Shown here piece after piece: positions 1 to 42,346 of a stretch of DNA of 42,346 nucleotides; positions within the stretch are counted from its first letter, which is position 1, and each line of letters begins with the position of its first letter. The stretch is from an uncultured Gammaproteobacteria bacterium. GTDB taxonomy: Bacteria > Patescibacteriota > Patescibacteriia > Magasanikbacterales > UBA922. The DNA lies in NCBI GenBank assembly GCA_965231005.1, contig OZ246405.1:431877-474222 (forward strand). Reading direction: 5' to 3'. The translations under genes and the position numbers were made by a program. The notes below the pieces were generated by a model. It was not told the origin of the DNA. It saw only the letters and a program-made list of their open reading frames with translations, and made no database searches.

Positions 1-1
1 T

Positions 2-3000
2 CCAAGACCATTTTATTCTGCATACAAAGATGGTCTTTTACTTATAAATACACTTGGTGGAGAAAAAAAAGACCAGTTGAAAAAGGAATTAAAAGATCGT
101 TCTAGAGCAGCATTTAAAAATCATCCAGGAATTTTTTTCCTTGAGTCAGAAATTGTGAAGCAGTTGTTTCCACCAGAAAAAAGGATTGAGTTGACAAAAG
201 AATATTTAGAAGGACAGCATGCAGCTGATTTTCTCCAGGCATTGTCATATAATATAGCATACGAAGCAGATTTTGAAGATCCTACTTTTATGGTTAGAGA
301 TAAAGATGGCGTTCTTCAACTTGATCCATCAGCAGTATCGCTTGTTCCGTATCCTGAAATTATTCCTACCATTGTAGAATATTTAGAAAAAGATCCTACG
401 CCTCTTTTGGGATTTTTAGAAGCAGAACATGATGTAAGTTGGGATATTATTAAACAAATGGGCGATGTTGAAGTATTTTATAATACAATTATCGATCGTC
501 TTACTGATTCTGATTTTGATATGGAAGGATCAATCCGCGAATACGATGCTGTGATTAAAGACATGGTCCATTCTCCTGATCATTTAGCTCTTCTTGTCCG
601 CAAACTAAAAGATGCACCTGCACGCAAACTTACTGTGAAAATATTTCTGTCTTTACACCAAGCTCTGGAGAGTCTGAGGCAAGTTGGATTTGCTCCAGGA
701 GAAGAACTAATGAGAGAAAGAGACGTTGAAAGTGCTGTAAAGAGAATGGAAGGAGAACATTATCTTGATTATGAAGAAAGAGATTTAGAGAAAGAAGAGA
801 AAGTAAGAAAGCAGGCAGTAAAGGAACTTGCAGGTCATGAAAAAGCAAGACGAAGAAAAAGTGAACGTGCAAAAGTGTTGGAATATGATGTGCCATATCA
901 ACGTGCACTGGGTGCGTTGAAAGAATTACAGGCCATGACATATACATACTATAAAGCTCACCCAATGGAATTGTTTAGTGCAGATGATACTATCCGTGAT
1001 TTGGATACGTTTAGATCTCTTGCTGAAAAACACTATGAAGAATTTGCACATTTATTCCCTCATCAATTATACAAACTCAGGGACATACTTCCGCATAGAG
1101 CATTGGCAAATATTCAAGGTGACGCTAGGCTTATGGCAGCGTTTCCAAACGCAATTGAATCAGCTGCTGGACATAAACCACTTGAGATGAATCGTGTTGA
1201 TACAGAAAAGGCATTGATCAATCCTGTTAAATACTATGACTGGATAGAAGGCTATGAATTTACTGAAGATGATTTTTATGACAACGTTATTGGATACGTA
1301 AGTACATATCCTTTATTCGAGCATGTTAAAAAAGACTTGGAGCGTATTGCAAAACGAGAACAAAAACAAAATGGAAAAGATGCAGAATTAAATTATGGAG
1401 ATGTAGATCTGGAGTTTGAAGATATTATTATTCAACTTGGTGTAATTAAACATCATGCGAGAAAGCATGGATATGAACAAGCACTTCGTGGAATGGATGT
1501 AGAAGAACAGAAAGAATTATTTCCATCACTTCATATTATTTCCCTATATGACATTGATGTGCCAGGAATAAGAGAAGATATTATTGATATTGCAGATTAC
1601 TATGATACTTTTGCAATTGAATCATTTAAACAAAAAATGGCAGAAGCAATAGGTGAATATTTTAAACAAGTGTTTAGTATTCAAGAAGAAATTTCAATTG
1701 ATGTATCAAAGATAGATTCAGAGATGTTGCGAATGTTGTCATTATATTTAGAAAATCCAAAAGTAAAAGATGATAGTGAAATAGAACAAGGGTGTCGTGA
1801 ATTAGCAAAAGACATTTTGTCTGGTCATTTTGTGTCTCGTCGTATGTGGGAACGTGACAGTGTTCCATCTACAGATGAAGAACGGAAAAAACAAGTAGAA
1901 ATATTAAAAGAAAAAGGACTTATTCCAAAGAATATTACAGTTGATCAATATGTTGCATGGACTGAAGATCATGAAATTAATTTTGAAGAAGCATTTGATG
2001 TGACAAATAAAGGGTTGCGTAGTGGTATTCAAAAAATTTTTAGACAGAGCATTGTTGACCACCATATTGCTGAACAAGATTTGCAATTGGATTCTGTTAT
2101 TAATCTTAGAAAACAAAATGACATTCTTGCTCCTTCTGCTGATATTGATAAAAGAATAAAAGCGTTGATTGCAGAATATCCAGAATTAAAAAAGAATAAA
2201 ACTAGAAAAAATGCACCACAGGAAGCGCAAGACCAACTAAGAGAACTGCAAAAACAAAAACGAGAGTTTTTTGCAGATAATATGGATGAAATAAATGAGG
2301 CAAAGGCTTGGCTATATATAAGTTATTTAAAAAACATAACAGCCGATGAATTAAAACGAGGCCATATTTATGCAGGGAAAACACTTGTCCGGTTTGAGCA
2401 AATGTTTGGTGGGGGAGATCCTCCACAGCCAGGATTATTCAAGAAAGTTTTTCAAGATACGATGCCAGATTTTTATAATGATTTGATGAGGATTTATGCA
2501 ATGTTTGAAAGTCAGCAAAAGATTTTGCAAGGCGATCAACGTGTTTCTTCTTCAACATTGGATATGACAGATAAGGTTGATCCTGCTGTATACATTGCAA
2601 TTGGTGAAGATCCTGTACCGTCGTGTCAAAATTATAAAAATGGATCTCACAGCCAAGGCCTACTCGCTACAGTTATTGATCCAAATGTTAAAGTCATTCA
2701 GCTGTATGATGAAAAAGGTCTTGTTGCCAGAAGTGTGATGCGGCTCATGGAAACACAAAAAGGAGATCCTGCAATTTTTATTGAGCGATCATATTCAAAA
2801 AATGTTCATCCTAAAATTGACGAGGCAATTGTTCGATATGCAAAGGCAAAAGCTGCAAAAATAGGTGCAAAAGTATTTTCAACTGAACTTGATGGTTTTG
2901 TTGATGATGCAGATTCTGATGAGTTTTTTGCTGTTGAAACACTGCGTGCAGGTACCAGAGCAACAGAAATTTATTCTGATGCAGGAGCAGATACTGGTGG

Positions 3001-3034
3001 ATCTCTTATGATTGCTGGTGTGATTGAAATATAA
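2..3034 (+). CDS. Large hypothetical protein, 5'-truncated by the window edge (at least 1010 aa)
   Basis: The frame of ORF 77..3034 stays open back to nt 2 with no stop, so the TTG at 77 is probably internal. Composition is AT-rich host type. No family recognised. The TAA stop at 3032-3034 is followed by a repeat arm and a hairpin terminator. Confidence 0.6.
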   Translation, partial: PRPFYSAYKDGLLLINTLGGEKKDQLKKELKDRSRAAFKNHPGIFFLESEIVKQLFPPEKRIELTKEYLEGQHAADFLQALSYNIAYEADFEDPTFMVRDKDGVLQLDPSAVSLVPYPEIIPTIVEYLEKDPTPLLGFLEAEHDVSWDIIKQMGDVEVFYNTIIDRLTDSDFDMEGSIREYDAVIKDMVHSPDHLALLVRKLKDAPARKLTVKIFLSLHQALESLRQVGFAPGEELMRERDVESAVKRMEGEHYLDYEERDLEKEEKVRKQAVKELAGHEKARRRKSERAKVLEYDVPYQRALGALKELQAMTYTYYKAHPMELFSADDTIRDLDTFRSLAEKHYEEFAHLFPHQLYKLRDILPHRALANIQGDARLMAAFPNAIESAAGHKPLEMNRVDTEKALINPVKYYDWIEGYEFTEDDFYDNVIGYVSTYPLFEHVKKDLERIAKREQKQNGKDAELNYGDVDLEFEDIIIQLGVIKHHARKHGYEQALRGMDVEEQKELFPSLHIISLYDIDVPGIREDIIDIADYYDTFAIESFKQKMAEAIGEYFKQVFSIQEEISIDVSKIDSEMLRMLSLYLENPKVKDDSEIEQGCRELAKDILSGHFVSRRMWERDSVPSTDEERKKQVEILKEKGLIPKNITVDQYVAWTEDHEINFEEAFDVTNKGLRSGIQKIFRQSIVDHHIAEQDLQLDSVINLRKQNDILAPSADIDKRIKALIAEYPELKKNKTRKNAPQEAQDQLRELQKQKREFFADNMDEINEAKAWLYISYLKNITADELKRGHIYAGKTLVRFEQMFGGGDPPQPGLFKKVFQDTMPDFYNDLMRIYAMFESQQKILQGDQRVSSSTLDMTDKVDPAVYIAIGEDPVPSCQNYKNGSHSQGLLATVIDPNVKVIQLYDEKGLVARSVMRLMETQKGDPAIFIERSYSKNVHPKIDEAIVRYAKAKAAKIGAKVFSTELDGFVDDADSDEFFAVETLRAGTRATEIYSDAGADTGGSLMIAGVIEI

Positions 3035-3078
3035 AAAAGGCCGTAAATGCCGTAAAGGCTCAAAAGGCTTTAAAAGCA
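3034..3078. repeat. 9-bp-periodic repeat family, half copy A (AAAGGC-orientation arm only)
   Basis: Tandem 9-mers AAAAAGGCC GTAAATGCC GTAAAGGCT CAAAAGGCT TTAAAAGCA start at the stop codon of the giant ORF. Confidence 0.8.
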
Positions 3079-3084
3079 AAATAA

Positions 3085-3108
3085 AAATCCCTCTTTCGAG
3101 GGATTTTT
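3085..3108 (+). terminator. Rho-independent terminator of the giant ORF
   Basis: AAATCCCTC-TTTC-GAGGGATTT stem-loop followed by a T-run. An A-run upstream makes it potentially bidirectional. Confidence 0.7.
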
Positions 3109-3147
3109 AATCTGTCACTAAAAAGTAATTTACTTTTCATTGAAAGT

Positions 3148-3180
3148 GCCGGCACCAGAGAGAGTATCTCCAGTGCCGGC
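3148..3180 (-). terminator. GC-stem hairpin at the end of the deoC-ALDH cassette
   Basis: GCCGGCAC...GTGCCGGC 8-bp stem plus a 4-bp inner stem (AGAG/CTCT), 33 nt downstream of the ALDH stop. No clean U-run. It marks the AT to GC composition switch. Confidence 0.4.
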
Positions 3181-3212
3181 GCTCATTACGAGTTGCAAGA
3201 CTCAGTCAACGG

Positions 3213-5618
3213 CTACACACCGTACGGCACCCAGATCGTCTTGACCTGAACAGCCTGGCGCAGGACGTAGTCCTTGTTCGCGCCCTGCGGTCCGATCCAG
3301 TCGAAGGGCTTGTGGTGCGTCCACGTCCGCTTCATGTTGTGCTGCGATGCCGAGTTGATCTTGGCACAGGTCACGTCGCCGGTCCATGCCCAGATGGCAT
3401 TGACATCTTCGTGCTCAGCCAGCAGGATCGCGATCTTGTCAGGATCCTTTGCGGTCAGCAGGTTGATGACACCACCGGGGATGTCCGAATCCTGGATCAC
3501 GTCGATGAGGGTCTTGGCGCAGAGCGGGTGCTTGCCCGCGATGGTCACGACCGTGTTGCCCATGGCGATTGCCGGGGCGATCGAGTTGATCAGGCCCAAG
3601 AGCGGCCAGTCGTCCGGAGCACGGATGCCCAGAACACCGATCGGCTCGTTCACCGAGTTGACCAGGAACCGACCTGCGTTGACCTGCTGAACAGTGCCGC
3701 CGTGCTTGTCAGCGTAAGCAGCCCAGCGATACAGCCGTTCGATCGAGGTATCGACTTCACCTTCAGCCTCCACGATGCTGTATCCGGTCTGGATCATGAT
3801 CTCTGCGATCAGACGATCTCGATGCTCTTGCAGTTGCTCGGCGATGTAGAACAGGAGCTGTCCGCGCTGGTGTCCAGACTTCTTCTTCCACGCTCCGATC
3901 GCCTTGCGCGCTGCTTCCTCAGCATTGCGCACATCCTTGCGGTTGGCATCGCAGAACGCACCGATGAAGTTGGTGGTGCCGTAGAGACTGCTGTGAATCG
4001 GGAAGCTAGTACCACGATCGGCACGAACACGCTTACCACCCACGAGCATCTTGTGCGTCTTGTGCAGTTCGGGCGGACTCCAGATCACCTCCTTACCGTT
4101 GCTCGTGCCGATGTTGCGTTTTGACGGCTCGTTGAAGTCGAACTTGAGCACGTCTTCCATGCCAGCACGACCACCTTCGCGACCAAAGCCGCTCATGAGG
4201 TTGCCACCGAACGGGGCAGACGCGTCGAACACGTTGGCCGAGTTGATCCAGAACACGCCACAGTTCACAGCACTTGCAATGTGCATGGCCGTGTCGATAT
4301 CCTGGGACCAGACCGAGCCGGCCAGACCGTACTTGGTGTTGTTCGCCAGAGCAATCGCATCACTCGGACGCCGGAAGGTCATGACCGTCAGCACAGGGCC
4401 GAAGATCTCTTCGCGGACGACCGTGTCAGTCGGTTGCACACCCAGCAGAAGCGTGGGAGGCAGGAAACAACCGCCCACAGGGAGCGAACATCCTTCCGGC
4501 TGCCAGACAGTCGCACCTTCTCTTGGAGCGAGGTCGATCATGGTCTTGATGGTTGCGTACTGCTCCGGAGAGTTGATCGCACCCATGTCCACGCCCTTGT
4601 CGAGCGAATCACCCACGACCATTTTCTCGATGCGAGCCTTCAGCAGTCGGGTGAACTCGTCGGCAACGCTCTCCTGCACCAGGATTCGCGTGCCAGCGCA
4701 GCAGACATGGCCTTGGTTGAGAAAGCCGCCATCCATGACGCCTTCGACAGCTGCATGCAGATCAGCTTTTTCGCAGACGATGAACGGACCCTTGCCGCCA
4801 AGCTCCATGGTGAGCTTCTTGTCGGTCGACGCGGTCGCCTTGCGGATGATCTGTCCCACACCAGTGGAACCAGTGAAGGCCACCTTCCACGGGGTCGGGT
4901 GGTTCACGATCGTGGCACCAGTCTCGCCAGCACCTGTCACGATATTGATCACGCCCGGGGGCAGACCAACTTCCTGAATGATCTTGACGAAGCGGAGCAC
5001 GCTCAGTGAGGTTGTCTCAGCAGGTTTGATGACCACGGTGTTGCCCGCAGCGAGCGCCGGGGCAATCTTCCACACGAACATGAGCAGTGGGAAGTTCCAC
5101 GGAATGATCTGCGCGATCACACCACCGGGCTTGCGACCAGGGAACTCACTTTCGAGCACCTGGGCCCAGCCAGCGTGGTGGTACAGGTGCCGAACGCACA
5201 GCGGGATGTCGATGTCGCGGCTTTCACGAATCGGCTTGCCACCGTCACGCGATTCCACGACCGCGAGTTCACGCGCGTACTGCTGCAGAGCTCGGGCCAG
5301 GGCGATGAGATACTTTGCACGCATGAAGCCATCCTCTTTGTCGCTCCACTTCGGGAGCGCCTTTGCAGCGGCTTTCATCGCAAGGTCCACGTCGTCGGCA
5401 TTGCCCATGGCAATCTCAGCCAGAACTTCGCCGGTCGCAGGGGCAATCGTCTTGAAGTACGTCCCACTGCTGGGCTTGACCCACTTGCCGTTGATGAAGT
5501 GACCGAACTTGCCGTTGTGCTTCTTCAGCCATGCTCGCATGTCAGCGTCGCTTTCCGGAGCAGGTCCGAATGTGAGAGGTTGCAGTTTGCCGTTTTTGAT
5601 TGGTTGTTGGTTTCCCAT
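3213..5618 (-). CDS. Aldehyde dehydrogenase fusion: a complete ALDH domain plus a C-terminal truncated ALDH-like (cofactor-binding-type) domain, 801 aa, high-GC
   Basis: The N-terminal ~500 aa carry the ALDH motifs FTGSTGVG, MELGGKGP and GHVCCAGTR (catalytic Glu/Cys context). The C-terminal ~300 aa look ALDH-like (AWTGDV in place of FTGS) but lack an ELGGK or catalytic Cys segment. GGAGGAcacaATG SD. Lies 12 nt downstream of deoC. Confidence 0.85.
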   Translation of the reverse strand: MGNQQPIKNGKLQPLTFGPAPESDADMRAWLKKHNGKFGHFINGKWVKPSSGTYFKTIAPATGEVLAEIAMGNADDVDLAMKAAAKALPKWSDKEDGFMRAKYLIALARALQQYARELAVVESRDGGKPIRESRDIDIPLCVRHLYHHAGWAQVLESEFPGRKPGGVIAQIIPWNFPLLMFVWKIAPALAAGNTVVIKPAETTSLSVLRFVKIIQEVGLPPGVINIVTGAGETGATIVNHPTPWKVAFTGSTGVGQIIRKATASTDKKLTMELGGKGPFIVCEKADLHAAVEGVMDGGFLNQGHVCCAGTRILVQESVADEFTRLLKARIEKMVVGDSLDKGVDMGAINSPEQYATIKTMIDLAPREGATVWQPEGCSLPVGGCFLPPTLLLGVQPTDTVVREEIFGPVLTVMTFRRPSDAIALANNTKYGLAGSVWSQDIDTAMHIASAVNCGVFWINSANVFDASAPFGGNLMSGFGREGGRAGMEDVLKFDFNEPSKRNIGTSNGKEVIWSPPELHKTHKMLVGGKRVRADRGTSFPIHSSLYGTTNFIGAFCDANRKDVRNAEEAARKAIGAWKKKSGHQRGQLLFYIAEQLQEHRDRLIAEIMIQTGYSIVEAEGEVDTSIERLYRWAAYADKHGGTVQQVNAGRFLVNSVNEPIGVLGIRAPDDWPLLGLINSIAPAIAMGNTVVTIAGKHPLCAKTLIDVIQDSDIPGGVINLLTAKDPDKIAILLAEHEDVNAIWAWTGDVTCAKINSASQHNMKRTWTHHKPFDWIGPQGANKDYVLRQAVQVKTIWVPYGV

Positions 5619-5630
5619 TGTGTCCTCCGT

Positions 5631-6710
5631 CTAGCCCAGGGCCAGATGATCTGTGTTGGCGTAGCGGCCAGTTGCGTGGTGAGAGAGCTGTCGTTCCAGG
5701 TCAGTGACCAGACCACTCGCGCCAATGCGGAAGAGGTCCGGCTCTGCCCAACGATCGTCGAGCACTTCGAGCATGAGGGCCAGGTACGCGTACGCGTCCT
5801 TTGCAGTGCGAATGCCGCCGGCCGGCTTGAAACCGACCTTGAGTTCGCCGTCCGTCATGTCGAGGAAGCGCTTGATCTCGCGGACCATAACCAGGGAAAT
5901 CGGCAGCGTCGCATTGACGCTCGCAGTACCAGTGCTGGTCTTGATGGTGTCAGCGCCTGCCATGATGGCAATGGCCGAAACCTTCGCAGCCAGTTCGTAG
6001 TTCTGCAGGTCACCGGTCTCGATGATGGTCTTGAGCTTGGCACCTTCGCATGCTTCGCGCATGGCAGTGAACTCGTCGTACAGCGCCTTCCACTGACCGG
6101 TGATGGCCAGTTCGCGACGCGCAACCACGTCCACCTCAGTCGCACCCGCCTCGATCGACATTGCGATCTCACGGACCCGGGTCTCGAGCGGGGCTTGGCC
6201 GTGCGGGAATCCGGTCGACACAACTGCGATGGGCAGCCTGCCATTCAAGAACTCGACGGCTGCAGCCAGTTGGTGGTGGTACACGCAGATGGCGCCGGTG
6301 GTCAGCTTGCCGATGAGGTCTTCTCGGCCAATGCCAGCCAGGATGTCCGGACGAACCGGGTTCAGAGCCTTGTGGCAAAGACGCATCACACGACCAACCG
6401 TGTCATCGCCCTTCAGCGTGGTCAAATCAGTGCAGGCAATTGCGTGCAGAAGTGCATTGATCTGAGCAGCCTTCTTGAAAGGGCGCTTCTTCGGCAGGGT
6501 CGCAGTCCGTCGCTCGGTCGCGCTTCGGTTGGTCTGGATGCTGTTGACCAGCGCCAGGTCCAGCCCGATCGGCTTGTTCAGCTTCTTCTCGTCGTTCTTG
6601 TTCGGGGTTGCTTCAGCCTGACCGTTTCCGTCAGACGGTTTGGGCTTTCTTGAACGGCCGCCTTTGGCCGCTGTCCCGCTGTTGGCGGGAGGAGCTTGCG
6701 TGTCTTGCAT
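5631..6710 (-). CDS. deoC: Deoxyribose-phosphate aldolase (long form) with a low-complexity N-terminal extension, high-GC
   Basis: Motifs IKTSTGT and GFKPAGGIRT (the Schiff-base Lys contexts of the DERA family) and an overall TIM-barrel DERA-like sequence. The ~90-aa N-terminus is rich in K, P, G and N. GGAAGGAGAG-N9-ATG. Confidence 0.85.
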   Translation of the reverse strand: MQDTQAPPANSGTAAKGGRSRKPKPSDGNGQAEATPNKNDEKKLNKPIGLDLALVNSIQTNRSATERRTATLPKKRPFKKAAQINALLHAIACTDLTTLKGDDTVGRVMRLCHKALNPVRPDILAGIGREDLIGKLTTGAICVYHHQLAAAVEFLNGRLPIAVVSTGFPHGQAPLETRVREIAMSIEAGATEVDVVARRELAITGQWKALYDEFTAMREACEGAKLKTIIETGDLQNYELAAKVSAIAIMAGADTIKTSTGTASVNATLPISLVMVREIKRFLDMTDGELKVGFKPAGGIRTAKDAYAYLALMLEVLDDRWAEPDLFRIGASGLVTDLERQLSHHATGRYANTDHLALG

Positions 6711-6747
6711 TGTAATGAGCTCTCCTTCCTACCTTTTCGGGTCTAAC

Positions 6748-6766
6748 CTAAGGGACCGTCCCTTAG
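6748..6766 (-). promoter_or_regulatory. Perfect 9+1+9 palindrome in the deoC leader (candidate operator or leader hairpin)
   Basis: CTAAGGGAC-C-GTCCCTTAG lies between the predicted -10 and the SD. A second hairpin AACAGAA-GTGT-TTCTGTT is at 6789-6806. Confidence 0.45.
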
Positions 6767-6811
6767 AATAGAAGACCAAGTGGCAGGCAACAGAAGTGTT
6801 TCTGTTCGGCA

Positions 6812-6840
6812 ACAGTATCAATTTTTTTGCTAAAAGTCAA
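6812..6840 (-). promoter_or_regulatory. Sigma70-type promoter of the deoC-ALDH cassette
   Basis: On the minus strand: TTGACT (6840-6835), a 17-nt spacer, TACTGT (6817-6812). It directly abuts repeat copy B. Confidence 0.55.
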
Positions 6841-6841
6841 C

Positions 6842-6966
6842 ATAAAAAAGGCCTTAAAAGCCATAAATGCCATAAAGGCTTAAAAAGCCCTTGTTTTAGA
6901 TTTGTTTTTGTATATAAAAAAGGCCTTTATGGCCTTTAAAGCTTTTAGAGCCTTTATAGCTTTTTA
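6842..6966. repeat. 9-bp-periodic inverted-arm repeat, full copy B
   Basis: Left arm AAAAAGGCC TTAAAAGCC ATAAATGCC ATAAAGGCT TAAAAAGCC. Spacer CTTGTTTTAGATTTGTTTTTGTATAT. Right arm AAAAGGCCTTTATGGCCTTTAAAGCTTTTAGAGCCTTTATAGCTTTTTA. Confidence 0.9.
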
Positions 6967-7437
6967 CTAATAATGGTACTTTTTTCCATTCAAAATCGTA
7001 CCAGCTCTGTATAATTGTTCTAAAAATACAACACGAACCATTTGATGGGGAAGAGTCATTTGAGAAAGGGACAGTTGGTGATTTGCCTTTTCTAATATTG
7101 ATTCATGAAGACCAAGTGGGCCACCAATCAAAAAGACTATTTTTTGACCACGCTCAGAATGTTCAGCAAGAAAAGATGAAAATTCAACTGATGTCATTTC
7201 TTTTCCTCGCTCATGAAGTGCAATAACCATATCAGCTTTTTTCAAATATGGAAGAAGTTTTTTTGCTTCTTGTTTTTTAATATCTTCAACATTGTCTGAA
7301 TCACGGAATGATTTTTCTGGAATTTCAACAACATCAATTTTTGCGTAAGACGTTAAACGCTTTAGATATTCTTTTGCACTTTCTTTCCAATATCCATCTT
7401 TTAGTTTTCCGAGTGCAACAATTTGAATGTTAAACAT
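6967..7437 (-). CDS. rlmH: 23S rRNA (pseudouridine1915-N3)-methyltransferase RlmH (SPOUT)
   Basis: 156 aa with the typical RlmH layout (MFNIQIVALGKLK..., C-terminal GKKYHY). Host-type AT-rich composition. No SD. Confidence 0.88.
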   Translation of the reverse strand: MFNIQIVALGKLKDGYWKESAKEYLKRLTSYAKIDVVEIPEKSFRDSDNVEDIKKQEAKKLLPYLKKADMVIALHERGKEMTSVEFSSFLAEHSERGQKIVFLIGGPLGLHESILEKANHQLSLSQMTLPHQMVRVVFLEQLYRAGTILNGKKYHY

Positions 7438-7558
7438 AAAAAATGCTTTAAATGCCGTAAAGGCTAAAAAGGCTTTAAACGCTCTTGAGTTTAACTGTAT
7501 TATTTTAGTAAAAGGCCTTTATGGCCTTTAAAGCTTTTAGAGCCTTTACAGCTTTTTA
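7438..7558. repeat. 9-bp-periodic inverted-arm repeat, full copy C
   Basis: The left arm starts immediately after the rlmH ATG. The 49-nt right arm (7510-7558) is identical to copy B (6918-6966) at 48 of 49 positions. Confidence 0.9.
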
Positions 7559-7559
7559 A

Positions 7560-8084
7560 TTATTTATTAGTGATCCAATATCTTCTTACAAGAATTTTTC
7601 TCCCTTTCACTTTCACTTTGTCTTTAAATTTTCCACCATTTTTTTCAATAATTGTTGCAGAAGCAATATTATCATCATCACACATAACAAGCGCGCGGTT
7701 GATTCCAAGTTTTTTTGCTTTTTTTAATCCAAGTTTTAACATGTGTGTTCCATATCCTTTTCCACGTTTTGATGGACGGATGGTATATCCAATGTGTCCA
7801 CCAAATGCTCGCATTTGTTTTGTAAGTCTATGACGAATATCAATTTCTCCAATAAATTTATCATTATCAATTAACCAAAATGAAGTGTTTGGGACAAATG
7901 ATTTTGGCAAACCAATACCACGTGATCGATCACGTATTTTTTTCACATAAGAAGCAAAATCTTTTTTGACTTCACTATATGAAAGTTTCTTAAAACCACG
8001 CACATTGTTTGTGTCTTTCTTAAATTCTTTTAATGCTTTTAAAAAGCTTTCTTTGTATTTTGTAGACGGGAGAAGTAATTTCAT
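7560..8084 (-). CDS. GNAT family N-acetyltransferase
   Basis: GNAT core GGHIGYTIRPSKRGKGYGTHMLKLGLKKAKKLG. I prefer the ATG at 8084 (MKLLLPSTKY) over the TTG at 8099 listed in the ORF track. Confidence 0.7.
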   Translation of the reverse strand: MKLLLPSTKYKESFLKALKEFKKDTNNVRGFKKLSYSEVKKDFASYVKKIRDRSRGIGLPKSFVPNTSFWLIDNDKFIGEIDIRHRLTKQMRAFGGHIGYTIRPSKRGKGYGTHMLKLGLKKAKKLGINRALVMCDDDNIASATIIEKNGGKFKDKVKVKGRKILVRRYWITNK

Positions 8085-8086
8085 AA

Positions 8087-8207
8087 TAAAAAGCTGCAAA
8101 TGCCATAAAAGCTAAAAAGGCTTTAAAGGCTCTTGTACTAAATGATATAACATTGAATAAATGGCTTTAAGCCTTTATTGCATTTAAAACTTTTTAGACC
8201 TTTTAAG
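8087..8207. repeat. 9-bp-periodic inverted-arm repeat, full copy E (right arm degenerate)
   Basis: Left arm AAAAAGC TGCAAATGC CATAAAAGC TAAAAAGGC TTTAAAGGC TC. Right arm ATGGCTTTAAGCCTTTATTGCATTTAAAACTTTTTAGACCTTTTAAG. Confidence 0.8.
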
Positions 8208-8211
8208 ATAA

Positions 8212-8240
8212 TTGACACACACATATCTTTATGTTATTTT
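8212..8240 (+). promoter_or_regulatory. Sigma70-type promoter of the 238-aa orphan cassette
   Basis: TTGACA (8212-8217), 17-nt spacer, TATTTT (8235-8240), 5 nt downstream of repeat E. Confidence 0.55.
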
Positions 8241-8296
8241 ATGATACTGCTTTATAGCAGGATTTTCAACCCACCAAGAGGAAAAAAGGGGGTGGT

Positions 8297-9013
8297 ATGC
8301 ACTACGAAACTATTGAGGGAACAACCCACATTTACGTCGACGAGGGCGAAGATAGGGCGGCGGTTCTTCGAGCTCTTGTCTTGGCGTCATTCAACATGGC
8401 CAGGCCGTTTGGCCTGAGTCGTGTAGGATTTGCTACAGATTTCAGACTGACCGATGATCACGTTGGTCTATTCATTGAAGATACTGGTGATCCCAATTCT
8501 GGTTCACGCGTCGTTCGGATGGAGTACATCGACGGACGTCAGTGCGCAACCAGGATTTTCTCGCAAGGTGAGGGGCACTTCACACTTCAGAACACGGTTT
8601 TCGAGCCTGATCGTGGTGAGCCTGATCCCATGCTCGACTACGCGAAAAAGCTCCTTGCTGGCGTAGAAGTTTCGGATTTTCCGCTGACGACCCACATGTT
8701 CAAAGGACGGAGTCTTGAGCTCCGACTGCGAGAGTGGGGTATTGAGCGACAAGACGGCGAAGACGACTGGGCACTGCGTGGACGCGCTTTTCTGGCAATC
8801 TTCAAGCAGCGACCGGCGTTTGCATTCGAGCTCGTCATGGGCATGTGCCTGTCTGAGATGGATGAGATGGATCAGATCTTGTTCACGATCCTGATGACTG
8901 ACACTGCACATACGCCTGCTGGTCTCCAGCGCTTTGTCCGACAGTATGGGGAAGATCCACAGCCGGGTTGCGAATTCCGTGCTCAGGCAGCGCGTAGGCG
9001 AGCGCAGCAATAG
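8297..9013 (+). CDS. Hypothetical protein, 238 aa, high-GC orphan
   Basis: Long ORF with high-GC codon usage and a GGGGGTGG SD just before the ATG. No family recognised. Confidence 0.65.
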   Translation: MHYETIEGTTHIYVDEGEDRAAVLRALVLASFNMARPFGLSRVGFATDFRLTDDHVGLFIEDTGDPNSGSRVVRMEYIDGRQCATRIFSQGEGHFTLQNTVFEPDRGEPDPMLDYAKKLLAGVEVSDFPLTTHMFKGRSLELRLREWGIERQDGEDDWALRGRAFLAIFKQRPAFAFELVMGMCLSEMDEMDQILFTILMTDTAHTPAGLQRFVRQYGEDPQPGCEFRAQAARRRAQQ

Positions 9014-9033
9014 TCTCGATCAACAACCAACCA

Positions 9034-9079
9034 GCGCTGTTGTAGGAAATTTTCCAGGAGGGAAGTACTACAACAGCGC
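9034..9079 (+). terminator. 12-bp perfect stem hairpin after the 238-aa ORF
   Basis: GCGCTGTTGTAG (9034-9045) pairs with CTACAACAGCGC (9068-9079) around a 22-nt loop. No adjacent U-run, so terminator function is uncertain. Confidence 0.35.
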
Positions 9080-9136
9080 GCAACAAAAGCAGCTTTTAAA
9101 AGAAGGCTGTTTTTGTTTATATTCTATTCGTTATCA

Positions 9137-9165
9137 TTGACAAGACACCTTATCTTCTGTATGGT
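9137..9165 (+). promoter_or_regulatory. Sigma70-type promoter of the MFS cassette
   Basis: TTGACA (9137-9142), 17-nt spacer, TATGGT (9160-9165), inside a short AT-rich stretch between two GC-rich ORFs. Confidence 0.55.
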
Positions 9166-9219
9166 TCTTAAGAATCGTGCGTCATTTTGCGACCACGAAC
9201 GATCTTTCAGGAGGGCAAC

Positions 9220-10737
9220 ATGCTCAAGACAGCTTTGTGGACGTTTGTGTCCATTACGCTTGCTGCAGCTCCGGCGTTTGCAGCGGGTGGTGGGGACAAA
9301 CCCTGGTACACCGGCATTACGCCGATTCTCATTCTCTTGGCCACGATTGGTTTGGTCATCCTTCGCCTGCCTCAGGTCAAAGAGGAATTCGAAGGGCAGC
9401 TGGCCCATTTGCGCAACAGTGCGTTTCGACACCGGCGTGCCGTGAACTGGATTCTGCTGGGTCTGACCTACGCGTTCCTGTACTGGGGGCGCTACAACCT
9501 GAACCCGGCCATCTCTGCCATCGGCGGCAAGAGCATGGTTGCTGACTTCAACTGGGTCTTCGGTGCTGGCACAGCCGTATACGGCGCGTCGTTTCTCATC
9601 AATGGTCCGCTCACGGACAGACTCGGTGGTCGGTTTTCCATTCTCACAGGTGCCTTCGGCTCGATGATCATGAACGCACTCATGGGTGCTGCCTGTTGGG
9701 CAAGCTTGAACGGTCATATCGATTCAAAAGAACTGTTCTGGCTGCTCGTGTTTCTCTACCCGGCGAACATGTACTTCCAGTCCTTCGGCGCAGTCGCAAT
9801 CGTCAAGTGCAACTCAGCATGGTTCCATGTTCGAGAGCGTGGTGTGTTCGGAGCAATCTTCGGCATCATGATCTCCATGGGCATCTACTTTGCCTTTGAC
9901 TGGAGCTACTACATCGTTGGCAAGAGCGGACTGAACATGCCTGCGCACTGGGCGTTCATTGCTCCGGCTGCAGCACTCGGGATCATGTTTGTTTTCGACG
10001 TTTTTGTTGTGCGCAACCGTCCGAGCGAAGCAGGTCATGCTGACATCAACACTGGCGATGCAAGCTCTGGTGACACTGGTCCTGCAGACGGCGCGGTCGC
10101 TGTGTTCAAGCGCATGTTCACCAACCCTGTCATCATGACCATTGCCTGCATCGAGTTCTGCAGCGGCTTCCTGCGTCAGGCGATCATGCAGCAGTACCGG
10201 TTCTTCGCAAAGTTGACCGGGATTGCTGATTCGTTCGTCTACCAGAACTGGGGCCTGCTCCTATGCTGCGCTGGCATTCTCGGTGGTGTGTTCGCTGGCA
10301 CGATCTCTGATCACATGTTCAACTCCAGGCGCGGTCCTGTTGCTGGTGTGCTCTACATCGGCATGGTACTCGGAAGTGCTGGCATGTGTTTCTTGCTCGG
10401 TTCACCTGCGCTCGGCTGGCTCGTGATCTTCATGTCGTTCTGCGTCATTGGCGTGTATGGCATGCTCTCTGGTACAGCAAGTATGGATTTCGGCGGAAGC
10501 AAGAACGTGGGTATTGCTGTTGGTATTATCGACGGCTTTGTCTACGCTGGCACTGCGCTCCAGTCGATTCTGTACGCAACAACTCTGCCCAAGGCTGGCA
10601 CGGCAGCAGCAGCTGACCCGTCGAGCTGGTGGTTCTGGCCTGTTGCGATGATCCCGTTCGCAGTCATCGGCTTGCTCCTGGCCTACAAGATCCGCAACGC
10701 AAAACCCAAACCAAAACCCAAACTGGCAGCTGTCTAG
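9220..10737 (+). CDS. MFS transporter, organophosphate:Pi antiporter (GlpT/UhpC)-like, high-GC
   Basis: About 12 predicted hydrophobic spans. The N-terminal region YWGRYNLNPA...GASFLINGPLTDRLGGRF resembles the GlpT/UhpC signature region. I chose the ATG at 9220 (AGGAGGGcaacATG) rather than the track start 9187. Confidence 0.7.
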   Translation: MLKTALWTFVSITLAAAPAFAAGGGDKPWYTGITPILILLATIGLVILRLPQVKEEFEGQLAHLRNSAFRHRRAVNWILLGLTYAFLYWGRYNLNPAISAIGGKSMVADFNWVFGAGTAVYGASFLINGPLTDRLGGRFSILTGAFGSMIMNALMGAACWASLNGHIDSKELFWLLVFLYPANMYFQSFGAVAIVKCNSAWFHVRERGVFGAIFGIMISMGIYFAFDWSYYIVGKSGLNMPAHWAFIAPAAALGIMFVFDVFVVRNRPSEAGHADINTGDASSGDTGPADGAVAVFKRMFTNPVIMTIACIEFCSGFLRQAIMQQYRFFAKLTGIADSFVYQNWGLLLCCAGILGGVFAGTISDHMFNSRRGPVAGVLYIGMVLGSAGMCFLLGSPALGWLVIFMSFCVIGVYGMLSGTASMDFGGSKNVGIAVGIIDGFVYAGTALQSILYATTLPKAGTAAAADPSSWWFWPVAMIPFAVIGLLLAYKIRNAKPKPKPKLAAV

Positions 10738-10820
10738 CGTCACCCTCTCTTCGCAAGCAGATGCCCTCCGACGTTTCAGTACGGAGTCCGTACCTTCGAC
10801 TTCGTCGAAGCGTCGGACGA

Positions 10821-10875
10821 GCCCCTGTGTTGTCGTACTCCCCAAAAGAGTGCGATGACCAGGGGTTTCTTTATT
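10821..10875 (+). terminator. Hairpin plus T-rich tail ending the MFS cassette
   Basis: GCCCCTG (10821-10827) pairs with CAGGGGT (10860-10866), followed by TTCTTTATTT. Smaller hairpins at 10778-10792 and 10793-10810 precede it. Confidence 0.45.
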
Positions 10876-10991
10876 TAAAAGCTGAAAAGGCTCTAAAAGC
10901 TTTAAAGGCCATAAAGGCCTTTTTTATATATGAAAATAGACAAAACAAGAGCTTTTAGCCTTTAAGGCATTTACGGCTTTTAAGGCCTTTT
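10876..10991. repeat. 9-bp-periodic inverted-arm repeat, full copy D (inverted relative to B and C)
   Basis: The left arm 10876-10924 is the reverse complement of the B right arm (46 of 49 identical). The spacer is similar to the reverse complement of the B spacer. The right arm reverse-complements to AAAAGGCCTTAAAAGCCGTAAATGCCTTAAAGGCTAAAAGCT, which resembles the B left arm. Confidence 0.9.
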
Positions 10992-10996
10992 GTTTA

Positions 10997-11025
10997 TTGA
11001 CTTTACCTAGAATTCATGCTACGTT
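10997..11025 (+). promoter_or_regulatory. Sigma70-type promoter of the PpnP-like cassette
   Basis: TTGACT (10997-11002), 17-nt spacer, TACGTT (11020-11025). The TTG start used by the ORF track is this -35 element. Confidence 0.55.
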
Positions 11026-11068
11026 GAAACAAATCATCCGCAATTTTGCGATTTTTCAAGGGGGTAGC

Positions 11069-11383
11069 ATGCCACATTCACAGATTCAACACACGCCATA
11101 CAGAGGCGGCGCAGTACAGTCTCTCAAGTTCGATCTCGAGTCCACTGGCGAGACCTGGTCTGTCGGCGTGATGACGCCTGGCGAGTGGAGGTTCGATGCA
11201 GAGGTCGACGAAGAACTTCGCATCGTCGTCGGTTCGCTCGTCGATGGGCGCTTCAACACGACGCACGCGTGGAACGACAACCCGTTCCTTCGTCTCATTC
11301 CTGCCGGGACTTCGGTCACGTTCGTGTGCGAAGACAACGTGGCCTACACCTGCAAGTACGGCACCGAGCCCAGTCAGGCCTGA
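11069..11383 (+). CDS. ppnP: Pyrimidine/purine nucleoside phosphorylase PpnP-like (DUF1255, cupin), high-GC
   Basis: Aligns by eye to remembered E. coli PpnP/YaiE: Y.G.V.S..F...STG..SVGVM..GE..F.......E....V.GSL and C-terminal AYTCKY versus SYLCRY. About 104 aa. AGGGGGtagcATG. Confidence 0.7.
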   Translation: MPHSQIQHTPYRGGAVQSLKFDLESTGETWSVGVMTPGEWRFDAEVDEELRIVVGSLVDGRFNTTHAWNDNPFLRLIPAGTSVTFVCEDNVAYTCKYGTEPSQA

Positions 11384-11413
11384 GAACAAGTGGAAGTACA
11401 ACTTCAAGGAGCA

Positions 11414-11470
11414 AGCCCCTGAGTTACCATCCTTTCGAAAGGAACAAGGTAACCAGGGGCTTTCGTTTTT
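11414..11470 (+). terminator. Long hairpin terminator of the PpnP-like cassette
   Basis: AGCCCCTG (11414-11421) pairs with CAGGGGCT (11454-11461), with inner stems GTTACC/GGTAAC and TCCTTT/AAAGGA, followed by TTCGTTTTT. Confidence 0.65.
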
Positions 11471-11523
11471 GTCTTGCCTACAAACTCAATTCAATTTATA
11501 CTAGACAAACTAATATTCTAATT

Positions 11524-12372
11524 ATGAACATCCTTCTAGGCATTAGTTTTGCATTTCTTTGCATGATTTCATGGGCAACGTCTGATTTGGTTACAAAAGT
11601 TTCTTTAGATAGAGAATCAAAATGGAAGGTTCTTGTTGTTGGACAATTTATTGGCGGTGCAATTGTTTTTCTTGTTGCACTATTTTTTGTTGATTTAAGA
11701 ATTTTATTGTCAGAAGGTGTTTTGTATTTGCTGCTACTTGGTTTTATCAATTTTGTGGGGATGTATACGTTTTACAAATCAATGCAAGCAAAAGGAATTG
11801 CACTTACTGTTCCAATTGTTGCATCATGGGCGTTTATCACAGTGTCACTTGGTGCAATTTTCTATGAAGATGTTGTAACTGCATTACAATGGATAGCAAT
11901 TGCGCTTATTACCATTGGTGTGTTTTCAATTACATTTAAAAAGACAAAGCACATTCATTTTGATAAATCATTTTTTTATGCACTTGCTTCAATGTTCTGT
12001 TGGGGAATATTTTTCTTTCTTTTGAAAATTCCAAATGAAATTTTTGGTGCACTTGTTGTAACATTTTCAATAAAATTATTAACATCATTTTTTTCAGTTC
12101 CAATGCTGATAAAAAGAAAAGTGAGTATTATAAAAACAAAGCCAAAGGCAATGTTTTCTCTTTTCTTAATTGGAACACTCGATGCAGGAGGATTATTATT
12201 TTTTAATGCAGCACTTAGCCAAACATCGCTCTCTATTGTTTCTGCAATTTCTGCTGCTGTGCCAGTTGTAAGTGTTATGCTTGGGCTGCTTGTATTAAAA
12301 GAAAAATTGACAAAGATGCAAGCGATTGGCGTTGGTATTGCTGCAGTTGGTTTGATTTTGGTCTCAATCTAA
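11524..12372 (+). CDS. EamA/DMT family transporter
   Basis: About 10 hydrophobic spans and a duplicated EamA-like architecture. AT-rich host composition. The ATG at 11524 (MNILLGISF) is used; the track ORF 11185.. reads through from the GC-rich region upstream. Confidence 0.7.
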   Translation: MNILLGISFAFLCMISWATSDLVTKVSLDRESKWKVLVVGQFIGGAIVFLVALFFVDLRILLSEGVLYLLLLGFINFVGMYTFYKSMQAKGIALTVPIVASWAFITVSLGAIFYEDVVTALQWIAIALITIGVFSITFKKTKHIHFDKSFFYALASMFCWGIFFFLLKIPNEIFGALVVTFSIKLLTSFFSVPMLIKRKVSIIKTKPKAMFSLFLIGTLDAGGLLFFNAALSQTSLSIVSAISAAVPVVSVMLGLLVLKEKLTKMQAIGVGIAAVGLILVSI

Positions 12373-12392
12373 ATTTAATGCAATTACTAAAA

Positions 12393-12416
12393 GACAGCCT
12401 TTGTAGGGCTGTTTTC
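12393..12416 (+). terminator. Rho-independent terminator of the EamA gene
   Basis: ACAGCC (12394-12399), loop TTTGTAG, GGCTGT (12407-12412), then TTTTCATTT. Confidence 0.6.
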
Positions 12417-12417
12417 A

Positions 12418-12446
12418 TTTACAATTCTTTTGAAAAATGATATAGA
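12418..12446 (+). promoter_or_regulatory. Sigma70-type promoter of the 217-aa orphan cassette
   Basis: TTTACA (12418-12423), 17-nt spacer, TATAGA (12441-12446). Confidence 0.45.
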
Positions 12447-12477
12447 TACTATACAACTCATTGCCGAAGGAGGCATC

Positions 12478-13131
12478 ATGTCAACTCAGCAGCCTGTCCA
12501 CGTCACAGCAATCGTATTTCTTCAGGATGTGCTTGGCATCTCTGATCTTGATGTCATTGGCAAATGGCTTGGACGCAAGTCCATTGCTCGGGAAACCGTC
12601 CTTGTAGTTTATCCTGACATTACGTTGCAAGTAAAGGATACTGGCCAGTGGATTCAGTCGACTCCATTCAGAAGTACAGCTGCACCGTACGCGCGCATCG
12701 GTGGTGGTAGCGGATCCAAAAGACAAGCCAAATGTTGGGCTCTTGCTCAAGAACACAAAATTCCCGAACAGAGCAGCACAGCTACTGTTGTATCAAACCT
12801 TTGTTTTTCTCCGGGTGTTCGAGTTGATACTCTCGAGGAGTTGCCCGACGGCAGAGTGCTATTTCAGGGCGAGGACGACAGGTGGCAAGTAGCCTACGAG
12901 TGGGGAATGCATGAACCAGGACAAGGCTGGAGTGGTTGTGAGTGCATCTTCCGTTCGTTTTCGATTTACATACTCATGAGGAATGGTTTTGGTCGGAGAA
13001 CCAATGAGGAACACGGCGCTTGGGATTCCAAGGACGAGGCAATCGAAGCGACAGATGGCGTGCTTCAACTGAAGGAACAGAAACAGTTTCACGAACGAGG
13101 TCGGCCGCGCGTTCCAGATCTCAAGTTCTAA
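12478..13131 (+). CDS. Hypothetical protein, 217 aa, high-GC orphan
   Basis: The ATG at 12478 is preceded by AAGGAGGcatc. GC-rich codons. No family recognised. The track start 12430 lies in the AT-rich promoter. Confidence 0.6.
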   Translation: MSTQQPVHVTAIVFLQDVLGISDLDVIGKWLGRKSIARETVLVVYPDITLQVKDTGQWIQSTPFRSTAAPYARIGGGSGSKRQAKCWALAQEHKIPEQSSTATVVSNLCFSPGVRVDTLEELPDGRVLFQGEDDRWQVAYEWGMHEPGQGWSGCECIFRSFSIYILMRNGFGRRTNEEHGAWDSKDEAIEATDGVLQLKEQKQFHERGRPRVPDLKF

Positions 13132-13220
13132 CAGCCGATCGATTTCTGTACAAAAAGGGGACAAACAATTAGCGACTTGCCGTCTGCGTCTTGACCAGCA
13201 CGGCAAGCGCAGACATTCTT

Positions 13221-13241
13221 CACCATAAAAGGTGTTTTTTT
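13221..13241. terminator. Weak hairpin plus T7 run between convergent genes
   Basis: CACC-ATAAAA-GGTG followed by TTTTTTT. Only a 4-bp stem. It sits between the orphan ORF (+) and the 13261..13869 gene (-). Confidence 0.35.
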
Positions 13242-13260
13242 ATTCTCAGTCTTAAATAAA

Positions 13261-13869
13261 TTATTGCCCTAGGACAATATCACTTACCTGAATTGATCCA
13301 TCAGATAATAACTTTCCAAAAATTTCTACACCAGGACCTTTGTATTCATCATAGATACTATTTCCATTTTCATCTATTCCAAAATACGTTACACAAGATC
13401 CATTTTTAAAACCGATTGCATGTATCAGGCATGTATCATCTATTTTTAAGGAATGTGTTTTTGTTGTTACTCCTGTTTCTGTTCTTTTTCCCATCTTAAC
13501 ATACCATTTGTCTATAGATTTATTTTTGTCATTGTTAAAAAGTTGTCCAGATCCTAAATCTTCTCCACCAAATGCAATTGGATCCATTGAACCTTTTCTT
13601 CGTACAGTTTTTTCACCATACTGCAAAAGACTCTCAGAAAGTTCTTTCTTTAAAGAGGTTTCAATATCATATTTTTTCAGCTCTTTACCAATATCTTCAA
13701 CAAATGTTTTGTCTTCATGTCTACATTGTCGCGGATAGCTTTCCATAGCTGGATTTCCTGCAGCAAGACATTCTTCAAAATTTGAAACCTGAGTTTCTTG
13801 GTCTTTTGAAGGAAGAGAAATAAAACCGGCAACGGCAAATACAATAATTATAAGAAGTATTTTTTTCAT
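13261..13869 (-). CDS. Secreted or lipoprotein-like hypothetical protein
   Basis: N-terminal signal-like MKKILLIIIVFAVAGFISL. Host AT-rich composition. No family recognised. Confidence 0.6.
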   Translation of the reverse strand: MKKILLIIIVFAVAGFISLPSKDQETQVSNFEECLAAGNPAMESYPRQCRHEDKTFVEDIGKELKKYDIETSLKKELSESLLQYGEKTVRRKGSMDPIAFGGEDLGSGQLFNNDKNKSIDKWYVKMGKRTETGVTTKTHSLKIDDTCLIHAIGFKNGSCVTYFGIDENGNSIYDEYKGPGVEIFGKLLSDGSIQVSDIVLGQ

Positions 13870-13871
13870 AA

Positions 13872-14744
13872 TTAATTTTTCTTACTTTCCAAAATCATTA
13901 CTCTTTTAATAGAAAACGCTGGGTGACTTTTGTCATGAAACATATTTTTCAAAACAAATAATTCATCCATGATTTTTTGTTGTTCTTCAAAACTTGGATC
14001 CACCTCAACAAGATCAAAGCCAAACGTTTCTCCGTTTAAATCATTTTCAAAGAACCATAGTTTACTTAGATCAGACGTTTTGAGTCCAGCATCTGTTCCT
14101 TCTTTTATTATCTTCTTTCTCAAATTATTAAAACTAAATTCTCTTTTTGACTCATCAAAAATGTCAGAATCATTAAACAATTGATAATACAGCCAGATTT
14201 TATTTTGCATGCTGTCAAAAAAACCTGGATTTTCTTTGTATTTTTTTAAAACATCATCTATGGTCAATTTTTTCGAAAGATCAGAAACAATAGTCGATAA
14301 TAGAAGATATCCTTTTGGTTTTAATATATTATGTATCCCTTTAAAAAATAATGGCCAGTCTGTGTAGGCAAGATTGCAGTGCGGCTCATCTCCCATAACA
14401 ACATCAAATGAGTCATTTGGAAAAAGTTTGTCTGCTTCAAGCCAATTTCCAAAAACTATTTTTTCTTTTTTATTCTCTTCTTTTACAAATCGACTCATTG
14501 CCTTGTACATTGATTCATCTGCATCGAGCAATGTTGTATCTATGTCATGCTTTTGGAGCATGTCTCTTATTTCAGGTGTTGAACCAGTAATCAAAACTTT
14601 TAGTTCTGGATTTTGCTTTTTTAATTCTAAGATTTTCTTTTCCCAAAATGTTATTTCATCTTTACTGGGTCTCCATGGCGGTACAATTTGTTCCCATCCA
14701 CTACTTAGTTTTTCCCAAGTAGGGACATACATTTCTTTTGTCAT
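13872..14744 (-). CDS. Putative SAM-dependent methyltransferase (class I-like)
   Basis: VLITGSTPEIRDML ... DVVMGDEPH ... LKPKGYLLLS resembles the spacing of Rossmann MTase motifs I, II and post-I. Weak assignment. Confidence 0.45.
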   Translation of the reverse strand: MTKEMYVPTWEKLSSGWEQIVPPWRPSKDEITFWEKKILELKKQNPELKVLITGSTPEIRDMLQKHDIDTTLLDADESMYKAMSRFVKEENKKEKIVFGNWLEADKLFPNDSFDVVMGDEPHCNLAYTDWPLFFKGIHNILKPKGYLLLSTIVSDLSKKLTIDDVLKKYKENPGFFDSMQNKIWLYYQLFNDSDIFDESKREFSFNNLRKKIIKEGTDAGLKTSDLSKLWFFENDLNGETFGFDLVEVDPSFEEQQKIMDELFVLKNMFHDKSHPAFSIKRVMILESKKN

Positions 14745-14751
14745 ACGTCTT

Positions 14752-15087
14752 TTAGCTATTCAATTTTTTTATTCTTTTTACAATTGCATCTTGGAATACA
14801 CGAAATGCTTTTCTTTTTTCCTTCTTATAAATATATGGCATACCAACAATAAAATCACATTCAGGACATCGTATTGGAGAAATGTCTTTGATATCTTTCT
14901 TTTCTAGTCCTACAAGTTTTTTTGGTGAAATAATTCTATCCATATACAGCCGTCGTAAATTTCCAGGACCATCTTTTTGATACTCAGCAAATATCGTATC
15001 ACATTTTCTACAATGTAAATTGAGTAAACGTGAATATCCACCTCTTGCTGATTTGTATTTGTCCTTTTTAAATGTTGTTTTTGCCAT
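14752..15087 (-). CDS. Small zinc-ribbon protein
   Basis: CRKC...CPEC pair of CxxC motifs in a basic protein of 111 aa. Confidence 0.5.
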   Translation of the reverse strand: MAKTTFKKDKYKSARGGYSRLLNLHCRKCDTIFAEYQKDGPGNLRRLYMDRIISPKKLVGLEKKDIKDISPIRCPECDFIVGMPYIYKKEKRKAFRVFQDAIVKRIKKLNS

Positions 15088-15097
15088 GATGCATTAT

Positions 15098-15838
15098 CTA
15101 ATAATATTCCTTTTTATATTGTGCACATAAATTATCAATAATTTCAAGGTCTGCAACATCGTCGTATCCAGTGAGCTTAAGCAGGACTTCACGCTTATCT
15201 GGCGTAAAATATTTATACGGACAGTCTGCATGTGCGTACTTTTCAGACTGATTATACATTGGATCACCAGCCAAACTTGTTTCTTGAGACATATTTACAA
15301 CACCAAAGTCAAAATTGTGCCAGCCTTTGCCAGAACTATAACCAAGAAATTCTCCAGCTTTAATTTCAATTGGCTCAATCTTTTTTGAGTGTGTTGTATT
15401 GCTTGCAGGGCCAGCAAAGGCCTTTGCAATTTTTTCTGGTGGGTTTATAAGATGGTCAAAAAAGTAGAACACTTCGCAGCTCATAACAAAATTTAGTATG
15501 TACTGGTCCAGATGACCTCTTCCACCAAGATTCTCGCGATATTTTGCTCCTTCTACCAAGAGTGCATCTGCAGGGGCGTAGACTGGCACACGCTCTGTTA
15601 CATTAATATAACTATGTCCTTTTAACCCAGACGAGACTCGCATAAGCGGGGGGTTAAGGAGCTGAACTTTTGTCATGTCTGTTGGGTAGTGTGTAAAGAC
15701 TGGATTCGGATTTGATTCGCAGTCCACACCAAATCTGTACGAAAGTCTGTTTTCGTCTACATGGTGCATTACATTAATACCAACAATAACAAGAACGGCA
15801 GTAAATATAATAATTGGTATGAGTATGCGGAGTTTCAT
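15098..15838 (-). CDS. Membrane-anchored hypothetical protein
   Basis: The ATG at 15838 (MKLRILIPIIIFTAVLVIVG, an N-terminal TM or signal anchor) avoids overlap with the upstream permease. No family recognised. Confidence 0.55.
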   Translation of the reverse strand: MKLRILIPIIIFTAVLVIVGINVMHHVDENRLSYRFGVDCESNPNPVFTHYPTDMTKVQLLNPPLMRVSSGLKGHSYINVTERVPVYAPADALLVEGAKYRENLGGRGHLDQYILNFVMSCEVFYFFDHLINPPEKIAKAFAGPASNTTHSKKIEPIEIKAGEFLGYSSGKGWHNFDFGVVNMSQETSLAGDPMYNQSEKYAHADCPYKYFTPDKREVLLKLTGYDDVADLEIIDNLCAQYKKEYY

Positions 15839-15846
15839 GTTGTCTT

Positions 15847-17145
15847 TTATCCTAAATAAATTCCTAACAAGAGTAGAAGAGTTGATCCAAGTAAATATGG
15901 ATTTACTTTTTTCCAATCACCTTGAAAGACTTGCAGTATAATAAACAATCCAAATCCAACAAGCATTGCCTTATCAAGTCCAAAAGTCCAAATCGTCGCA
16001 AGGATCATGGCGCTTACTGCGAGCACATCTGACCAATGATACGACTTCAAATCCTTTTTTGTAGGGAAAAGTGTGAGTCCTACAAAAAGTAATGCACCAG
16101 TTGTTGCAACCACAGGAACTAAATTTACAAGTGGTGTAAGAAGCAAGAAACATAACATCAATATTCCACTTACCACAGACGTGAGTCCTGTTCTTCCACC
16201 TTCACCAATTCCAACAGCACTTTCTACATAGGTTGTTACATTTGTTGTTCCAAGTGCTGCACCAATTGCTGTTGCTCCACCGTCTATTGTCAGAGCTTCT
16301 TTCATGTTTGGCATGTCTCCTTTTTTATCGACAATTGTTGTATTCCGGGTAAGACCAATAAATTTTGCAATGCTTCCGTAAAAATCAATAATGAAAAGGA
16401 TCAAAATAATACTTAAGATTTTTGGATTGAATATAATGCCAAGATTAAATGCAAGTGTTCCATCTAACATGTCACCAGAAATCTTGATTGGTTCTATTGC
16501 ATCTCCAATACCAAGTAAGTGAGCAGCAACTGATGCCAAAATAATTGAAATAATAATTGTTCCTTTTACTTTAAAATGTCGGAGGAGTAGGGCAACAACA
16601 AGTCCAACATAAAATACAATTACTTCTGGAGAAGTAAGAATGCCAATTCCTTTTATTTGAATTCCTTCGTATGCAAGAATACCACTTACTTTTAATGCAA
16701 TAAGCATAAGGAACACACCAACAGATGCAGCAAGACCAGATTTTAATTTATCTGGAATTGCTTTAATAATGTATTCTCGAATGCGCAAAAAATTAATAAT
16801 AAGCATTAACACACCAGACCAAAATACTGCACCAAGTGCGTCTTGCCAGACAAAGCCAAGTGTTCCTACAACCACAAAGGCAATATATGCATTCATTTCA
16901 AGTCCAGGAGCAAGTGAAAATGGTTTATTTGCCCAAAGTCCCATAATAATTGTTGCAAGTGAAGAAATAATAACAGTCGCAAAAAATACTATGCTTTTGC
17001 TTATCCCAGCTTCGGCAAGGATGGCAGGGTTTACTACAAAGATGTATGAGAGAGATAAGAATGTTGAAAGTCCTGCAAGGATTTCAATTCGCCATGTTGA
17101 TCCGATTTTGGTAAAACCAAAATAGTTGTCGAGTTTTTTGATCAT
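15847..17145 (-). CDS. NCS2/AzgA-like adenine-guanine-hypoxanthine permease
   Basis: The N-terminus LDNYFGFTKIGSTWRIEILAGLSTFLSLSYIFVVNPAIL matches the remembered AzgA/PurP/GhxP signature. Many TM spans. The ATG at 17145 (MIKKLDNY) is preferred over the track start 17289. Confidence 0.8.
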   Translation of the reverse strand: MIKKLDNYFGFTKIGSTWRIEILAGLSTFLSLSYIFVVNPAILAEAGISKSIVFFATVIISSLATIIMGLWANKPFSLAPGLEMNAYIAFVVVGTLGFVWQDALGAVFWSGVLMLIINFLRIREYIIKAIPDKLKSGLAASVGVFLMLIALKVSGILAYEGIQIKGIGILTSPEVIVFYVGLVVALLLRHFKVKGTIIISIILASVAAHLLGIGDAIEPIKISGDMLDGTLAFNLGIIFNPKILSIILILFIIDFYGSIAKFIGLTRNTTIVDKKGDMPNMKEALTIDGGATAIGAALGTTNVTTYVESAVGIGEGGRTGLTSVVSGILMLCFLLLTPLVNLVPVVATTGALLFVGLTLFPTKKDLKSYHWSDVLAVSAMILATIWTFGLDKAMLVGFGLFIILQVFQGDWKKVNPYLLGSTLLLLLGIYLG

Positions 17146-17219
17146 AGAGTTTGTTAATAATATGCACTTAGTATATAGAGTTATAATACTCTTGAAAAGG
17201 TGTGTTTTTGGTATATAGA

Positions 17220-17248
17220 TTGACTTTCCTGTATTTCCATGATAACAA
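17220..17248 (+). promoter_or_regulatory. Candidate promoter of the 85-aa orphan cassette (divergent from the purine permease)
   Basis: TTGACT (17220-17225), 17-nt spacer, TAACAA, which is a weak -10. Alternative: TTGAAA (17192-17197), 16-nt spacer, TATAGA (17214-17219). Confidence 0.4.
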
Positions 17249-17289
17249 ATACATAAGGGATTTATCACACCCAAACACAGGAGGGCCAC

Positions 17290-17547
17290 ATGGCGCCAGG
17301 ATTTTCAAAATTCAAAATCGGTGACAAGGTGCGTCCAGAACCAGGCCAGACTTGGGCGTTTGGAAAGGACTTTCCGAAACGCACATTCTGGGACTGGCTG
17401 TTTCGCAGACCAAAGCCGGTCTACACGGTTGTGTCCAGCAGGTACCAAGAACCACGGTGCCAGATTGGCGGGACCTACACGACCATCGAAGGACATGACG
17501 GCGAACAGTACGAACTTCCAGACTGCTTCATCGTGAAGGCGGCGTAG
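17290..17547 (+). CDS. Hypothetical protein, 85 aa, high-GC orphan
   Basis: AGGAGGGccacATG. GC-rich ORF bounded by AT-rich DNA and a good terminator. No family recognised. Confidence 0.55.
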   Translation: MAPGFSKFKIGDKVRPEPGQTWAFGKDFPKRTFWDWLFRRPKPVYTVVSSRYQEPRCQIGGTYTTIEGHDGEQYELPDCFIVKAA

Positions 17548-17592
17548 GACGGGTGTGATGAATGTGGCTGCTTGTCGGCCCAGGAAACACAA

Positions 17593-17626
17593 AAGGGCTC
17601 AGCTTGCTGTGCCCTTCCGTTTTTTT
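17593..17626 (+). terminator. Rho-independent terminator of the 85-aa cassette
   Basis: AAGGGC (17593-17598) pairs with GCCCTT (17611-17616), followed by CCGTTTTTTT. Confidence 0.6.
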
Positions 17627-17644
17627 AAGCGCATAATGCGTTTT

Positions 17645-18160
17645 TTATTTTTCCAACAATAAGTCACTATAAGAAACTGAGATTAAATCTTGATCAGAAA
17701 TATTAAATAGATCAAGATATGATTGGCACTGCTCGACCAGTGTTTCTTTTTTTTCTGTTCCTTTAAAATCAAGTACTTCAATTTCTACAAATGTACCCAA
17801 ATCTTTTACAGTATCAATGTGAAATTTAATATGATCAATAAAATATATTTCTCGTTGTTTATCGACAACAACCAGAACACCCAATGCTTTTGTTAATATT
17901 TCTTTCAATGAAGATGTTGGATCAGATTTGAAAAGGGTTACATCTGACTGCTTTGGTCCTTCTTTGTTTTCTCTTTCATAATGAATCAAATGATTCTCTA
18001 TGTTTCCCTCTCTTAATTTTAATCTTCCACTGGTTACATTAAAGTATGTATCAATTTGATGGTCAGTTCCTTTGAATTCTGCATGTTTTGAAAGTAAGAT
18101 ATTTCGTATTTGGTCTTGATTTTCAGATTTTGCTTTTATTTCAATGCTTATGTGCGGCAT
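17645..18160 (-). CDS. CYTH domain protein (class IV adenylate cyclase / triphosphatase family)
   Basis: N-terminal ISIEIKAK (ExExK motif) and a size of 171 aa typical of CyaB-like CYTH proteins. Confidence 0.65.
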   Translation of the reverse strand: MPHISIEIKAKSENQDQIRNILLSKHAEFKGTDHQIDTYFNVTSGRLKLREGNIENHLIHYERENKEGPKQSDVTLFKSDPTSSLKEILTKALGVLVVVDKQREIYFIDHIKFHIDTVKDLGTFVEIEVLDFKGTEKKETLVEQCQSYLDLFNISDQDLISVSYSDLLLEK

Positions 18161-18179
18161 AATGTTTGGTTGGAAAAAA

Positions 18180-18626
18180 TTATTTTAATCTTACAATTGC
18201 ATCTCTATTTATTTTTCTTAAATCAATTGTAAAACCTTTCCACCCAGCGCGTTTTGCAGTAGGTCGCAATTCTTTTCGTTCAACAAACATTTCTGGTGCT
18301 TGAAAATCTACTGGAAGATAAAAAATGGAAAACGTTTTTTCGTGTACTAGTACAATAAATAATGGAAAGTAAATTCCAGCTTGCATGCGTTCGTGTTGTG
18401 GTTGCCATGCAGCAGCAGGAAGGGTAGAAGGAATACGATCTATATTTTTAGTCCGTTTTGTTTTTACCTGCCCCAAATAACCACAAAAATCGCAGATAAC
18501 ATCAACACATTTGAAATCCGTTGGTAATACAGTAAGTGTTTTTTTCTTTTTGCATTTTGGACAAGAGCAGTGTTTGATGACCATCTTTTCTCCGTAGGTC
18601 CCTAATTTTTGTTTTTCTGTTGGCAT
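18180..18626 (-). CDS. DpnI-like PD-(D/E)XK nuclease domain protein lacking the DpnI C-terminal winged-helix domain
   Basis: CPKC...DVICDFCGYLGQVKTKR and RKELRPTAKRAGWKGFTIDL parallel remembered DpnI segments CPNC...DFYCNHC..FELKSKK and RKPLAPTARRAGWIGCNIDL. It is 148 aa versus about 254 aa for DpnI. Confidence 0.55.
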   Translation of the reverse strand: MPTEKQKLGTYGEKMVIKHCSCPKCKKKKTLTVLPTDFKCVDVICDFCGYLGQVKTKRTKNIDRIPSTLPAAAWQPQHERMQAGIYFPLFIVLVHEKTFSIFYLPVDFQAPEMFVERKELRPTAKRAGWKGFTIDLRKINRDAIVRLK

Positions 18627-18706
18627 ATATTTTTCTCTAAATTAACCCAAATTTATACTATCAAATAACCCCCAATTTATCCACATTCCCTCCTTATATA
18701 TAGGAC

Positions 18707-18735
18707 TTGACAAGATTTCTATATATATGTATAAT
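18707..18735 (+). promoter_or_regulatory. Consensus sigma70 promoter upstream of the 23S-5S operon
   Basis: TTGACA (18707-18712), 17-nt spacer, TATAAT (18730-18735). Both hexamers are perfect. Confidence 0.75.
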
Positions 18736-18900
18736 GTTGAAGCATTAAAAACCTAGTAAATCGCTTTCTTCCCGGAACAAGGAAGCCACGTCCCTAACAC
18801 TGTTTGGACCTCTGGAATATCGTAGCAAAAAAATCATGTTACACATACTCACATATTCTAGACACTCAAGCAGGTAAGACGTACCCAGTATTTGTTCTCG

Positions 18901-18922
18901 CCGCTTGAAAAGCGGTTTTTTA
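18901..18922 (+). terminator. Terminator-like or boxB-like hairpin in the rRNA leader
   Basis: CCGCTT-GAAA-AAGCGG followed by TTTTTT. GCCTTAAACAA right after it (18925-18935) resembles the boxA sequence GCTCTTTAACAA. Confidence 0.45.
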
Positions 18923-19303
18923 AATGCCTTAAACAAATTATCACACGCACAGTTTTGATGAAGAATCATCAACACAATGTGGTTGATAATACCGATACGA
19001 AAGAAACAGTCTGATCATTACAATTCAACGCAAAGCAACAAACCAAAAAATAAAGTGAAACAAAGAAAACAATTATGTGTTTTCGTAGTGCGCAATTCAA
19101 GAGCGTATGGTGGATGCCTAGACACGTTTTGACGATGAAGGACGTAGTAACCTGCGATAAGCCTCGGTAAGGTGGTAAACAACCTTTGACCCGGGGATTT
19201 CCGAATGGGGGAACCCAGCTCGAGTAATGTCGAGTTACCTCAAATTTATTTGAGGGGAAGACCTAGCGAAGTGAAACATCTCAGTAGCTAGAGAAAAAGA
19301 AAA

Positions 19304-19390
19304 CAAAAAAAGCTTCTTTTATAACCATTCTTCTGGTTACTGTTTCGAGCCCTCGGGCAAGAGACAGCAACCATTAGATTGGTTCAGAAG
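19304..19390 (+). other. Insertion of about 80 nt in 23S domain I
   Basis: Between GAGAAAAAGAAA and GATTCCGTAAGTAGTGGCGAGCGAA, E. coli has about 9 nt and this sequence has about 90 nt. It contains the hairpin GGTTACTGTTTCGAGCCCTCGGGCAAGAGACAGCAACC. Confidence 0.6.
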
Positions 19391-19393
19391 TGT

Positions 19394-19424
<31 letters not shown>

Positions 19425-20958
19425 ACAGCCCAAACCTATATTGTGTTGAGAAGAGTACGGATTGTCTTCGGATGATTTTAGGCTCGACTCTTAAAGGACA
19501 GGCCGTTGCAATATAGGTGTTGTAGGATGCAACATTGACTACCTGTGATGTCAAATGGTGTATATATCTTGTATAATCGAATATTTCTGGAACGTTAGAC
19601 CATAGAGGGTGATAGTCCCGTAGATAAAATATGTTATATACAGTATCGTTGTATTCCTGAGTAGGGCGGGACACGTGAAATCCCGTCTGAATTTGTCGCG
19701 ACTATGCGATAAGGCTAAATACGAAACGTGATCGATAGTGAACCAGTACCATGAGGGAAAGGTGAAAAGTAGCCCGGAGAGGGCGGTGAAATAGTCCCTG
19801 AAACCATACGTTTACAAAGAGCAGGAGCCCGTAAGGGCGACTGTGTTCCTATTGAAGAATGAGCCTGCGAGTGTGCTATGTGTCGCAGCTTAACCCCGTT
19901 AAATCGGGGGAAGGCATAGGGAAACCGAGTCTTAACCGGCGAATTAGTGGCACATACACGACCCGAAACCGAGCGAGCAATCCATGGCCAGGTTGAAGGG
20001 ACGGTAAGACGTCCTGGAGGACCGAACCCACGCACCGTGCAACATGCGGGGATGAGCTGTGGATAGCGGAGAAATTCTTATCGAGCTCGGTAATAGCTGG
20101 TTCTCCTCGAAACAGTTTTAGGACTGGCTGTATGTGTTCCCTCTGGGGGTAGAGCACTGGATGAGGGTTGGGCGGTTCGCCGTACCACCTTCAATCAAAC
20201 TCCGAATACCAGAGATTTATAGCATGCAAGTTAGACTATGGGGGCTAAGCTTCATAGTCGAAAGGGAAACAGCCCAGACCGCAAATTAAGGTCCCTAAAT
20301 CAATACTAAGTGTTAAAGGTGGTGTTGATTCTTATACAACCAGGAAGTTGGCTTAGAAGCAGCCATCTTTTAAAGATAGCGTAACAGCTCACTGGTCAAG
20401 AGTCTTCGCGCCGAAAATGTACCGGGGCTAAGTATTGTACCGAAATTGCGGCTTTGTATATTTCTTCGGAAGTGTACAAGGGGTAGAGGAGTATTCTTAT
20501 TGCGTCGAAGTCGGACCCGCGAGGGCCGGTGGAGCGATGAGAAGCAAGAATGCAGGCACAAGTAGCAAAAATGAAGGTGAAAGTCCTTCACGCCGAAAAC
20601 CCAAGGTTTCCAGGGCAACGTGAATCGTCCCTGGGTTAGTCGATCCTAAGGCCAGGCCGAAAGGCGTAACCGATGGATGAGCAGGTTAATATTCCTGCAC
20701 TTGGTATTGTGTTGCATGAATGTGTGCATTTCAAAGATCTGAGCGTTGTATGGCTACACGTATCGCAAGATAAAGACCGCGGCTTCGGCCAAGGTCAATT
20801 CAGGTTGGAGAAGTGCCTAGAAAAGCATTTGTGTGTAAACAATATCAAATCGTACCGCAAACCGACACAGGTGGGTAGGTCGAGAAGACCAAGGCGCACG
20901 AGAGAAACATGGTTCAGGAACTCGGCAAAACAGCGGCCGTAACTTCGGGATAAGGCCT

Positions 20959-21075
20959 GCCCGCTTTCGCTTTTCGTTTCCACTCAAAGCTTCAGCGAGG
21001 CAAAGCCCTTTAAAGTAAAATTTTTAGGGGCTGTGCCTCGCTATAGCACGAGCGGAGCGAAGTGCGAAAGCGGGC
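20959..21075 (+). other. Enlarged variable helix in 23S domain IV-proximal region
   Basis: A perfect 12-bp closing stem GCCCGCTTTCGC / GCGAAAGCGGGC encloses a second stem AGCGAGGCA..TGCCTCGCT. It is roughly 50 nt longer than the corresponding E. coli segment as I remember it. Confidence 0.5.
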
Positions 21076-21810
21076 TCAACAAAAGATGTCACGCGACTGT
21101 TTACCAAAAACACAGCTCTCTGCGAACTCGTAAGAGGACGTATAGGGGGCGATGCCTGGCCAGTGTCAGAACGTTAAAGCAAGGGGTTATTTCATTTCGG
21201 TGAAAGAAGCTCTGAACTGAAGCGCTGATGAACGCCGGCGGTAACTATAACCGTCCTAAGGTAGCGAAATTCCTTGTCGGGTGAGTTCCGACCCGCACGA
21301 ATGGCACAACGGTGTGACAACTGTCTTAACCATGTACTCGGCGAAAATGCATTTGTCGTGAAGATGCGACATACACGCAGCAAGACGAAAAGACCCCGTG
21401 AAGCTTTACTACAGTTTGATATTGATAAATTGCTCTACATGTTCAGCATAGGTGGGAGCCTTCGGGCACCAGTGAGATACCACCCTTGTATTGTAGTTTG
21501 TCTAACTGCTCCGACTGAATCGTCAGAGCGGGACAGTATCTGATGGGTAGTTTAACTGGGGCGGTTGCCTCCCAAACAGTAACGGAGGCGTTTACAAAGG
21601 TTGGCTTGGTCCGGATGGAAATCGGACTGGACGTGCAAACGCATAAGCCAGCTTTACTGCAAGGGCTACCACCCGAGCAGTTACGAAAGTAGAAGTTAGT
21701 GATCCGACCGTACGATATAGGACGGCGGAAGCTCAACGGATAAAAGTTACTCCGGGGATAACAGGCTGATCGCGCCCAAGCGTCCACAGCGACGGCGCGG
21801 TTTGGCACCT

Positions 21811-22171
21811 TAACATATCGGGGTGCACAAACAGTGATGTTTTTCCCAATACTTTTCGTCAAGTATAAAATACAAACAAAATACAGATAGGTAAAAAAGA
21901 GACACAAAATCGGCTATAACGGTGAACCCGTAAGTGGAAGAAACGCCACACGGCAATACCGTGGGAAGTCGTCCTAATTTAATTGGGATTGACCCCGTAA
22001 CGACTGACTCGAAAGAGGAGACTTGGTAAGAAATTACTGCCAGGTAACACGCCGACTCTTGTTAAAAAAAACTGAGATCATGCGGTTCACGTCCCGACTA
22101 GTCGGGATCCGCTACCATCCAGAACAAGATGAAGATATAGTCTGCGCCACAAGAAACTGTGGAATCAAGTA
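21811..22171 (+). mobile_element. ORF-less group I intron in 23S rRNA (E. coli position about 2500)
   Basis: Removing it restores GGCACCT|CGATGTCGGCTCATC. P1: exon GCACCU (21805-21810) pairs with GGGUGC (21821-21826), with a U.G wobble at the splice site. P10: AUAUCG (21815-21820) pairs with 3' exon CGAUGU (22172-22177). R-like GTTCAC..CGACTAG (22085-22101). S-like AAGATATAGTC (22132-22142). P9-like hairpin at 22147-22162. Confidence 0.75.
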
Positions 22172-22283
<112 letters not shown>

Positions 22284-22668
22284 CTATCTGCTGTGTGCGT
22301 TGAATAGTGAGGAAACTCGCCCCTAGTACGAGAGGACCGGGGTGGACAAACCTCTGGTGTACCAGTTGTCCTGCCAAGGGCATTGCTGGGTAGCTAAGTT
22401 CGGTACGGATAAGCGCTGAAAGCATCTAAGTGCGAAGCCGTTTCCAAGATTACTATTCATTTGAGATACCTTCGAGACGAGGAGGTTGATAGGCACTAGG
22501 TGTACGCCCCAAAAGGTGTAGCCGAGGTGTACTAATATATCGAGTGTACTACGAAAACACAGAGTTGTTTTTGACTCACATTATTTGCTTGTCCTGAGCG
22601 ATCTGGCCTAAAGGCCAGAGAGTCGAAGGATTGTTTACAATATTATTTTACTCGAACTGAGTATAGAA

Positions 22669-22776
22669 TCTAGGTGGTTCTTGCAATGGGGGTATACCTG
22701 TTCCCATCCCGAACACAGAAGTTAAGTCCATTAGCGCCGATGATAGTCGAAAGGCAAAAGTAGGTCGCCGCCTAGA
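22669..22776 (+). rRNA. rrf: 5S rRNA
   Basis: Helix I TCTAGGTGG / CCGCCTAGA and the hallmark CCTGTTCCCATCCCGAACACAGAAGTTAAG. A flanking processing stem joins ACTGAGTA (about 22655) and TACTCAGT (about 22781). Confidence 0.9.
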
Positions 22777-22788
22777 TCCTGTACTCAG

Positions 22789-22815
22789 TTTACCTGCCGT
22801 GAGGTAGGTTTTTTT
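22789..22815 (+). terminator. Terminator of the 23S-5S operon
   Basis: TACCT-GCCGTG-AGGTA stem-loop followed by a T-run (22809-22815). Confidence 0.6.
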
Positions 22816-22864
22816 GTACTCATTTTTTATTTTATGATAGTATATGATTACATAATCAATATCT

Positions 22865-23335
22865 ATGAATGAATCATTTATGAAGCAAGCAATTGAACTC
22901 GCAAAGGAGCATAGTGCCAAGCTTGAAGGCGGTCCATTTGGTGCTGTTATTGTAAAGGATGGAAAAATTATTGGAGAGGGATGGAATACTGTGCTAGGAT
23001 CAAATGATCCCACTGCGCATGCAGAAGTAAATGCAATTCGAAATGCGTGTAAAAACATTGGTTCTTATGATTTGACTGGATGTGAAATATATTCAACAAC
23101 AGAACCTTGTCCAATGTGTTTAGCATCAATTTATTGGGCTCGACTTGATTCACTATACTTTGGAAATGGAAAAGATGATGCTGCCCGCATTGGCTTTGAT
23201 GATGCATTTATTTATGAAGAATTTGAAAAAGATGTTGCAGAAAGACGGTTGAAAACAACATCCGGAGTACTCAGTGATGATGTAAATAATTTATTTAGTG
23301 AGTGGGAAGCGTTGGATTCAAAAACGATTTACTAA
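22865..23335 (+). CDS. guaD: Guanine deaminase (CDA-fold, GuaD type)
   Basis: Very similar to remembered B. subtilis GuaD: GGPFGAVIVKDGKII, NDPTAHAEV.AIR, EPCPMCL..IYWAR, GFDD.FIY.E. Confidence 0.8.
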   Translation: MNESFMKQAIELAKEHSAKLEGGPFGAVIVKDGKIIGEGWNTVLGSNDPTAHAEVNAIRNACKNIGSYDLTGCEIYSTTEPCPMCLASIYWARLDSLYFGNGKDDAARIGFDDAFIYEEFEKDVAERRLKTTSGVLSDDVNNLFSEWEALDSKTIY

Positions 23336-23339
23336 TATT

Positions 23340-23546
23340 ATGAGTGAAAAAGAAAAACATCACATGTCAAAAAAAGAATTAGATGAACAAAGAAGACCTA
23401 TGATTCACGATCTTCCGGATCTTCAAATTGTTCCGCATACACCAAGCACAGAACAAGAGCCTGATGTTAGTCCTGCGCAAGAGCAAGATGTTATTGATGA
23501 AGCACTTAGAAAGAGTATGGTAGATACAGAAGTTGCAGAAGGATAA
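23340..23546 (+). CDS. Small acidic hypothetical protein (68 aa)
   Basis: The ATG at 23340 lies just after the guaD stop. AT-rich host composition. No family recognised. Confidence 0.4.
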   Translation: MSEKEKHHMSKKELDEQRRPMIHDLPDLQIVPHTPSTEQEPDVSPAQEQDVIDEALRKSMVDTEVAEG

Positions 23547-23568
23547 CATTTCTAATTTATACGTGAAA

Positions 23569-23595
23569 ACACCCTTGACAAAGGGTGTTTTTTTT
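23569..23595 (+). terminator. Rho-independent terminator of the guaD / small ORF unit
   Basis: ACACCCTT-GACA-AAGGGTGT followed by TTTTTTT. Confidence 0.7.
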
Positions 23596-23603
23596 GATAG
23601 ATT
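23575..23603 (+). promoter_or_regulatory. Promoter of the 118-aa orphan cassette, overlapping the preceding terminator
   Basis: TTGACA (23575-23580, spanning the stem end and the loop of the terminator), 17-nt spacer, TAGATT (23598-23603). Confidence 0.45.
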
Positions 23604-23634
23604 TGTCGCAACAAACCAACCAAGGGGGTGAGAA

Positions 23635-23991
23635 ATGCCAAGCGCAAAAGCGAAGAACAAGAAGGATTGTTCGCTCCAAGATCTCCAGGCTGTGGATCTG
23701 ATCTGTTGGGACCCTGACACCAAGGGGCTCAAGATGAGTGGACCGGCCGGTCTGACGATCTTCTGGGGCGATGACGACAAGCGAGTCATGAGCACCTCGT
23801 ACGACGCAATGGTCGTGGTGCAGATCATGCAGGTCGTCACGGGGCAACAGTTCGTTCGTGTTCCGAACCAGCCGGTGTTCACGCCTGGTCATGTCAAGAC
23901 CGATGTCCAGTGGGAGCGCGAAGACCGACGCAAGCAGAAGGGCGACGAGCCCGAGCCGGAGCCCGAGCAGGCCGTTGGTGCGCCTGCGTAG
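23635..23991 (+). CDS. Hypothetical protein, 118 aa, high-GC orphan
   Basis: GGGGGTGagaaATG. GC-rich ORF with an acidic E/P-rich C-terminal tail. No family recognised. Confidence 0.55.
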   Translation: MPSAKAKNKKDCSLQDLQAVDLICWDPDTKGLKMSGPAGLTIFWGDDDKRVMSTSYDAMVVVQIMQVVTGQQFVRVPNQPVFTPGHVKTDVQWEREDRRKQKGDEPEPEPEQAVGAPA

Positions 23992-24020
23992 TTCACAACC
24001 AAACACAAGCAAGGGAGGCA

Positions 24021-24053
24021 AAGCCCCCGGATTCCAGTGGAAAACGGGGGCTT
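24021..24053 (+). terminator. GC-stem hairpin ending the 118-aa cassette
   Basis: AAGCCCCCG (24021-24029) pairs with CGGGGGCTT (24045-24053). The T-run lies about 12 nt further on (24065-24070). Confidence 0.5.
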
Positions 24054-24069
24054 GTCTATTGGTTATTTT

Positions 24070-24801
24070 TTATTGAGATGATAAAAATGATTCTAATGCA
24101 GGAAAATGGTCATCTCTGAAATGTAGTTTTTTCTTTATATCTACTCCTCTCAACGAATCAATTGAAACCCATTCTTGTGATGCAGTTTCATCTGATATTT
24201 CATAGGCTTTTCCATCATCAACATATACATAGTACTCACACATTTCTGATTGATCATTATTCTCAACAGGACCTTTTTTAATAAGTTTTAAATCTTTTGG
24301 ATCGATATCAACACCTTGTTCTTCTTGAAATCCACGAATTGCTGCGTCAAGGTATCCTTCTCGCACGTTTACATGTTCAGATACACTTACATCACCATGC
24401 GATGGGTACAAATCTTTTGAATCTGATCGGACAGGAACAAGTAACTCATTTTTACTATTCACAACAAAAATATTTACACCTCTGTGAAACACTCCTTGTA
24501 TTCTTTCTGGGCCATGGCATTCTTTTCTATACAAAACTAATTCATGTCCATCTACAACAATTGGCTCATCATGTTCATCAAACACTTGAAACCACTCAAA
24601 TGGTTTTTTTTCTTTTCCTTGTTTTTTTTCTAAACTATCTGTTTCGTCAAAAGACGTTGCTAACATCAGTCCATCTCCTTTTACTTCAAAGTTTAGATTT
24701 TTTCCAACATGTGCTTCAAATTCATCTCTTGTGAATTCCTTTCTTTTTTGTTCAACGTGTTCTGAATGTGGTTGTCCCTCTCCACGAATTTTTTTGCTCA
24801 T
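24070..24801 (-). CDS. Nudix-family hydrolase (IDI-like degenerate Nudix box)
   Basis: E-GYLDAAI-RGFQEEQGV fits Ex7R(E)UxEExGU with one deviation. Preceded by GVNIFVVNSKNELLVPVRS. Confidence 0.55.
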   Translation of the reverse strand: MSKKIRGEGQPHSEHVEQKRKEFTRDEFEAHVGKNLNFEVKGDGLMLATSFDETDSLEKKQGKEKKPFEWFQVFDEHDEPIVVDGHELVLYRKECHGPERIQGVFHRGVNIFVVNSKNELLVPVRSDSKDLYPSHGDVSVSEHVNVREGYLDAAIRGFQEEQGVDIDPKDLKLIKKGPVENNDQSEMCEYYVYVDDGKAYEISDETASQEWVSIDSLRGVDIKKKLHFRDDHFPALESFLSSQ

Positions 24802-24805
24802 AGTT

Positions 24806-25321
24806 TTATGTTATATCTTTTCTCAAAATAACTTTATGTTTTTGTGTTTCTTGAATTGTAAATCCATCTCTTTCCTTTGATCGCAGTGCTTGTTCATTGT
24901 CTAGCAGCACTTCTGTAGTAACATGTGTACAATTCATCTCACGTGCTTTTTCAATTCGCACATCTGTCATTTGTTTTGCAAGTCCTTTTTTTCGATCTTG
25001 CTCTCTCACTGTTAAGAGTGAAAGATACCCATTTTTTTCTCCAGGAGTTTTTTCTTGGATAGTTAATTCTCCAGTAACAACAATGTCACCCTTTTCATCT
25101 TCAATAACATAAAAAAATTTTGGTGTTCCTTCTCCTTCAATGTCTTGTAACGATTCATCAGCTTTTTGTTCAAGAAATCGTTTTTCATACTCAGAATTAC
25201 GCATGGTTAATCCATATACCTCTCTCCATGCAGTCCAAAATTTTACTAAATCCTCTTTAGAAGTTATATTGCGGGGCTTTTTGAATTTGTTCATTTCTGG
25301 GTTGAATTCACGTTCTGACAT
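24806..25321 (-). CDS. GNAT family N-acetyltransferase
   Basis: LLTVREQDRKKGLAKQM (R/Q-x-x-G-x-A motif A) in 171 aa. Confidence 0.65.
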   Translation of the reverse strand: MSEREFNPEMNKFKKPRNITSKEDLVKFWTAWREVYGLTMRNSEYEKRFLEQKADESLQDIEGEGTPKFFYVIEDEKGDIVVTGELTIQEKTPGEKNGYLSLLTVREQDRKKGLAKQMTDVRIEKAREMNCTHVTTEVLLDNEQALRSKERDGFTIQETQKHKVILRKDIT

Positions 25322-25333
25322 ATGTTAAACACA

Positions 25334-25933
25334 CTATCGCCTTAAATTATGTATAAATAGCATTAGCTTTCGCTGTATGACTTCCCAAGATTCAACTTTT
25401 CTGTAGGCATTTTCTCTAGCCCCTTTTTTATTCCATGGGTGTTGATTACGTTCTGAAATAGGGGTATCTTCAAAAGAAATTTCTTCAAATCCAAATTTTT
25501 CTAGGTCAATCATTTCAAATATATGTGATCCCATTCCAAAAATAACACCACCTACTGGCAATGCTCGTGCGGCTTCTAATGCGATAAGTGCATGATTATA
25601 ATCTGAATCTAACACCACCTTATCAATACCATTTATACTGATTACTAGTCCTTCTTGCTCGGTTGGTACATGCATTAATGTTGTAAGCATAAAGTCTGGA
25701 ACATCTATAACTCGTGTCCCGTGTTCTGTTATCTCTTCTCCAGCATCATCTCGTAAGTTTGGATCAACTCGTAGTAGCGTTTTTACTCCTGTTGTATTTG
25801 CAACATCTACCATATATCTATTTTCTTTGTACCCACTTCCAAGATCAACAAGTGTTTTTCCTTTTAATTCTGCTTTCAAAAATTCTGTCACTCTTTCCGC
25901 TTTTCTGTAGTTTCGCTGAATGCATTTGACCAA
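25334..25933 (-). CDS. Putative SAM-dependent methyltransferase-fold protein
   Basis: GKTLVDLGSG glycine-rich motif I. The true start may be the GTG at 25891, giving a 4-nt GTGA overlap with the upstream stop. Confidence 0.45.
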   Translation of the reverse strand: MVKCIQRNYRKAERVTEFLKAELKGKTLVDLGSGYKENRYMVDVANTTGVKTLLRVDPNLRDDAGEEITEHGTRVIDVPDFMLTTLMHVPTEQEGLVISINGIDKVVLDSDYNHALIALEAARALPVGGVIFGMGSHIFEMIDLEKFGFEEISFEDTPISERNQHPWNKKGARENAYRKVESWEVIQRKLMLFIHNLRR

Positions 25934-26469
25934 TGTCTTGAATATTCATCTGAAAGATACGTTCTATCTTGTTGTTGTCTTAGTAAAAGTGCCTTGGCAA
26001 GATTATCTCCTGAATACTTTTGTCCCTCCATTGTTTTTTGCCAATTAAATGCAGATTGGGATCTGTATGTTCCGCGCATGATTTTATACACTGAATCTAG
26101 TGTTTTCATCCCCCTGCATACTTTGCCAAAGGTAGCTTGAAAGATTCTATCCATATCATCTCCGCGCAAACCTCCCCAACGTTTGTCTGGGTTTCCTTCT
26201 GGGAAATTATGACCATGTTTATTTAAATGTGCTGCTGTATCTGCGTAAAATTTATTTTTCTCTTCTTCAAATTTTTGTCTTCCTTCTGGATCAGAGGTAT
26301 CATTTCCATATCCCCGTATTGGATAGGTATTATCTAATGGCAAACGAAAAGACAGCCATTGATCAAGAGTCTCAGCAGTGATTTCTGGTTTTGGCTGTTT
26401 TTGTTCTACAGTTTTTTTAGAAGGATCGTGTTGCACACCTCCTTCACGACCTGGTTTTTTTCTCGCCAT
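25888..26469 (-). CDS. Hypothetical protein (193 aa)
   Basis: The ATG at 26469 (MARKKPGREGG) avoids overlap with xth. No family recognised. Confidence 0.5.
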   Translation of the reverse strand: MARKKPGREGGVQHDPSKKTVEQKQPKPEITAETLDQWLSFRLPLDNTYPIRGYGNDTSDPEGRQKFEEEKNKFYADTAAHLNKHGHNFPEGNPDKRWGGLRGDDMDRIFQATFGKVCRGMKTLDSVYKIMRGTYRSQSAFNWQKTMEGQKYSGDNLAKALLLRQQQDRTYLSDEYSRHWSNAFSETTEKRKE

Positions 26470-26473
26470 ATGA

Positions 26474-27283
26474 TTACATTTCAATTTCAATTCCAACAGG
26501 GCAGTGATCAGACCCCATAACTTTTGGATAAATATTTGCCTCAACCACGCGTTTTTTTAGACTTTCAGAAACAAAGAAATAATCAATCCGCCAGCCAACA
26601 TTACGCTCTCTTGCTCCTCCCCAATGAGACCACCATGTATACAAGTCAGGCTTGTCTCCTTTTTTCAATCGAAGCGTATCTACAAAGCCAGCTTTTATAA
26701 TATTATCAATTCCTTCACGCTCTTCATCTGTAAATCCTTTTTTCCCGACATTTGCTTTTGGACGTGCAAGATCAATTTCTTTATGCGCCACATTTAAGTC
26801 TCCACAAAAAATTACAGGTTTCTTTTTTTCAAGTGCCTTGCAATGTTTCAAAAATAATGGATCCCACACTTTGTGGCGCAGCCTCAGTCGAGAAAGATCA
26901 TCTTTTGCATTTGGCGTGTACACTGTGACAACATAATACTTTTCAAATTCTAACGTTAACACTCGACCTTCAGAACTGACTTCACGTCCTTGATCATCCA
27001 TGATCTTTTTTTTCTTTTGAACTTCTGGAAGAAAATCATTGATAATTGAAAGTGGTTTTATTTTTGTAAAAATTGCAGTTCCAGAATATCCTTTTTTTTC
27101 TGCAGAGTTCCAATACTCCTCATAATCTGGCAAATCAATTTCAACTTGATTTCGGTTTGCTTTTGTTTCTTGCAAACACAAAATATCTGGCTTATATTTT
27201 TTTATAAATGGAAGAAATGTGTTCTTTCGAATGCCAGCTCGAATACCGTTTACATTCCAACACATGATGGTTGTTTTTTTCAT
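26474..27283 (-). CDS. xth: Exodeoxyribonuclease III
   Basis: N-terminal WNVNGIRA, LCLQETK, GDLNVAH and C-terminal SDHCPV, typical of the EEP-fold ExoIII/APE family. Confidence 0.9.
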   Translation of the reverse strand: MKKTTIMCWNVNGIRAGIRKNTFLPFIKKYKPDILCLQETKANRNQVEIDLPDYEEYWNSAEKKGYSGTAIFTKIKPLSIINDFLPEVQKKKKIMDDQGREVSSEGRVLTLEFEKYYVVTVYTPNAKDDLSRLRLRHKVWDPLFLKHCKALEKKKPVIFCGDLNVAHKEIDLARPKANVGKKGFTDEEREGIDNIIKAGFVDTLRLKKGDKPDLYTWWSHWGGARERNVGWRIDYFFVSESLKKRVVEANIYPKVMGSDHCPVGIEIEM

Positions 27284-27415
27284 AATGTATATCTATTGTA
27301 ATGTGGATTAAGCATATCATATCACAAATGCGAAACTATCCACAGTGCTATTTACTTGCATTTTTTTTAGACTATGGTATAGTTTTCTGCATAAAAAATA
27401 AACAAAAAAATACAT

Positions 27416-27700
27416 ATGTCAGACGAGCAATTTGAGCAAATAAAAACAGCTGTTCTCTCACACATGAGATCAGTATTTGAGCAAATGGAAGAAGAGGCTC
27501 ACATGTCTCACGAAGAAAAGTATGCACTGCTTGAAGATGTGCTGGAACAAGCAACAGATCACGACGAGCTTCGTGTTGCTTTTGAGCAATGGTACAAAGA
27601 TCATGCAGATAATCTTGAATTAGAATTTGCGTCTGACGAATTATGGGATCATGCTATCAATAAAGACGAGTCAGAAGAGGATGAAGAGGGTGAATGGTAA
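27416..27700 (+). CDS. Small acidic hypothetical protein (94 aa)
   Basis: Intact ORF with host composition. No family recognised. Confidence 0.4.
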   Translation: MSDEQFEQIKTAVLSHMRSVFEQMEEEAHMSHEEKYALLEDVLEQATDHDELRVAFEQWYKDHADNLELEFASDELWDHAINKDESEEDEEGEW

Positions 27701-27805
27701 AAAAAGGCTGTAAAAGCCGTAAATGCTAAAAAAGCCATAAAGGCTTTTTTAAATTTGCTTCTATGGCTTTTAGGGCCTTTAGAGCCTTTTAGGCCTTTTA
27801 AAAAA
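27699..27805. repeat. 9-bp-periodic inverted-arm repeat, full copy F (short spacer)
   Basis: Left arm AAAAAGGC TGTAAAAGC CGTAAATGC TAAAAAAGC CATAAAGGC. 12-nt spacer. Right arm ATGGCTTTT AGGGCCTTT AGAGCCTTTT AGGCCTTTT. Confidence 0.85.
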
Positions 27806-27808
27806 TAC

Positions 27809-27837
27809 TTGCACGTGTGGTCTTTTTGTTGTATATT
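27809..27837 (+). promoter_or_regulatory. Sigma70-type promoter of the fbp-aldolase-gap block
   Basis: TTGCAC (27809-27814), 17-nt spacer, TATATT (27832-27837), 4 nt downstream of repeat F. Confidence 0.5.
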
Positions 27838-27894
27838 GGTGATGCGTTTATTTTGATTTTTAGCTCGAAAAACGCTTAAAAATTACCATATAGT

Positions 27895-28869
27895 ATGACT
27901 TCACCCCAGTCACTTTCTCAGTTTTTACTAACACATTTAGCAGATCATGCAGAGTCAAAAGAGCTCGTCATGATTATGAGTGATTTAGCTCAAATTGGAA
28001 AAACAATATCTCGACAAACAAACAAAGCTGGCCTTGTTGGAATTTTAGGAGCTGCTGGTACAACAAATATTCAAGAAGAAGAGGTCCAAAAATTTGATGT
28101 CTTTGCAAATGATTTGTGCAAAGAAACGTTGAAATATAGTGAGCATGTTGCTGCCCTTGCGAGCGAAGAAGAGGATACAGTTGTAGACATGTCAGAGCAT
28201 GGAAGCAATGCATCGTATGTTATTGCGTTTGATCCGTTAGATGGTTCAACAAACATTGATGTAAATGTAAGTATTGGAACAATTTTTTCAGTATATAAAA
28301 AACGTGAAGATGTTGAGCGAACAGACGAAGCACAGTTTTTTCAAAAAGGAAAAAATCAAGTCTTGGCTGGCTACATATTATATGGATCAAGCACAGTCTT
28401 GGTTTTTAGTTTTGGTGATGGGGTTCATGAATTTACTCTTGATCCTGATACAAAAGATTTTTATCTTTCAAATGAACGAATTACTATTCCAGATGCAAGT
28501 CCGTACTACAGTTTAAATGAGAAAAATATGCAGTACATGAGTGAGAAGGATCAGAAGTTTGTCGAAAGCTTGAAAAAGAAATCAGGCGGAAGGTATATTG
28601 GATCACTTGTTGCAGATGTTCACCGTACCCTTCTCAAGGGTGGTGTGTTTCTCTATCCTGCTACAGATAAAAAAGGTACAGGTGAGTTTAAAGGAAAGCT
28701 TCGATTGAATTATGAGTTGAATGTTATGGCATTTCTTATTGAACAAGCAGGGGGCTTGGCAATAGATGGAAAACAGTCTATACTCGAGATCGAGCCAACA
28801 AGCCTCCATCAGAGAGTTCCATTTATTGCAGGGACTAAAAAAACTATTGAAGAATATTTAAATATATAA
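27895..28869 (+). CDS. fbp: Fructose-1,6-bisphosphatase class 1
   Basis: DPLDGSTNID metal-binding motif, GSSTVLV, YIGSLVADVHRTLLKGGVF. Confidence 0.9.
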   Translation: MTSPQSLSQFLLTHLADHAESKELVMIMSDLAQIGKTISRQTNKAGLVGILGAAGTTNIQEEEVQKFDVFANDLCKETLKYSEHVAALASEEEDTVVDMSEHGSNASYVIAFDPLDGSTNIDVNVSIGTIFSVYKKREDVERTDEAQFFQKGKNQVLAGYILYGSSTVLVFSFGDGVHEFTLDPDTKDFYLSNERITIPDASPYYSLNEKNMQYMSEKDQKFVESLKKKSGGRYIGSLVADVHRTLLKGGVFLYPATDKKGTGEFKGKLRLNYELNVMAFLIEQAGGLAIDGKQSILEIEPTSLHQRVPFIAGTKKTIEEYLNI

Positions 28870-28871
28870 AT

Positions 28872-30284
28872 ATGGCAAATGAATTTTATAAAGATTTAGA
28901 TTCAGTACAAGCAATTGGTGATCTTGTTTCACAAGTCTGTGATATTCAAGGGGAGGCAATTGCATCAATTACAGATTCTCAAAAGTTACAAGATGAAGTC
29001 ATTTACACACTTCAATTTAATGCAAGTGTAAATGAACATGAAGAAGTAAAACAAGCCGCTATTGCATGGATTAATAAGATTGCAAATGCAATGCACATTG
29101 AATCAGCATCAAATGTGGATTATTACGGCAAAAAAGCATCAGGAGAACATCAGTTTTTTACTGTTCCTGCGGTCAATAGTCGAATGGTAACATTTCACAC
29201 TGTTCGGTCAGCGGCACGCGCTGCAAACGACCTTGGTCTCCCTCATCTCATTCTCGAATTAGCACTCAGTGAAGTTGGATATACGGGGCAACAAAAGGAT
29301 GAATATGGGGCACTTGTAAAAGCTGCGTACATTTCTCTTGGAATGGAAAACACAAAAATTTATCTACAGGCAGATCATTATCAACTTGATCCAAAAAAAT
29401 ATGCTGCAGATGCAGACAAAGAATTGCAACGTATTAAAGATGCAATTACAAAAGCACTTGAAAATGGTGTGTACAATATTGATATTGATGCTTCAAAATT
29501 TGAAACAGCAGACCCAAATAAATCTGATAGAGAAAACCAAGCAGAAAATGCACGACTTACAGCTGAATTATTTCACTTTATTCGTACATATGAAAAAGAA
29601 CATCAGCTTCCAGTTGTTGTAAGTATTGGTGGAGAAGTCGGAGAAGTTGGTGGTGAAAATACAAAGTACCCGCAAGTAAACGCATACTTGGACATGTTGC
29701 ATGAACATGCAACAACACATGGAACAGGAAGTGAAAAGGGACTTAGTAAAGTGAGTATCAATGTTGGTTCAGCACACGGAGGTGTTCTTGGTCCAGATGG
29801 GCAACCACTCGATGTGGTCCCAATTGATTTTACTGCACATCATGATTTATACATGCTTGGGAAAGATCCTATGGCAGAAGGAAAACATGTATTAGCCGTA
29901 CAACATGGTGCATCAACATTGCCAAAGAAGTATTTTTCATTATTTCCTGCAATGCATGTTGCAGAAATTCATCTTGCAACTGGTTTCCAAAATGTGATTT
30001 GGTCAACACTTGAAACGCATGATACAGCATTGTTTGAAAAAATGAAGTCAATGGTACATGAAAAATTTGGTGAAAAAATTGCAGCACATAAAACAGAAGC
30101 GATTGGATTTATGAAAGAGCGAAAACGTATTACAGAATTTGTTAAAAAAGAATTATTGCTTTCAGATGCACTTCCTGAAATAGAAAAAGAATTAGAAAAA
30201 GAATTTACAACCATCTTCCATTCATTGTTCAATCTCCTTCAACCAAAGGCAGGAATCGTTGTTGAGGGTGATCGCTCTGATTAA
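28872..30284 (+). CDS. Class II fructose-bisphosphate aldolase-like protein (long, 470 aa)
   Basis: Segments parallel class II FBA blocks: FTVPAVN, LQADHY (LDH-like), NIDIDAS, GGEVGEVGG, NVGSAHG, VQHGASTLP. N- and C-terminal extensions are unusual. Confidence 0.55.
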   Translation: MANEFYKDLDSVQAIGDLVSQVCDIQGEAIASITDSQKLQDEVIYTLQFNASVNEHEEVKQAAIAWINKIANAMHIESASNVDYYGKKASGEHQFFTVPAVNSRMVTFHTVRSAARAANDLGLPHLILELALSEVGYTGQQKDEYGALVKAAYISLGMENTKIYLQADHYQLDPKKYAADADKELQRIKDAITKALENGVYNIDIDASKFETADPNKSDRENQAENARLTAELFHFIRTYEKEHQLPVVVSIGGEVGEVGGENTKYPQVNAYLDMLHEHATTHGTGSEKGLSKVSINVGSAHGGVLGPDGQPLDVVPIDFTAHHDLYMLGKDPMAEGKHVLAVQHGASTLPKKYFSLFPAMHVAEIHLATGFQNVIWSTLETHDTALFEKMKSMVHEKFGEKIAAHKTEAIGFMKERKRITEFVKKELLLSDALPEIEKELEKEFTTIFHSLFNLLQPKAGIVVEGDRSD

Positions 30285-30306
30285 CATCAACTAATTACTA
30301 TTACAT

Positions 30307-31326
30307 ATGAAACCAATCCGTATTGCGATTAATGGTTTTGGCCGCATCGGTCGTATTTTAACTAGACAAATTTGGGATAATCCTGCTTTTGAAATTGTTG
30401 CAGTAAATAGTCGTTCAAATGCAGATATATACGCCCATTTACTTAAATTTGATTCTATTTATAATCGTTGGGATAAAAATGTCACTTACGAAGACAATGA
30501 TTCAATCATTATTGACGGAAAAAAACTTCCGTTTCATCATGTAAATGGTGTTGAAGAAACACCATGGGCACAGTACGGTGTTGATATTGTTATTGAGTCA
30601 ACAGGAGTATTCAAAGACAGAGAATCATGTGAAAAGCATCTTGCTGCAGGAGCAAAATATGTTGTGGTAAGTGCACCAGCAAAAGATGAAGATATTACCA
30701 TGATTTATGGAATTAATCATGAGTTATTTGATCCAGCAAAACATAAGATTATTTCTTCTGCTTCATGTACCACGACCTGTCTTGCACCACTGGTAAAAGT
30801 ATTGCAAAAATCATTTGGTATTAAGCATGGAACACTTATGACAACACATGCGTTTACCAATGACCAACATCTTGTAGATCATCCACACAAAAATAAAAGT
30901 TTTCGTCGTGCACGTGCAGCATCTCTTTCGATTGTCCCAACATCAACTGGTGCTGCAAAGGCAATTGGAAAAGTTATTCCAGAAGTAAATGGCATCCTCG
31001 ATGGAAATGCGCTTCGTGTACCAGTGCCAGTTCCATCTATTGTAAGTTTTATTGCAGAAGTTGAAAAAGAAACAAACAGAGATGAAGTAAATGATGTATT
31101 TAAAAAAGCGGCAAGAGAAGAGTTTTCAGAAACATTGAATACATGTGATATTGGACTTGTTTCTCAAGACTATATCGGTTCTCAATTTGCAGCAACCGTT
31201 GATACCCTTTCTACACTTGTTACAGACAATACGCAAGTATTTGTGCAGGCATGGTATGACAATGAGTGGGGGTATGTGCATCAAATGTCTAAACTGTTGC
31301 GCCACATTGGATCAAAGATTATTTAA
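30307..31326 (+). CDS. gap: Glyceraldehyde-3-phosphate dehydrogenase, type I
   Basis: INGFGRIGR NAD motif, SASCTTTCLAP active site, WYDNEWGY. Confidence 0.95.
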   Translation: MKPIRIAINGFGRIGRILTRQIWDNPAFEIVAVNSRSNADIYAHLLKFDSIYNRWDKNVTYEDNDSIIIDGKKLPFHHVNGVEETPWAQYGVDIVIESTGVFKDRESCEKHLAAGAKYVVVSAPAKDEDITMIYGINHELFDPAKHKIISSASCTTTCLAPLVKVLQKSFGIKHGTLMTTHAFTNDQHLVDHPHKNKSFRRARAASLSIVPTSTGAAKAIGKVIPEVNGILDGNALRVPVPVPSIVSFIAEVEKETNRDEVNDVFKKAAREEFSETLNTCDIGLVSQDYIGSQFAATVDTLSTLVTDNTQVFVQAWYDNEWGYVHQMSKLLRHIGSKII

Positions 31327-31333
31327 TATTTTT

Positions 31334-31846
31334 ATGAATGATATTGTAAAAAAATACTATAATAAGAGTGAAGGGGAAGTGCATCTTAATTGGCGAGATG
31401 TGGAAGAATCTGCAGGAAGAATAGTTACTCACATGCGAGAAGACAATTTTGTTCCTGATATTATTATTTCTATTGCGCGTTCTGGACTTATTCCTGCATC
31501 ACTTATTTCTTATGCAATTGGAAATAAAGAGTTGTATGTAATCAAAATGGATTTTTCAAATTCTCAAAAAGTTGGGAGTGATCAAGACATGAGAAAGAAA
31601 CCAAAAATTTCTCAAGAGCTGACAAAAGATATTGGGGGACTTAAAGTATTGGTTGTCGATGAAATGGTTGTGTCTGGTGCAACACTACAAACAGTAAGTA
31701 CGTATCTTGATATGAAGGATACTGCAGAAGTAAAGTACTGTGTCCTCTACAAACAGCCATGGTCTGAATTTCAGCCAGATTACTATGGAGCAGAAGTTCG
31801 GCAATGGCCAATTTTTCCTTGGAAGCGATTGAAAGAAGTGTATTAG
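31334..31846 (+). CDS. Purine phosphoribosyltransferase (Gpt/Xpt-like)
   Basis: PRPP motif VLVVDEMVVSGATL, ISIARSGLIP, C-terminal W.IFPW as in Gpt-type enzymes. The ATG at 31334 is used; the track start 31145 overlaps gap. Confidence 0.65.
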   Translation: MNDIVKKYYNKSEGEVHLNWRDVEESAGRIVTHMREDNFVPDIIISIARSGLIPASLISYAIGNKELYVIKMDFSNSQKVGSDQDMRKKPKISQELTKDIGGLKVLVVDEMVVSGATLQTVSTYLDMKDTAEVKYCVLYKQPWSEFQPDYYGAEVRQWPIFPWKRLKEVY

Positions 31847-31854
31847 ATAGTAAG

Positions 31855-31880
31855 CAGGCCCAAGTGGCCTGTTTTATTTT
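31855..31880 (+). terminator. Rho-independent terminator after the PRTase gene
   Basis: CAGGCC-CAAGT-GGCCTG followed by TTTTATTTTT. Confidence 0.7.
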
Positions 31881-31896
31881 TGCCACTTATCCACAG

Positions 31897-31942
31897 AAAC
31901 TGTCGAAAAAAAATTGACAGTTTCATATACTGTGATATCCTT
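31897..31942 (+). promoter_or_regulatory. trmB-like gene promoter region with an inverted repeat over the -35
   Basis: AAACTGTC (31897-31904) and GACAGTTT (31916-31923) flank and overlap TTGACA (31914-31919). The -10 is uncertain (TATCCT at 31936-31941 with a 16-nt spacer). Confidence 0.4.
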
Positions 31943-31959
31943 ATAAGTAAGCGAAAAAT

Positions 31960-32694
31960 ATGGATATTTCAGCCCTTAAAAAATTAGGATTTTCTGACAA
32001 AAGTGCCAAGGTTTATCTGGCGCTTTTGGGTTTGGGGCCAAGTTCTGTGCGAAGTTTAGCCGAATTTTGTGAGCTGAATCGAGGAACCACCTATGATGCG
32101 CTTAAATGGCTTCAGGACGAAGGTGTGGTGAGTTATTATCAAAAGGAGAAAAAGCAGTTTTTTGTAGCAGAACACCCAGAAAAACTAAAGACAATGGTGA
32201 GAAATAGAGAAGAAGAGCTTGGGAGGATTGACCGAACATTAGATAAAATGATCCCAGAATTGCAAGCCCTTCATGACACAGGCGGAAATAGACCAGTTGC
32301 TCGTTACTTTAGTAAAAAAGAAATTACACAGATTCTAGAAGATATCTTAGATACATGTGAAGAGTCTGAAGAGCGCATGTATAGAGTCTACTCATCAGAG
32401 GGACTACGAGAGCAATTGTATGAAGGTTTCCAAACATTTAGTGATGTTCGTGTTGCAAAAGACATTGCAGTAAAAGTTATTGCTATTGGAGAAGGTGGAG
32501 AACTACGTGGACTAGATGAAAGAAAATGGCTTGCTGTAAATAATGAAACACCAACATACATTATTATTTATCCAGGAAAGACTGCATACGTTTCATTGAA
32601 TGCAAAACAAGAACCAATTGGTGTTGTGATTGAAAATGATGGTGTGTACGAAACACAGAAACAAATTTTTGATACATTATGGAAGACACTTTAA
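31960..32694 (+). CDS. TrmB-family transcriptional regulator
   Basis: N-terminal wHTH LGFSDKSAKVYLALLGLGPSSVRSLAEFCELNRGTTYDALKWLQDEGVV, typical of the TrmB family. Confidence 0.7.
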   Translation: MDISALKKLGFSDKSAKVYLALLGLGPSSVRSLAEFCELNRGTTYDALKWLQDEGVVSYYQKEKKQFFVAEHPEKLKTMVRNREEELGRIDRTLDKMIPELQALHDTGGNRPVARYFSKKEITQILEDILDTCEESEERMYRVYSSEGLREQLYEGFQTFSDVRVAKDIAVKVIAIGEGGELRGLDERKWLAVNNETPTYIIIYPGKTAYVSLNAKQEPIGVVIENDGVYETQKQIFDTLWKTL

Positions 32695-32695
32695 A

Positions 32696-32779
32696 TAGAA
32701 CACAGATTTAACAGATCAAACGGATTGGAACGGATTTGATCTGCGAAAATCTTAGATAATCCTGGAAATCTGTGTTCTA
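32696..32779 (+). other. 84-nt nested inverted-repeat structure (candidate structured RNA or protein-binding site)
   Basis: The outer perfect 14-bp IR is TAGAACACAGATTT (32696-32709) / AAATCTGTGTTCTA (32766-32779). The inner 9-bp stem is CAGATCAAA (32712-32720) / TTTGATCTG (32735-32743). No U-run follows. Confidence 0.5.
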
Positions 32780-32802
32780 TCTAACAGAGGAATAATTAAT
32801 AT

Positions 32803-32850
32803 GGTTTGCTTTTATGGCATTTAAAGCCTTTAAAGCATTTTCAGCCTTTT
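32803..32850. repeat. 9-bp-periodic repeat family, half copy G (GCCTTT-orientation arm only)
   Basis: TGGTTTGCT TTTATGGCA TTTAAAGCC TTTAAAGCA TTTTCAGCC TTTT, ending 5 nt before the HAD ATG. Confidence 0.75.
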
Positions 32851-32854
32851 ATAT

Positions 32855-33499
32855 ATGTTTATTATAGACTTTGACGATACATTATTTGATACACAAGCGT
32901 TCAAGCAAAAACGTTTTGATGCTCTTGCTGCAATTGGTGTTTCAGAAAACATGTATTGGGAGTCATATGGAAAAGCAAGAAACACAAGTGATGGGTTATT
33001 TACATACTCAAATGAACGGCATGCACATATATTAGAAGAGTATGGTTTTTCCTATGATGAAGTATTGACTGCTTTGGAAGAAACATCGTCAGACAACGCA
33101 TTACAATCATTATTGTTTGAAGATACCATTTTATTTTTAGAATCAATAAAAAAATATCTTGAGCCAATGGTGTTGTTAAGTCTTGGAGATTCTTCTTTTC
33201 AAGAATTAAAAACAAAAGGGACTGGTGTGACATCATTTTTTGATAAAGTATATTTTGTAAATGAAAAAAAAGAACAGACCATTCGACACATTTTGCAAAA
33301 TAAAGATGATGAACATGTTTGGTTTATTAACGACAAGATTGATGAAACAGTATTTATCGCAAAGGAATTTCCACAAATTCATTCTGCAATAAAAATGGCG
33401 AAACATATTTCTAAAGAAGAATATGCTTCGTCTGGAATTATTCATTTTCAAACGCTAACAGAAATAGCACAATATGTTAAAGAACAGCATTCCACATAA
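32855..33499 (+). CDS. HAD-superfamily hydrolase
   Basis: N-terminal FIIDFDDTLFDT (DxDxT motif I). Confidence 0.6.
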   Translation: MFIIDFDDTLFDTQAFKQKRFDALAAIGVSENMYWESYGKARNTSDGLFTYSNERHAHILEEYGFSYDEVLTALEETSSDNALQSLLFEDTILFLESIKKYLEPMVLLSLGDSSFQELKTKGTGVTSFFDKVYFVNEKKEQTIRHILQNKDDEHVWFINDKIDETVFIAKEFPQIHSAIKMAKHISKEEYASSGIIHFQTLTEIAQYVKEQHST

Positions 33500-34238
33500 T
33501 GTCGGCGCAGTCGTTCTCGCTGCAGGCAAAGGAACACGCCTGGGTTGTACAGATAAGCCAAAGGTCATGCTTGAAATTGGTGGAAAACCAATTCTCCATT
33601 ATATTTTAGAAACACTTCGCGCAGCAGGATTTAGAAAAAAACAAATTGCTGTTGTTGTGGGGTTTGAAGCAAATAAAATTAAGGAATATTTTAAAGAACA
33701 AGTCAGCTATGCTCTTCAAGAAGAACAATTAGGAACAGGACACGCTGCATATATTGGTATGCGTTCACTGCCACCATCCATCGATCAAGTACTTGTGGTG
33801 AGTGGAGATGATAGTGCATTTTATACAGTAAACACATTGAAAGAATTAATTGCATCTCACATTGCATCGAACTCAACATTATCACTTCTTACTGTTGATG
33901 TTGAAAAGCCAGATGAACTTGGGCGGGTTATCCGTGATGGGAAAAATTTTCGTGTGCTTGAAAAAGAGCAAATTACAGAAAAACAAAAAAAGATTAAAGA
34001 AGTAAGTACTGGGACCTATTGTTTCAAAAGAGCATGGTTTGAAGAAATGTTTCTAAACATGCCACTTATCCCACAGCTCGGAGAATACGGATTGAATACA
34101 AGCACATCTGCAGTGCTCGAAAGTGGGTTACTTATGCAAGCGATTAAGTTAGAACATTCAGATGAATGGTTTGGCATAAATACGAAAAAGCAATTAGAAG
34201 AAGCAGAACAAAGAAAATATAACCAACTGACTAAATAA
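33474..34238 (+). CDS. Sugar-1-phosphate nucleotidyltransferase, GlmU N-terminal-domain-like, without an acetyltransferase domain
   Basis: VVLAAGKGTRLG, KPKVMLEIGGKPIL and QLGTGHA resemble the GlmU pyrophosphorylase domain. At 254 aa there is no left-handed beta-helix region. Confidence 0.65.
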   Translation: MLKNSIPHNVGAVVLAAGKGTRLGCTDKPKVMLEIGGKPILHYILETLRAAGFRKKQIAVVVGFEANKIKEYFKEQVSYALQEEQLGTGHAAYIGMRSLPPSIDQVLVVSGDDSAFYTVNTLKELIASHIASNSTLSLLTVDVEKPDELGRVIRDGKNFRVLEKEQITEKQKKIKEVSTGTYCFKRAWFEEMFLNMPLIPQLGEYGLNTSTSAVLESGLLMQAIKLEHSDEWFGINTKKQLEEAEQRKYNQLTK

Positions 34239-34250
34239 TTTTTCATAATT

Positions 34251-35399
34251 ATGAAAACACTAACCTACGACAAGACAAAAGGAGGCTGGGATCATTCTCG
34301 TGGAATGTGGCTTGATGAGTCTGAAAAACCAGTCCTACATGAAAATGAAAAAGAATTTGTCATCTTAAAAATGCGGTTTGCTGGATTTTGTGGTAGTGAT
34401 AAAGGAATTTGGAATCGGGCGTCTTTTAAAGACATGATCGAAGATTCAATTGAAAAAGAATCAAAAGACAAAAGAGTTATTGGTCATGAATTGTTGGCAG
34501 AGATTGTCGAGGCTGGATCTGCTGTACAAGAAACATATAATTTGAATGTTGGCGACATTGTTTCTGCCGAGTCACACATTGCCTGCGGAGAATGTTATCA
34601 ATGTCAGCGTGGAAATTTTCACGTATGTGCCGATGATATTATTATTGGTATTTCACAAGATGGATGTTTTTCCGAATATGTAAAGTTGCCTGCAAAAATT
34701 TTATGGAAAACAGATACGCAAGTGATTGATGAGCGTGTTGCATCTATTCAAGAACCATTTGGTAATGCTGTTCATGCGTGTTCAAAAGTTCCGCTCAGAG
34801 GAAAAACAGTTGCAATTTTTGGTTGCGGATCAATTGGTTCATTGTGCATTATTATTGCAAAAGGTATGGGTGCAGCAAAAATTATTGGGATTGATGTTGG
34901 CGAAGAAAGTCTTGCGCTTGCAAAAGAGTTAGGAGCGGACGAGGTCATTCGAATTCAACCAGGTGAACATAAAGAGCATGACTGGGCAGCTGACGAAGAT
35001 GTTGTCGAACAAATTCAAGCATATACAGATGGGGTTGGTGTTGATGTTGCGTTTGAAATGGCAGGATTTAATTCGAGTGTAAATAATGCAATTCAGTCAA
35101 CATGTCGTGGAGGAGAGGTTATTTTGTTCGGACTAAAATCTGGAGATTTCATTATGCAAAATTTTGAAAAAATGATCCGGGATGGGATAACGCTGCATAG
35201 TATTATAGGAAGACGACTTTGGGAAACATGGGAAACAACCAAAAAACTTTTGGAAGACAAAAGTAATGGAATTCATGATGCGATTATCAAAAAAATTCTT
35301 AGAGATTTTAATGGTTCTGTTATTGACTTTGCTGAATTTAACAGAGAGAAGTTCGAGGAAAAATTAAAGCAGTTTCCAAAATTAATTTTTAAATTCTAG
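34251..35399 (+). CDS. tdh: L-threonine 3-dehydrogenase (Zn-dependent MDR)
   Basis: GHE motif, structural-zinc [15 protein letters not shown], GxGxxG FGCGSIG. Adjacent to kbl. Confidence 0.8.
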
Positions 35400-35403
35400 G
35401 TGT

Positions 35404-36600
35404 ATGTTTGGAAAGATGAAACAAGTTATTTCAGAGCAGCTCCAAGAGATTGAAAGTCTGAATCTTTCAAAAGATGAAAGATTTTTAGAGGGTCCGCAAG
35501 GAGTTGTCATTACATCTGGCGGGAAAGAGGTTTTAAATTTCTGTGCAAATAATTACCTTGGTCTTGCAAACAATGCAGAGGTAAAGGAAGCAGCACAAGA
35601 AACCATAGACAAGTGGGGTTTTGGCATGTCTTCTGTTCGTTTTATTTGTGGAACTCAAAATCAGCATAAAGAATTAGAAAAAAGTATAAGTAATTTTTTG
35701 GGGACAGATGACACAATATTATATTCATCGTGTTTTGACGCAAACACAGGACTCTTCGAAACATTGTTAACTGCTGAAGATGCAATTATTTCTGATCAAT
35801 TAAATCATGCCTCCATTATAGATGGTATTCGATTGTGCAAAGCAGAAAGACATAGATTTGCACACAGCAATATGGAAGAGCTCGAAGAGATATTAAAGAA
35901 AACACAAGACAAACGTTTTCGAATGATTGCAACCGACGGTGTGTTTAGTATGGACGGCGATGTCGCGAAATTAAAAGAAATCTGTGATCTTGCAGACAAG
36001 TACGATGCTGTTGTTATGGTGGATGACTCTCATGCAACAGGATTTTTTGGAGAAACAGGAAAAGGAACAATTGAATATTGTGGTGTAGAAGGTAGGGTAG
36101 ATATTATTACGTCGACACTTGGAAAAGCACTTGGTGGTGCGAGTGGTGGTTTTACAAGTGGAAGAAAAGAAATCATTTCCTATTTGCGACAACGGTCTCG
36201 CCCATACTTATTTTCAAATACACTTGCACCGGTTATTGTTGGAACAACATGCAAAATTTTTGAATTACTTTCTCAAAAGGCAGATGCACTACATACGTTA
36301 AGAGAAAATACAGCATACTTTAGAGAAAAAATGGCTGCAGCAGGATTTGAACTCCACGGAACAGACCATCCAATTGTTCCGGTTATGCTGTATGAAGCGA
36401 AAATTGCAAAAGAAATGTCCGAGAAACTTTTAGAAAAAGGGATTTATGTTATAGGATTTAGTTTTCCGGTTGTACCAAAAGGACAAGCAAGAATCAGAGT
36501 ACAAATTTCTGCAGCACACGAAAAACAACATTTGGACAGATGTATAGAAGCGTTTACAGAAGTTGGAAAACAAATGAATATAATTAGTAATAATCAATAA
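35404..36600 (+). CDS. kbl: 2-amino-3-ketobutyrate CoA ligase (glycine C-acetyltransferase)
   Basis: AONS-family PLP enzyme: [26 protein letters not shown] (PLP Lys). Confidence 0.88.
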
Positions 36601-36604
36601 TAGT

Positions 36605-38428
36605 ATGTGTGGAATCATTGGTTACATTGGACCTAAAAAAGCAACACCAATTTTGTTAAATGGCTTGCGTCGTTTAGAATATCGTGGCTATGACAGTGCA
36701 GGAATTGCTGTATTTCGCGATGGAGAAATTGCGAGTGTTAAAGTTGTGGGAAAAATTGAAGCACTTACAGAAAAAGCAAGTTTATATTCTCATGAAGCAA
36801 CGATTGGTATTGCGCATACTCGTTGGGCAACGCATGGTGGTGTGACAGAGGAAAATGCACATCCACACATTGTTATGGATGGAAAACTTGCACTTGTTCA
36901 CAACGGTATTATTGAAAACTATCGAGAAATTCGCGAAAAACTTGGAGATGCATATACATATACATCGCAAACAGACTCAGAAGTTCTTGCACATCTTATT
37001 GCTTCTCATTATAACGGCGATCTAAAACAAGCAGTCAAAGGAGCACTGCAACATGTTCGCGGAACATATGGCATTGTTGTGATGCACAAAGATCATCCAG
37101 ATCTTCTTATTGCTGCACGCATGGGAAGTCCACTTGTTATTGGTATGAATGAAGACGAATATTTCATTGCAAGTGATGCCACACCAATTTTAGGTCATAC
37201 AAAAAAAGTTATGTTCCTTGATGATGGAGAAGTCGCTGAAATTTCTTTAAACGGTGTACAAACATTTAATTTAAAAGACGAACATGTTGTAAAATGTGTT
37301 GAACAAATTGAATGGGATGATGCACAAGCAGAAAAACAAGGGTTTGATCACTTCATGTTAAAAGAAATTCATGATCAGCCAACAGTATTTAAAGATGCTA
37401 TTCGTGGACGGTATGATCTAGAAGAAGGAACAGCACATTTAGGTGGGCTAAACATGACTGAACAAGAAATGCAAAATATCGAACGGATTATTCTCATCGC
37501 CTGTGGAACAGCAAGTTATGCTGCCATGGTTGGAAAGTATGCATTTGAACGACTTGCAGGAATCCCAACAGAAGTTGATATTGCAAGTGAATTTCGTTAT
37601 AGAGATCCAATTATTAACAAAAATACATTGGTATTTGGTATTTCCCAATCTGGTGAAACTGCAGATACCATTGCTGCACTTAGAGAAGCAAAACGGAAGG
37701 GTGCGTATGTTCGCGGTATTGTAAATGTTGTTGGCTCCACAATAGCAAGAGAAACAGATGGTGGAACATATATTCATGCTGGACCAGAGCTTGCTGTTGC
37801 ATCTACAAAAGCCTATACAAACATGATTGCTATTCTTCTTCTGTATGCAATTGAATTTGGAAGAATCAAACGTGTAACACTTGCAACAGGACAGCGACTA
37901 TTGAACGCGCTTATTGAAATTCCAGAAAAGATGAAAAGTATTTTGGAACAAGATGAACACATTAAAAAGATCGCAGAAAAATATAAAGACATGAAAAATT
38001 GTTTCTTCCTTGGTCGAGGAAATAATTTCCCAGTTGCTCTGGAAGGTTCATTGAAACTAAAAGAAATTTCTTACATTCACAGTGAAGCATATCCAGGAGG
38101 TGAAATGAAACACGGACCAATTGCATTGTTGTCAGAAACATTCCCAGTCATTGCAATCATGACAAAGAATCAATTATACGACAAAATGAGAAGCAACATA
38201 GAAGAAGCAAAAGCCCGGAAAGCAAAAATGATTCTTATTGCAACAGAAGGAGATGAATCTGCAAAAGAATTATCAGATGATGTAATTTATGTTCCGGCAA
38301 CAATGGAATTATTACAACCATTATTAAATTCAATTATCTTACAGCTATTTGCGTATCACATTTCTGTTGCACTTGGTCGAGATGTAGATAGGCCAAGGAA
38401 TTTGGCAAAGTCAGTCACTGTTGAATAA
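36605..38428 (+). CDS. glmS: Glutamine--fructose-6-phosphate aminotransferase
   Basis: MCGIIGY N-terminal nucleophile, two SIS domains (GISQSGETADT), C-terminal AKSVTVE. Confidence 0.95.
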   Translation: MCGIIGYIGPKKATPILLNGLRRLEYRGYDSAGIAVFRDGEIASVKVVGKIEALTEKASLYSHEATIGIAHTRWATHGGVTEENAHPHIVMDGKLALVHNGIIENYREIREKLGDAYTYTSQTDSEVLAHLIASHYNGDLKQAVKGALQHVRGTYGIVVMHKDHPDLLIAARMGSPLVIGMNEDEYFIASDATPILGHTKKVMFLDDGEVAEISLNGVQTFNLKDEHVVKCVEQIEWDDAQAEKQGFDHFMLKEIHDQPTVFKDAIRGRYDLEEGTAHLGGLNMTEQEMQNIERIILIACGTASYAAMVGKYAFERLAGIPTEVDIASEFRYRDPIINKNTLVFGISQSGETADTIAALREAKRKGAYVRGIVNVVGSTIARETDGGTYIHAGPELAVASTKAYTNMIAILLLYAIEFGRIKRVTLATGQRLLNALIEIPEKMKSILEQDEHIKKIAEKYKDMKNCFFLGRGNNFPVALEGSLKLKEISYIHSEAYPGGEMKHGPIALLSETFPVIAIMTKNQLYDKMRSNIEEAKARKAKMILIATEGDESAKELSDDVIYVPATMELLQPLLNSIILQLFAYHISVALGRDVDRPRNLAKSVTVE

Positions 38429-38434
38429 TTATAT

Positions 38435-39394
38435 ATGAGTAAAGACAAAAAAAATGTTGTTGTCGTTGGTGGGGGGAATGGAAGTGCGACGTCTATTCGT
38501 GCGCTGAAGGCATACAAAGATGACTTTAATATTTCAACCGTTGTGTCTACAAGTGACTCCGGCGGTTCTTCTGGTCGCCTTAGAAAAGAATTTAATACAT
38601 TGCCAACTGGTGATATTTTGCGTGCAGTACTTGCACTTTCATCGCAAGATTATCGAACACTGAAACATATTTTTTATGGAAAACGGTTTGATGGAGTTGG
38701 AAAATTAGATAAACACAATCTTGGTAATTTATTTCTTGTGTTTGCAGAGCAGTATGATGGTAGTTTTATGCATGCGCTTCGTGCACTTGAACAGTCCCTC
38801 GATGCTGTGGGTCATGCGCATCCTATGACACTTGAACAATCTGATCTTTGTGTTGAAATGACAGACGGAACAATCGTTTGTGGTGAGCATGAAATTGATA
38901 GGCCAACAGATGGTGGAAGTTCAAGAATAAAACGAGCATGGCTTGATCCAGAACCAACACTTTATCCAGAAGCAAAAAAGGCAATCGAAGAAGCTGATTA
39001 CATTATTTTTGGTCCAGGAAGTTTGTATTGCAGTATTATTCCAAATTTATTAGTAAAGGGAATGCAAGAGGCAATTGAAAAATCAAATGCAATTCTTGGA
39101 TACATTGCAGGAAATGCATATGAAACAAAAGGTGAGCGCGGTCCAGAAACATTGTGTGAATTCATTGACGCTTTGGAAGAATATTTACCACGTCAACTTG
39201 ACTGTACTGTATACAATAATCATGTATTATCTGAATCAGATATAAAAAAATATAAACAAAAGGAGTGGACACCGATTATATATGATGAAGACGCATGTAA
39301 GAAACACAAAATTATTCAAGGTGACTATGAAAAAACATATGGTGGGCTTGATATTGATCGTCTTGGTGCGTTGTTTCAGGATTGTATAGAATAA
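38435..39394 (+). CDS. YvcK/CofD-family gluconeogenesis-factor-like protein
   Basis: VVVGGGNGS, SDSGGSSGRLR, GPGSLYCSIIPNLLV, typical of the UPF0052/YvcK family. Confidence 0.8.
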   Translation: MSKDKKNVVVVGGGNGSATSIRALKAYKDDFNISTVVSTSDSGGSSGRLRKEFNTLPTGDILRAVLALSSQDYRTLKHIFYGKRFDGVGKLDKHNLGNLFLVFAEQYDGSFMHALRALEQSLDAVGHAHPMTLEQSDLCVEMTDGTIVCGEHEIDRPTDGGSSRIKRAWLDPEPTLYPEAKKAIEEADYIIFGPGSLYCSIIPNLLVKGMQEAIEKSNAILGYIAGNAYETKGERGPETLCEFIDALEEYLPRQLDCTVYNNHVLSESDIKKYKQKEWTPIIYDEDACKKHKIIQGDYEKTYGGLDIDRLGALFQDCIE

Positions 39395-39426
39395 AACGCA
39401 AAAAGGCTAAAAGGCCAAAAGGTCTC
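39394..39426. repeat. 9-bp-periodic repeat family, short half copy H
   Basis: AAAACGC AAAAAGGC TAAAAGGC CAAAAGGTC starts at the stop codon of the yvcK-like gene. Unit length here is 8-9 bp. Confidence 0.6.
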
Positions 39427-39448
39427 TTAAATTAAATGTTTATTACAT

Positions 39449-39784
39449 ATGGAGTTAAAAAAAGAACAATTAGAAACAAAGGCTATTAAGATCACTGTTG
39501 AGGAAGATGGAAAAACAGTTGGTCGTGCATCATTATTTCTTATTACAAATGACTTACATGATGAACCATATGGTTTGTTAGAAGATGTGTTTGTAGATGA
39601 AGCATATCGTAGCAAAGGATTTGGCAGACAACTGGTAAAAGCTGTCATACAAGAAGCAAAGGACCAAGGATGTAGAAAACTTATTGGTCAGAGTAGATAT
39701 GGTAGGGAAAAAGTTCATGCACTGTATCTTGATTTAGGATTCAATGACCATGGGAAAAATTTTAGAATGGATTTTATTAAATAA
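39449..39784 (+). CDS. GNAT family N-acetyltransferase (small)
   Basis: VFVDEAYRSKGFGRQLVKAVIQEAK (motif A) in 111 aa. Confidence 0.65.
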   Translation: MELKKEQLETKAIKITVEEDGKTVGRASLFLITNDLHDEPYGLLEDVFVDEAYRSKGFGRQLVKAVIQEAKDQGCRKLIGQSRYGREKVHALYLDLGFNDHGKNFRMDFIK

Positions 39785-39861
39785 TATATTCTGTAGTGTT
39801 TTTTAACACAATTGGGCAGGGATTGTCATCCTGTATTAATTCTTGATACTAAGATATTTGT

Positions 39862-41034
39862 ATGAATTTATATGAATTTGAGGGAAAGCAACTATTTCAA
39901 AAAAGTGGTATTGCAATACCAAAAGGTGTTGTTGTAAAAAGAGGAGATGATGCTAAAAAAGCGTACGAAGATTTGGGTATTACAGATGTTGTTGTTAAGG
40001 CGCAGGTTCTTTCTGGGAAGCGTGGAAAGAACAACGGTATTCGTTTTTGTTCAAATGCAGATGAAGTAGCTCAAGCAGTGCAAGAAGTGTTTGATCTTGA
40101 AATTCGTGGACAATATGTTGCAGCAATTCGTATTGAAGAAAAATTAGAAATTGAAGAAGAGCATTATCTTTCCATTACATATAATACAAATAAAAAACAA
40201 CCAGTCTTGATTTATAGCGCAGAAGGAGGAGTAGATATTGAAGAAGTTCCAGAAGAAAAAATTGCAAAACATTTTTTAAAGATTGATCAAGAAGACGTCA
40301 ATGTTGAAAGCCAGATTCCATTTGTACAAGAACTATGGAAATGTTTCATAGATAATGATACTCGTCTGGTTGAAATAAATCCGCTTGTGAAAACGAAAGA
40401 TGGAACATGGATTGCAGCCGATGCAAAAGTTGCAATTGATGATGATGCATTTTTTAGACATGAAGAGTGGGATCCATCAAAATCAGAAGAAGGGTTTGAG
40501 CCTCGCACTATGATGGGACGCCCACCAACAGAACGTGAAGTCAAAGTAAAAGAAATTGACAAAGGTGAAGGGTATTACAGAGGGACCGCAGGAAAATACA
40601 TTGAAATGGATGGGAATATTGCAGTGCTGTTTTCTGGAGGAGGAGCAAGTATTGCAAACATGGATGAATTACAAAAAAATGGATTGAATGCAGCAAATTA
40701 CACAGAATACTCTGGGAATCCTCCTGAAGAAAAAGTTGCAGCACTTGCTAAAATTGTTTTGTCAAAACAAGATTTAAAAGGGCTTTGGATTGCAGGTGGT
40801 GTTTCAAACTTTACAGATGTTGCCGCAACGTTTAAAGGAATCATTGCTGCACTTGATGATTTAAAACCAACATATCCTATTGTTGTTCGAAGAGCTGGTT
40901 TAAATGATGAAGAAGGTATGAAACTTATGAAAGAATGTGGTGAAAGAAATAATTTAAATATGAAACTTTTTGGCAAAGAAGTCTCAATGGGTGAAACAGC
41001 AAGGGTCCTTGCCGACATGGTAAGTGCATTATAA
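39862..41034 (+). CDS. ATP-grasp beta subunit of ATP-citrate lyase / citryl-CoA synthetase type (SucC-like)
   Basis: MNLYEFEGKQLF ATP-grasp N-terminus. NYTEYSGNPPEE matches the ACL signature (ANYGEYSGAP) rather than the SucC ANFLDVGGGA. Confidence 0.7.
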   Translation: MNLYEFEGKQLFQKSGIAIPKGVVVKRGDDAKKAYEDLGITDVVVKAQVLSGKRGKNNGIRFCSNADEVAQAVQEVFDLEIRGQYVAAIRIEEKLEIEEEHYLSITYNTNKKQPVLIYSAEGGVDIEEVPEEKIAKHFLKIDQEDVNVESQIPFVQELWKCFIDNDTRLVEINPLVKTKDGTWIAADAKVAIDDDAFFRHEEWDPSKSEEGFEPRTMMGRPPTEREVKVKEIDKGEGYYRGTAGKYIEMDGNIAVLFSGGGASIANMDELQKNGLNAANYTEYSGNPPEEKVAALAKIVLSKQDLKGLWIAGGVSNFTDVAATFKGIIAALDDLKPTYPIVVRRAGLNDEEGMKLMKECGERNNLNMKLFGKEVSMGETARVLADMVSAL

Positions 41035-41061
41035 TTTATTTATATTATTACGTAATCTTAT

Positions 41062-41958
41062 ATGGGAATCCTCATTGACAATAATACAAAAGTTTTGATT
41101 CAAGGAATTACAGGAAAAGAGGGACAAAAGGCTGCGCGATCAATGCTTGATTATTACACAAACGTTGTTGGCGGTGTTCGTCCTGGAAAAGGTGGGGAAA
41201 CAGTATTAGAAAAGCCTGTGTTTAACACAGTCAAAGAAGCAAAAGAACAATTTCCAGATATTACAACAACAGCTATTTATGTTCCACCGTTTGCTGCAAA
41301 AAAAGCAATCATGGAAGCTGTTGATGAAGATATTCCGTATATCAATACAATTATTGAGCGTATCCCAATTAGAGATACAGCATATTGTCTTGATGCTGCA
41401 AAAGAAAAAGGTATCCAAATTATTGGACCAAGTTCACTTGGCTATATTACTCCAGGAGTTGGAAGGCTCGGCGTTGTTGGTGGACCAAAACATGCAGCAG
41501 ACAACGTGTTTACTCCAGGAAGTATTGGAATTATTTCTCGTTCTGGAGGAATGACAAATGAAGTGTCATGGCAAGTCCGAAAAGCAGGCATGGGGCAAAG
41601 TACGTCAATTCATGTTGGAGGAGATTTACTTATGGGAACAACATATGCAGATTTGTTAAGACTTTTTGAAAAGGACGAACAGACAAAGGCAGTTATCATT
41701 TTTGGAGAACACGGTGGAAGCTATGAGTTTGAAATTGTTGATCTCATCAATAATAAAGAATTTACAAAACCACTTGCAGTGTATGTTGGTGGAAAATTTG
41801 CAAACGTGCTACCAGAAGGAATGGACATTGGGCATGCTGGGGCAATTGTTGCACCTGGCCAAAGTGCAGAAGAAAAAGAAGAAGCCCTAAAAAATGTTGG
41901 TGTGATGATAGCAGAGCATTATGAAGACCTCGCAGAACTTATCAAACCATATTCATAA
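41062..41958 (+). CDS. CoA-binding alpha subunit of ATP-citrate lyase / citryl-CoA synthetase type (SucD-like)
   Basis: VLIQGITGKEGQ. SRSGGMTNE matches the ACL-type SRSGGMSNE rather than the SucD SRSGTLTYE. Phosphohistidine motif GHAGAIV. Confidence 0.7.
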   Translation: MGILIDNNTKVLIQGITGKEGQKAARSMLDYYTNVVGGVRPGKGGETVLEKPVFNTVKEAKEQFPDITTTAIYVPPFAAKKAIMEAVDEDIPYINTIIERIPIRDTAYCLDAAKEKGIQIIGPSSLGYITPGVGRLGVVGGPKHAADNVFTPGSIGIISRSGGMTNEVSWQVRKAGMGQSTSIHVGGDLLMGTTYADLLRLFEKDEQTKAVIIFGEHGGSYEFEIVDLINNKEFTKPLAVYVGGKFANVLPEGMDIGHAGAIVAPGQSAEEKEEALKNVGVMIAEHYEDLAELIKPYS

Positions 41959-41974
41959 TAAGTAATAATAATGT

Positions 41975-42346
41975 ATGAAATACACAACATCTTTATCTCA
42001 CATGAGTAATGGTAAAGAATCAATTCGAGGATATGATCTTGCAGACCTCATGAAGAAGAAAACATTTGTAGAAACGATTTTTCTTCTATTAAAAGGGGAA
42101 TTGCCCAATGCTGCAGAAGCCGCAATGCTCGATGCACTATTTACTGCTGCAATAGATCATGGTCCTGGTACAGCAAGTTCTCAAACAGCGCGTATTGTTG
42201 CTTCAGCAAAAAATAGTATGCATACCAGTGTTGCAGCTGGTATATTGGCAATGGGACAGCGACATGGAAGTGCAATAGAAGGTGCAGCAAAGTTTTTTCA
42301 AGAAAACAAAGACACTGAAGACGTCCTTGCCCTTGCAAAAACATTA
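41975..42346 (+). CDS. Citrate-synthase-fold protein (citryl-CoA lyase / ACL C-terminal-domain-like), 3'-truncated by the window edge
   Basis: The ATG at 41975 opens a frame that runs to the window end (124 codons; not in the ORF track because there is no stop). IDHGPGTASSQTARIVAS and GQRHGSAIEG parallel the citrate synthase HADHEQNAST and GPLHGGANE blocks. Confidence 0.6.
   Translation, partial: MKYTTSLSHMSNGKESIRGYDLADLMKKKTFVETIFLLLKGELPNAAEAAMLDALFTAAIDHGPGTASSQTARIVASAKNSMHTSVAAGILAMGQRHGSAIEGAAKFFQENKDTEDVLALAKTL

Follow-up and report, generated by a model that had tools for sequence, protein, structure and literature searches.

The presence of eight copies of a repeat built from tandem 9-bp units in a single stretch of 42,346 nt (hereafter the window, meaning the whole of the DNA analysed) raises the question of what kind of element these sequences represent and why they are placed so precisely between genes. 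A sequence-only reading had described them as an abundant intergenic family with REP/BIME-, Correia- or MITE-like behaviour and had not recognised the sequence, and both statements are supported by the present analysis. The repeats are very probably gene-less, MITE-like copies of a hairpin element resembling the intervening sequences (IVSs) of 23S rRNA. The complete explanation, which adds to this origin a proposed processing of the transcript and a proposed protein ligand, is assigned a probability of roughly 0.6.

An arm detector recovered all eight copies at the places where they had been reported (Table 1), and Tandem Repeats Finder independently returned a period of 9 at each of them. Four consecutive AAADGCNNN units match 19 times in the window and not once in 100 dinucleotide shuffles, three consecutive units match 30 times and likewise never in shuffles, and the pattern search gave no AAADGCNNN match anywhere in the window outside the eight copies. 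Gene-less copies occur at a density of ~1 per 5 kb. The arms at 6918-6966 and 7510-7558 are, as had been noted, 48/49 identical; the 46/49 match of the equivalent arm of copy D is also correct, its position being 10875-10923, 1 nt away from the range first given. The two arms of a copy are only partly complementary, with 26-32 of 45 positions pairing in register (58-71%), in agreement with the initial description. Whichever strand is read, a full copy presents an AAAGGC-arm, a spacer and a GCCTTT-arm in that order, which makes the earlier observation of copies in both orientations less meaningful.

Table 1. Repeat copies and adjoining signals in the window.
Feature	Position	Strand	Arms	Spacer	Remarks
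Copy A, single arm, five AAADGC units	3036-3077				Starts 1 nt past the stop codon of ORF 77-3034 (+)
Canonical bidirectional terminator	3082-3109				Next after copy A
Copy B, full element	6847-6964		6847-6888 and 6923-6964	34 nt	
Copy C, full element	7441-7556		7441-7482 and 7515-7556		
Copy E, full element	8089-8203		8089-8130 and 8163-8203		
Promoter-like site beside copy E	8212-8240	+			TTGACA-17-TATTTT; consensus scan only
Promoter-like site beside copy E, divergent	8269-8241	-			TTGAAA-17-TATCAT; consensus scan only
Copy D, full element	10877-10990		10877-10918 and 10958-10990		
Copy F, full element	27703-27798		27703-27744 and 27757-27798	12 nt	
Copy G, single GCCTTT-type arm	32808-32849				Ends 5 nt before the ATG at 32855
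Copy H, single degenerate arm, four units	39394-39423				8-9-bp period

All window copies lie between protein-coding genes. On the - strand, copy B separates the rlmH stop codon (6967) from a TTGACT box (-35-like, recognised by eye) that precedes the high-GC DeoC/aldehyde dehydrogenase genes; within its stop-codon-side arm is a small hairpin of terminator-like form, AAAGGCCATAAAGGCCTTT, with T6 after it. In the gap between two - strand genes, copy C leaves only 3 nt to the GNAT stop codon (7560) and 3 nt to the rlmH ATG (7437). The left end of copy E is 4 nt from the GNAT ATG (8084, - strand), and the back-to-back sigma-70-like promoters just to its right place it inside the predicted 5' UTR of the GNAT mRNA. 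Copy D, an inverted duplicate of copy B (~90% identical over ~150 bp, spacer and adjacent TTGACT box included), follows the terminator of a high-GC MFS gene and precedes the next gene block. The stop codon of ORF 27416-27700 lies 2 nt before copy F, after which comes TTGCAC-17-TATATT (by eye), upstream of the FBPase operon, while copy H overlaps the CofD stop codon, with the next ATG 25 nt away. A second, different tandem-unit hairpin (32697-32786; MFE -28.8 kcal/mol) immediately follows the TrmB gene, with copy G close downstream. Four units of the ACRGAT type are opposed in it to four of the ATCYKN type, without a spacer; the architecture is that of the AAADGC copies, the unit motif a different one.

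A wider sequence search showed the family to be spread throughout Candidatus Magasanikbacteria (CPR). Across 620 kb of DNA from this group, 220 arms were identified, 162 of which contain exactly five 9-bp units. The unit consensus is Y-W-R-A-A-A-D-G-C, with AAA conserved at 97-100%, GC at 98-99% and D almost never C. The 86 unique full copies are typically 80-125 bp long, with inter-arm spacers from 0 to >40 nt. Arms are positioned 0-8 nt from stop codons, 3-7 nt from start codons, or at a -35 box. The initial description of the copies as strictly intergenic nearly holds, the exception being some arms at related loci, into which the upstream ORF extends by 10-19 nt to end at a stop codon that the arm provides. 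Where genes are called on both sides, 61 of 70 copies lie between co-directional genes, abutting stop and start codons, and only one separates a convergent pair, against a background of ~10%. Copies are found between atp cistrons and adjoining dnaB. When no gene abuts upstream, the left arm is preceded at a distance of 2-22 nt by a -10 box, often TGnTATAAT, in roughly 12 of 17 copies by inspection, and in these cases the element ends 3-7 nt before the ATG, an arrangement that supports transcription of the element.

The origin of the repeats is indicated by relatives in which the same arms as in the window copies flank genes of the PF05635/TIGR02436 family, encoding the Avd-like 23S rRNA intervening-sequence protein (IVP). 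At locus L178 (L-numbers denote loci compared with the window), the atpA stop codon within the left arm is followed by TTT, the ATG of a 116-aa ORF that matches PF05635 (E 4e-36), a TAG whose G belongs to the right arm, ACT and the atpG ATG. The L152 homologue of this ORF matches TIGR02436 (E 4e-34). An IVP gene is found between the same arms at L198 (pyruvate kinase/IVP/PPDK) and L202, and between such arms or elements at L152 and L138. L109 represents the same site as L198 without the gene, and its 140-nt spacer retains 68 nt that are 85% identical, in inverted orientation, to the 3' part of the L198 IVP ORF (E 1e-11). The same arms around IVP genes, together with this gene remnant in a gene-less copy, argue that the window copies are gene-less derivatives of an IVS-like element; by tblastn, no IVP gene was detected in the window, and no window copy holds an ORF. 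The solved relatives of IVP, 2gsc (E 3e-18) and 2rld, each contain five chains. To our knowledge, no role in mobility or sequence-specific binding has been demonstrated for PF05635 proteins, nor is any transposase activity known.

Comparison of related genomes revealed the insertion polymorphism for which a search had been proposed. L193 carries a copy where L174, with flanks >90% identical, has a stop codon, ~6 nt and an ATG; at a site shared by L152 and L138 the former holds a full copy and the latter a half copy, and orthologous junctions hold different element families in different genomes. The near-identity of copies B and D within the window is a further sign of mobility. At the L193/L174 pair no direct repeat indicative of a target-site duplication is visible, a 1-2-bp duplication being compatible with the AT-rich ends. 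Like MITEs such as Correia/NEMIS and RPE, the repeats are short (~100-125 bp), non-coding, bounded by terminal inverted repeats, abundant and intergenic, vary in presence between close relatives and probably arose by internal deletion from a longer form with a gene. They depart from MITEs in showing no target-site duplication and in that the longer form carries a gene not known to encode a transposase. Further differences are the construction of the arms as tandem-unit arrays, with a framework conserved in place, and the persistence of copies at the same junctions across deep divergence.

The closest known systems are the 23S rRNA IVSs with an S23p/PF05635 ORF of the Leptospira, Coxiella and Xanthomonas type. 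In Coxiella, RNase III cuts a 28-bp terminal stem of the IVS and the S23p ORF is preceded by GACAGAT heptamers in 3-4 tandem copies, the Xanthomonas S23p is cited as a homopentameric toroid, and 23S rRNA IVSs are regarded as selfish and possibly mobile (PMC4990558). In both kinds of element, terminal inverted repeats can fold into a long stem around a loop that is either empty or occupied by a PF05635 gene, which for the present family is seen in relatives of the window copies. Both also have short tandem repeats next to this ORF, and both occur in gene-less and in decaying versions. Unlike IVSs, the present copies lie outside rRNA, between protein-coding genes or in UTRs (no arm falls in the 23S gene at 19084-22555), each arm consists wholly of about five tandem 9-bp units, and the gene-less copies have multiplied. 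Rfam 15 assigned no family to the elements, in keeping with the view that the sequence is unnamed: their best permissive match scored 32 bits against a threshold of 63, all matches being to generic hairpin families, and in the window only the LSU and 5S rRNA genes passed the gathering threshold. MIRUs of mycobacteria and STRR repeats of cyanobacteria are short intergenic tandem units in operons that abut stop and start codons; in contrast to the present elements, they form direct tandem arrays rather than two inverted ones and have no associated PF05635 gene.

Tandem arrays also accompany more distant IVP paralogues, some outside CPR, which are flanked by ~3-11, mostly ~five, units of 7-9 bp with different motifs. 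They include GACNNNN in x5/x5 arrays (L131), AGTTCNN (L161), AGCAGANNN (L164), CCATTGTN (L168), GAADGC (L205), RGGCTTAC (L208) and ACGAKGC (L203), and, outside CPR, NNNTTAG in Pedobacter and CAAGGGG in Elusimicrobia. The non-CPR locus L212 has ~ten units per side, in direct rather than inverted orientation. Outside the AAADGC family, five is the commonest count without being fixed. The unit motif can differ even between paralogues at 70-76% identity (L208 versus L198), and the co-variation of protein and motif is therefore only rough.

The complete element would comprise a left arm of about five 9-bp units, a PF05635/TIGR02436 gene encoding a four-helix bundle of the Avd-like type and an inverted right arm, the whole being placed exactly between a stop codon and the next start codon or promoter, conserved operons such as atp included. 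Loss of the internal gene would leave the arm-spacer-arm form seen in the window. By analogy with the IVSs of 23S rRNA, the element may be transcribed with its neighbours and tolerated because RNase III excises or processes the hairpin, a step that we put forward tentatively. The five-unit arrays could in turn be binding sites of IVP, with one subunit of the presumed homopentameric ring on each unit, and the protein would then act in trans on gene-less copies; this subunit-per-unit arrangement is a doubtful component of the model. TRAP (trp RNA-binding attenuation protein) and HutP are ring-shaped homo-oligomers that recognise evenly spaced short RNA repeats, one per subunit. The parallel is one of function only: the repeat number, five, equals the ring subunit number of the IVP family, and few positions per unit are conserved, with variable bases between them, but IVP proteins are unrelated to TRAP and HutP, their repeat period is 7-9 nt against 5-7 nt, and binding of IVP to the repeats is putative.

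Orthologous copies differ at 1 of 175 AAA/GC framework positions, compared with 18 of 119 variable positions, and elements have been retained at orthologous positions even where the flanking sequence is no more than 45-55% identical. DNA that is purely selfish would be expected to decay; this conservation in place and persistence across divergent flanks mean that some function for the host, or else frequent gene conversion, must act as well. In a rival account, the repeats would serve the host as mRNA boundary hairpins comparable to REP/BIME or ERIC, transcribed between cistrons or in UTRs, with the IVP gene as an occasional passenger in the loop and the long imperfect stem shielding the mRNA segments on either side from exonucleases, attenuating or terminating transcription, or tuning the relative expression of cistrons such as those of atp, an account that we consider unlikely. 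REP/BIME and ERIC of enterobacteria and BOX of pneumococci are likewise extragenic, usually transcribed imperfect palindromes of modular architecture, sited between cistrons or just past stop codons; the present 9-bp YWRAAADGC units have no sequence similarity to them and lack the GTAG head of the 20-40-nt REP unit. The retention of framework and junctions fits this account, as do the location between co-directional genes and atp cistrons, the small hairpin with T6 in copies B and D, which resembles an intrinsic terminator at the end of a transcription unit, and the strong predicted folds (-24 to -48 kcal/mol, z-scores -1.4 to -6.3). The comparisons of folding energy point the other way. Native hairpins are weaker than chimeric ones (mean -38.4 versus -40.4 kcal/mol, p = 2e-4), sense transcripts are no more stable than antisense (mean -36.8 versus -38.6 kcal/mol, p = 0.04), and no covariation was found between the two arms of one copy. 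The fold tests give no positive sign of selection on a sense-strand RNA hairpin, and pairing between the arms of a copy is not what selection maintains. What is conserved in an arm is the AAA-N-GC framework and the count of five units, not the complementarity between arms, which bears out the earlier remark that a long perfect hairpin is not the obvious product. The same results weaken the RNase III part of the preferred explanation. Moreover, convergent gene pairs, which need terminators most, are depleted around copies, and boundary hairpins leave unexplained the invariant framework, the avoidance of C at D, the five-unit count, the single arms, and the unrelated motifs of the same architecture around IVP genes in several phyla.

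Arms that are each conserved on their own, with an invariant framework, exact unit spacing and an inter-arm distance that varies so widely, would also suit a lattice on double-stranded DNA for a protein other than IVP, nucleoid-associated or of the ribbon-helix-helix type, which would polymerise on the five 9-bp sites of each arm and insulate or regulate neighbouring transcription units. Omega, ParG and MetJ polymerise on tandem 7-8-bp boxes and ParR on two sets of five iterons, and some arms are followed by a -35 box 6-10 nt beyond their end (by eye; scan-confirmed for copy E only). This account is nevertheless distinctly improbable, since arms have no fixed position relative to promoters, being found upstream of -35, immediately downstream of -10, between cistrons, and past stop codons beside terminators, and no candidate protein other than IVP is known. 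In addition, arms at stop and start codons differ at variable positions, with TTG before unit 2 in 6/34 and 28/55, respectively, a difference that points to strand-specific, RNA-level constraints. The phased A-tract curvature suggested by the sequence-only reading, a weaker variant of the same account, is unlikely on geometric grounds, as a 9-bp period is ~1.5 bp out of phase with the helix per unit and the bends would largely cancel. The other suggestion of that reading, a periodic protein-binding lattice, remains live, with IVP as the candidate protein.

That the repeats are integron-like attC sites, copies A-B-C-E-D forming a cassette array that captures high-GC foreign genes, is extremely improbable: five copies at 3-11 kb do separate five gene blocks, three of them foreign-looking (53-61% GC) with strong Shine-Dalgarno sites where the host has none, and the 105-125-bp inverted repeats are imperfect, but genes of anomalous GC are not enriched beside arms over all loci (odds ratio 1.1, p = 0.84), core operons such as atp contain copies, as does the neighbourhood of dnaB, no integrase was detected among 20 window ORFs scanned, the gene blocks are in mixed orientation, and the arms are tandem 9-mers in which inspection revealed no R''/L''-L'/R' boxes with a GTTRRRY core.

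The reading of the window repeats as gene-less derivatives of an IVS-like element connects their arms with IVP, and this link makes the function of the 23S rRNA intervening-sequence protein family testable. If the five-unit arrays are indeed its binding sites, IVP would prefer (AAAGGCNNN)5 RNA or DNA to a scrambled sequence, with a dependence on the number of units.

Direct reading of the sequence found the units at every position proposed in the sequence-only reading of the window, and Tandem Repeats Finder returned period-9 arrays there. The pattern AAADGCNNN in four consecutive repeats has 19 matches in the window and none in 100 dinucleotide-preserving shuffles, and in three consecutive repeats it has 30, again with none in shuffles; neither form occurs in the window outside the eight listed copies (A-H). 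Five of these (B, C, E, D and F) are full copies, comprising two inverted arms and a spacer, and three (A, G and H) are single arms, copy H being degenerate with a period of ~8 bp. The identity of 48/49 claimed between 6918-6966 and 7510-7558 was reproduced, as was the incomplete complementarity of the arms (26-32/45 in register within a copy); the 46/49 identity of the copy D arm holds for 10875-10923, one nucleotide away from the interval originally assigned. No Rfam family matched the elements, and neither the repeat family nor its architecture is described in the literature searched on Magasanikbacteria repeats, TIGR02436 and PF05635.

Positions and repeat units of features in the window and in comparison loci (L numbers; other genomes and metagenome contigs)
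Sequence	Positions	Feature	Unit and period
Window	3036-3077	Copy A, single arm	AAADGC, 9 bp
Window	6847-6964	Copy B	AAADGC, 9 bp
Window	7441-7556	Copy C	AAADGC, 9 bp
Window	8089-8203	Copy E	AAADGC, 9 bp
Window	10877-10990	Copy D	AAADGC, 9 bp
Window	27703-27798	Copy F	AAADGC, 9 bp
Window	32808-32849	Copy G, single arm	AAADGC, 9 bp
Window	39394-39423	Copy H, single arm	AAADGC, ~8 bp
Window	6833-7004 vs 10840-11004	Copies B and D with TTGACT box, inverted, facing outwards	
Window	3213-6710, 8297-10737, 11069-11383, 12478-13131, 17290-17547	Genes at 50-61% GC	
Window	19084-22776	rRNA region	
Window	20959-21075	GC-rich nested hairpin	
Window	23600-24069	GC-rich region downstream of 5S gene	
Window	23946-23968	Hexamer repeat within that region	CGAGCC
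Window	32697-32786	Second tandem-unit hairpin	ACRGAT type
L022	1824-2364	GxxExxY gene and flanking inverted repeats	
L198	1385-1470	Gene-less hairpin	TACGAA type, 7-8 bp
L212	1050-1700	Direct arrays, ~10 units per side	GATCACC
L131		PF05635 gene arrays, 5 and 5 units	GACNNNN, 7 bp
L161		PF05635 gene arrays	AGTTCNN, 7 bp
L164		PF05635 gene arrays	AGCAGANNN, 9 bp
L168		PF05635 gene arrays	CCATTGTN, 8 bp
L203		PF05635 gene arrays	ACGAKGC, 9 bp
L205		PF05635 gene arrays	GAADGC, 9 bp
L208		PF05635 gene arrays	RGGCTTAC, 9 bp

A purpose-made detector identified 220 arms in 620 kb, corresponding to 103 full copies (86 unique) and 14 single arms. The unit is Y-W-R-A-A-A-D-G-C, in which AAA is conserved at 97-100% and GC at 98-99%, while position D is G, A or T, with C almost absent. 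Exactly five units were present in 162 of the 220 arms. On either strand a full copy runs from an AAAGGC arm through the spacer to a GCCTTT arm; spacers are mostly 12-17 nt long (extremes 0 and >200 nt), and in ~20 copies without a spacer the arms are fused via a common GC. A scan of one genome per species listed matches that were mostly due to chance or to Lys/Ala-coding sequence, leaving only two-armed matches as informative, and among the matches listed these all belong to Candidatus Magasanikbacteria or to the unclassified "Patescibacteria group" MAG STC_93. The two-armed pattern was also found in 75 metagenome contigs, and 2.9 million IMG/VR viral contigs contained no copies.

At locus L178 the left and right arms exactly flank an ORF of 116 residues, in the order atpA stop codon within the left arm, TTT, ATG, ORF, TA(G + right arm), ACT and ATG of atpG. 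This protein and its homologues from L152 and L138 match Pfam PF05635, "23S rRNA-intervening sequence protein" (IVP; E 1e-34 to 1e-36), and, more weakly, bAvd, the L152 protein also matching NCBIfam TIGR02436, "four helix bundle protein". Homologues in a large protein collection are located between the pyruvate kinase (PK) and PPDK genes (L198), beside L28 (L202) and between atpD and atpC. Five-unit AAADGC arms are also present in L198 and L202, and the arms of gene-less copies are identical in type to those that flank IVP genes. The PK-PPDK junction of L109 is occupied as in L198 except that the gene is missing; its spacer is unusually long (140 nt) and includes an inverted 68-nt stretch that matches the 3' part of the L198 IVP ORF with 85% identity (E 1e-11). 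Thus, gene-less copies derive from gene-carrying ones by internal loss. The copies also turn over between close relatives: L193 carries an element at a site that is empty in L174, and L152 has a full copy where L138 has a half copy. Comparison of L193 with L174 showed no target-site duplication. In some gene-less copies an inner motif, TGTGA/CTTG, adjoins one arm, and a related GTGA-containing motif follows the left arm in the IVP-carrying copies of L198 and L202. The inner motif is opposed to the flanking host genes in 11 of 12 such gene-less copies, while the IVP-carrying copies examined are co-directional; inversion through arm-arm recombination is a possible origin of the inverted motifs and of the inverted remnant in L109.

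To our knowledge, 23S rRNA intervening sequence (IVS) ORFs have been described since the early 1990s without a function ever being assigned. In their defining architecture the window repeats correspond to IVSs, but they lie outside 23S rRNA and lack an ORF, and are therefore classed as a variant rather than as IVSs proper. The Coxiella 23S IVS has been described as selfish; RNase III cuts its 28-bp stem of terminal inverted repeats, and three to four tandem GACAGAT heptamers, their number varying among strains, precede its S23p ORF; S23p has no known function, and its Xanthomonas homologue is a homopentameric toroid (PMC4990558). PF05635 further resembles Avd of diversity-generating retroelements (PMC10053308). 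The observation made in the sequence-only reading is confirmed and its interpretation is right in part. The repeats behave like MITEs, but a recognised transposase and target-site duplications are absent. With a probability of about 0.8, we take the window repeats to be intergenic copies of an IVS-like element that lack its gene and have multiplied. The 23S rRNA gene of the window measures 3472 nt against a 2925-nt model and thus contains ~550 nt of insertions, in which no related or AAADGC arms were found; the nested hairpin may be one of these insertions. A 5S gene follows the 23S gene and no 16S gene is present in the window, indicating unlinked rRNA genes. With these rRNA features and ~35% GC, the window resembles Candidate Phyla Radiation DNA. 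The region downstream of the 5S gene has 53-65% GC and ORFs on both strands.

Short tandem unit arrays bracket every PF05635 gene examined, and divergence of the unit motif tracks that of the protein roughly, not strictly. A PF05635 gene with NNNTTAG units lies between fadB-like and thiolase genes in Pedobacter, and CAAGGGG-type units surround one in Elusimicrobia; the exception is L212, a Salinivirgaceae MAG (Bacteroidota) in which the arrays are direct, not inverted. Junctions with a gene-less AAADGC copy in some genomes are occupied in relatives by an IVP element of the GAC or AGTTC type or by a GxxExxY gene. The GxxExxY gene of L022 (TIGR04256, 137 aa) has long flanking inverted repeats rich in TTCGAA, and the same junction is the site of a gene-less AAADGC copy in four related genomes, so that a second type of small gene uses the same sites with a similar architecture. 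The TACGAA-type hairpin of L198 lies between a TATAAT box, immediately upstream, and the PK gene, and several unit families thus coexist in one genome. In the window itself a second, different hairpin immediately follows the TrmB gene and lies a short distance upstream of half-copy G. It has four units against four inverted units and no spacer (MFE -28.8 kcal/mol), and its unit resembles the Coxiella heptamer.

Copies with genes called on both sides (n = 70) lie between co-directional genes in 61 cases, divergent genes in 8 and convergent genes in 1, the background gene pairs being 446 co-directional, 51 divergent and 54 convergent. The stop codon is located 0-8 nt before the AAAGGC arm, occasionally within it, and 3-7 nt separate the end of the GCCTTT arm from the ATG; the strand rule for arm type extends to single arms. 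Within the ATP synthase operon copies separate individual cistrons, and copies also lie beside dnaB. Of the copies without an abutting upstream gene, roughly 12 of 17 have, by inspection, a -10 box (in many cases TGnTATAAT) 2-22 nt upstream of the left arm, a position that makes the whole element a predicted 5' UTR. A TTGACA-like -35 box was seen by eye 6-10 nt past some right arms (B, E, D and F; L022, L109, L123 and L133), of which the promoter scan confirmed that beside copy E only. A promoter within spacer or arms was rejected as a general feature, since spacers share no common -10 motif and are missing from some copies altogether. The units do not encode a read-through peptide either, the frame relative to the upstream stop codon varying among copies by inspection. 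Host genes lack Shine-Dalgarno signals, GGAG or GAGG occurring at -20 to -4 in only 28 of 546 genes (native genes of the window and loci L018-L193), and the regions upstream of native start codons are AT-rich (…ATATATG, …TACATATG). Since the host makes no use of such signals, and most genes have no arm, the GCCUUU arm is not an alternative ribosome-binding site. Unlike host genes, IVP genes within elements often carry AAGGAGG or AAGGGGG (L202, L205, L210 and L211).

The elements fold as long imperfect hairpins (-24 to -48 kcal/mol, z-scores down to -6.3). The hairpin is nevertheless not what selection maintains: of 17 variable positions, 6.3 match between the arms of the same copy versus 7.4 with shuffled partners (p < 2e-4, the wrong direction for co-evolution), and native hairpins are weaker than chimeras (-38.4 versus -40.4 kcal/mol, p = 2e-4). 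A favoured sense RNA structure was rejected, as the antisense strand is slightly more stable, and pairing between 5' and 3' arms around one gene, as in an mRNA panhandle, was not significant (n = 18; -38.6 versus -37.0 kcal/mol, p = 0.11). In contrast, four pairs of orthologous copies differ at 1 of 175 framework positions versus 18 of 119 variable positions. Thus, the maintained feature is the periodic framework and length of each arm, not the helix. The same gene junctions are occupied in genomes that share only 45-55% identity in the flanking proteins. Such long persistence, together with conservation within orthologues, suggests an additional contribution from some use by the host or from frequent gene conversion. 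Stop-side and start-side arms differ at variable positions, the latter having less G on the sense strand. Perfect palindromes, or structure beside start codons, may be selected against, which could account for the slight avoidance of arm complementarity.

The window has ~35% GC, and its genes at 50-61% GC, including a DeoC-type aldolase, an aldehyde dehydrogenase, an MFS transporter and a Ppnp-like protein, all have strong Shine-Dalgarno sites (GGAGG, AGGAGG), which native genes lack. They look like recent horizontal acquisitions, and the same arrangement in two independent ENA assemblies (L194 and L195) excludes a chimeric assembly. Three foreign-looking blocks (53-61% GC, strong Shine-Dalgarno sites) adjoin copies in the window; across loci no such enrichment was found, and the idea that arms serve as integration sites for foreign genes was rejected. 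Copies B and D are inverted duplicates, ~90% identical over ~150 bp including the adjacent TTGACT box, and enclose rlmH, a GNAT gene, copy E and a high-GC MFS block. Each of the two would drive a foreign-looking gene block, and the pair may have arisen when a module of element and promoter was duplicated, or by inversion. In both copies, the arm on the stop-codon side includes a small hairpin that precedes a T6 run and has a terminator-like score.

By analogy with IVSs, the element would be transcribed along with its neighbours and its stem processed by RNase III, which would render insertion into an operon harmless. The repeat number of the AAADGC family (five) equals the subunit number of the ring of solved relatives of the Magasanikbacteria protein (2gsc and 2rld, five chains each). 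A pentameric IVP might bind the five-unit array in a TRAP-like manner, one subunit per unit, and could act in trans on gene-less copies. A wider proposal is tentative and, in our judgement, rather unlikely: that PF05635 proteins are sequence-specific rings on arrays of about five repeats, one subunit per unit, jointly forming a widespread, unrecognised class of elements that in many phyla enter housekeeping operons precisely at stop-start junctions, and also rRNA helices, their gene-less arrays being acted on in trans and perhaps co-opted as operon-boundary signals in Candidate Phyla Radiation (CPR) bacteria without Shine-Dalgarno signals. IVS-like elements are not restricted to rRNA, being located inside core operons (atp, fad, PK/PPDK) of CPR, Bacteroidota and Elusimicrobia. 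In Candidatus Magasanikbacteria gene-less copies have multiplied, reaching ~1 per 5 kb in the window, and for genome annotation the arrays mark operon junctions in organisms without a Shine-Dalgarno signal. The result of greatest value is that a function can now be tested for the PF05635 family: genes of this type are regularly flanked by arrays of short, evenly spaced repeats, and whether the protein binds its own array can be examined directly.

Follow-up and report, generated by a model that had tools for sequence, protein, structure and literature searches.

The DNA analysed here, referred to as the window, is a stretch of 42,346 nt from a 1,232,850-bp contig that is small, AT-rich and Patescibacteria/CPR-like. 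Two-state Viterbi segmentation across this 42-kb window located six GC-rich blocks (51-60% GC) in a background of 31-37% GC, the sole further GC-rich block being the 23S rRNA. The six blocks contain seven transcription units with eight genes (Table 1), two units of block 8288-10865 being split by an AT dip at about 9013-9187. These islets measure 0.35-3.6 kb. The first-pass annotation had already divided the GC-rich DNA into seven segments, and the segmentation matches them, except that the GC-rich part begins not at the promoter but at the ribosome-binding site, 9-52 nt upstream of the ATG. In their AT content, the promoters resemble host DNA, as do most of the leaders.

Table 1. Features of the islets and their surroundings. 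GC blocks are those of the two-state Viterbi segmentation; SD, Shine-Dalgarno site.
Feature	Position	Strand	Details
GC block	3146-6762		59.7% GC
GC block	8288-10865		54.5% GC
GC block	11060-11460		57.6% GC
GC block	12463-13214		50.9% GC
GC block	17266-17619		55.6% GC
GC block	23616-24051		59.4% GC
Islet 1, predicted promoter	6812..6840	-	TTGACT-14 nt-TGA-TACTGT; 101 nt from -10 to ATG
Islet 1, gene 1	5631..6710	-	359-aa DeoC-type aldolase; Pfam DeoC and NCBIfam TIGR00126 above cut-off; GC3 0.73; SD AGGAAGGAG; TAG stop
Islet 1, gene 2	3213..5618	-	801-aa aldehyde dehydrogenase (ALDH); Pfam Aldedh 8e-183; GC3 0.73; SD GGAGG (-9.5 kcal/mol); TAG stop
Islet 1, terminator	3148..3180	-	GC-rich 14-bp-stem hairpin past ALDH stop codon, inside GC block 3146-6762; z = -5.45
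Islet 2, predicted promoter	8212..8240	+	TTGACA-14 nt-TGT-TATTTT
Islet 2, orf238	8297..9013	+	238-aa protein; GC3 0.55; SD AAGGGGGT; TAG stop
Islet 2, terminators	9034..9117	+	GC-rich hairpin 9034-9079, then AT-rich hairpin with T-run 9082-9117; z = -7.33
Islet 3, predicted promoter	9137..9165	+	TTGACA-17-TATGGT; sole promoter of seven without TGn
Islet 3, gene	9220..10737	+	505-aa MFS transporter; Pfam MFS_1 2.8e-20; GC3 0.67; SD CAGGAGGG; TAG stop
Islet 3, terminator	10767..10868	+	two GC-rich hairpins, then TTTCTTTATTT; z = -7.57
Islet 4, predicted promoter	10997..11025	+	TTGACT-14 nt-TGC-TACGTT
Islet 4, gene	11069..11383	+	104-aa PpnP-like (cupin) protein; Pfam Ppnp 4.8e-10; GC3 0.72; SD AAGGGGGT; TGA stop
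Islet 4, terminator	11407..11470	+	hairpin and T-run; z = -4.45
Islet 5, predicted promoter	12418..12446	+	TTTACA-14 nt-TGA-TATAGA
Islet 5, orf217	12478..13131	+	217-aa protein; GC3 0.47; SD GAAGGAGG; TAA stop
Islet 5, hairpins	13172..13234	+	GC-rich 13172-13210; small with T-run 13221-13234; region z = -1.4
Islet 6, predicted promoter	17220..17248	+	TTGACT-14 nt-TGA-TAACAA
Islet 6, orf85	17290..17547	+	85-aa protein; GC3 0.63; SD CAGGAGGG; TAG stop
Islet 6, hairpins	17593..17643	+	GC-rich with T-run 17593-17616; host-type 17627-17643
Islet 7, predicted promoter	23575..23603	+	TTGACA-14 nt-TGA-TAGATT
Islet 7, orf118	23635..23991	+	118-aa protein; GC3 0.75; SD AAGGGGGT; TAG stop
Islet 7, terminator	24016..24057	+	hairpin; z = -3.78
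rlmH	6967..7437	-	host anchor gene
23S rRNA	19084..22555	+	host; other anchor of the putative insertion zone
Repeat copies bordering islets 1-4	3027-3088, 6838-6970, 8080-8219, 10868-10997
Repeat copies beside ordinary host genes	7432-7563, 27694-27805, 32803-32865		rlmH/GNAT, h94/FBPase and TrmB/h214, respectively

GC1/2/3, codon use and dinucleotide signature set all eight island genes apart from 32 host genes, the separation that the first-pass annotation had suggested looking for. GC3 is 0.47-0.75 in the islets versus 0.17-0.34 in the host genes, orf217 being the most host-like. The codon and dinucleotide signatures of the islets are similar to one another, and their GC3 differs even among the adjacent islets 2, 3 and 4. 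Six of the eight genes end in TAG, which is not expected of a typical high-GC donor. A further contrast concerns translation initiation. A strong Shine-Dalgarno site precedes every island gene (8/8) and no host gene (0/32), with duplex energies of -8.8 to -12.0 kcal/mol against a host mean of -0.7, without overlap (Mann-Whitney p = 1.6e-5). The G-rich sites had been described before; it had been overlooked that the host lacks them and that the ribosome-binding sites of the islets are thus not of host type. Loss of the anti-SD motif has been reported in part of the Parcubacteria (PMC9297842).

The proposed build of AT-rich promoter, leader, SD, GC-rich ORF and hairpin finds support at the sequence level. 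As previously described, six units have TTGAC(A/T) as their -35 box and the seventh has TTTACA, each with a 17-bp spacer to the -10-like hexamer. These hexamers are weak (3-4 of 6 positions), and six of the seven promoters carry TGn at -15/-14, making an extended -10. Since TGn stands at exactly the right place so often (binomial P ~8e-7), these promoters are very likely real, and transcription of the islets is predicted to start from a -35 plus extended -10 promoter in AT-rich DNA; the ATG follows the -10 hexamer after a leader of 31-101 nt. Two promoters of the host itself, those of the rRNA and TrmB, share the TTGACA -35 at a spacing of 16-17 bp, the TrmB promoter also with TGn, and the -35 boxes of islets 1 and 4 lie within ends of a host intergenic repeat (R2 and R5, pair I3). 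The term "recipient-style" is partly apt for the promoters, but not for the ribosome-binding sites. The GC-stem hairpin noted earlier does close all seven units, with T-runs after most of them; its fold z-score is -3.8 to -7.6 in five, -2.2 for orf85 and -1.4 for orf217, the weakest of the seven.

The DeoC and ALDH of islet 1 would degrade deoxyribose-5-phosphate. The MFS protein weakly resembles UhpC/PgtP organophosphate antiporters (NCBIfam TIGR00881, 1.5e-17, far below its cut-off) and the PpnP-like protein matches PRK10579 well below its cut-off; both genes adjoin host purine permease, phosphoribosyltransferase, deaminase and NUDIX genes. Scavenging would be the likely benefit of the islets. 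Among 5.8 billion proteins, including those from assemblies of the same two sequencing runs, the best ALDH homologue reaches 54% identity, and none in any sampled genome exceeds it. DeoC is 55% identical to the DeoC adjoining the ALDH homologue in contig L002, and the pair is kept as a unit elsewhere; the contig of this nearest pair is uniformly 65.7% GC and carries TonB-receptor genes. The L002 homologues stop with TGA at the aligned position where the island genes carry TAG. Other ALDH matches, at about 50%, are spread across many phyla, among them Acidobacteria, Gemmatimonadota and Proteobacteria. As the nearest pair is only 54-55% identical and lies in a 66% GC contig, no donor is identified, and it is composition by itself that speaks for a "recent" import. 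For the single high-GC donor proposed in the first-pass annotation, with the organism's host as the obvious candidate, there speaks the likeness among the island signatures; against it stand the remoteness of the ALDH homologues and the lack of a word-level homologue of orf238 outside its own strain.

The four genes first described as orphans are real, and two of them belong to small conserved families. About 60 remote homologues of orf238 were found at 29-41% identity, with no word-level homologue outside its own strain. Its AlphaFold2 model is confident (pLDDT 93.9, pTM 0.90) and has no fold match in the PDB. The gene orf85 belongs to a small conserved family, with seven homologues at 33-53% identity and 11 invariant columns. 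A single partial remote homologue (P0297) was found for orf217 and a single weak one (P0318) for orf118.

The host is assigned to the Patescibacteria indirectly, from homologue labels, genome size, the lack of SD sites and a split rRNA operon (23S-5S without 16S). Its permease homologues, at 74-86% identity, come from MAGs labelled Saccharibacteria, Gracilibacteria, Peribacteria and Patescibacteria, with one labelled Alphaproteobacteria; one RlmH match is labelled Magasanikbacteria. From RlmH to the 5' end of the 23S gene there are 0.4-1.0 kb in contigs L011, L013 and L015, all distant relatives (RlmH identity 61-63%), versus 11.6 kb here, and synteny with them holds beyond the rRNA operon. 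The 11.6-kb interval is accessory DNA that includes islets 2-6, and the zone holding these islets has therefore apparently been inserted. By this comparison of gene order, the RlmH-23S zone is a putative insertion hot spot. The empty sites that had been proposed for comparison are thus seen, at this RlmH identity, for the whole zone and not per islet, and islets 1 and 7 are covered only indirectly. The islets are flanked by rlmH, the rRNA operon and glycolytic genes. The earlier statement that integrase, transposase and tRNA are missing agrees with the searches: ARAGORN finds no tRNA or tmRNA gene in the window, and its scanned ORFs contain no integrase, transposase or other recombinase domain. 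No PHROG or Pfam phage family matches the island or flanking ORFs, and no islet-specific flanking direct repeats were found.

An assembly or binning chimera, joining reads of GC-rich and AT-rich organisms, would explain the composition contrast and nothing further. This concern had been raised in the first-pass annotation. Eight junctions are reproduced at 99.96-100% identity by three independent assemblies from two sequencing runs: L001 (MEGAHIT k127, run ERR2281800) is 100% identical to window 5056-9466, L009 (run ERR2281801) equals 4620-9242 with 2 mismatches, and the Logan assembly L010 equals 22712-24976 at 100% identity, which confirms the junctions of islet 7. All boundaries are, moreover, intergenic with intact expression signals, and fourteen such coincidences are not credible. 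The chance of a chimera is thus negligible. It is also very unlikely that a single GC-rich block was transferred once and later split by AT-rich gene insertions and rearrangements. Five islets do lie within 10 kb, and ALDH, DeoC, orf238, orf118, orf217 and MFS resemble one another in codon choice and in dinucleotide signature, with delta* x1000 values of 56-128 within this group of six genes versus 82-252 to host genes. Yet GC3 varies even between neighbouring islets, every unit carries a promoter and a terminator of its own, islet 7 lies beyond the rRNA operon, islet 1 is on the opposite strand, and the core gene RlmH, ancestrally adjacent to the 23S, stands between islets 1 and 2. The earlier view that these ORF-scale units among host genes are not one transferred block is upheld. 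An integron-like capture, with the palindromic, 9-bp-periodic intergenic repeat as recombination site, is even harder to credit. Repeat copies border islets 1-4 and two -35 boxes lie in repeat ends, but the repeat also flanks ordinary host genes, is absent at islets 5-7, and stands at gene 3' ends in 6/7 copies, which fits a terminator or REP-like role. With no integrase or other recombinase in the window, and with cassettes that, unlike those of integrons, carry promoters and lie in mixed orientation, the unrecognised capture process once suggested is not sustained.

There remains the idea that complete modules (promoter, leader, SD, ORF and terminator) move among Patescibacteria on an unrecognised vehicle, so that the direct donor would be another small-genome bacterium or a phage or plasmid of it, GC-rich ORF and AT-rich promoter being transferred together. 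We consider this unlikely, though it explains several observations. Orphan homologues in other Shine-Dalgarno-less, CPR-like contigs have the same cassette build. Homologue P0250 in L049 (35.7% GC) has TTGACT-13 nt-TGT-TATATT, then about 50 nt of leader and AAAGGAGG, with a GC3 of 0.43 versus 0.22-0.36 in its neighbours; those in L018/L019, a 45% GC contig, have TTGACA-17-TAAAGT and GGGAGG, with GC3 of 0.77/0.63; and the homologue in L017 is the sole SD-led gene among eight. The core promoter of orf238 aligns with that of P0250 at 28/35 positions, scoring 32, where 2000 shuffles gave 18.6 +/- 2.7 and at most 31. A TGA-avoiding source would fit the TAG-rich, TGA-poor stop usage, and in a published survey other Patescibacteria are the source of most transfers into Patescibacteria (PMC12455944). 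On the other hand, the L049 likeness falls mostly on the -35 and TGnTAT motifs, which, in AT-rich DNA, may have converged; the orf85 cassette shows no promoter similarity to its L018 homologue (p = 0.77); and the seven upstream regions have nothing in common besides functional motifs. No relatives turned up in IMG/VR, GenBank phages or PLSDB plasmids, the window has no mobility gene, and ordinary GC-rich bacteria are where the relatives of ALDH and DeoC lie. It is thus doubtful that there is, independent of phages, a common pool of complete moron-like expression modules circulating among CPR-type bacteria whose own genes lack SD sites. If there were, each module to move as a unit would comprise a -35 plus extended -10, about 30-130 nt of leader, then a strong SD, the ORF and a hairpin; SD-led initiation, kept after partial amelioration, would mark a second, "imported" translation regime; and the TAG-rich, TGA-poor stop usage would be the signature of the pool.

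We think it probable that the islets are foreign genes, acquired horizontally in a tidy moron-like form by repeated, separate uptake at a gene-flux hot spot flanking the rRNA operon. Seven or more foreign pieces, a two-gene operon plus six single genes, would have entered the DNA around the 23S-5S operon from GC-richer bacteria using Shine-Dalgarno sites. The foreign part of each piece comprises ribosome-binding site, ORF and GC-rich hairpin, and is unameliorated at all three codon positions. The pieces may have been taken up and then joined to intergenic DNA by illegitimate recombination; a recombinase, tRNA or direct-repeat signature is absent. Those retained would have brought a strong promoter along, come to lie behind one or soon evolved one, and their own SD-led start would have been preserved; retention of only such expressed pieces would account for the uniform moron-like look. 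As the host repeat provides two of the -35 boxes with its end, promoter supply may be at least partly local. No support was found for a new biological mechanism or capture machinery.

Classical genomic islands are tRNA-flanked, integrase-bearing and 10-200 kb long. The islets share their deviant GC and codon usage, accessory functions and, it appears, absence from relatives, but are far smaller, scattered, and lack tRNA, integrase and flanking direct repeats. Integron cassettes are promoterless, lie in the same orientation beside an IntI tyrosine recombinase with attI and Pc, and each end in an attC palindrome. Islets 2-4 are likewise ORF-sized units in a row, some with an imperfect palindrome between them; however, that palindrome is a general host intergenic repeat, there is no intI in the 42-kb window and no attC-like site per cassette, and the islets have their own promoters and terminators, with islet 1 on the minus strand.

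The first-pass annotation knew of no described mechanism for ORF-scale foreign segments of this kind, but individual transfers in Patescibacteria and phage morons have both been described. According to the Patescibacteria survey (PMC12455944), these bacteria carry hundreds of islands and individually transferred genes, with single genes and small islands making up as much as 13% of a genome. The setting described there is alike in its streamlined CPR-type recipients, donors often not recovered, and gains of metabolic and transporter functions. It differs in that mostly transfers between Patescibacteria are reported, whereas ALDH and DeoC have their relatives in GC-rich, non-CPR-like bacteria; the word promoter does not appear in the survey, and the passages considered contain neither the SD/no-SD contrast nor the rRNA-flanking hot spot seen here. 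Phage morons (the Hendrix/Juhala concept, summarised in PMC4378225) as a rule consist of one coding region, equipped with a promoter and a terminator of its own and inserted between two genes that are neighbours in relatives; their composition is unlike that of the flanking genes. Their mechanism of acquisition is unknown and no recombinase target is left (PMC4378225). The islets resemble them in their predicted promoters, hairpin terminators and deviant composition. Morons are, however, defined inside phage or prophage genomes, whereas the islets are flanked by chromosomal housekeeping genes and the rRNA operon and also differ from their host in translation-initiation mode. Since no phage family occurs in the island or flanking ORFs, the islets are not morons by definition; in their working, they are moron-like.

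Besides the 23S rRNA, a 300-nt sliding profile with two-state Viterbi segmentation called six sharp-edged GC-rich blocks in the window, against a background of 31-37% GC. The seven GC-rich segments described in the first-pass annotation were recovered as these six blocks, made up of seven units (islets 1-7): a DeoC-ALDH operon on the minus strand (islet 1) and the single genes orf238, MFS, PpnP-like, orf217, orf85 and orf118 (islets 2-7). Their positions matched, but their limits had to be redrawn, as the GC-rich DNA starts not at the promoter but with the ribosome-binding site (9-52 nt ahead of the ATG), and runs through the terminator hairpin. Promoters and most of each leader have the AT composition of the host. 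GC3 is 0.47-0.75 in the eight island genes versus 0.17-0.34 in the host genes (the AT-rich residents of the window), and GC1 and GC2 are also higher in the islands. Islands favour CTG/CTC, GGC/GGT, CGT/CGC and CCG, while the host favours A-ending codons. Dinucleotide distances (delta* x1000) are 56-128 among ALDH, DeoC, orf238, orf118, orf217 and MFS, versus 82-252 against host genes.

Coordinates of features in the window (strand where recorded)
Feature	Position	Detail
GC-rich block	3146-6762	59.7% GC
GC-rich block	8288-10865	54.5% GC; AT dip at ~9013-9187 parts two units
GC-rich block	11060-11460	57.6% GC
GC-rich block	12463-13214	50.9% GC
GC-rich block	17266-17619	55.6% GC
GC-rich block	23616-24051	59.4% GC
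Island gene	3213-5618	TAG stop
Island gene	5631-6710	TAG stop
Island gene (orf238)	8297-9013	TAG stop
Island gene	9220-10737	TAG stop
Island gene	17290-17547	TAG stop
Island gene	23635-23991	TAG stop
-35 of islet 1	6840	minus strand
-35 of islet 4	10997	
Intergenic repeat	3027-3088	
Intergenic repeat	6838-6970	
Intergenic repeat	7432-7563	
Intergenic repeat	8080-8219	
Intergenic repeat	10868-10997	
Intergenic repeat	27694-27805	
Intergenic repeat	32803-32865	
Methyltransferase-domain gene	13872-14744	
Purine permease	15847-17289	minus strand; xanthine/uracil family
DpnI-like gene	18180-18626	Dam-replacing family
TTATCCACA 9-mer	18677-18685	perfect
Host rRNA promoter	18707	TTGACA-17-TATAAT
23S rRNA	19084-22555	3472 nt
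FBPase, class II-type aldolase, GAPDH	27895-31326	
FBA (host gene)	28872	
GAPDH (host gene)	30307	
TTATCCACA 9-mer	31887-31895	perfect
Host TrmB promoter	31914	TTGACA-16 nt (TGA at end)-TATCCT
GlmS (host start)	36605	MCG...
Contig L001	5056-9466	100% identity
Contig L009	4620-9242	two mismatches
Contig L010	22712-24976	100% identity
Mismatch to L009	4831	in ALDH
Mismatch to L009	8850	in orf238

The sharpest discriminator between island and host genes, missed by the first-pass annotation, is the strength of the Shine-Dalgarno (SD) site. All eight island genes have a strong SD (duplex energy with ACCUCCUUA, -8.8 to -12.0 kcal/mol). The host genes (n=32) average -0.7 kcal/mol, their strongest value (-6.4) falls at a doubtful TTG start, and the two distributions do not overlap (Mann-Whitney p = 1.6e-5). 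The SD is absent at well-defined host starts such as that of GlmS; GAPDH and FBA are other resident examples. Since the anti-SD motif is absent from about half of Parcubacteria 16S genes in a published survey (PMC9297842), genomes without SD sites have precedent in this radiation. Stop codons also differ: TAG ends 6/8 island genes, while TAA ends 27/32 host genes and TGA at most 1/32. Behind the TAG excess may lie a donor pool that avoids TGA, or the recipient may select against TGA.

Assembly artefact is ruled out by three separately assembled contigs, retrieved by exact-protein look-ups: L001 (MEGAHIT k127, run ERR2281800), L009 (run ERR2281801) and L010 (Logan assembly). Jointly they cross the junctions of islets 1, 2, 3 (5' side) and 7, and the contig carrying the window is itself 1,232,850 bp long. 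The two differences from L009 over 4.6 kb are both in foreign genes, with none in the 1.5 kb of intervening host DNA, a number too small to interpret. Structured RNA as the cause of the GC-rich orphans (orf238, orf217, orf85 and orf118) is also rejected, as Rfam matches in the window are limited to one 23S and one 5S rRNA with no 16S, the orphans show GC1 > GC2 periodicity, and conserved protein families plus a confident fold mark them as coding. The window contains no tRNA, as had been noted at first reading. The 23S gene, linked to the 5S gene and not to a 16S gene, is longer than the 2925-nt model and carries AT-rich expansion segments near its 5' end (insertions of 84, ~63 and ~21 nt at model positions ~230, 283 and 313).

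All seven promoter sites proposed at first reading have TTGAC(A/T), or TTTACA in one, exactly 17 bp from a -10-like hexamer. These -10 hexamers are weak (3-4/6 matches), and in six of the seven promoters they are preceded by an extended -10 (TGn at -15/-14; binomial probability ~8e-7 at a TG frequency of 0.075), which, judging by the motifs, would make up for their weakness. The clearest host promoters, those of rRNA and TrmB, are of the same class; in the remaining host transcription units, -10 hexamers are better than -35 hexamers. The islet promoters are thus compatible with the recipient, as first proposed, but a "recipient-style cassette" is wrong, as leader and SD together follow a foreign style. 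Generic promoter-like matches are not enriched, numbering 54 in window 1-20000 (36 +/- 7 expected) and 61 in 22500-42346 (66 +/- 9 expected). A leaderless-mRNA signature of host genes is not claimed for this genome, as -10-like hexamers do not cluster at any position. Perfect TTATCCACA 9-mers (DnaA-box-like) occur just twice in the window, each ~20 nt ahead of the -35 of a host promoter (rRNA and TrmB), in regions not homologous apart from those features. The skew minimum near 18.9 kb was rejected as a replication origin, the DnaA-box count being at chance (12 observed, 12.1 expected). At the other end, a GC-rich hairpin closes all seven units, with z = -3.8 to -7.6 in five and weaker values for orf85 (-2.2) and orf217 (-1.4); in several units another hairpin, AT-rich and with a T-run, comes next.

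A single mobile promoter shared by the islets is ruled out, since alignment of the seven upstream regions revealed no homology past the functional motifs. A host-specific intergenic repeat could be suspected of acting as a capture site. It has seven copies in the window (~130 bp if complete), built of two inverted arms with 4-5 tandem 9-bp units each (GCCTTTAnn / nnTAAAGGC), and six of the seven lie at gene 3' ends. The -35 boxes of islets 1 and 4 lie within homologous repeat arm ends (...GGCCTTTT(T/G)T(T)TAT(G)TTGACTTT; 88% identity over 52 nt), and consequently at least two promoters are partly made from local DNA. The same arm end holds the ATG of rlmH, GNAT1 and the 214-aa gene. However, the repeat is also found between ordinary host genes and is missing at islets 5-7, which speaks against a capture-site role. 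Candidate identities for it are a REP/MITE-like element, a terminator or insulator, and a protein-binding array. A phage or plasmid vehicle found no support: PHROG gave no matches for the orphans or the flanking unknown ORFs, IMG/VR gave no relatives, and GenBank phages and PLSDB plasmids contained no relatives of orf238 or MFS.

The surroundings of the rRNA operon point to where the islets arrive. RlmH homologues reach at best 61-63% identity, and the relatives used for synteny are three distant loci in that range (L011, L013, L015). In all three, the 23S 5' end lies near rlmH in divergent orientation, at 420 bp, 387 bp and about 1.0 kb, respectively. The same spacing in the window is 11,647 bp, filled by islets 2-6 and about ten AT-rich accessory genes (GNAT, EamA, methyltransferase, purine permease, CYTH and DpnI-like among them). 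Beyond 23S-5S, the L011 order matches that of the window (ExoIII - small ORF - ... - phosphoribosyltransferase - TrmB - HAD-like - nucleotidyltransferase), with extra genes, islet 7 among them, inserted in the window. The accessory interval and the extra genes past 23S-5S thus mark the rRNA operon flanks as a gene-flux hot spot, and the GC-rich islets are arrivals there, still unameliorated. GC3 is unequal among neighbouring islets (0.55, 0.67, 0.72 and 0.47 in islets 2-5), indicating differing arrival times, differing donors, or both. Several separate acquisitions rather than one block, as first suggested, are supported.

Genes 74-86% identical to the purine permease occur in six MAGs, five of them labelled as Patescibacteria lineages (Saccharibacteria, Gracilibacteria, two Peribacteria, Patescibacteria) and the sixth as Alphaproteobacteria, with no neighbours in common. 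The permease appears to be a widely shared accessory gene belonging to the same horizontal traffic as the islets; with zero synteny at six loci, it was abandoned as a guide to empty sites in sister genomes. The 985-aa flanking protein had no relative in JGI metagenome contigs. The methyltransferase-domain and DpnI-like genes inside the insertion zone may be restriction-modification remnants. At the place of the class I aldolase of L011 (Pfam Glycolytic; L011 3250-4239), the window carries FBPase, a class II-type aldolase and GAPDH, a replacement by genes of host composition within a shared syntenic frame.

Donors were sought through islet 1. The 801-aa ALDH has at least 8000 homologues, of which the two best are only 54% and 52% identical; the named matches, all at ~50% identity, come from Acidobacteria, Gemmatimonadota, several Proteobacteria, SAR324 and Aureispira. 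A DeoC gene precedes ALDH in the two best matches, as in the window. The best match, L002, is uniformly GC-rich (65.7%) and encodes TonB-dependent receptors. Its DeoC is 55% identical to ours, and both proteins align to the last residue of their C-termini, with TAG in the window and TGA in L002. The conserved order and the GC-rich L002 indicate that the two genes entered together, as an operon, from a GC-rich lineage not yet sampled. The protein database, including assemblies of the organism's own runs, contained no near-identical GC-rich copy, leaving a co-occurring donor or host unsupported; the donor may be rare or unassembled.

DeoC matches TIGR00126 above cut-off, and with ALDH it would turn deoxyribose-5-phosphate into glyceraldehyde-3-phosphate and acetate. 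The MFS protein is weakly related to UhpC/PgtP organophosphate antiporters and the 104-aa protein is weakly PpnP-like, both far below curated cut-offs. Host genes around these two include a purine permease, a purine phosphoribosyltransferase, a CDA-type deaminase and a NUDIX hydrolase. Scavenging of nucleosides and sugar phosphates is a plausible common theme, which the predicted gains would fit: breakdown of deoxyribose-phosphate, a transporter of organophosphate type and a protein resembling nucleoside phosphorylase.

No function for the orphans emerged from profile searches of Pfam, NCBIfam and PDB sequences, and orf238 had no word-level homologue. An exhaustive phmmer search of 1.84 billion representatives with the four orphans concatenated gave about 60 full-length homologues of orf238 (29-41% identity), seven of orf85 (33-53%), one partial match for orf217 and one weak match for orf118. 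Both family alignments (orf238 and orf85) have invariant columns, and the orphans are genuine genes. A scan for further loci of the family, made with a reduced alignment, yielded nothing beyond spurious matches of 16 residues. From the orf238 alignment, AlphaFold2 gave a confident model (pLDDT 93.9, pTM 0.90), for which Foldseek found no PDB match (best E = 0.22, TM below 0.2) and one unnamed 116-aa viral protein in BFVD (E = 3.7e-3). The 238-aa protein defines a ~60-member family, and its predicted fold may be new.

The contexts of three homologues were used to judge whether the same build recurs elsewhere. In L049 (35.7% GC; locus 1646-2640), the orf238 homologue P0250 is the sole SD-led gene (AAAGGAGG, -11.6 kcal/mol versus +0.4 to -3.1 for its neighbours), with GC3 of 0.43 versus 0.22-0.36; upstream lie TTGACT-13 nt-TGT-TATATT and a ~50-nt leader. 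In L018/L019 (~45% GC, two assemblies; L018 is GCA_018824525.1, 7644-8400), an orf85 homologue, together with a partner ORF, makes up an islet of 55-60% GC that has TTGACA-17-TAAAGT, GGGAGG and a hairpin plus T-run; GC3 is 0.77/0.63. In L017 (50% GC), the orf238 homologue is the only SD-bearing gene (-8.9 kcal/mol). The L018 and L049 islets repeat the window's build, running from a TTGAC(A/T) promoter and leader through a strong SD and an ORF of raised GC3 to a terminator. The orf238 core promoters of the window and L049 align at 28/35 positions (score 32 versus 18.6 +/- 2.7 for shuffles, maximum 31 in 2000), the proteins being ~33-36% identical. It could be that an orf238-type promoter travels with its gene; the likeness could also be convergence on a -35 plus TGnTAT in AT-rich DNA. 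The orf85 unit showed no promoter similarity to its homologue (p = 0.77). These three-locus observations are not proof, and hint that complete expression modules may recur in other SD-less genomes.

The window offers an exceptionally clear view, backed by independent assemblies, of function gain in a streamlined, probably host-dependent bacterium: gene by gene, at a hot spot beside its rRNA operon, with survival probably limited to pieces that form whole expression units. The complete contrast between SD-led foreign and SD-less resident genes provides a simple, scalable marker of recent imports in such genomes, and raises a testable question: is the anti-SD still in use by the recipient ribosome? 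New here are the clean split of genes into SD and no-SD classes, the uniformity of the extended -10 promoters, the hot spot flanking the rRNA operon and the hint of recurring modules. The finding is solid and its importance moderate, because known mechanisms suffice and no new one is needed.

The first-pass annotation knew of no described process giving such segments, but existing concepts already cover them. Within the window, the islets differ from classical genomic islands in having no tRNA, integrase or flanking repeats, and from integron cassettes in having no IntI or attC, their own promoters and mixed orientation. Patescibacteria are already documented to carry individually transferred genes and small islands (PMC12455944), and the islets are instances of these. 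Nearest in concept is the phage moron, in most cases one coding region that brings its own promoter and terminator, has deviant composition, lies between genes adjacent in relatives and was acquired by an unexplained mechanism (PMC4378225). The islets share the deviant composition, the unexplained acquisition and, by sequence prediction, the own promoter and terminator, and islets 2-6 lie in a zone between two genes that are close neighbours in three distant relatives. They do not reside in a phage, the defining feature: they work like morons without being members by definition.
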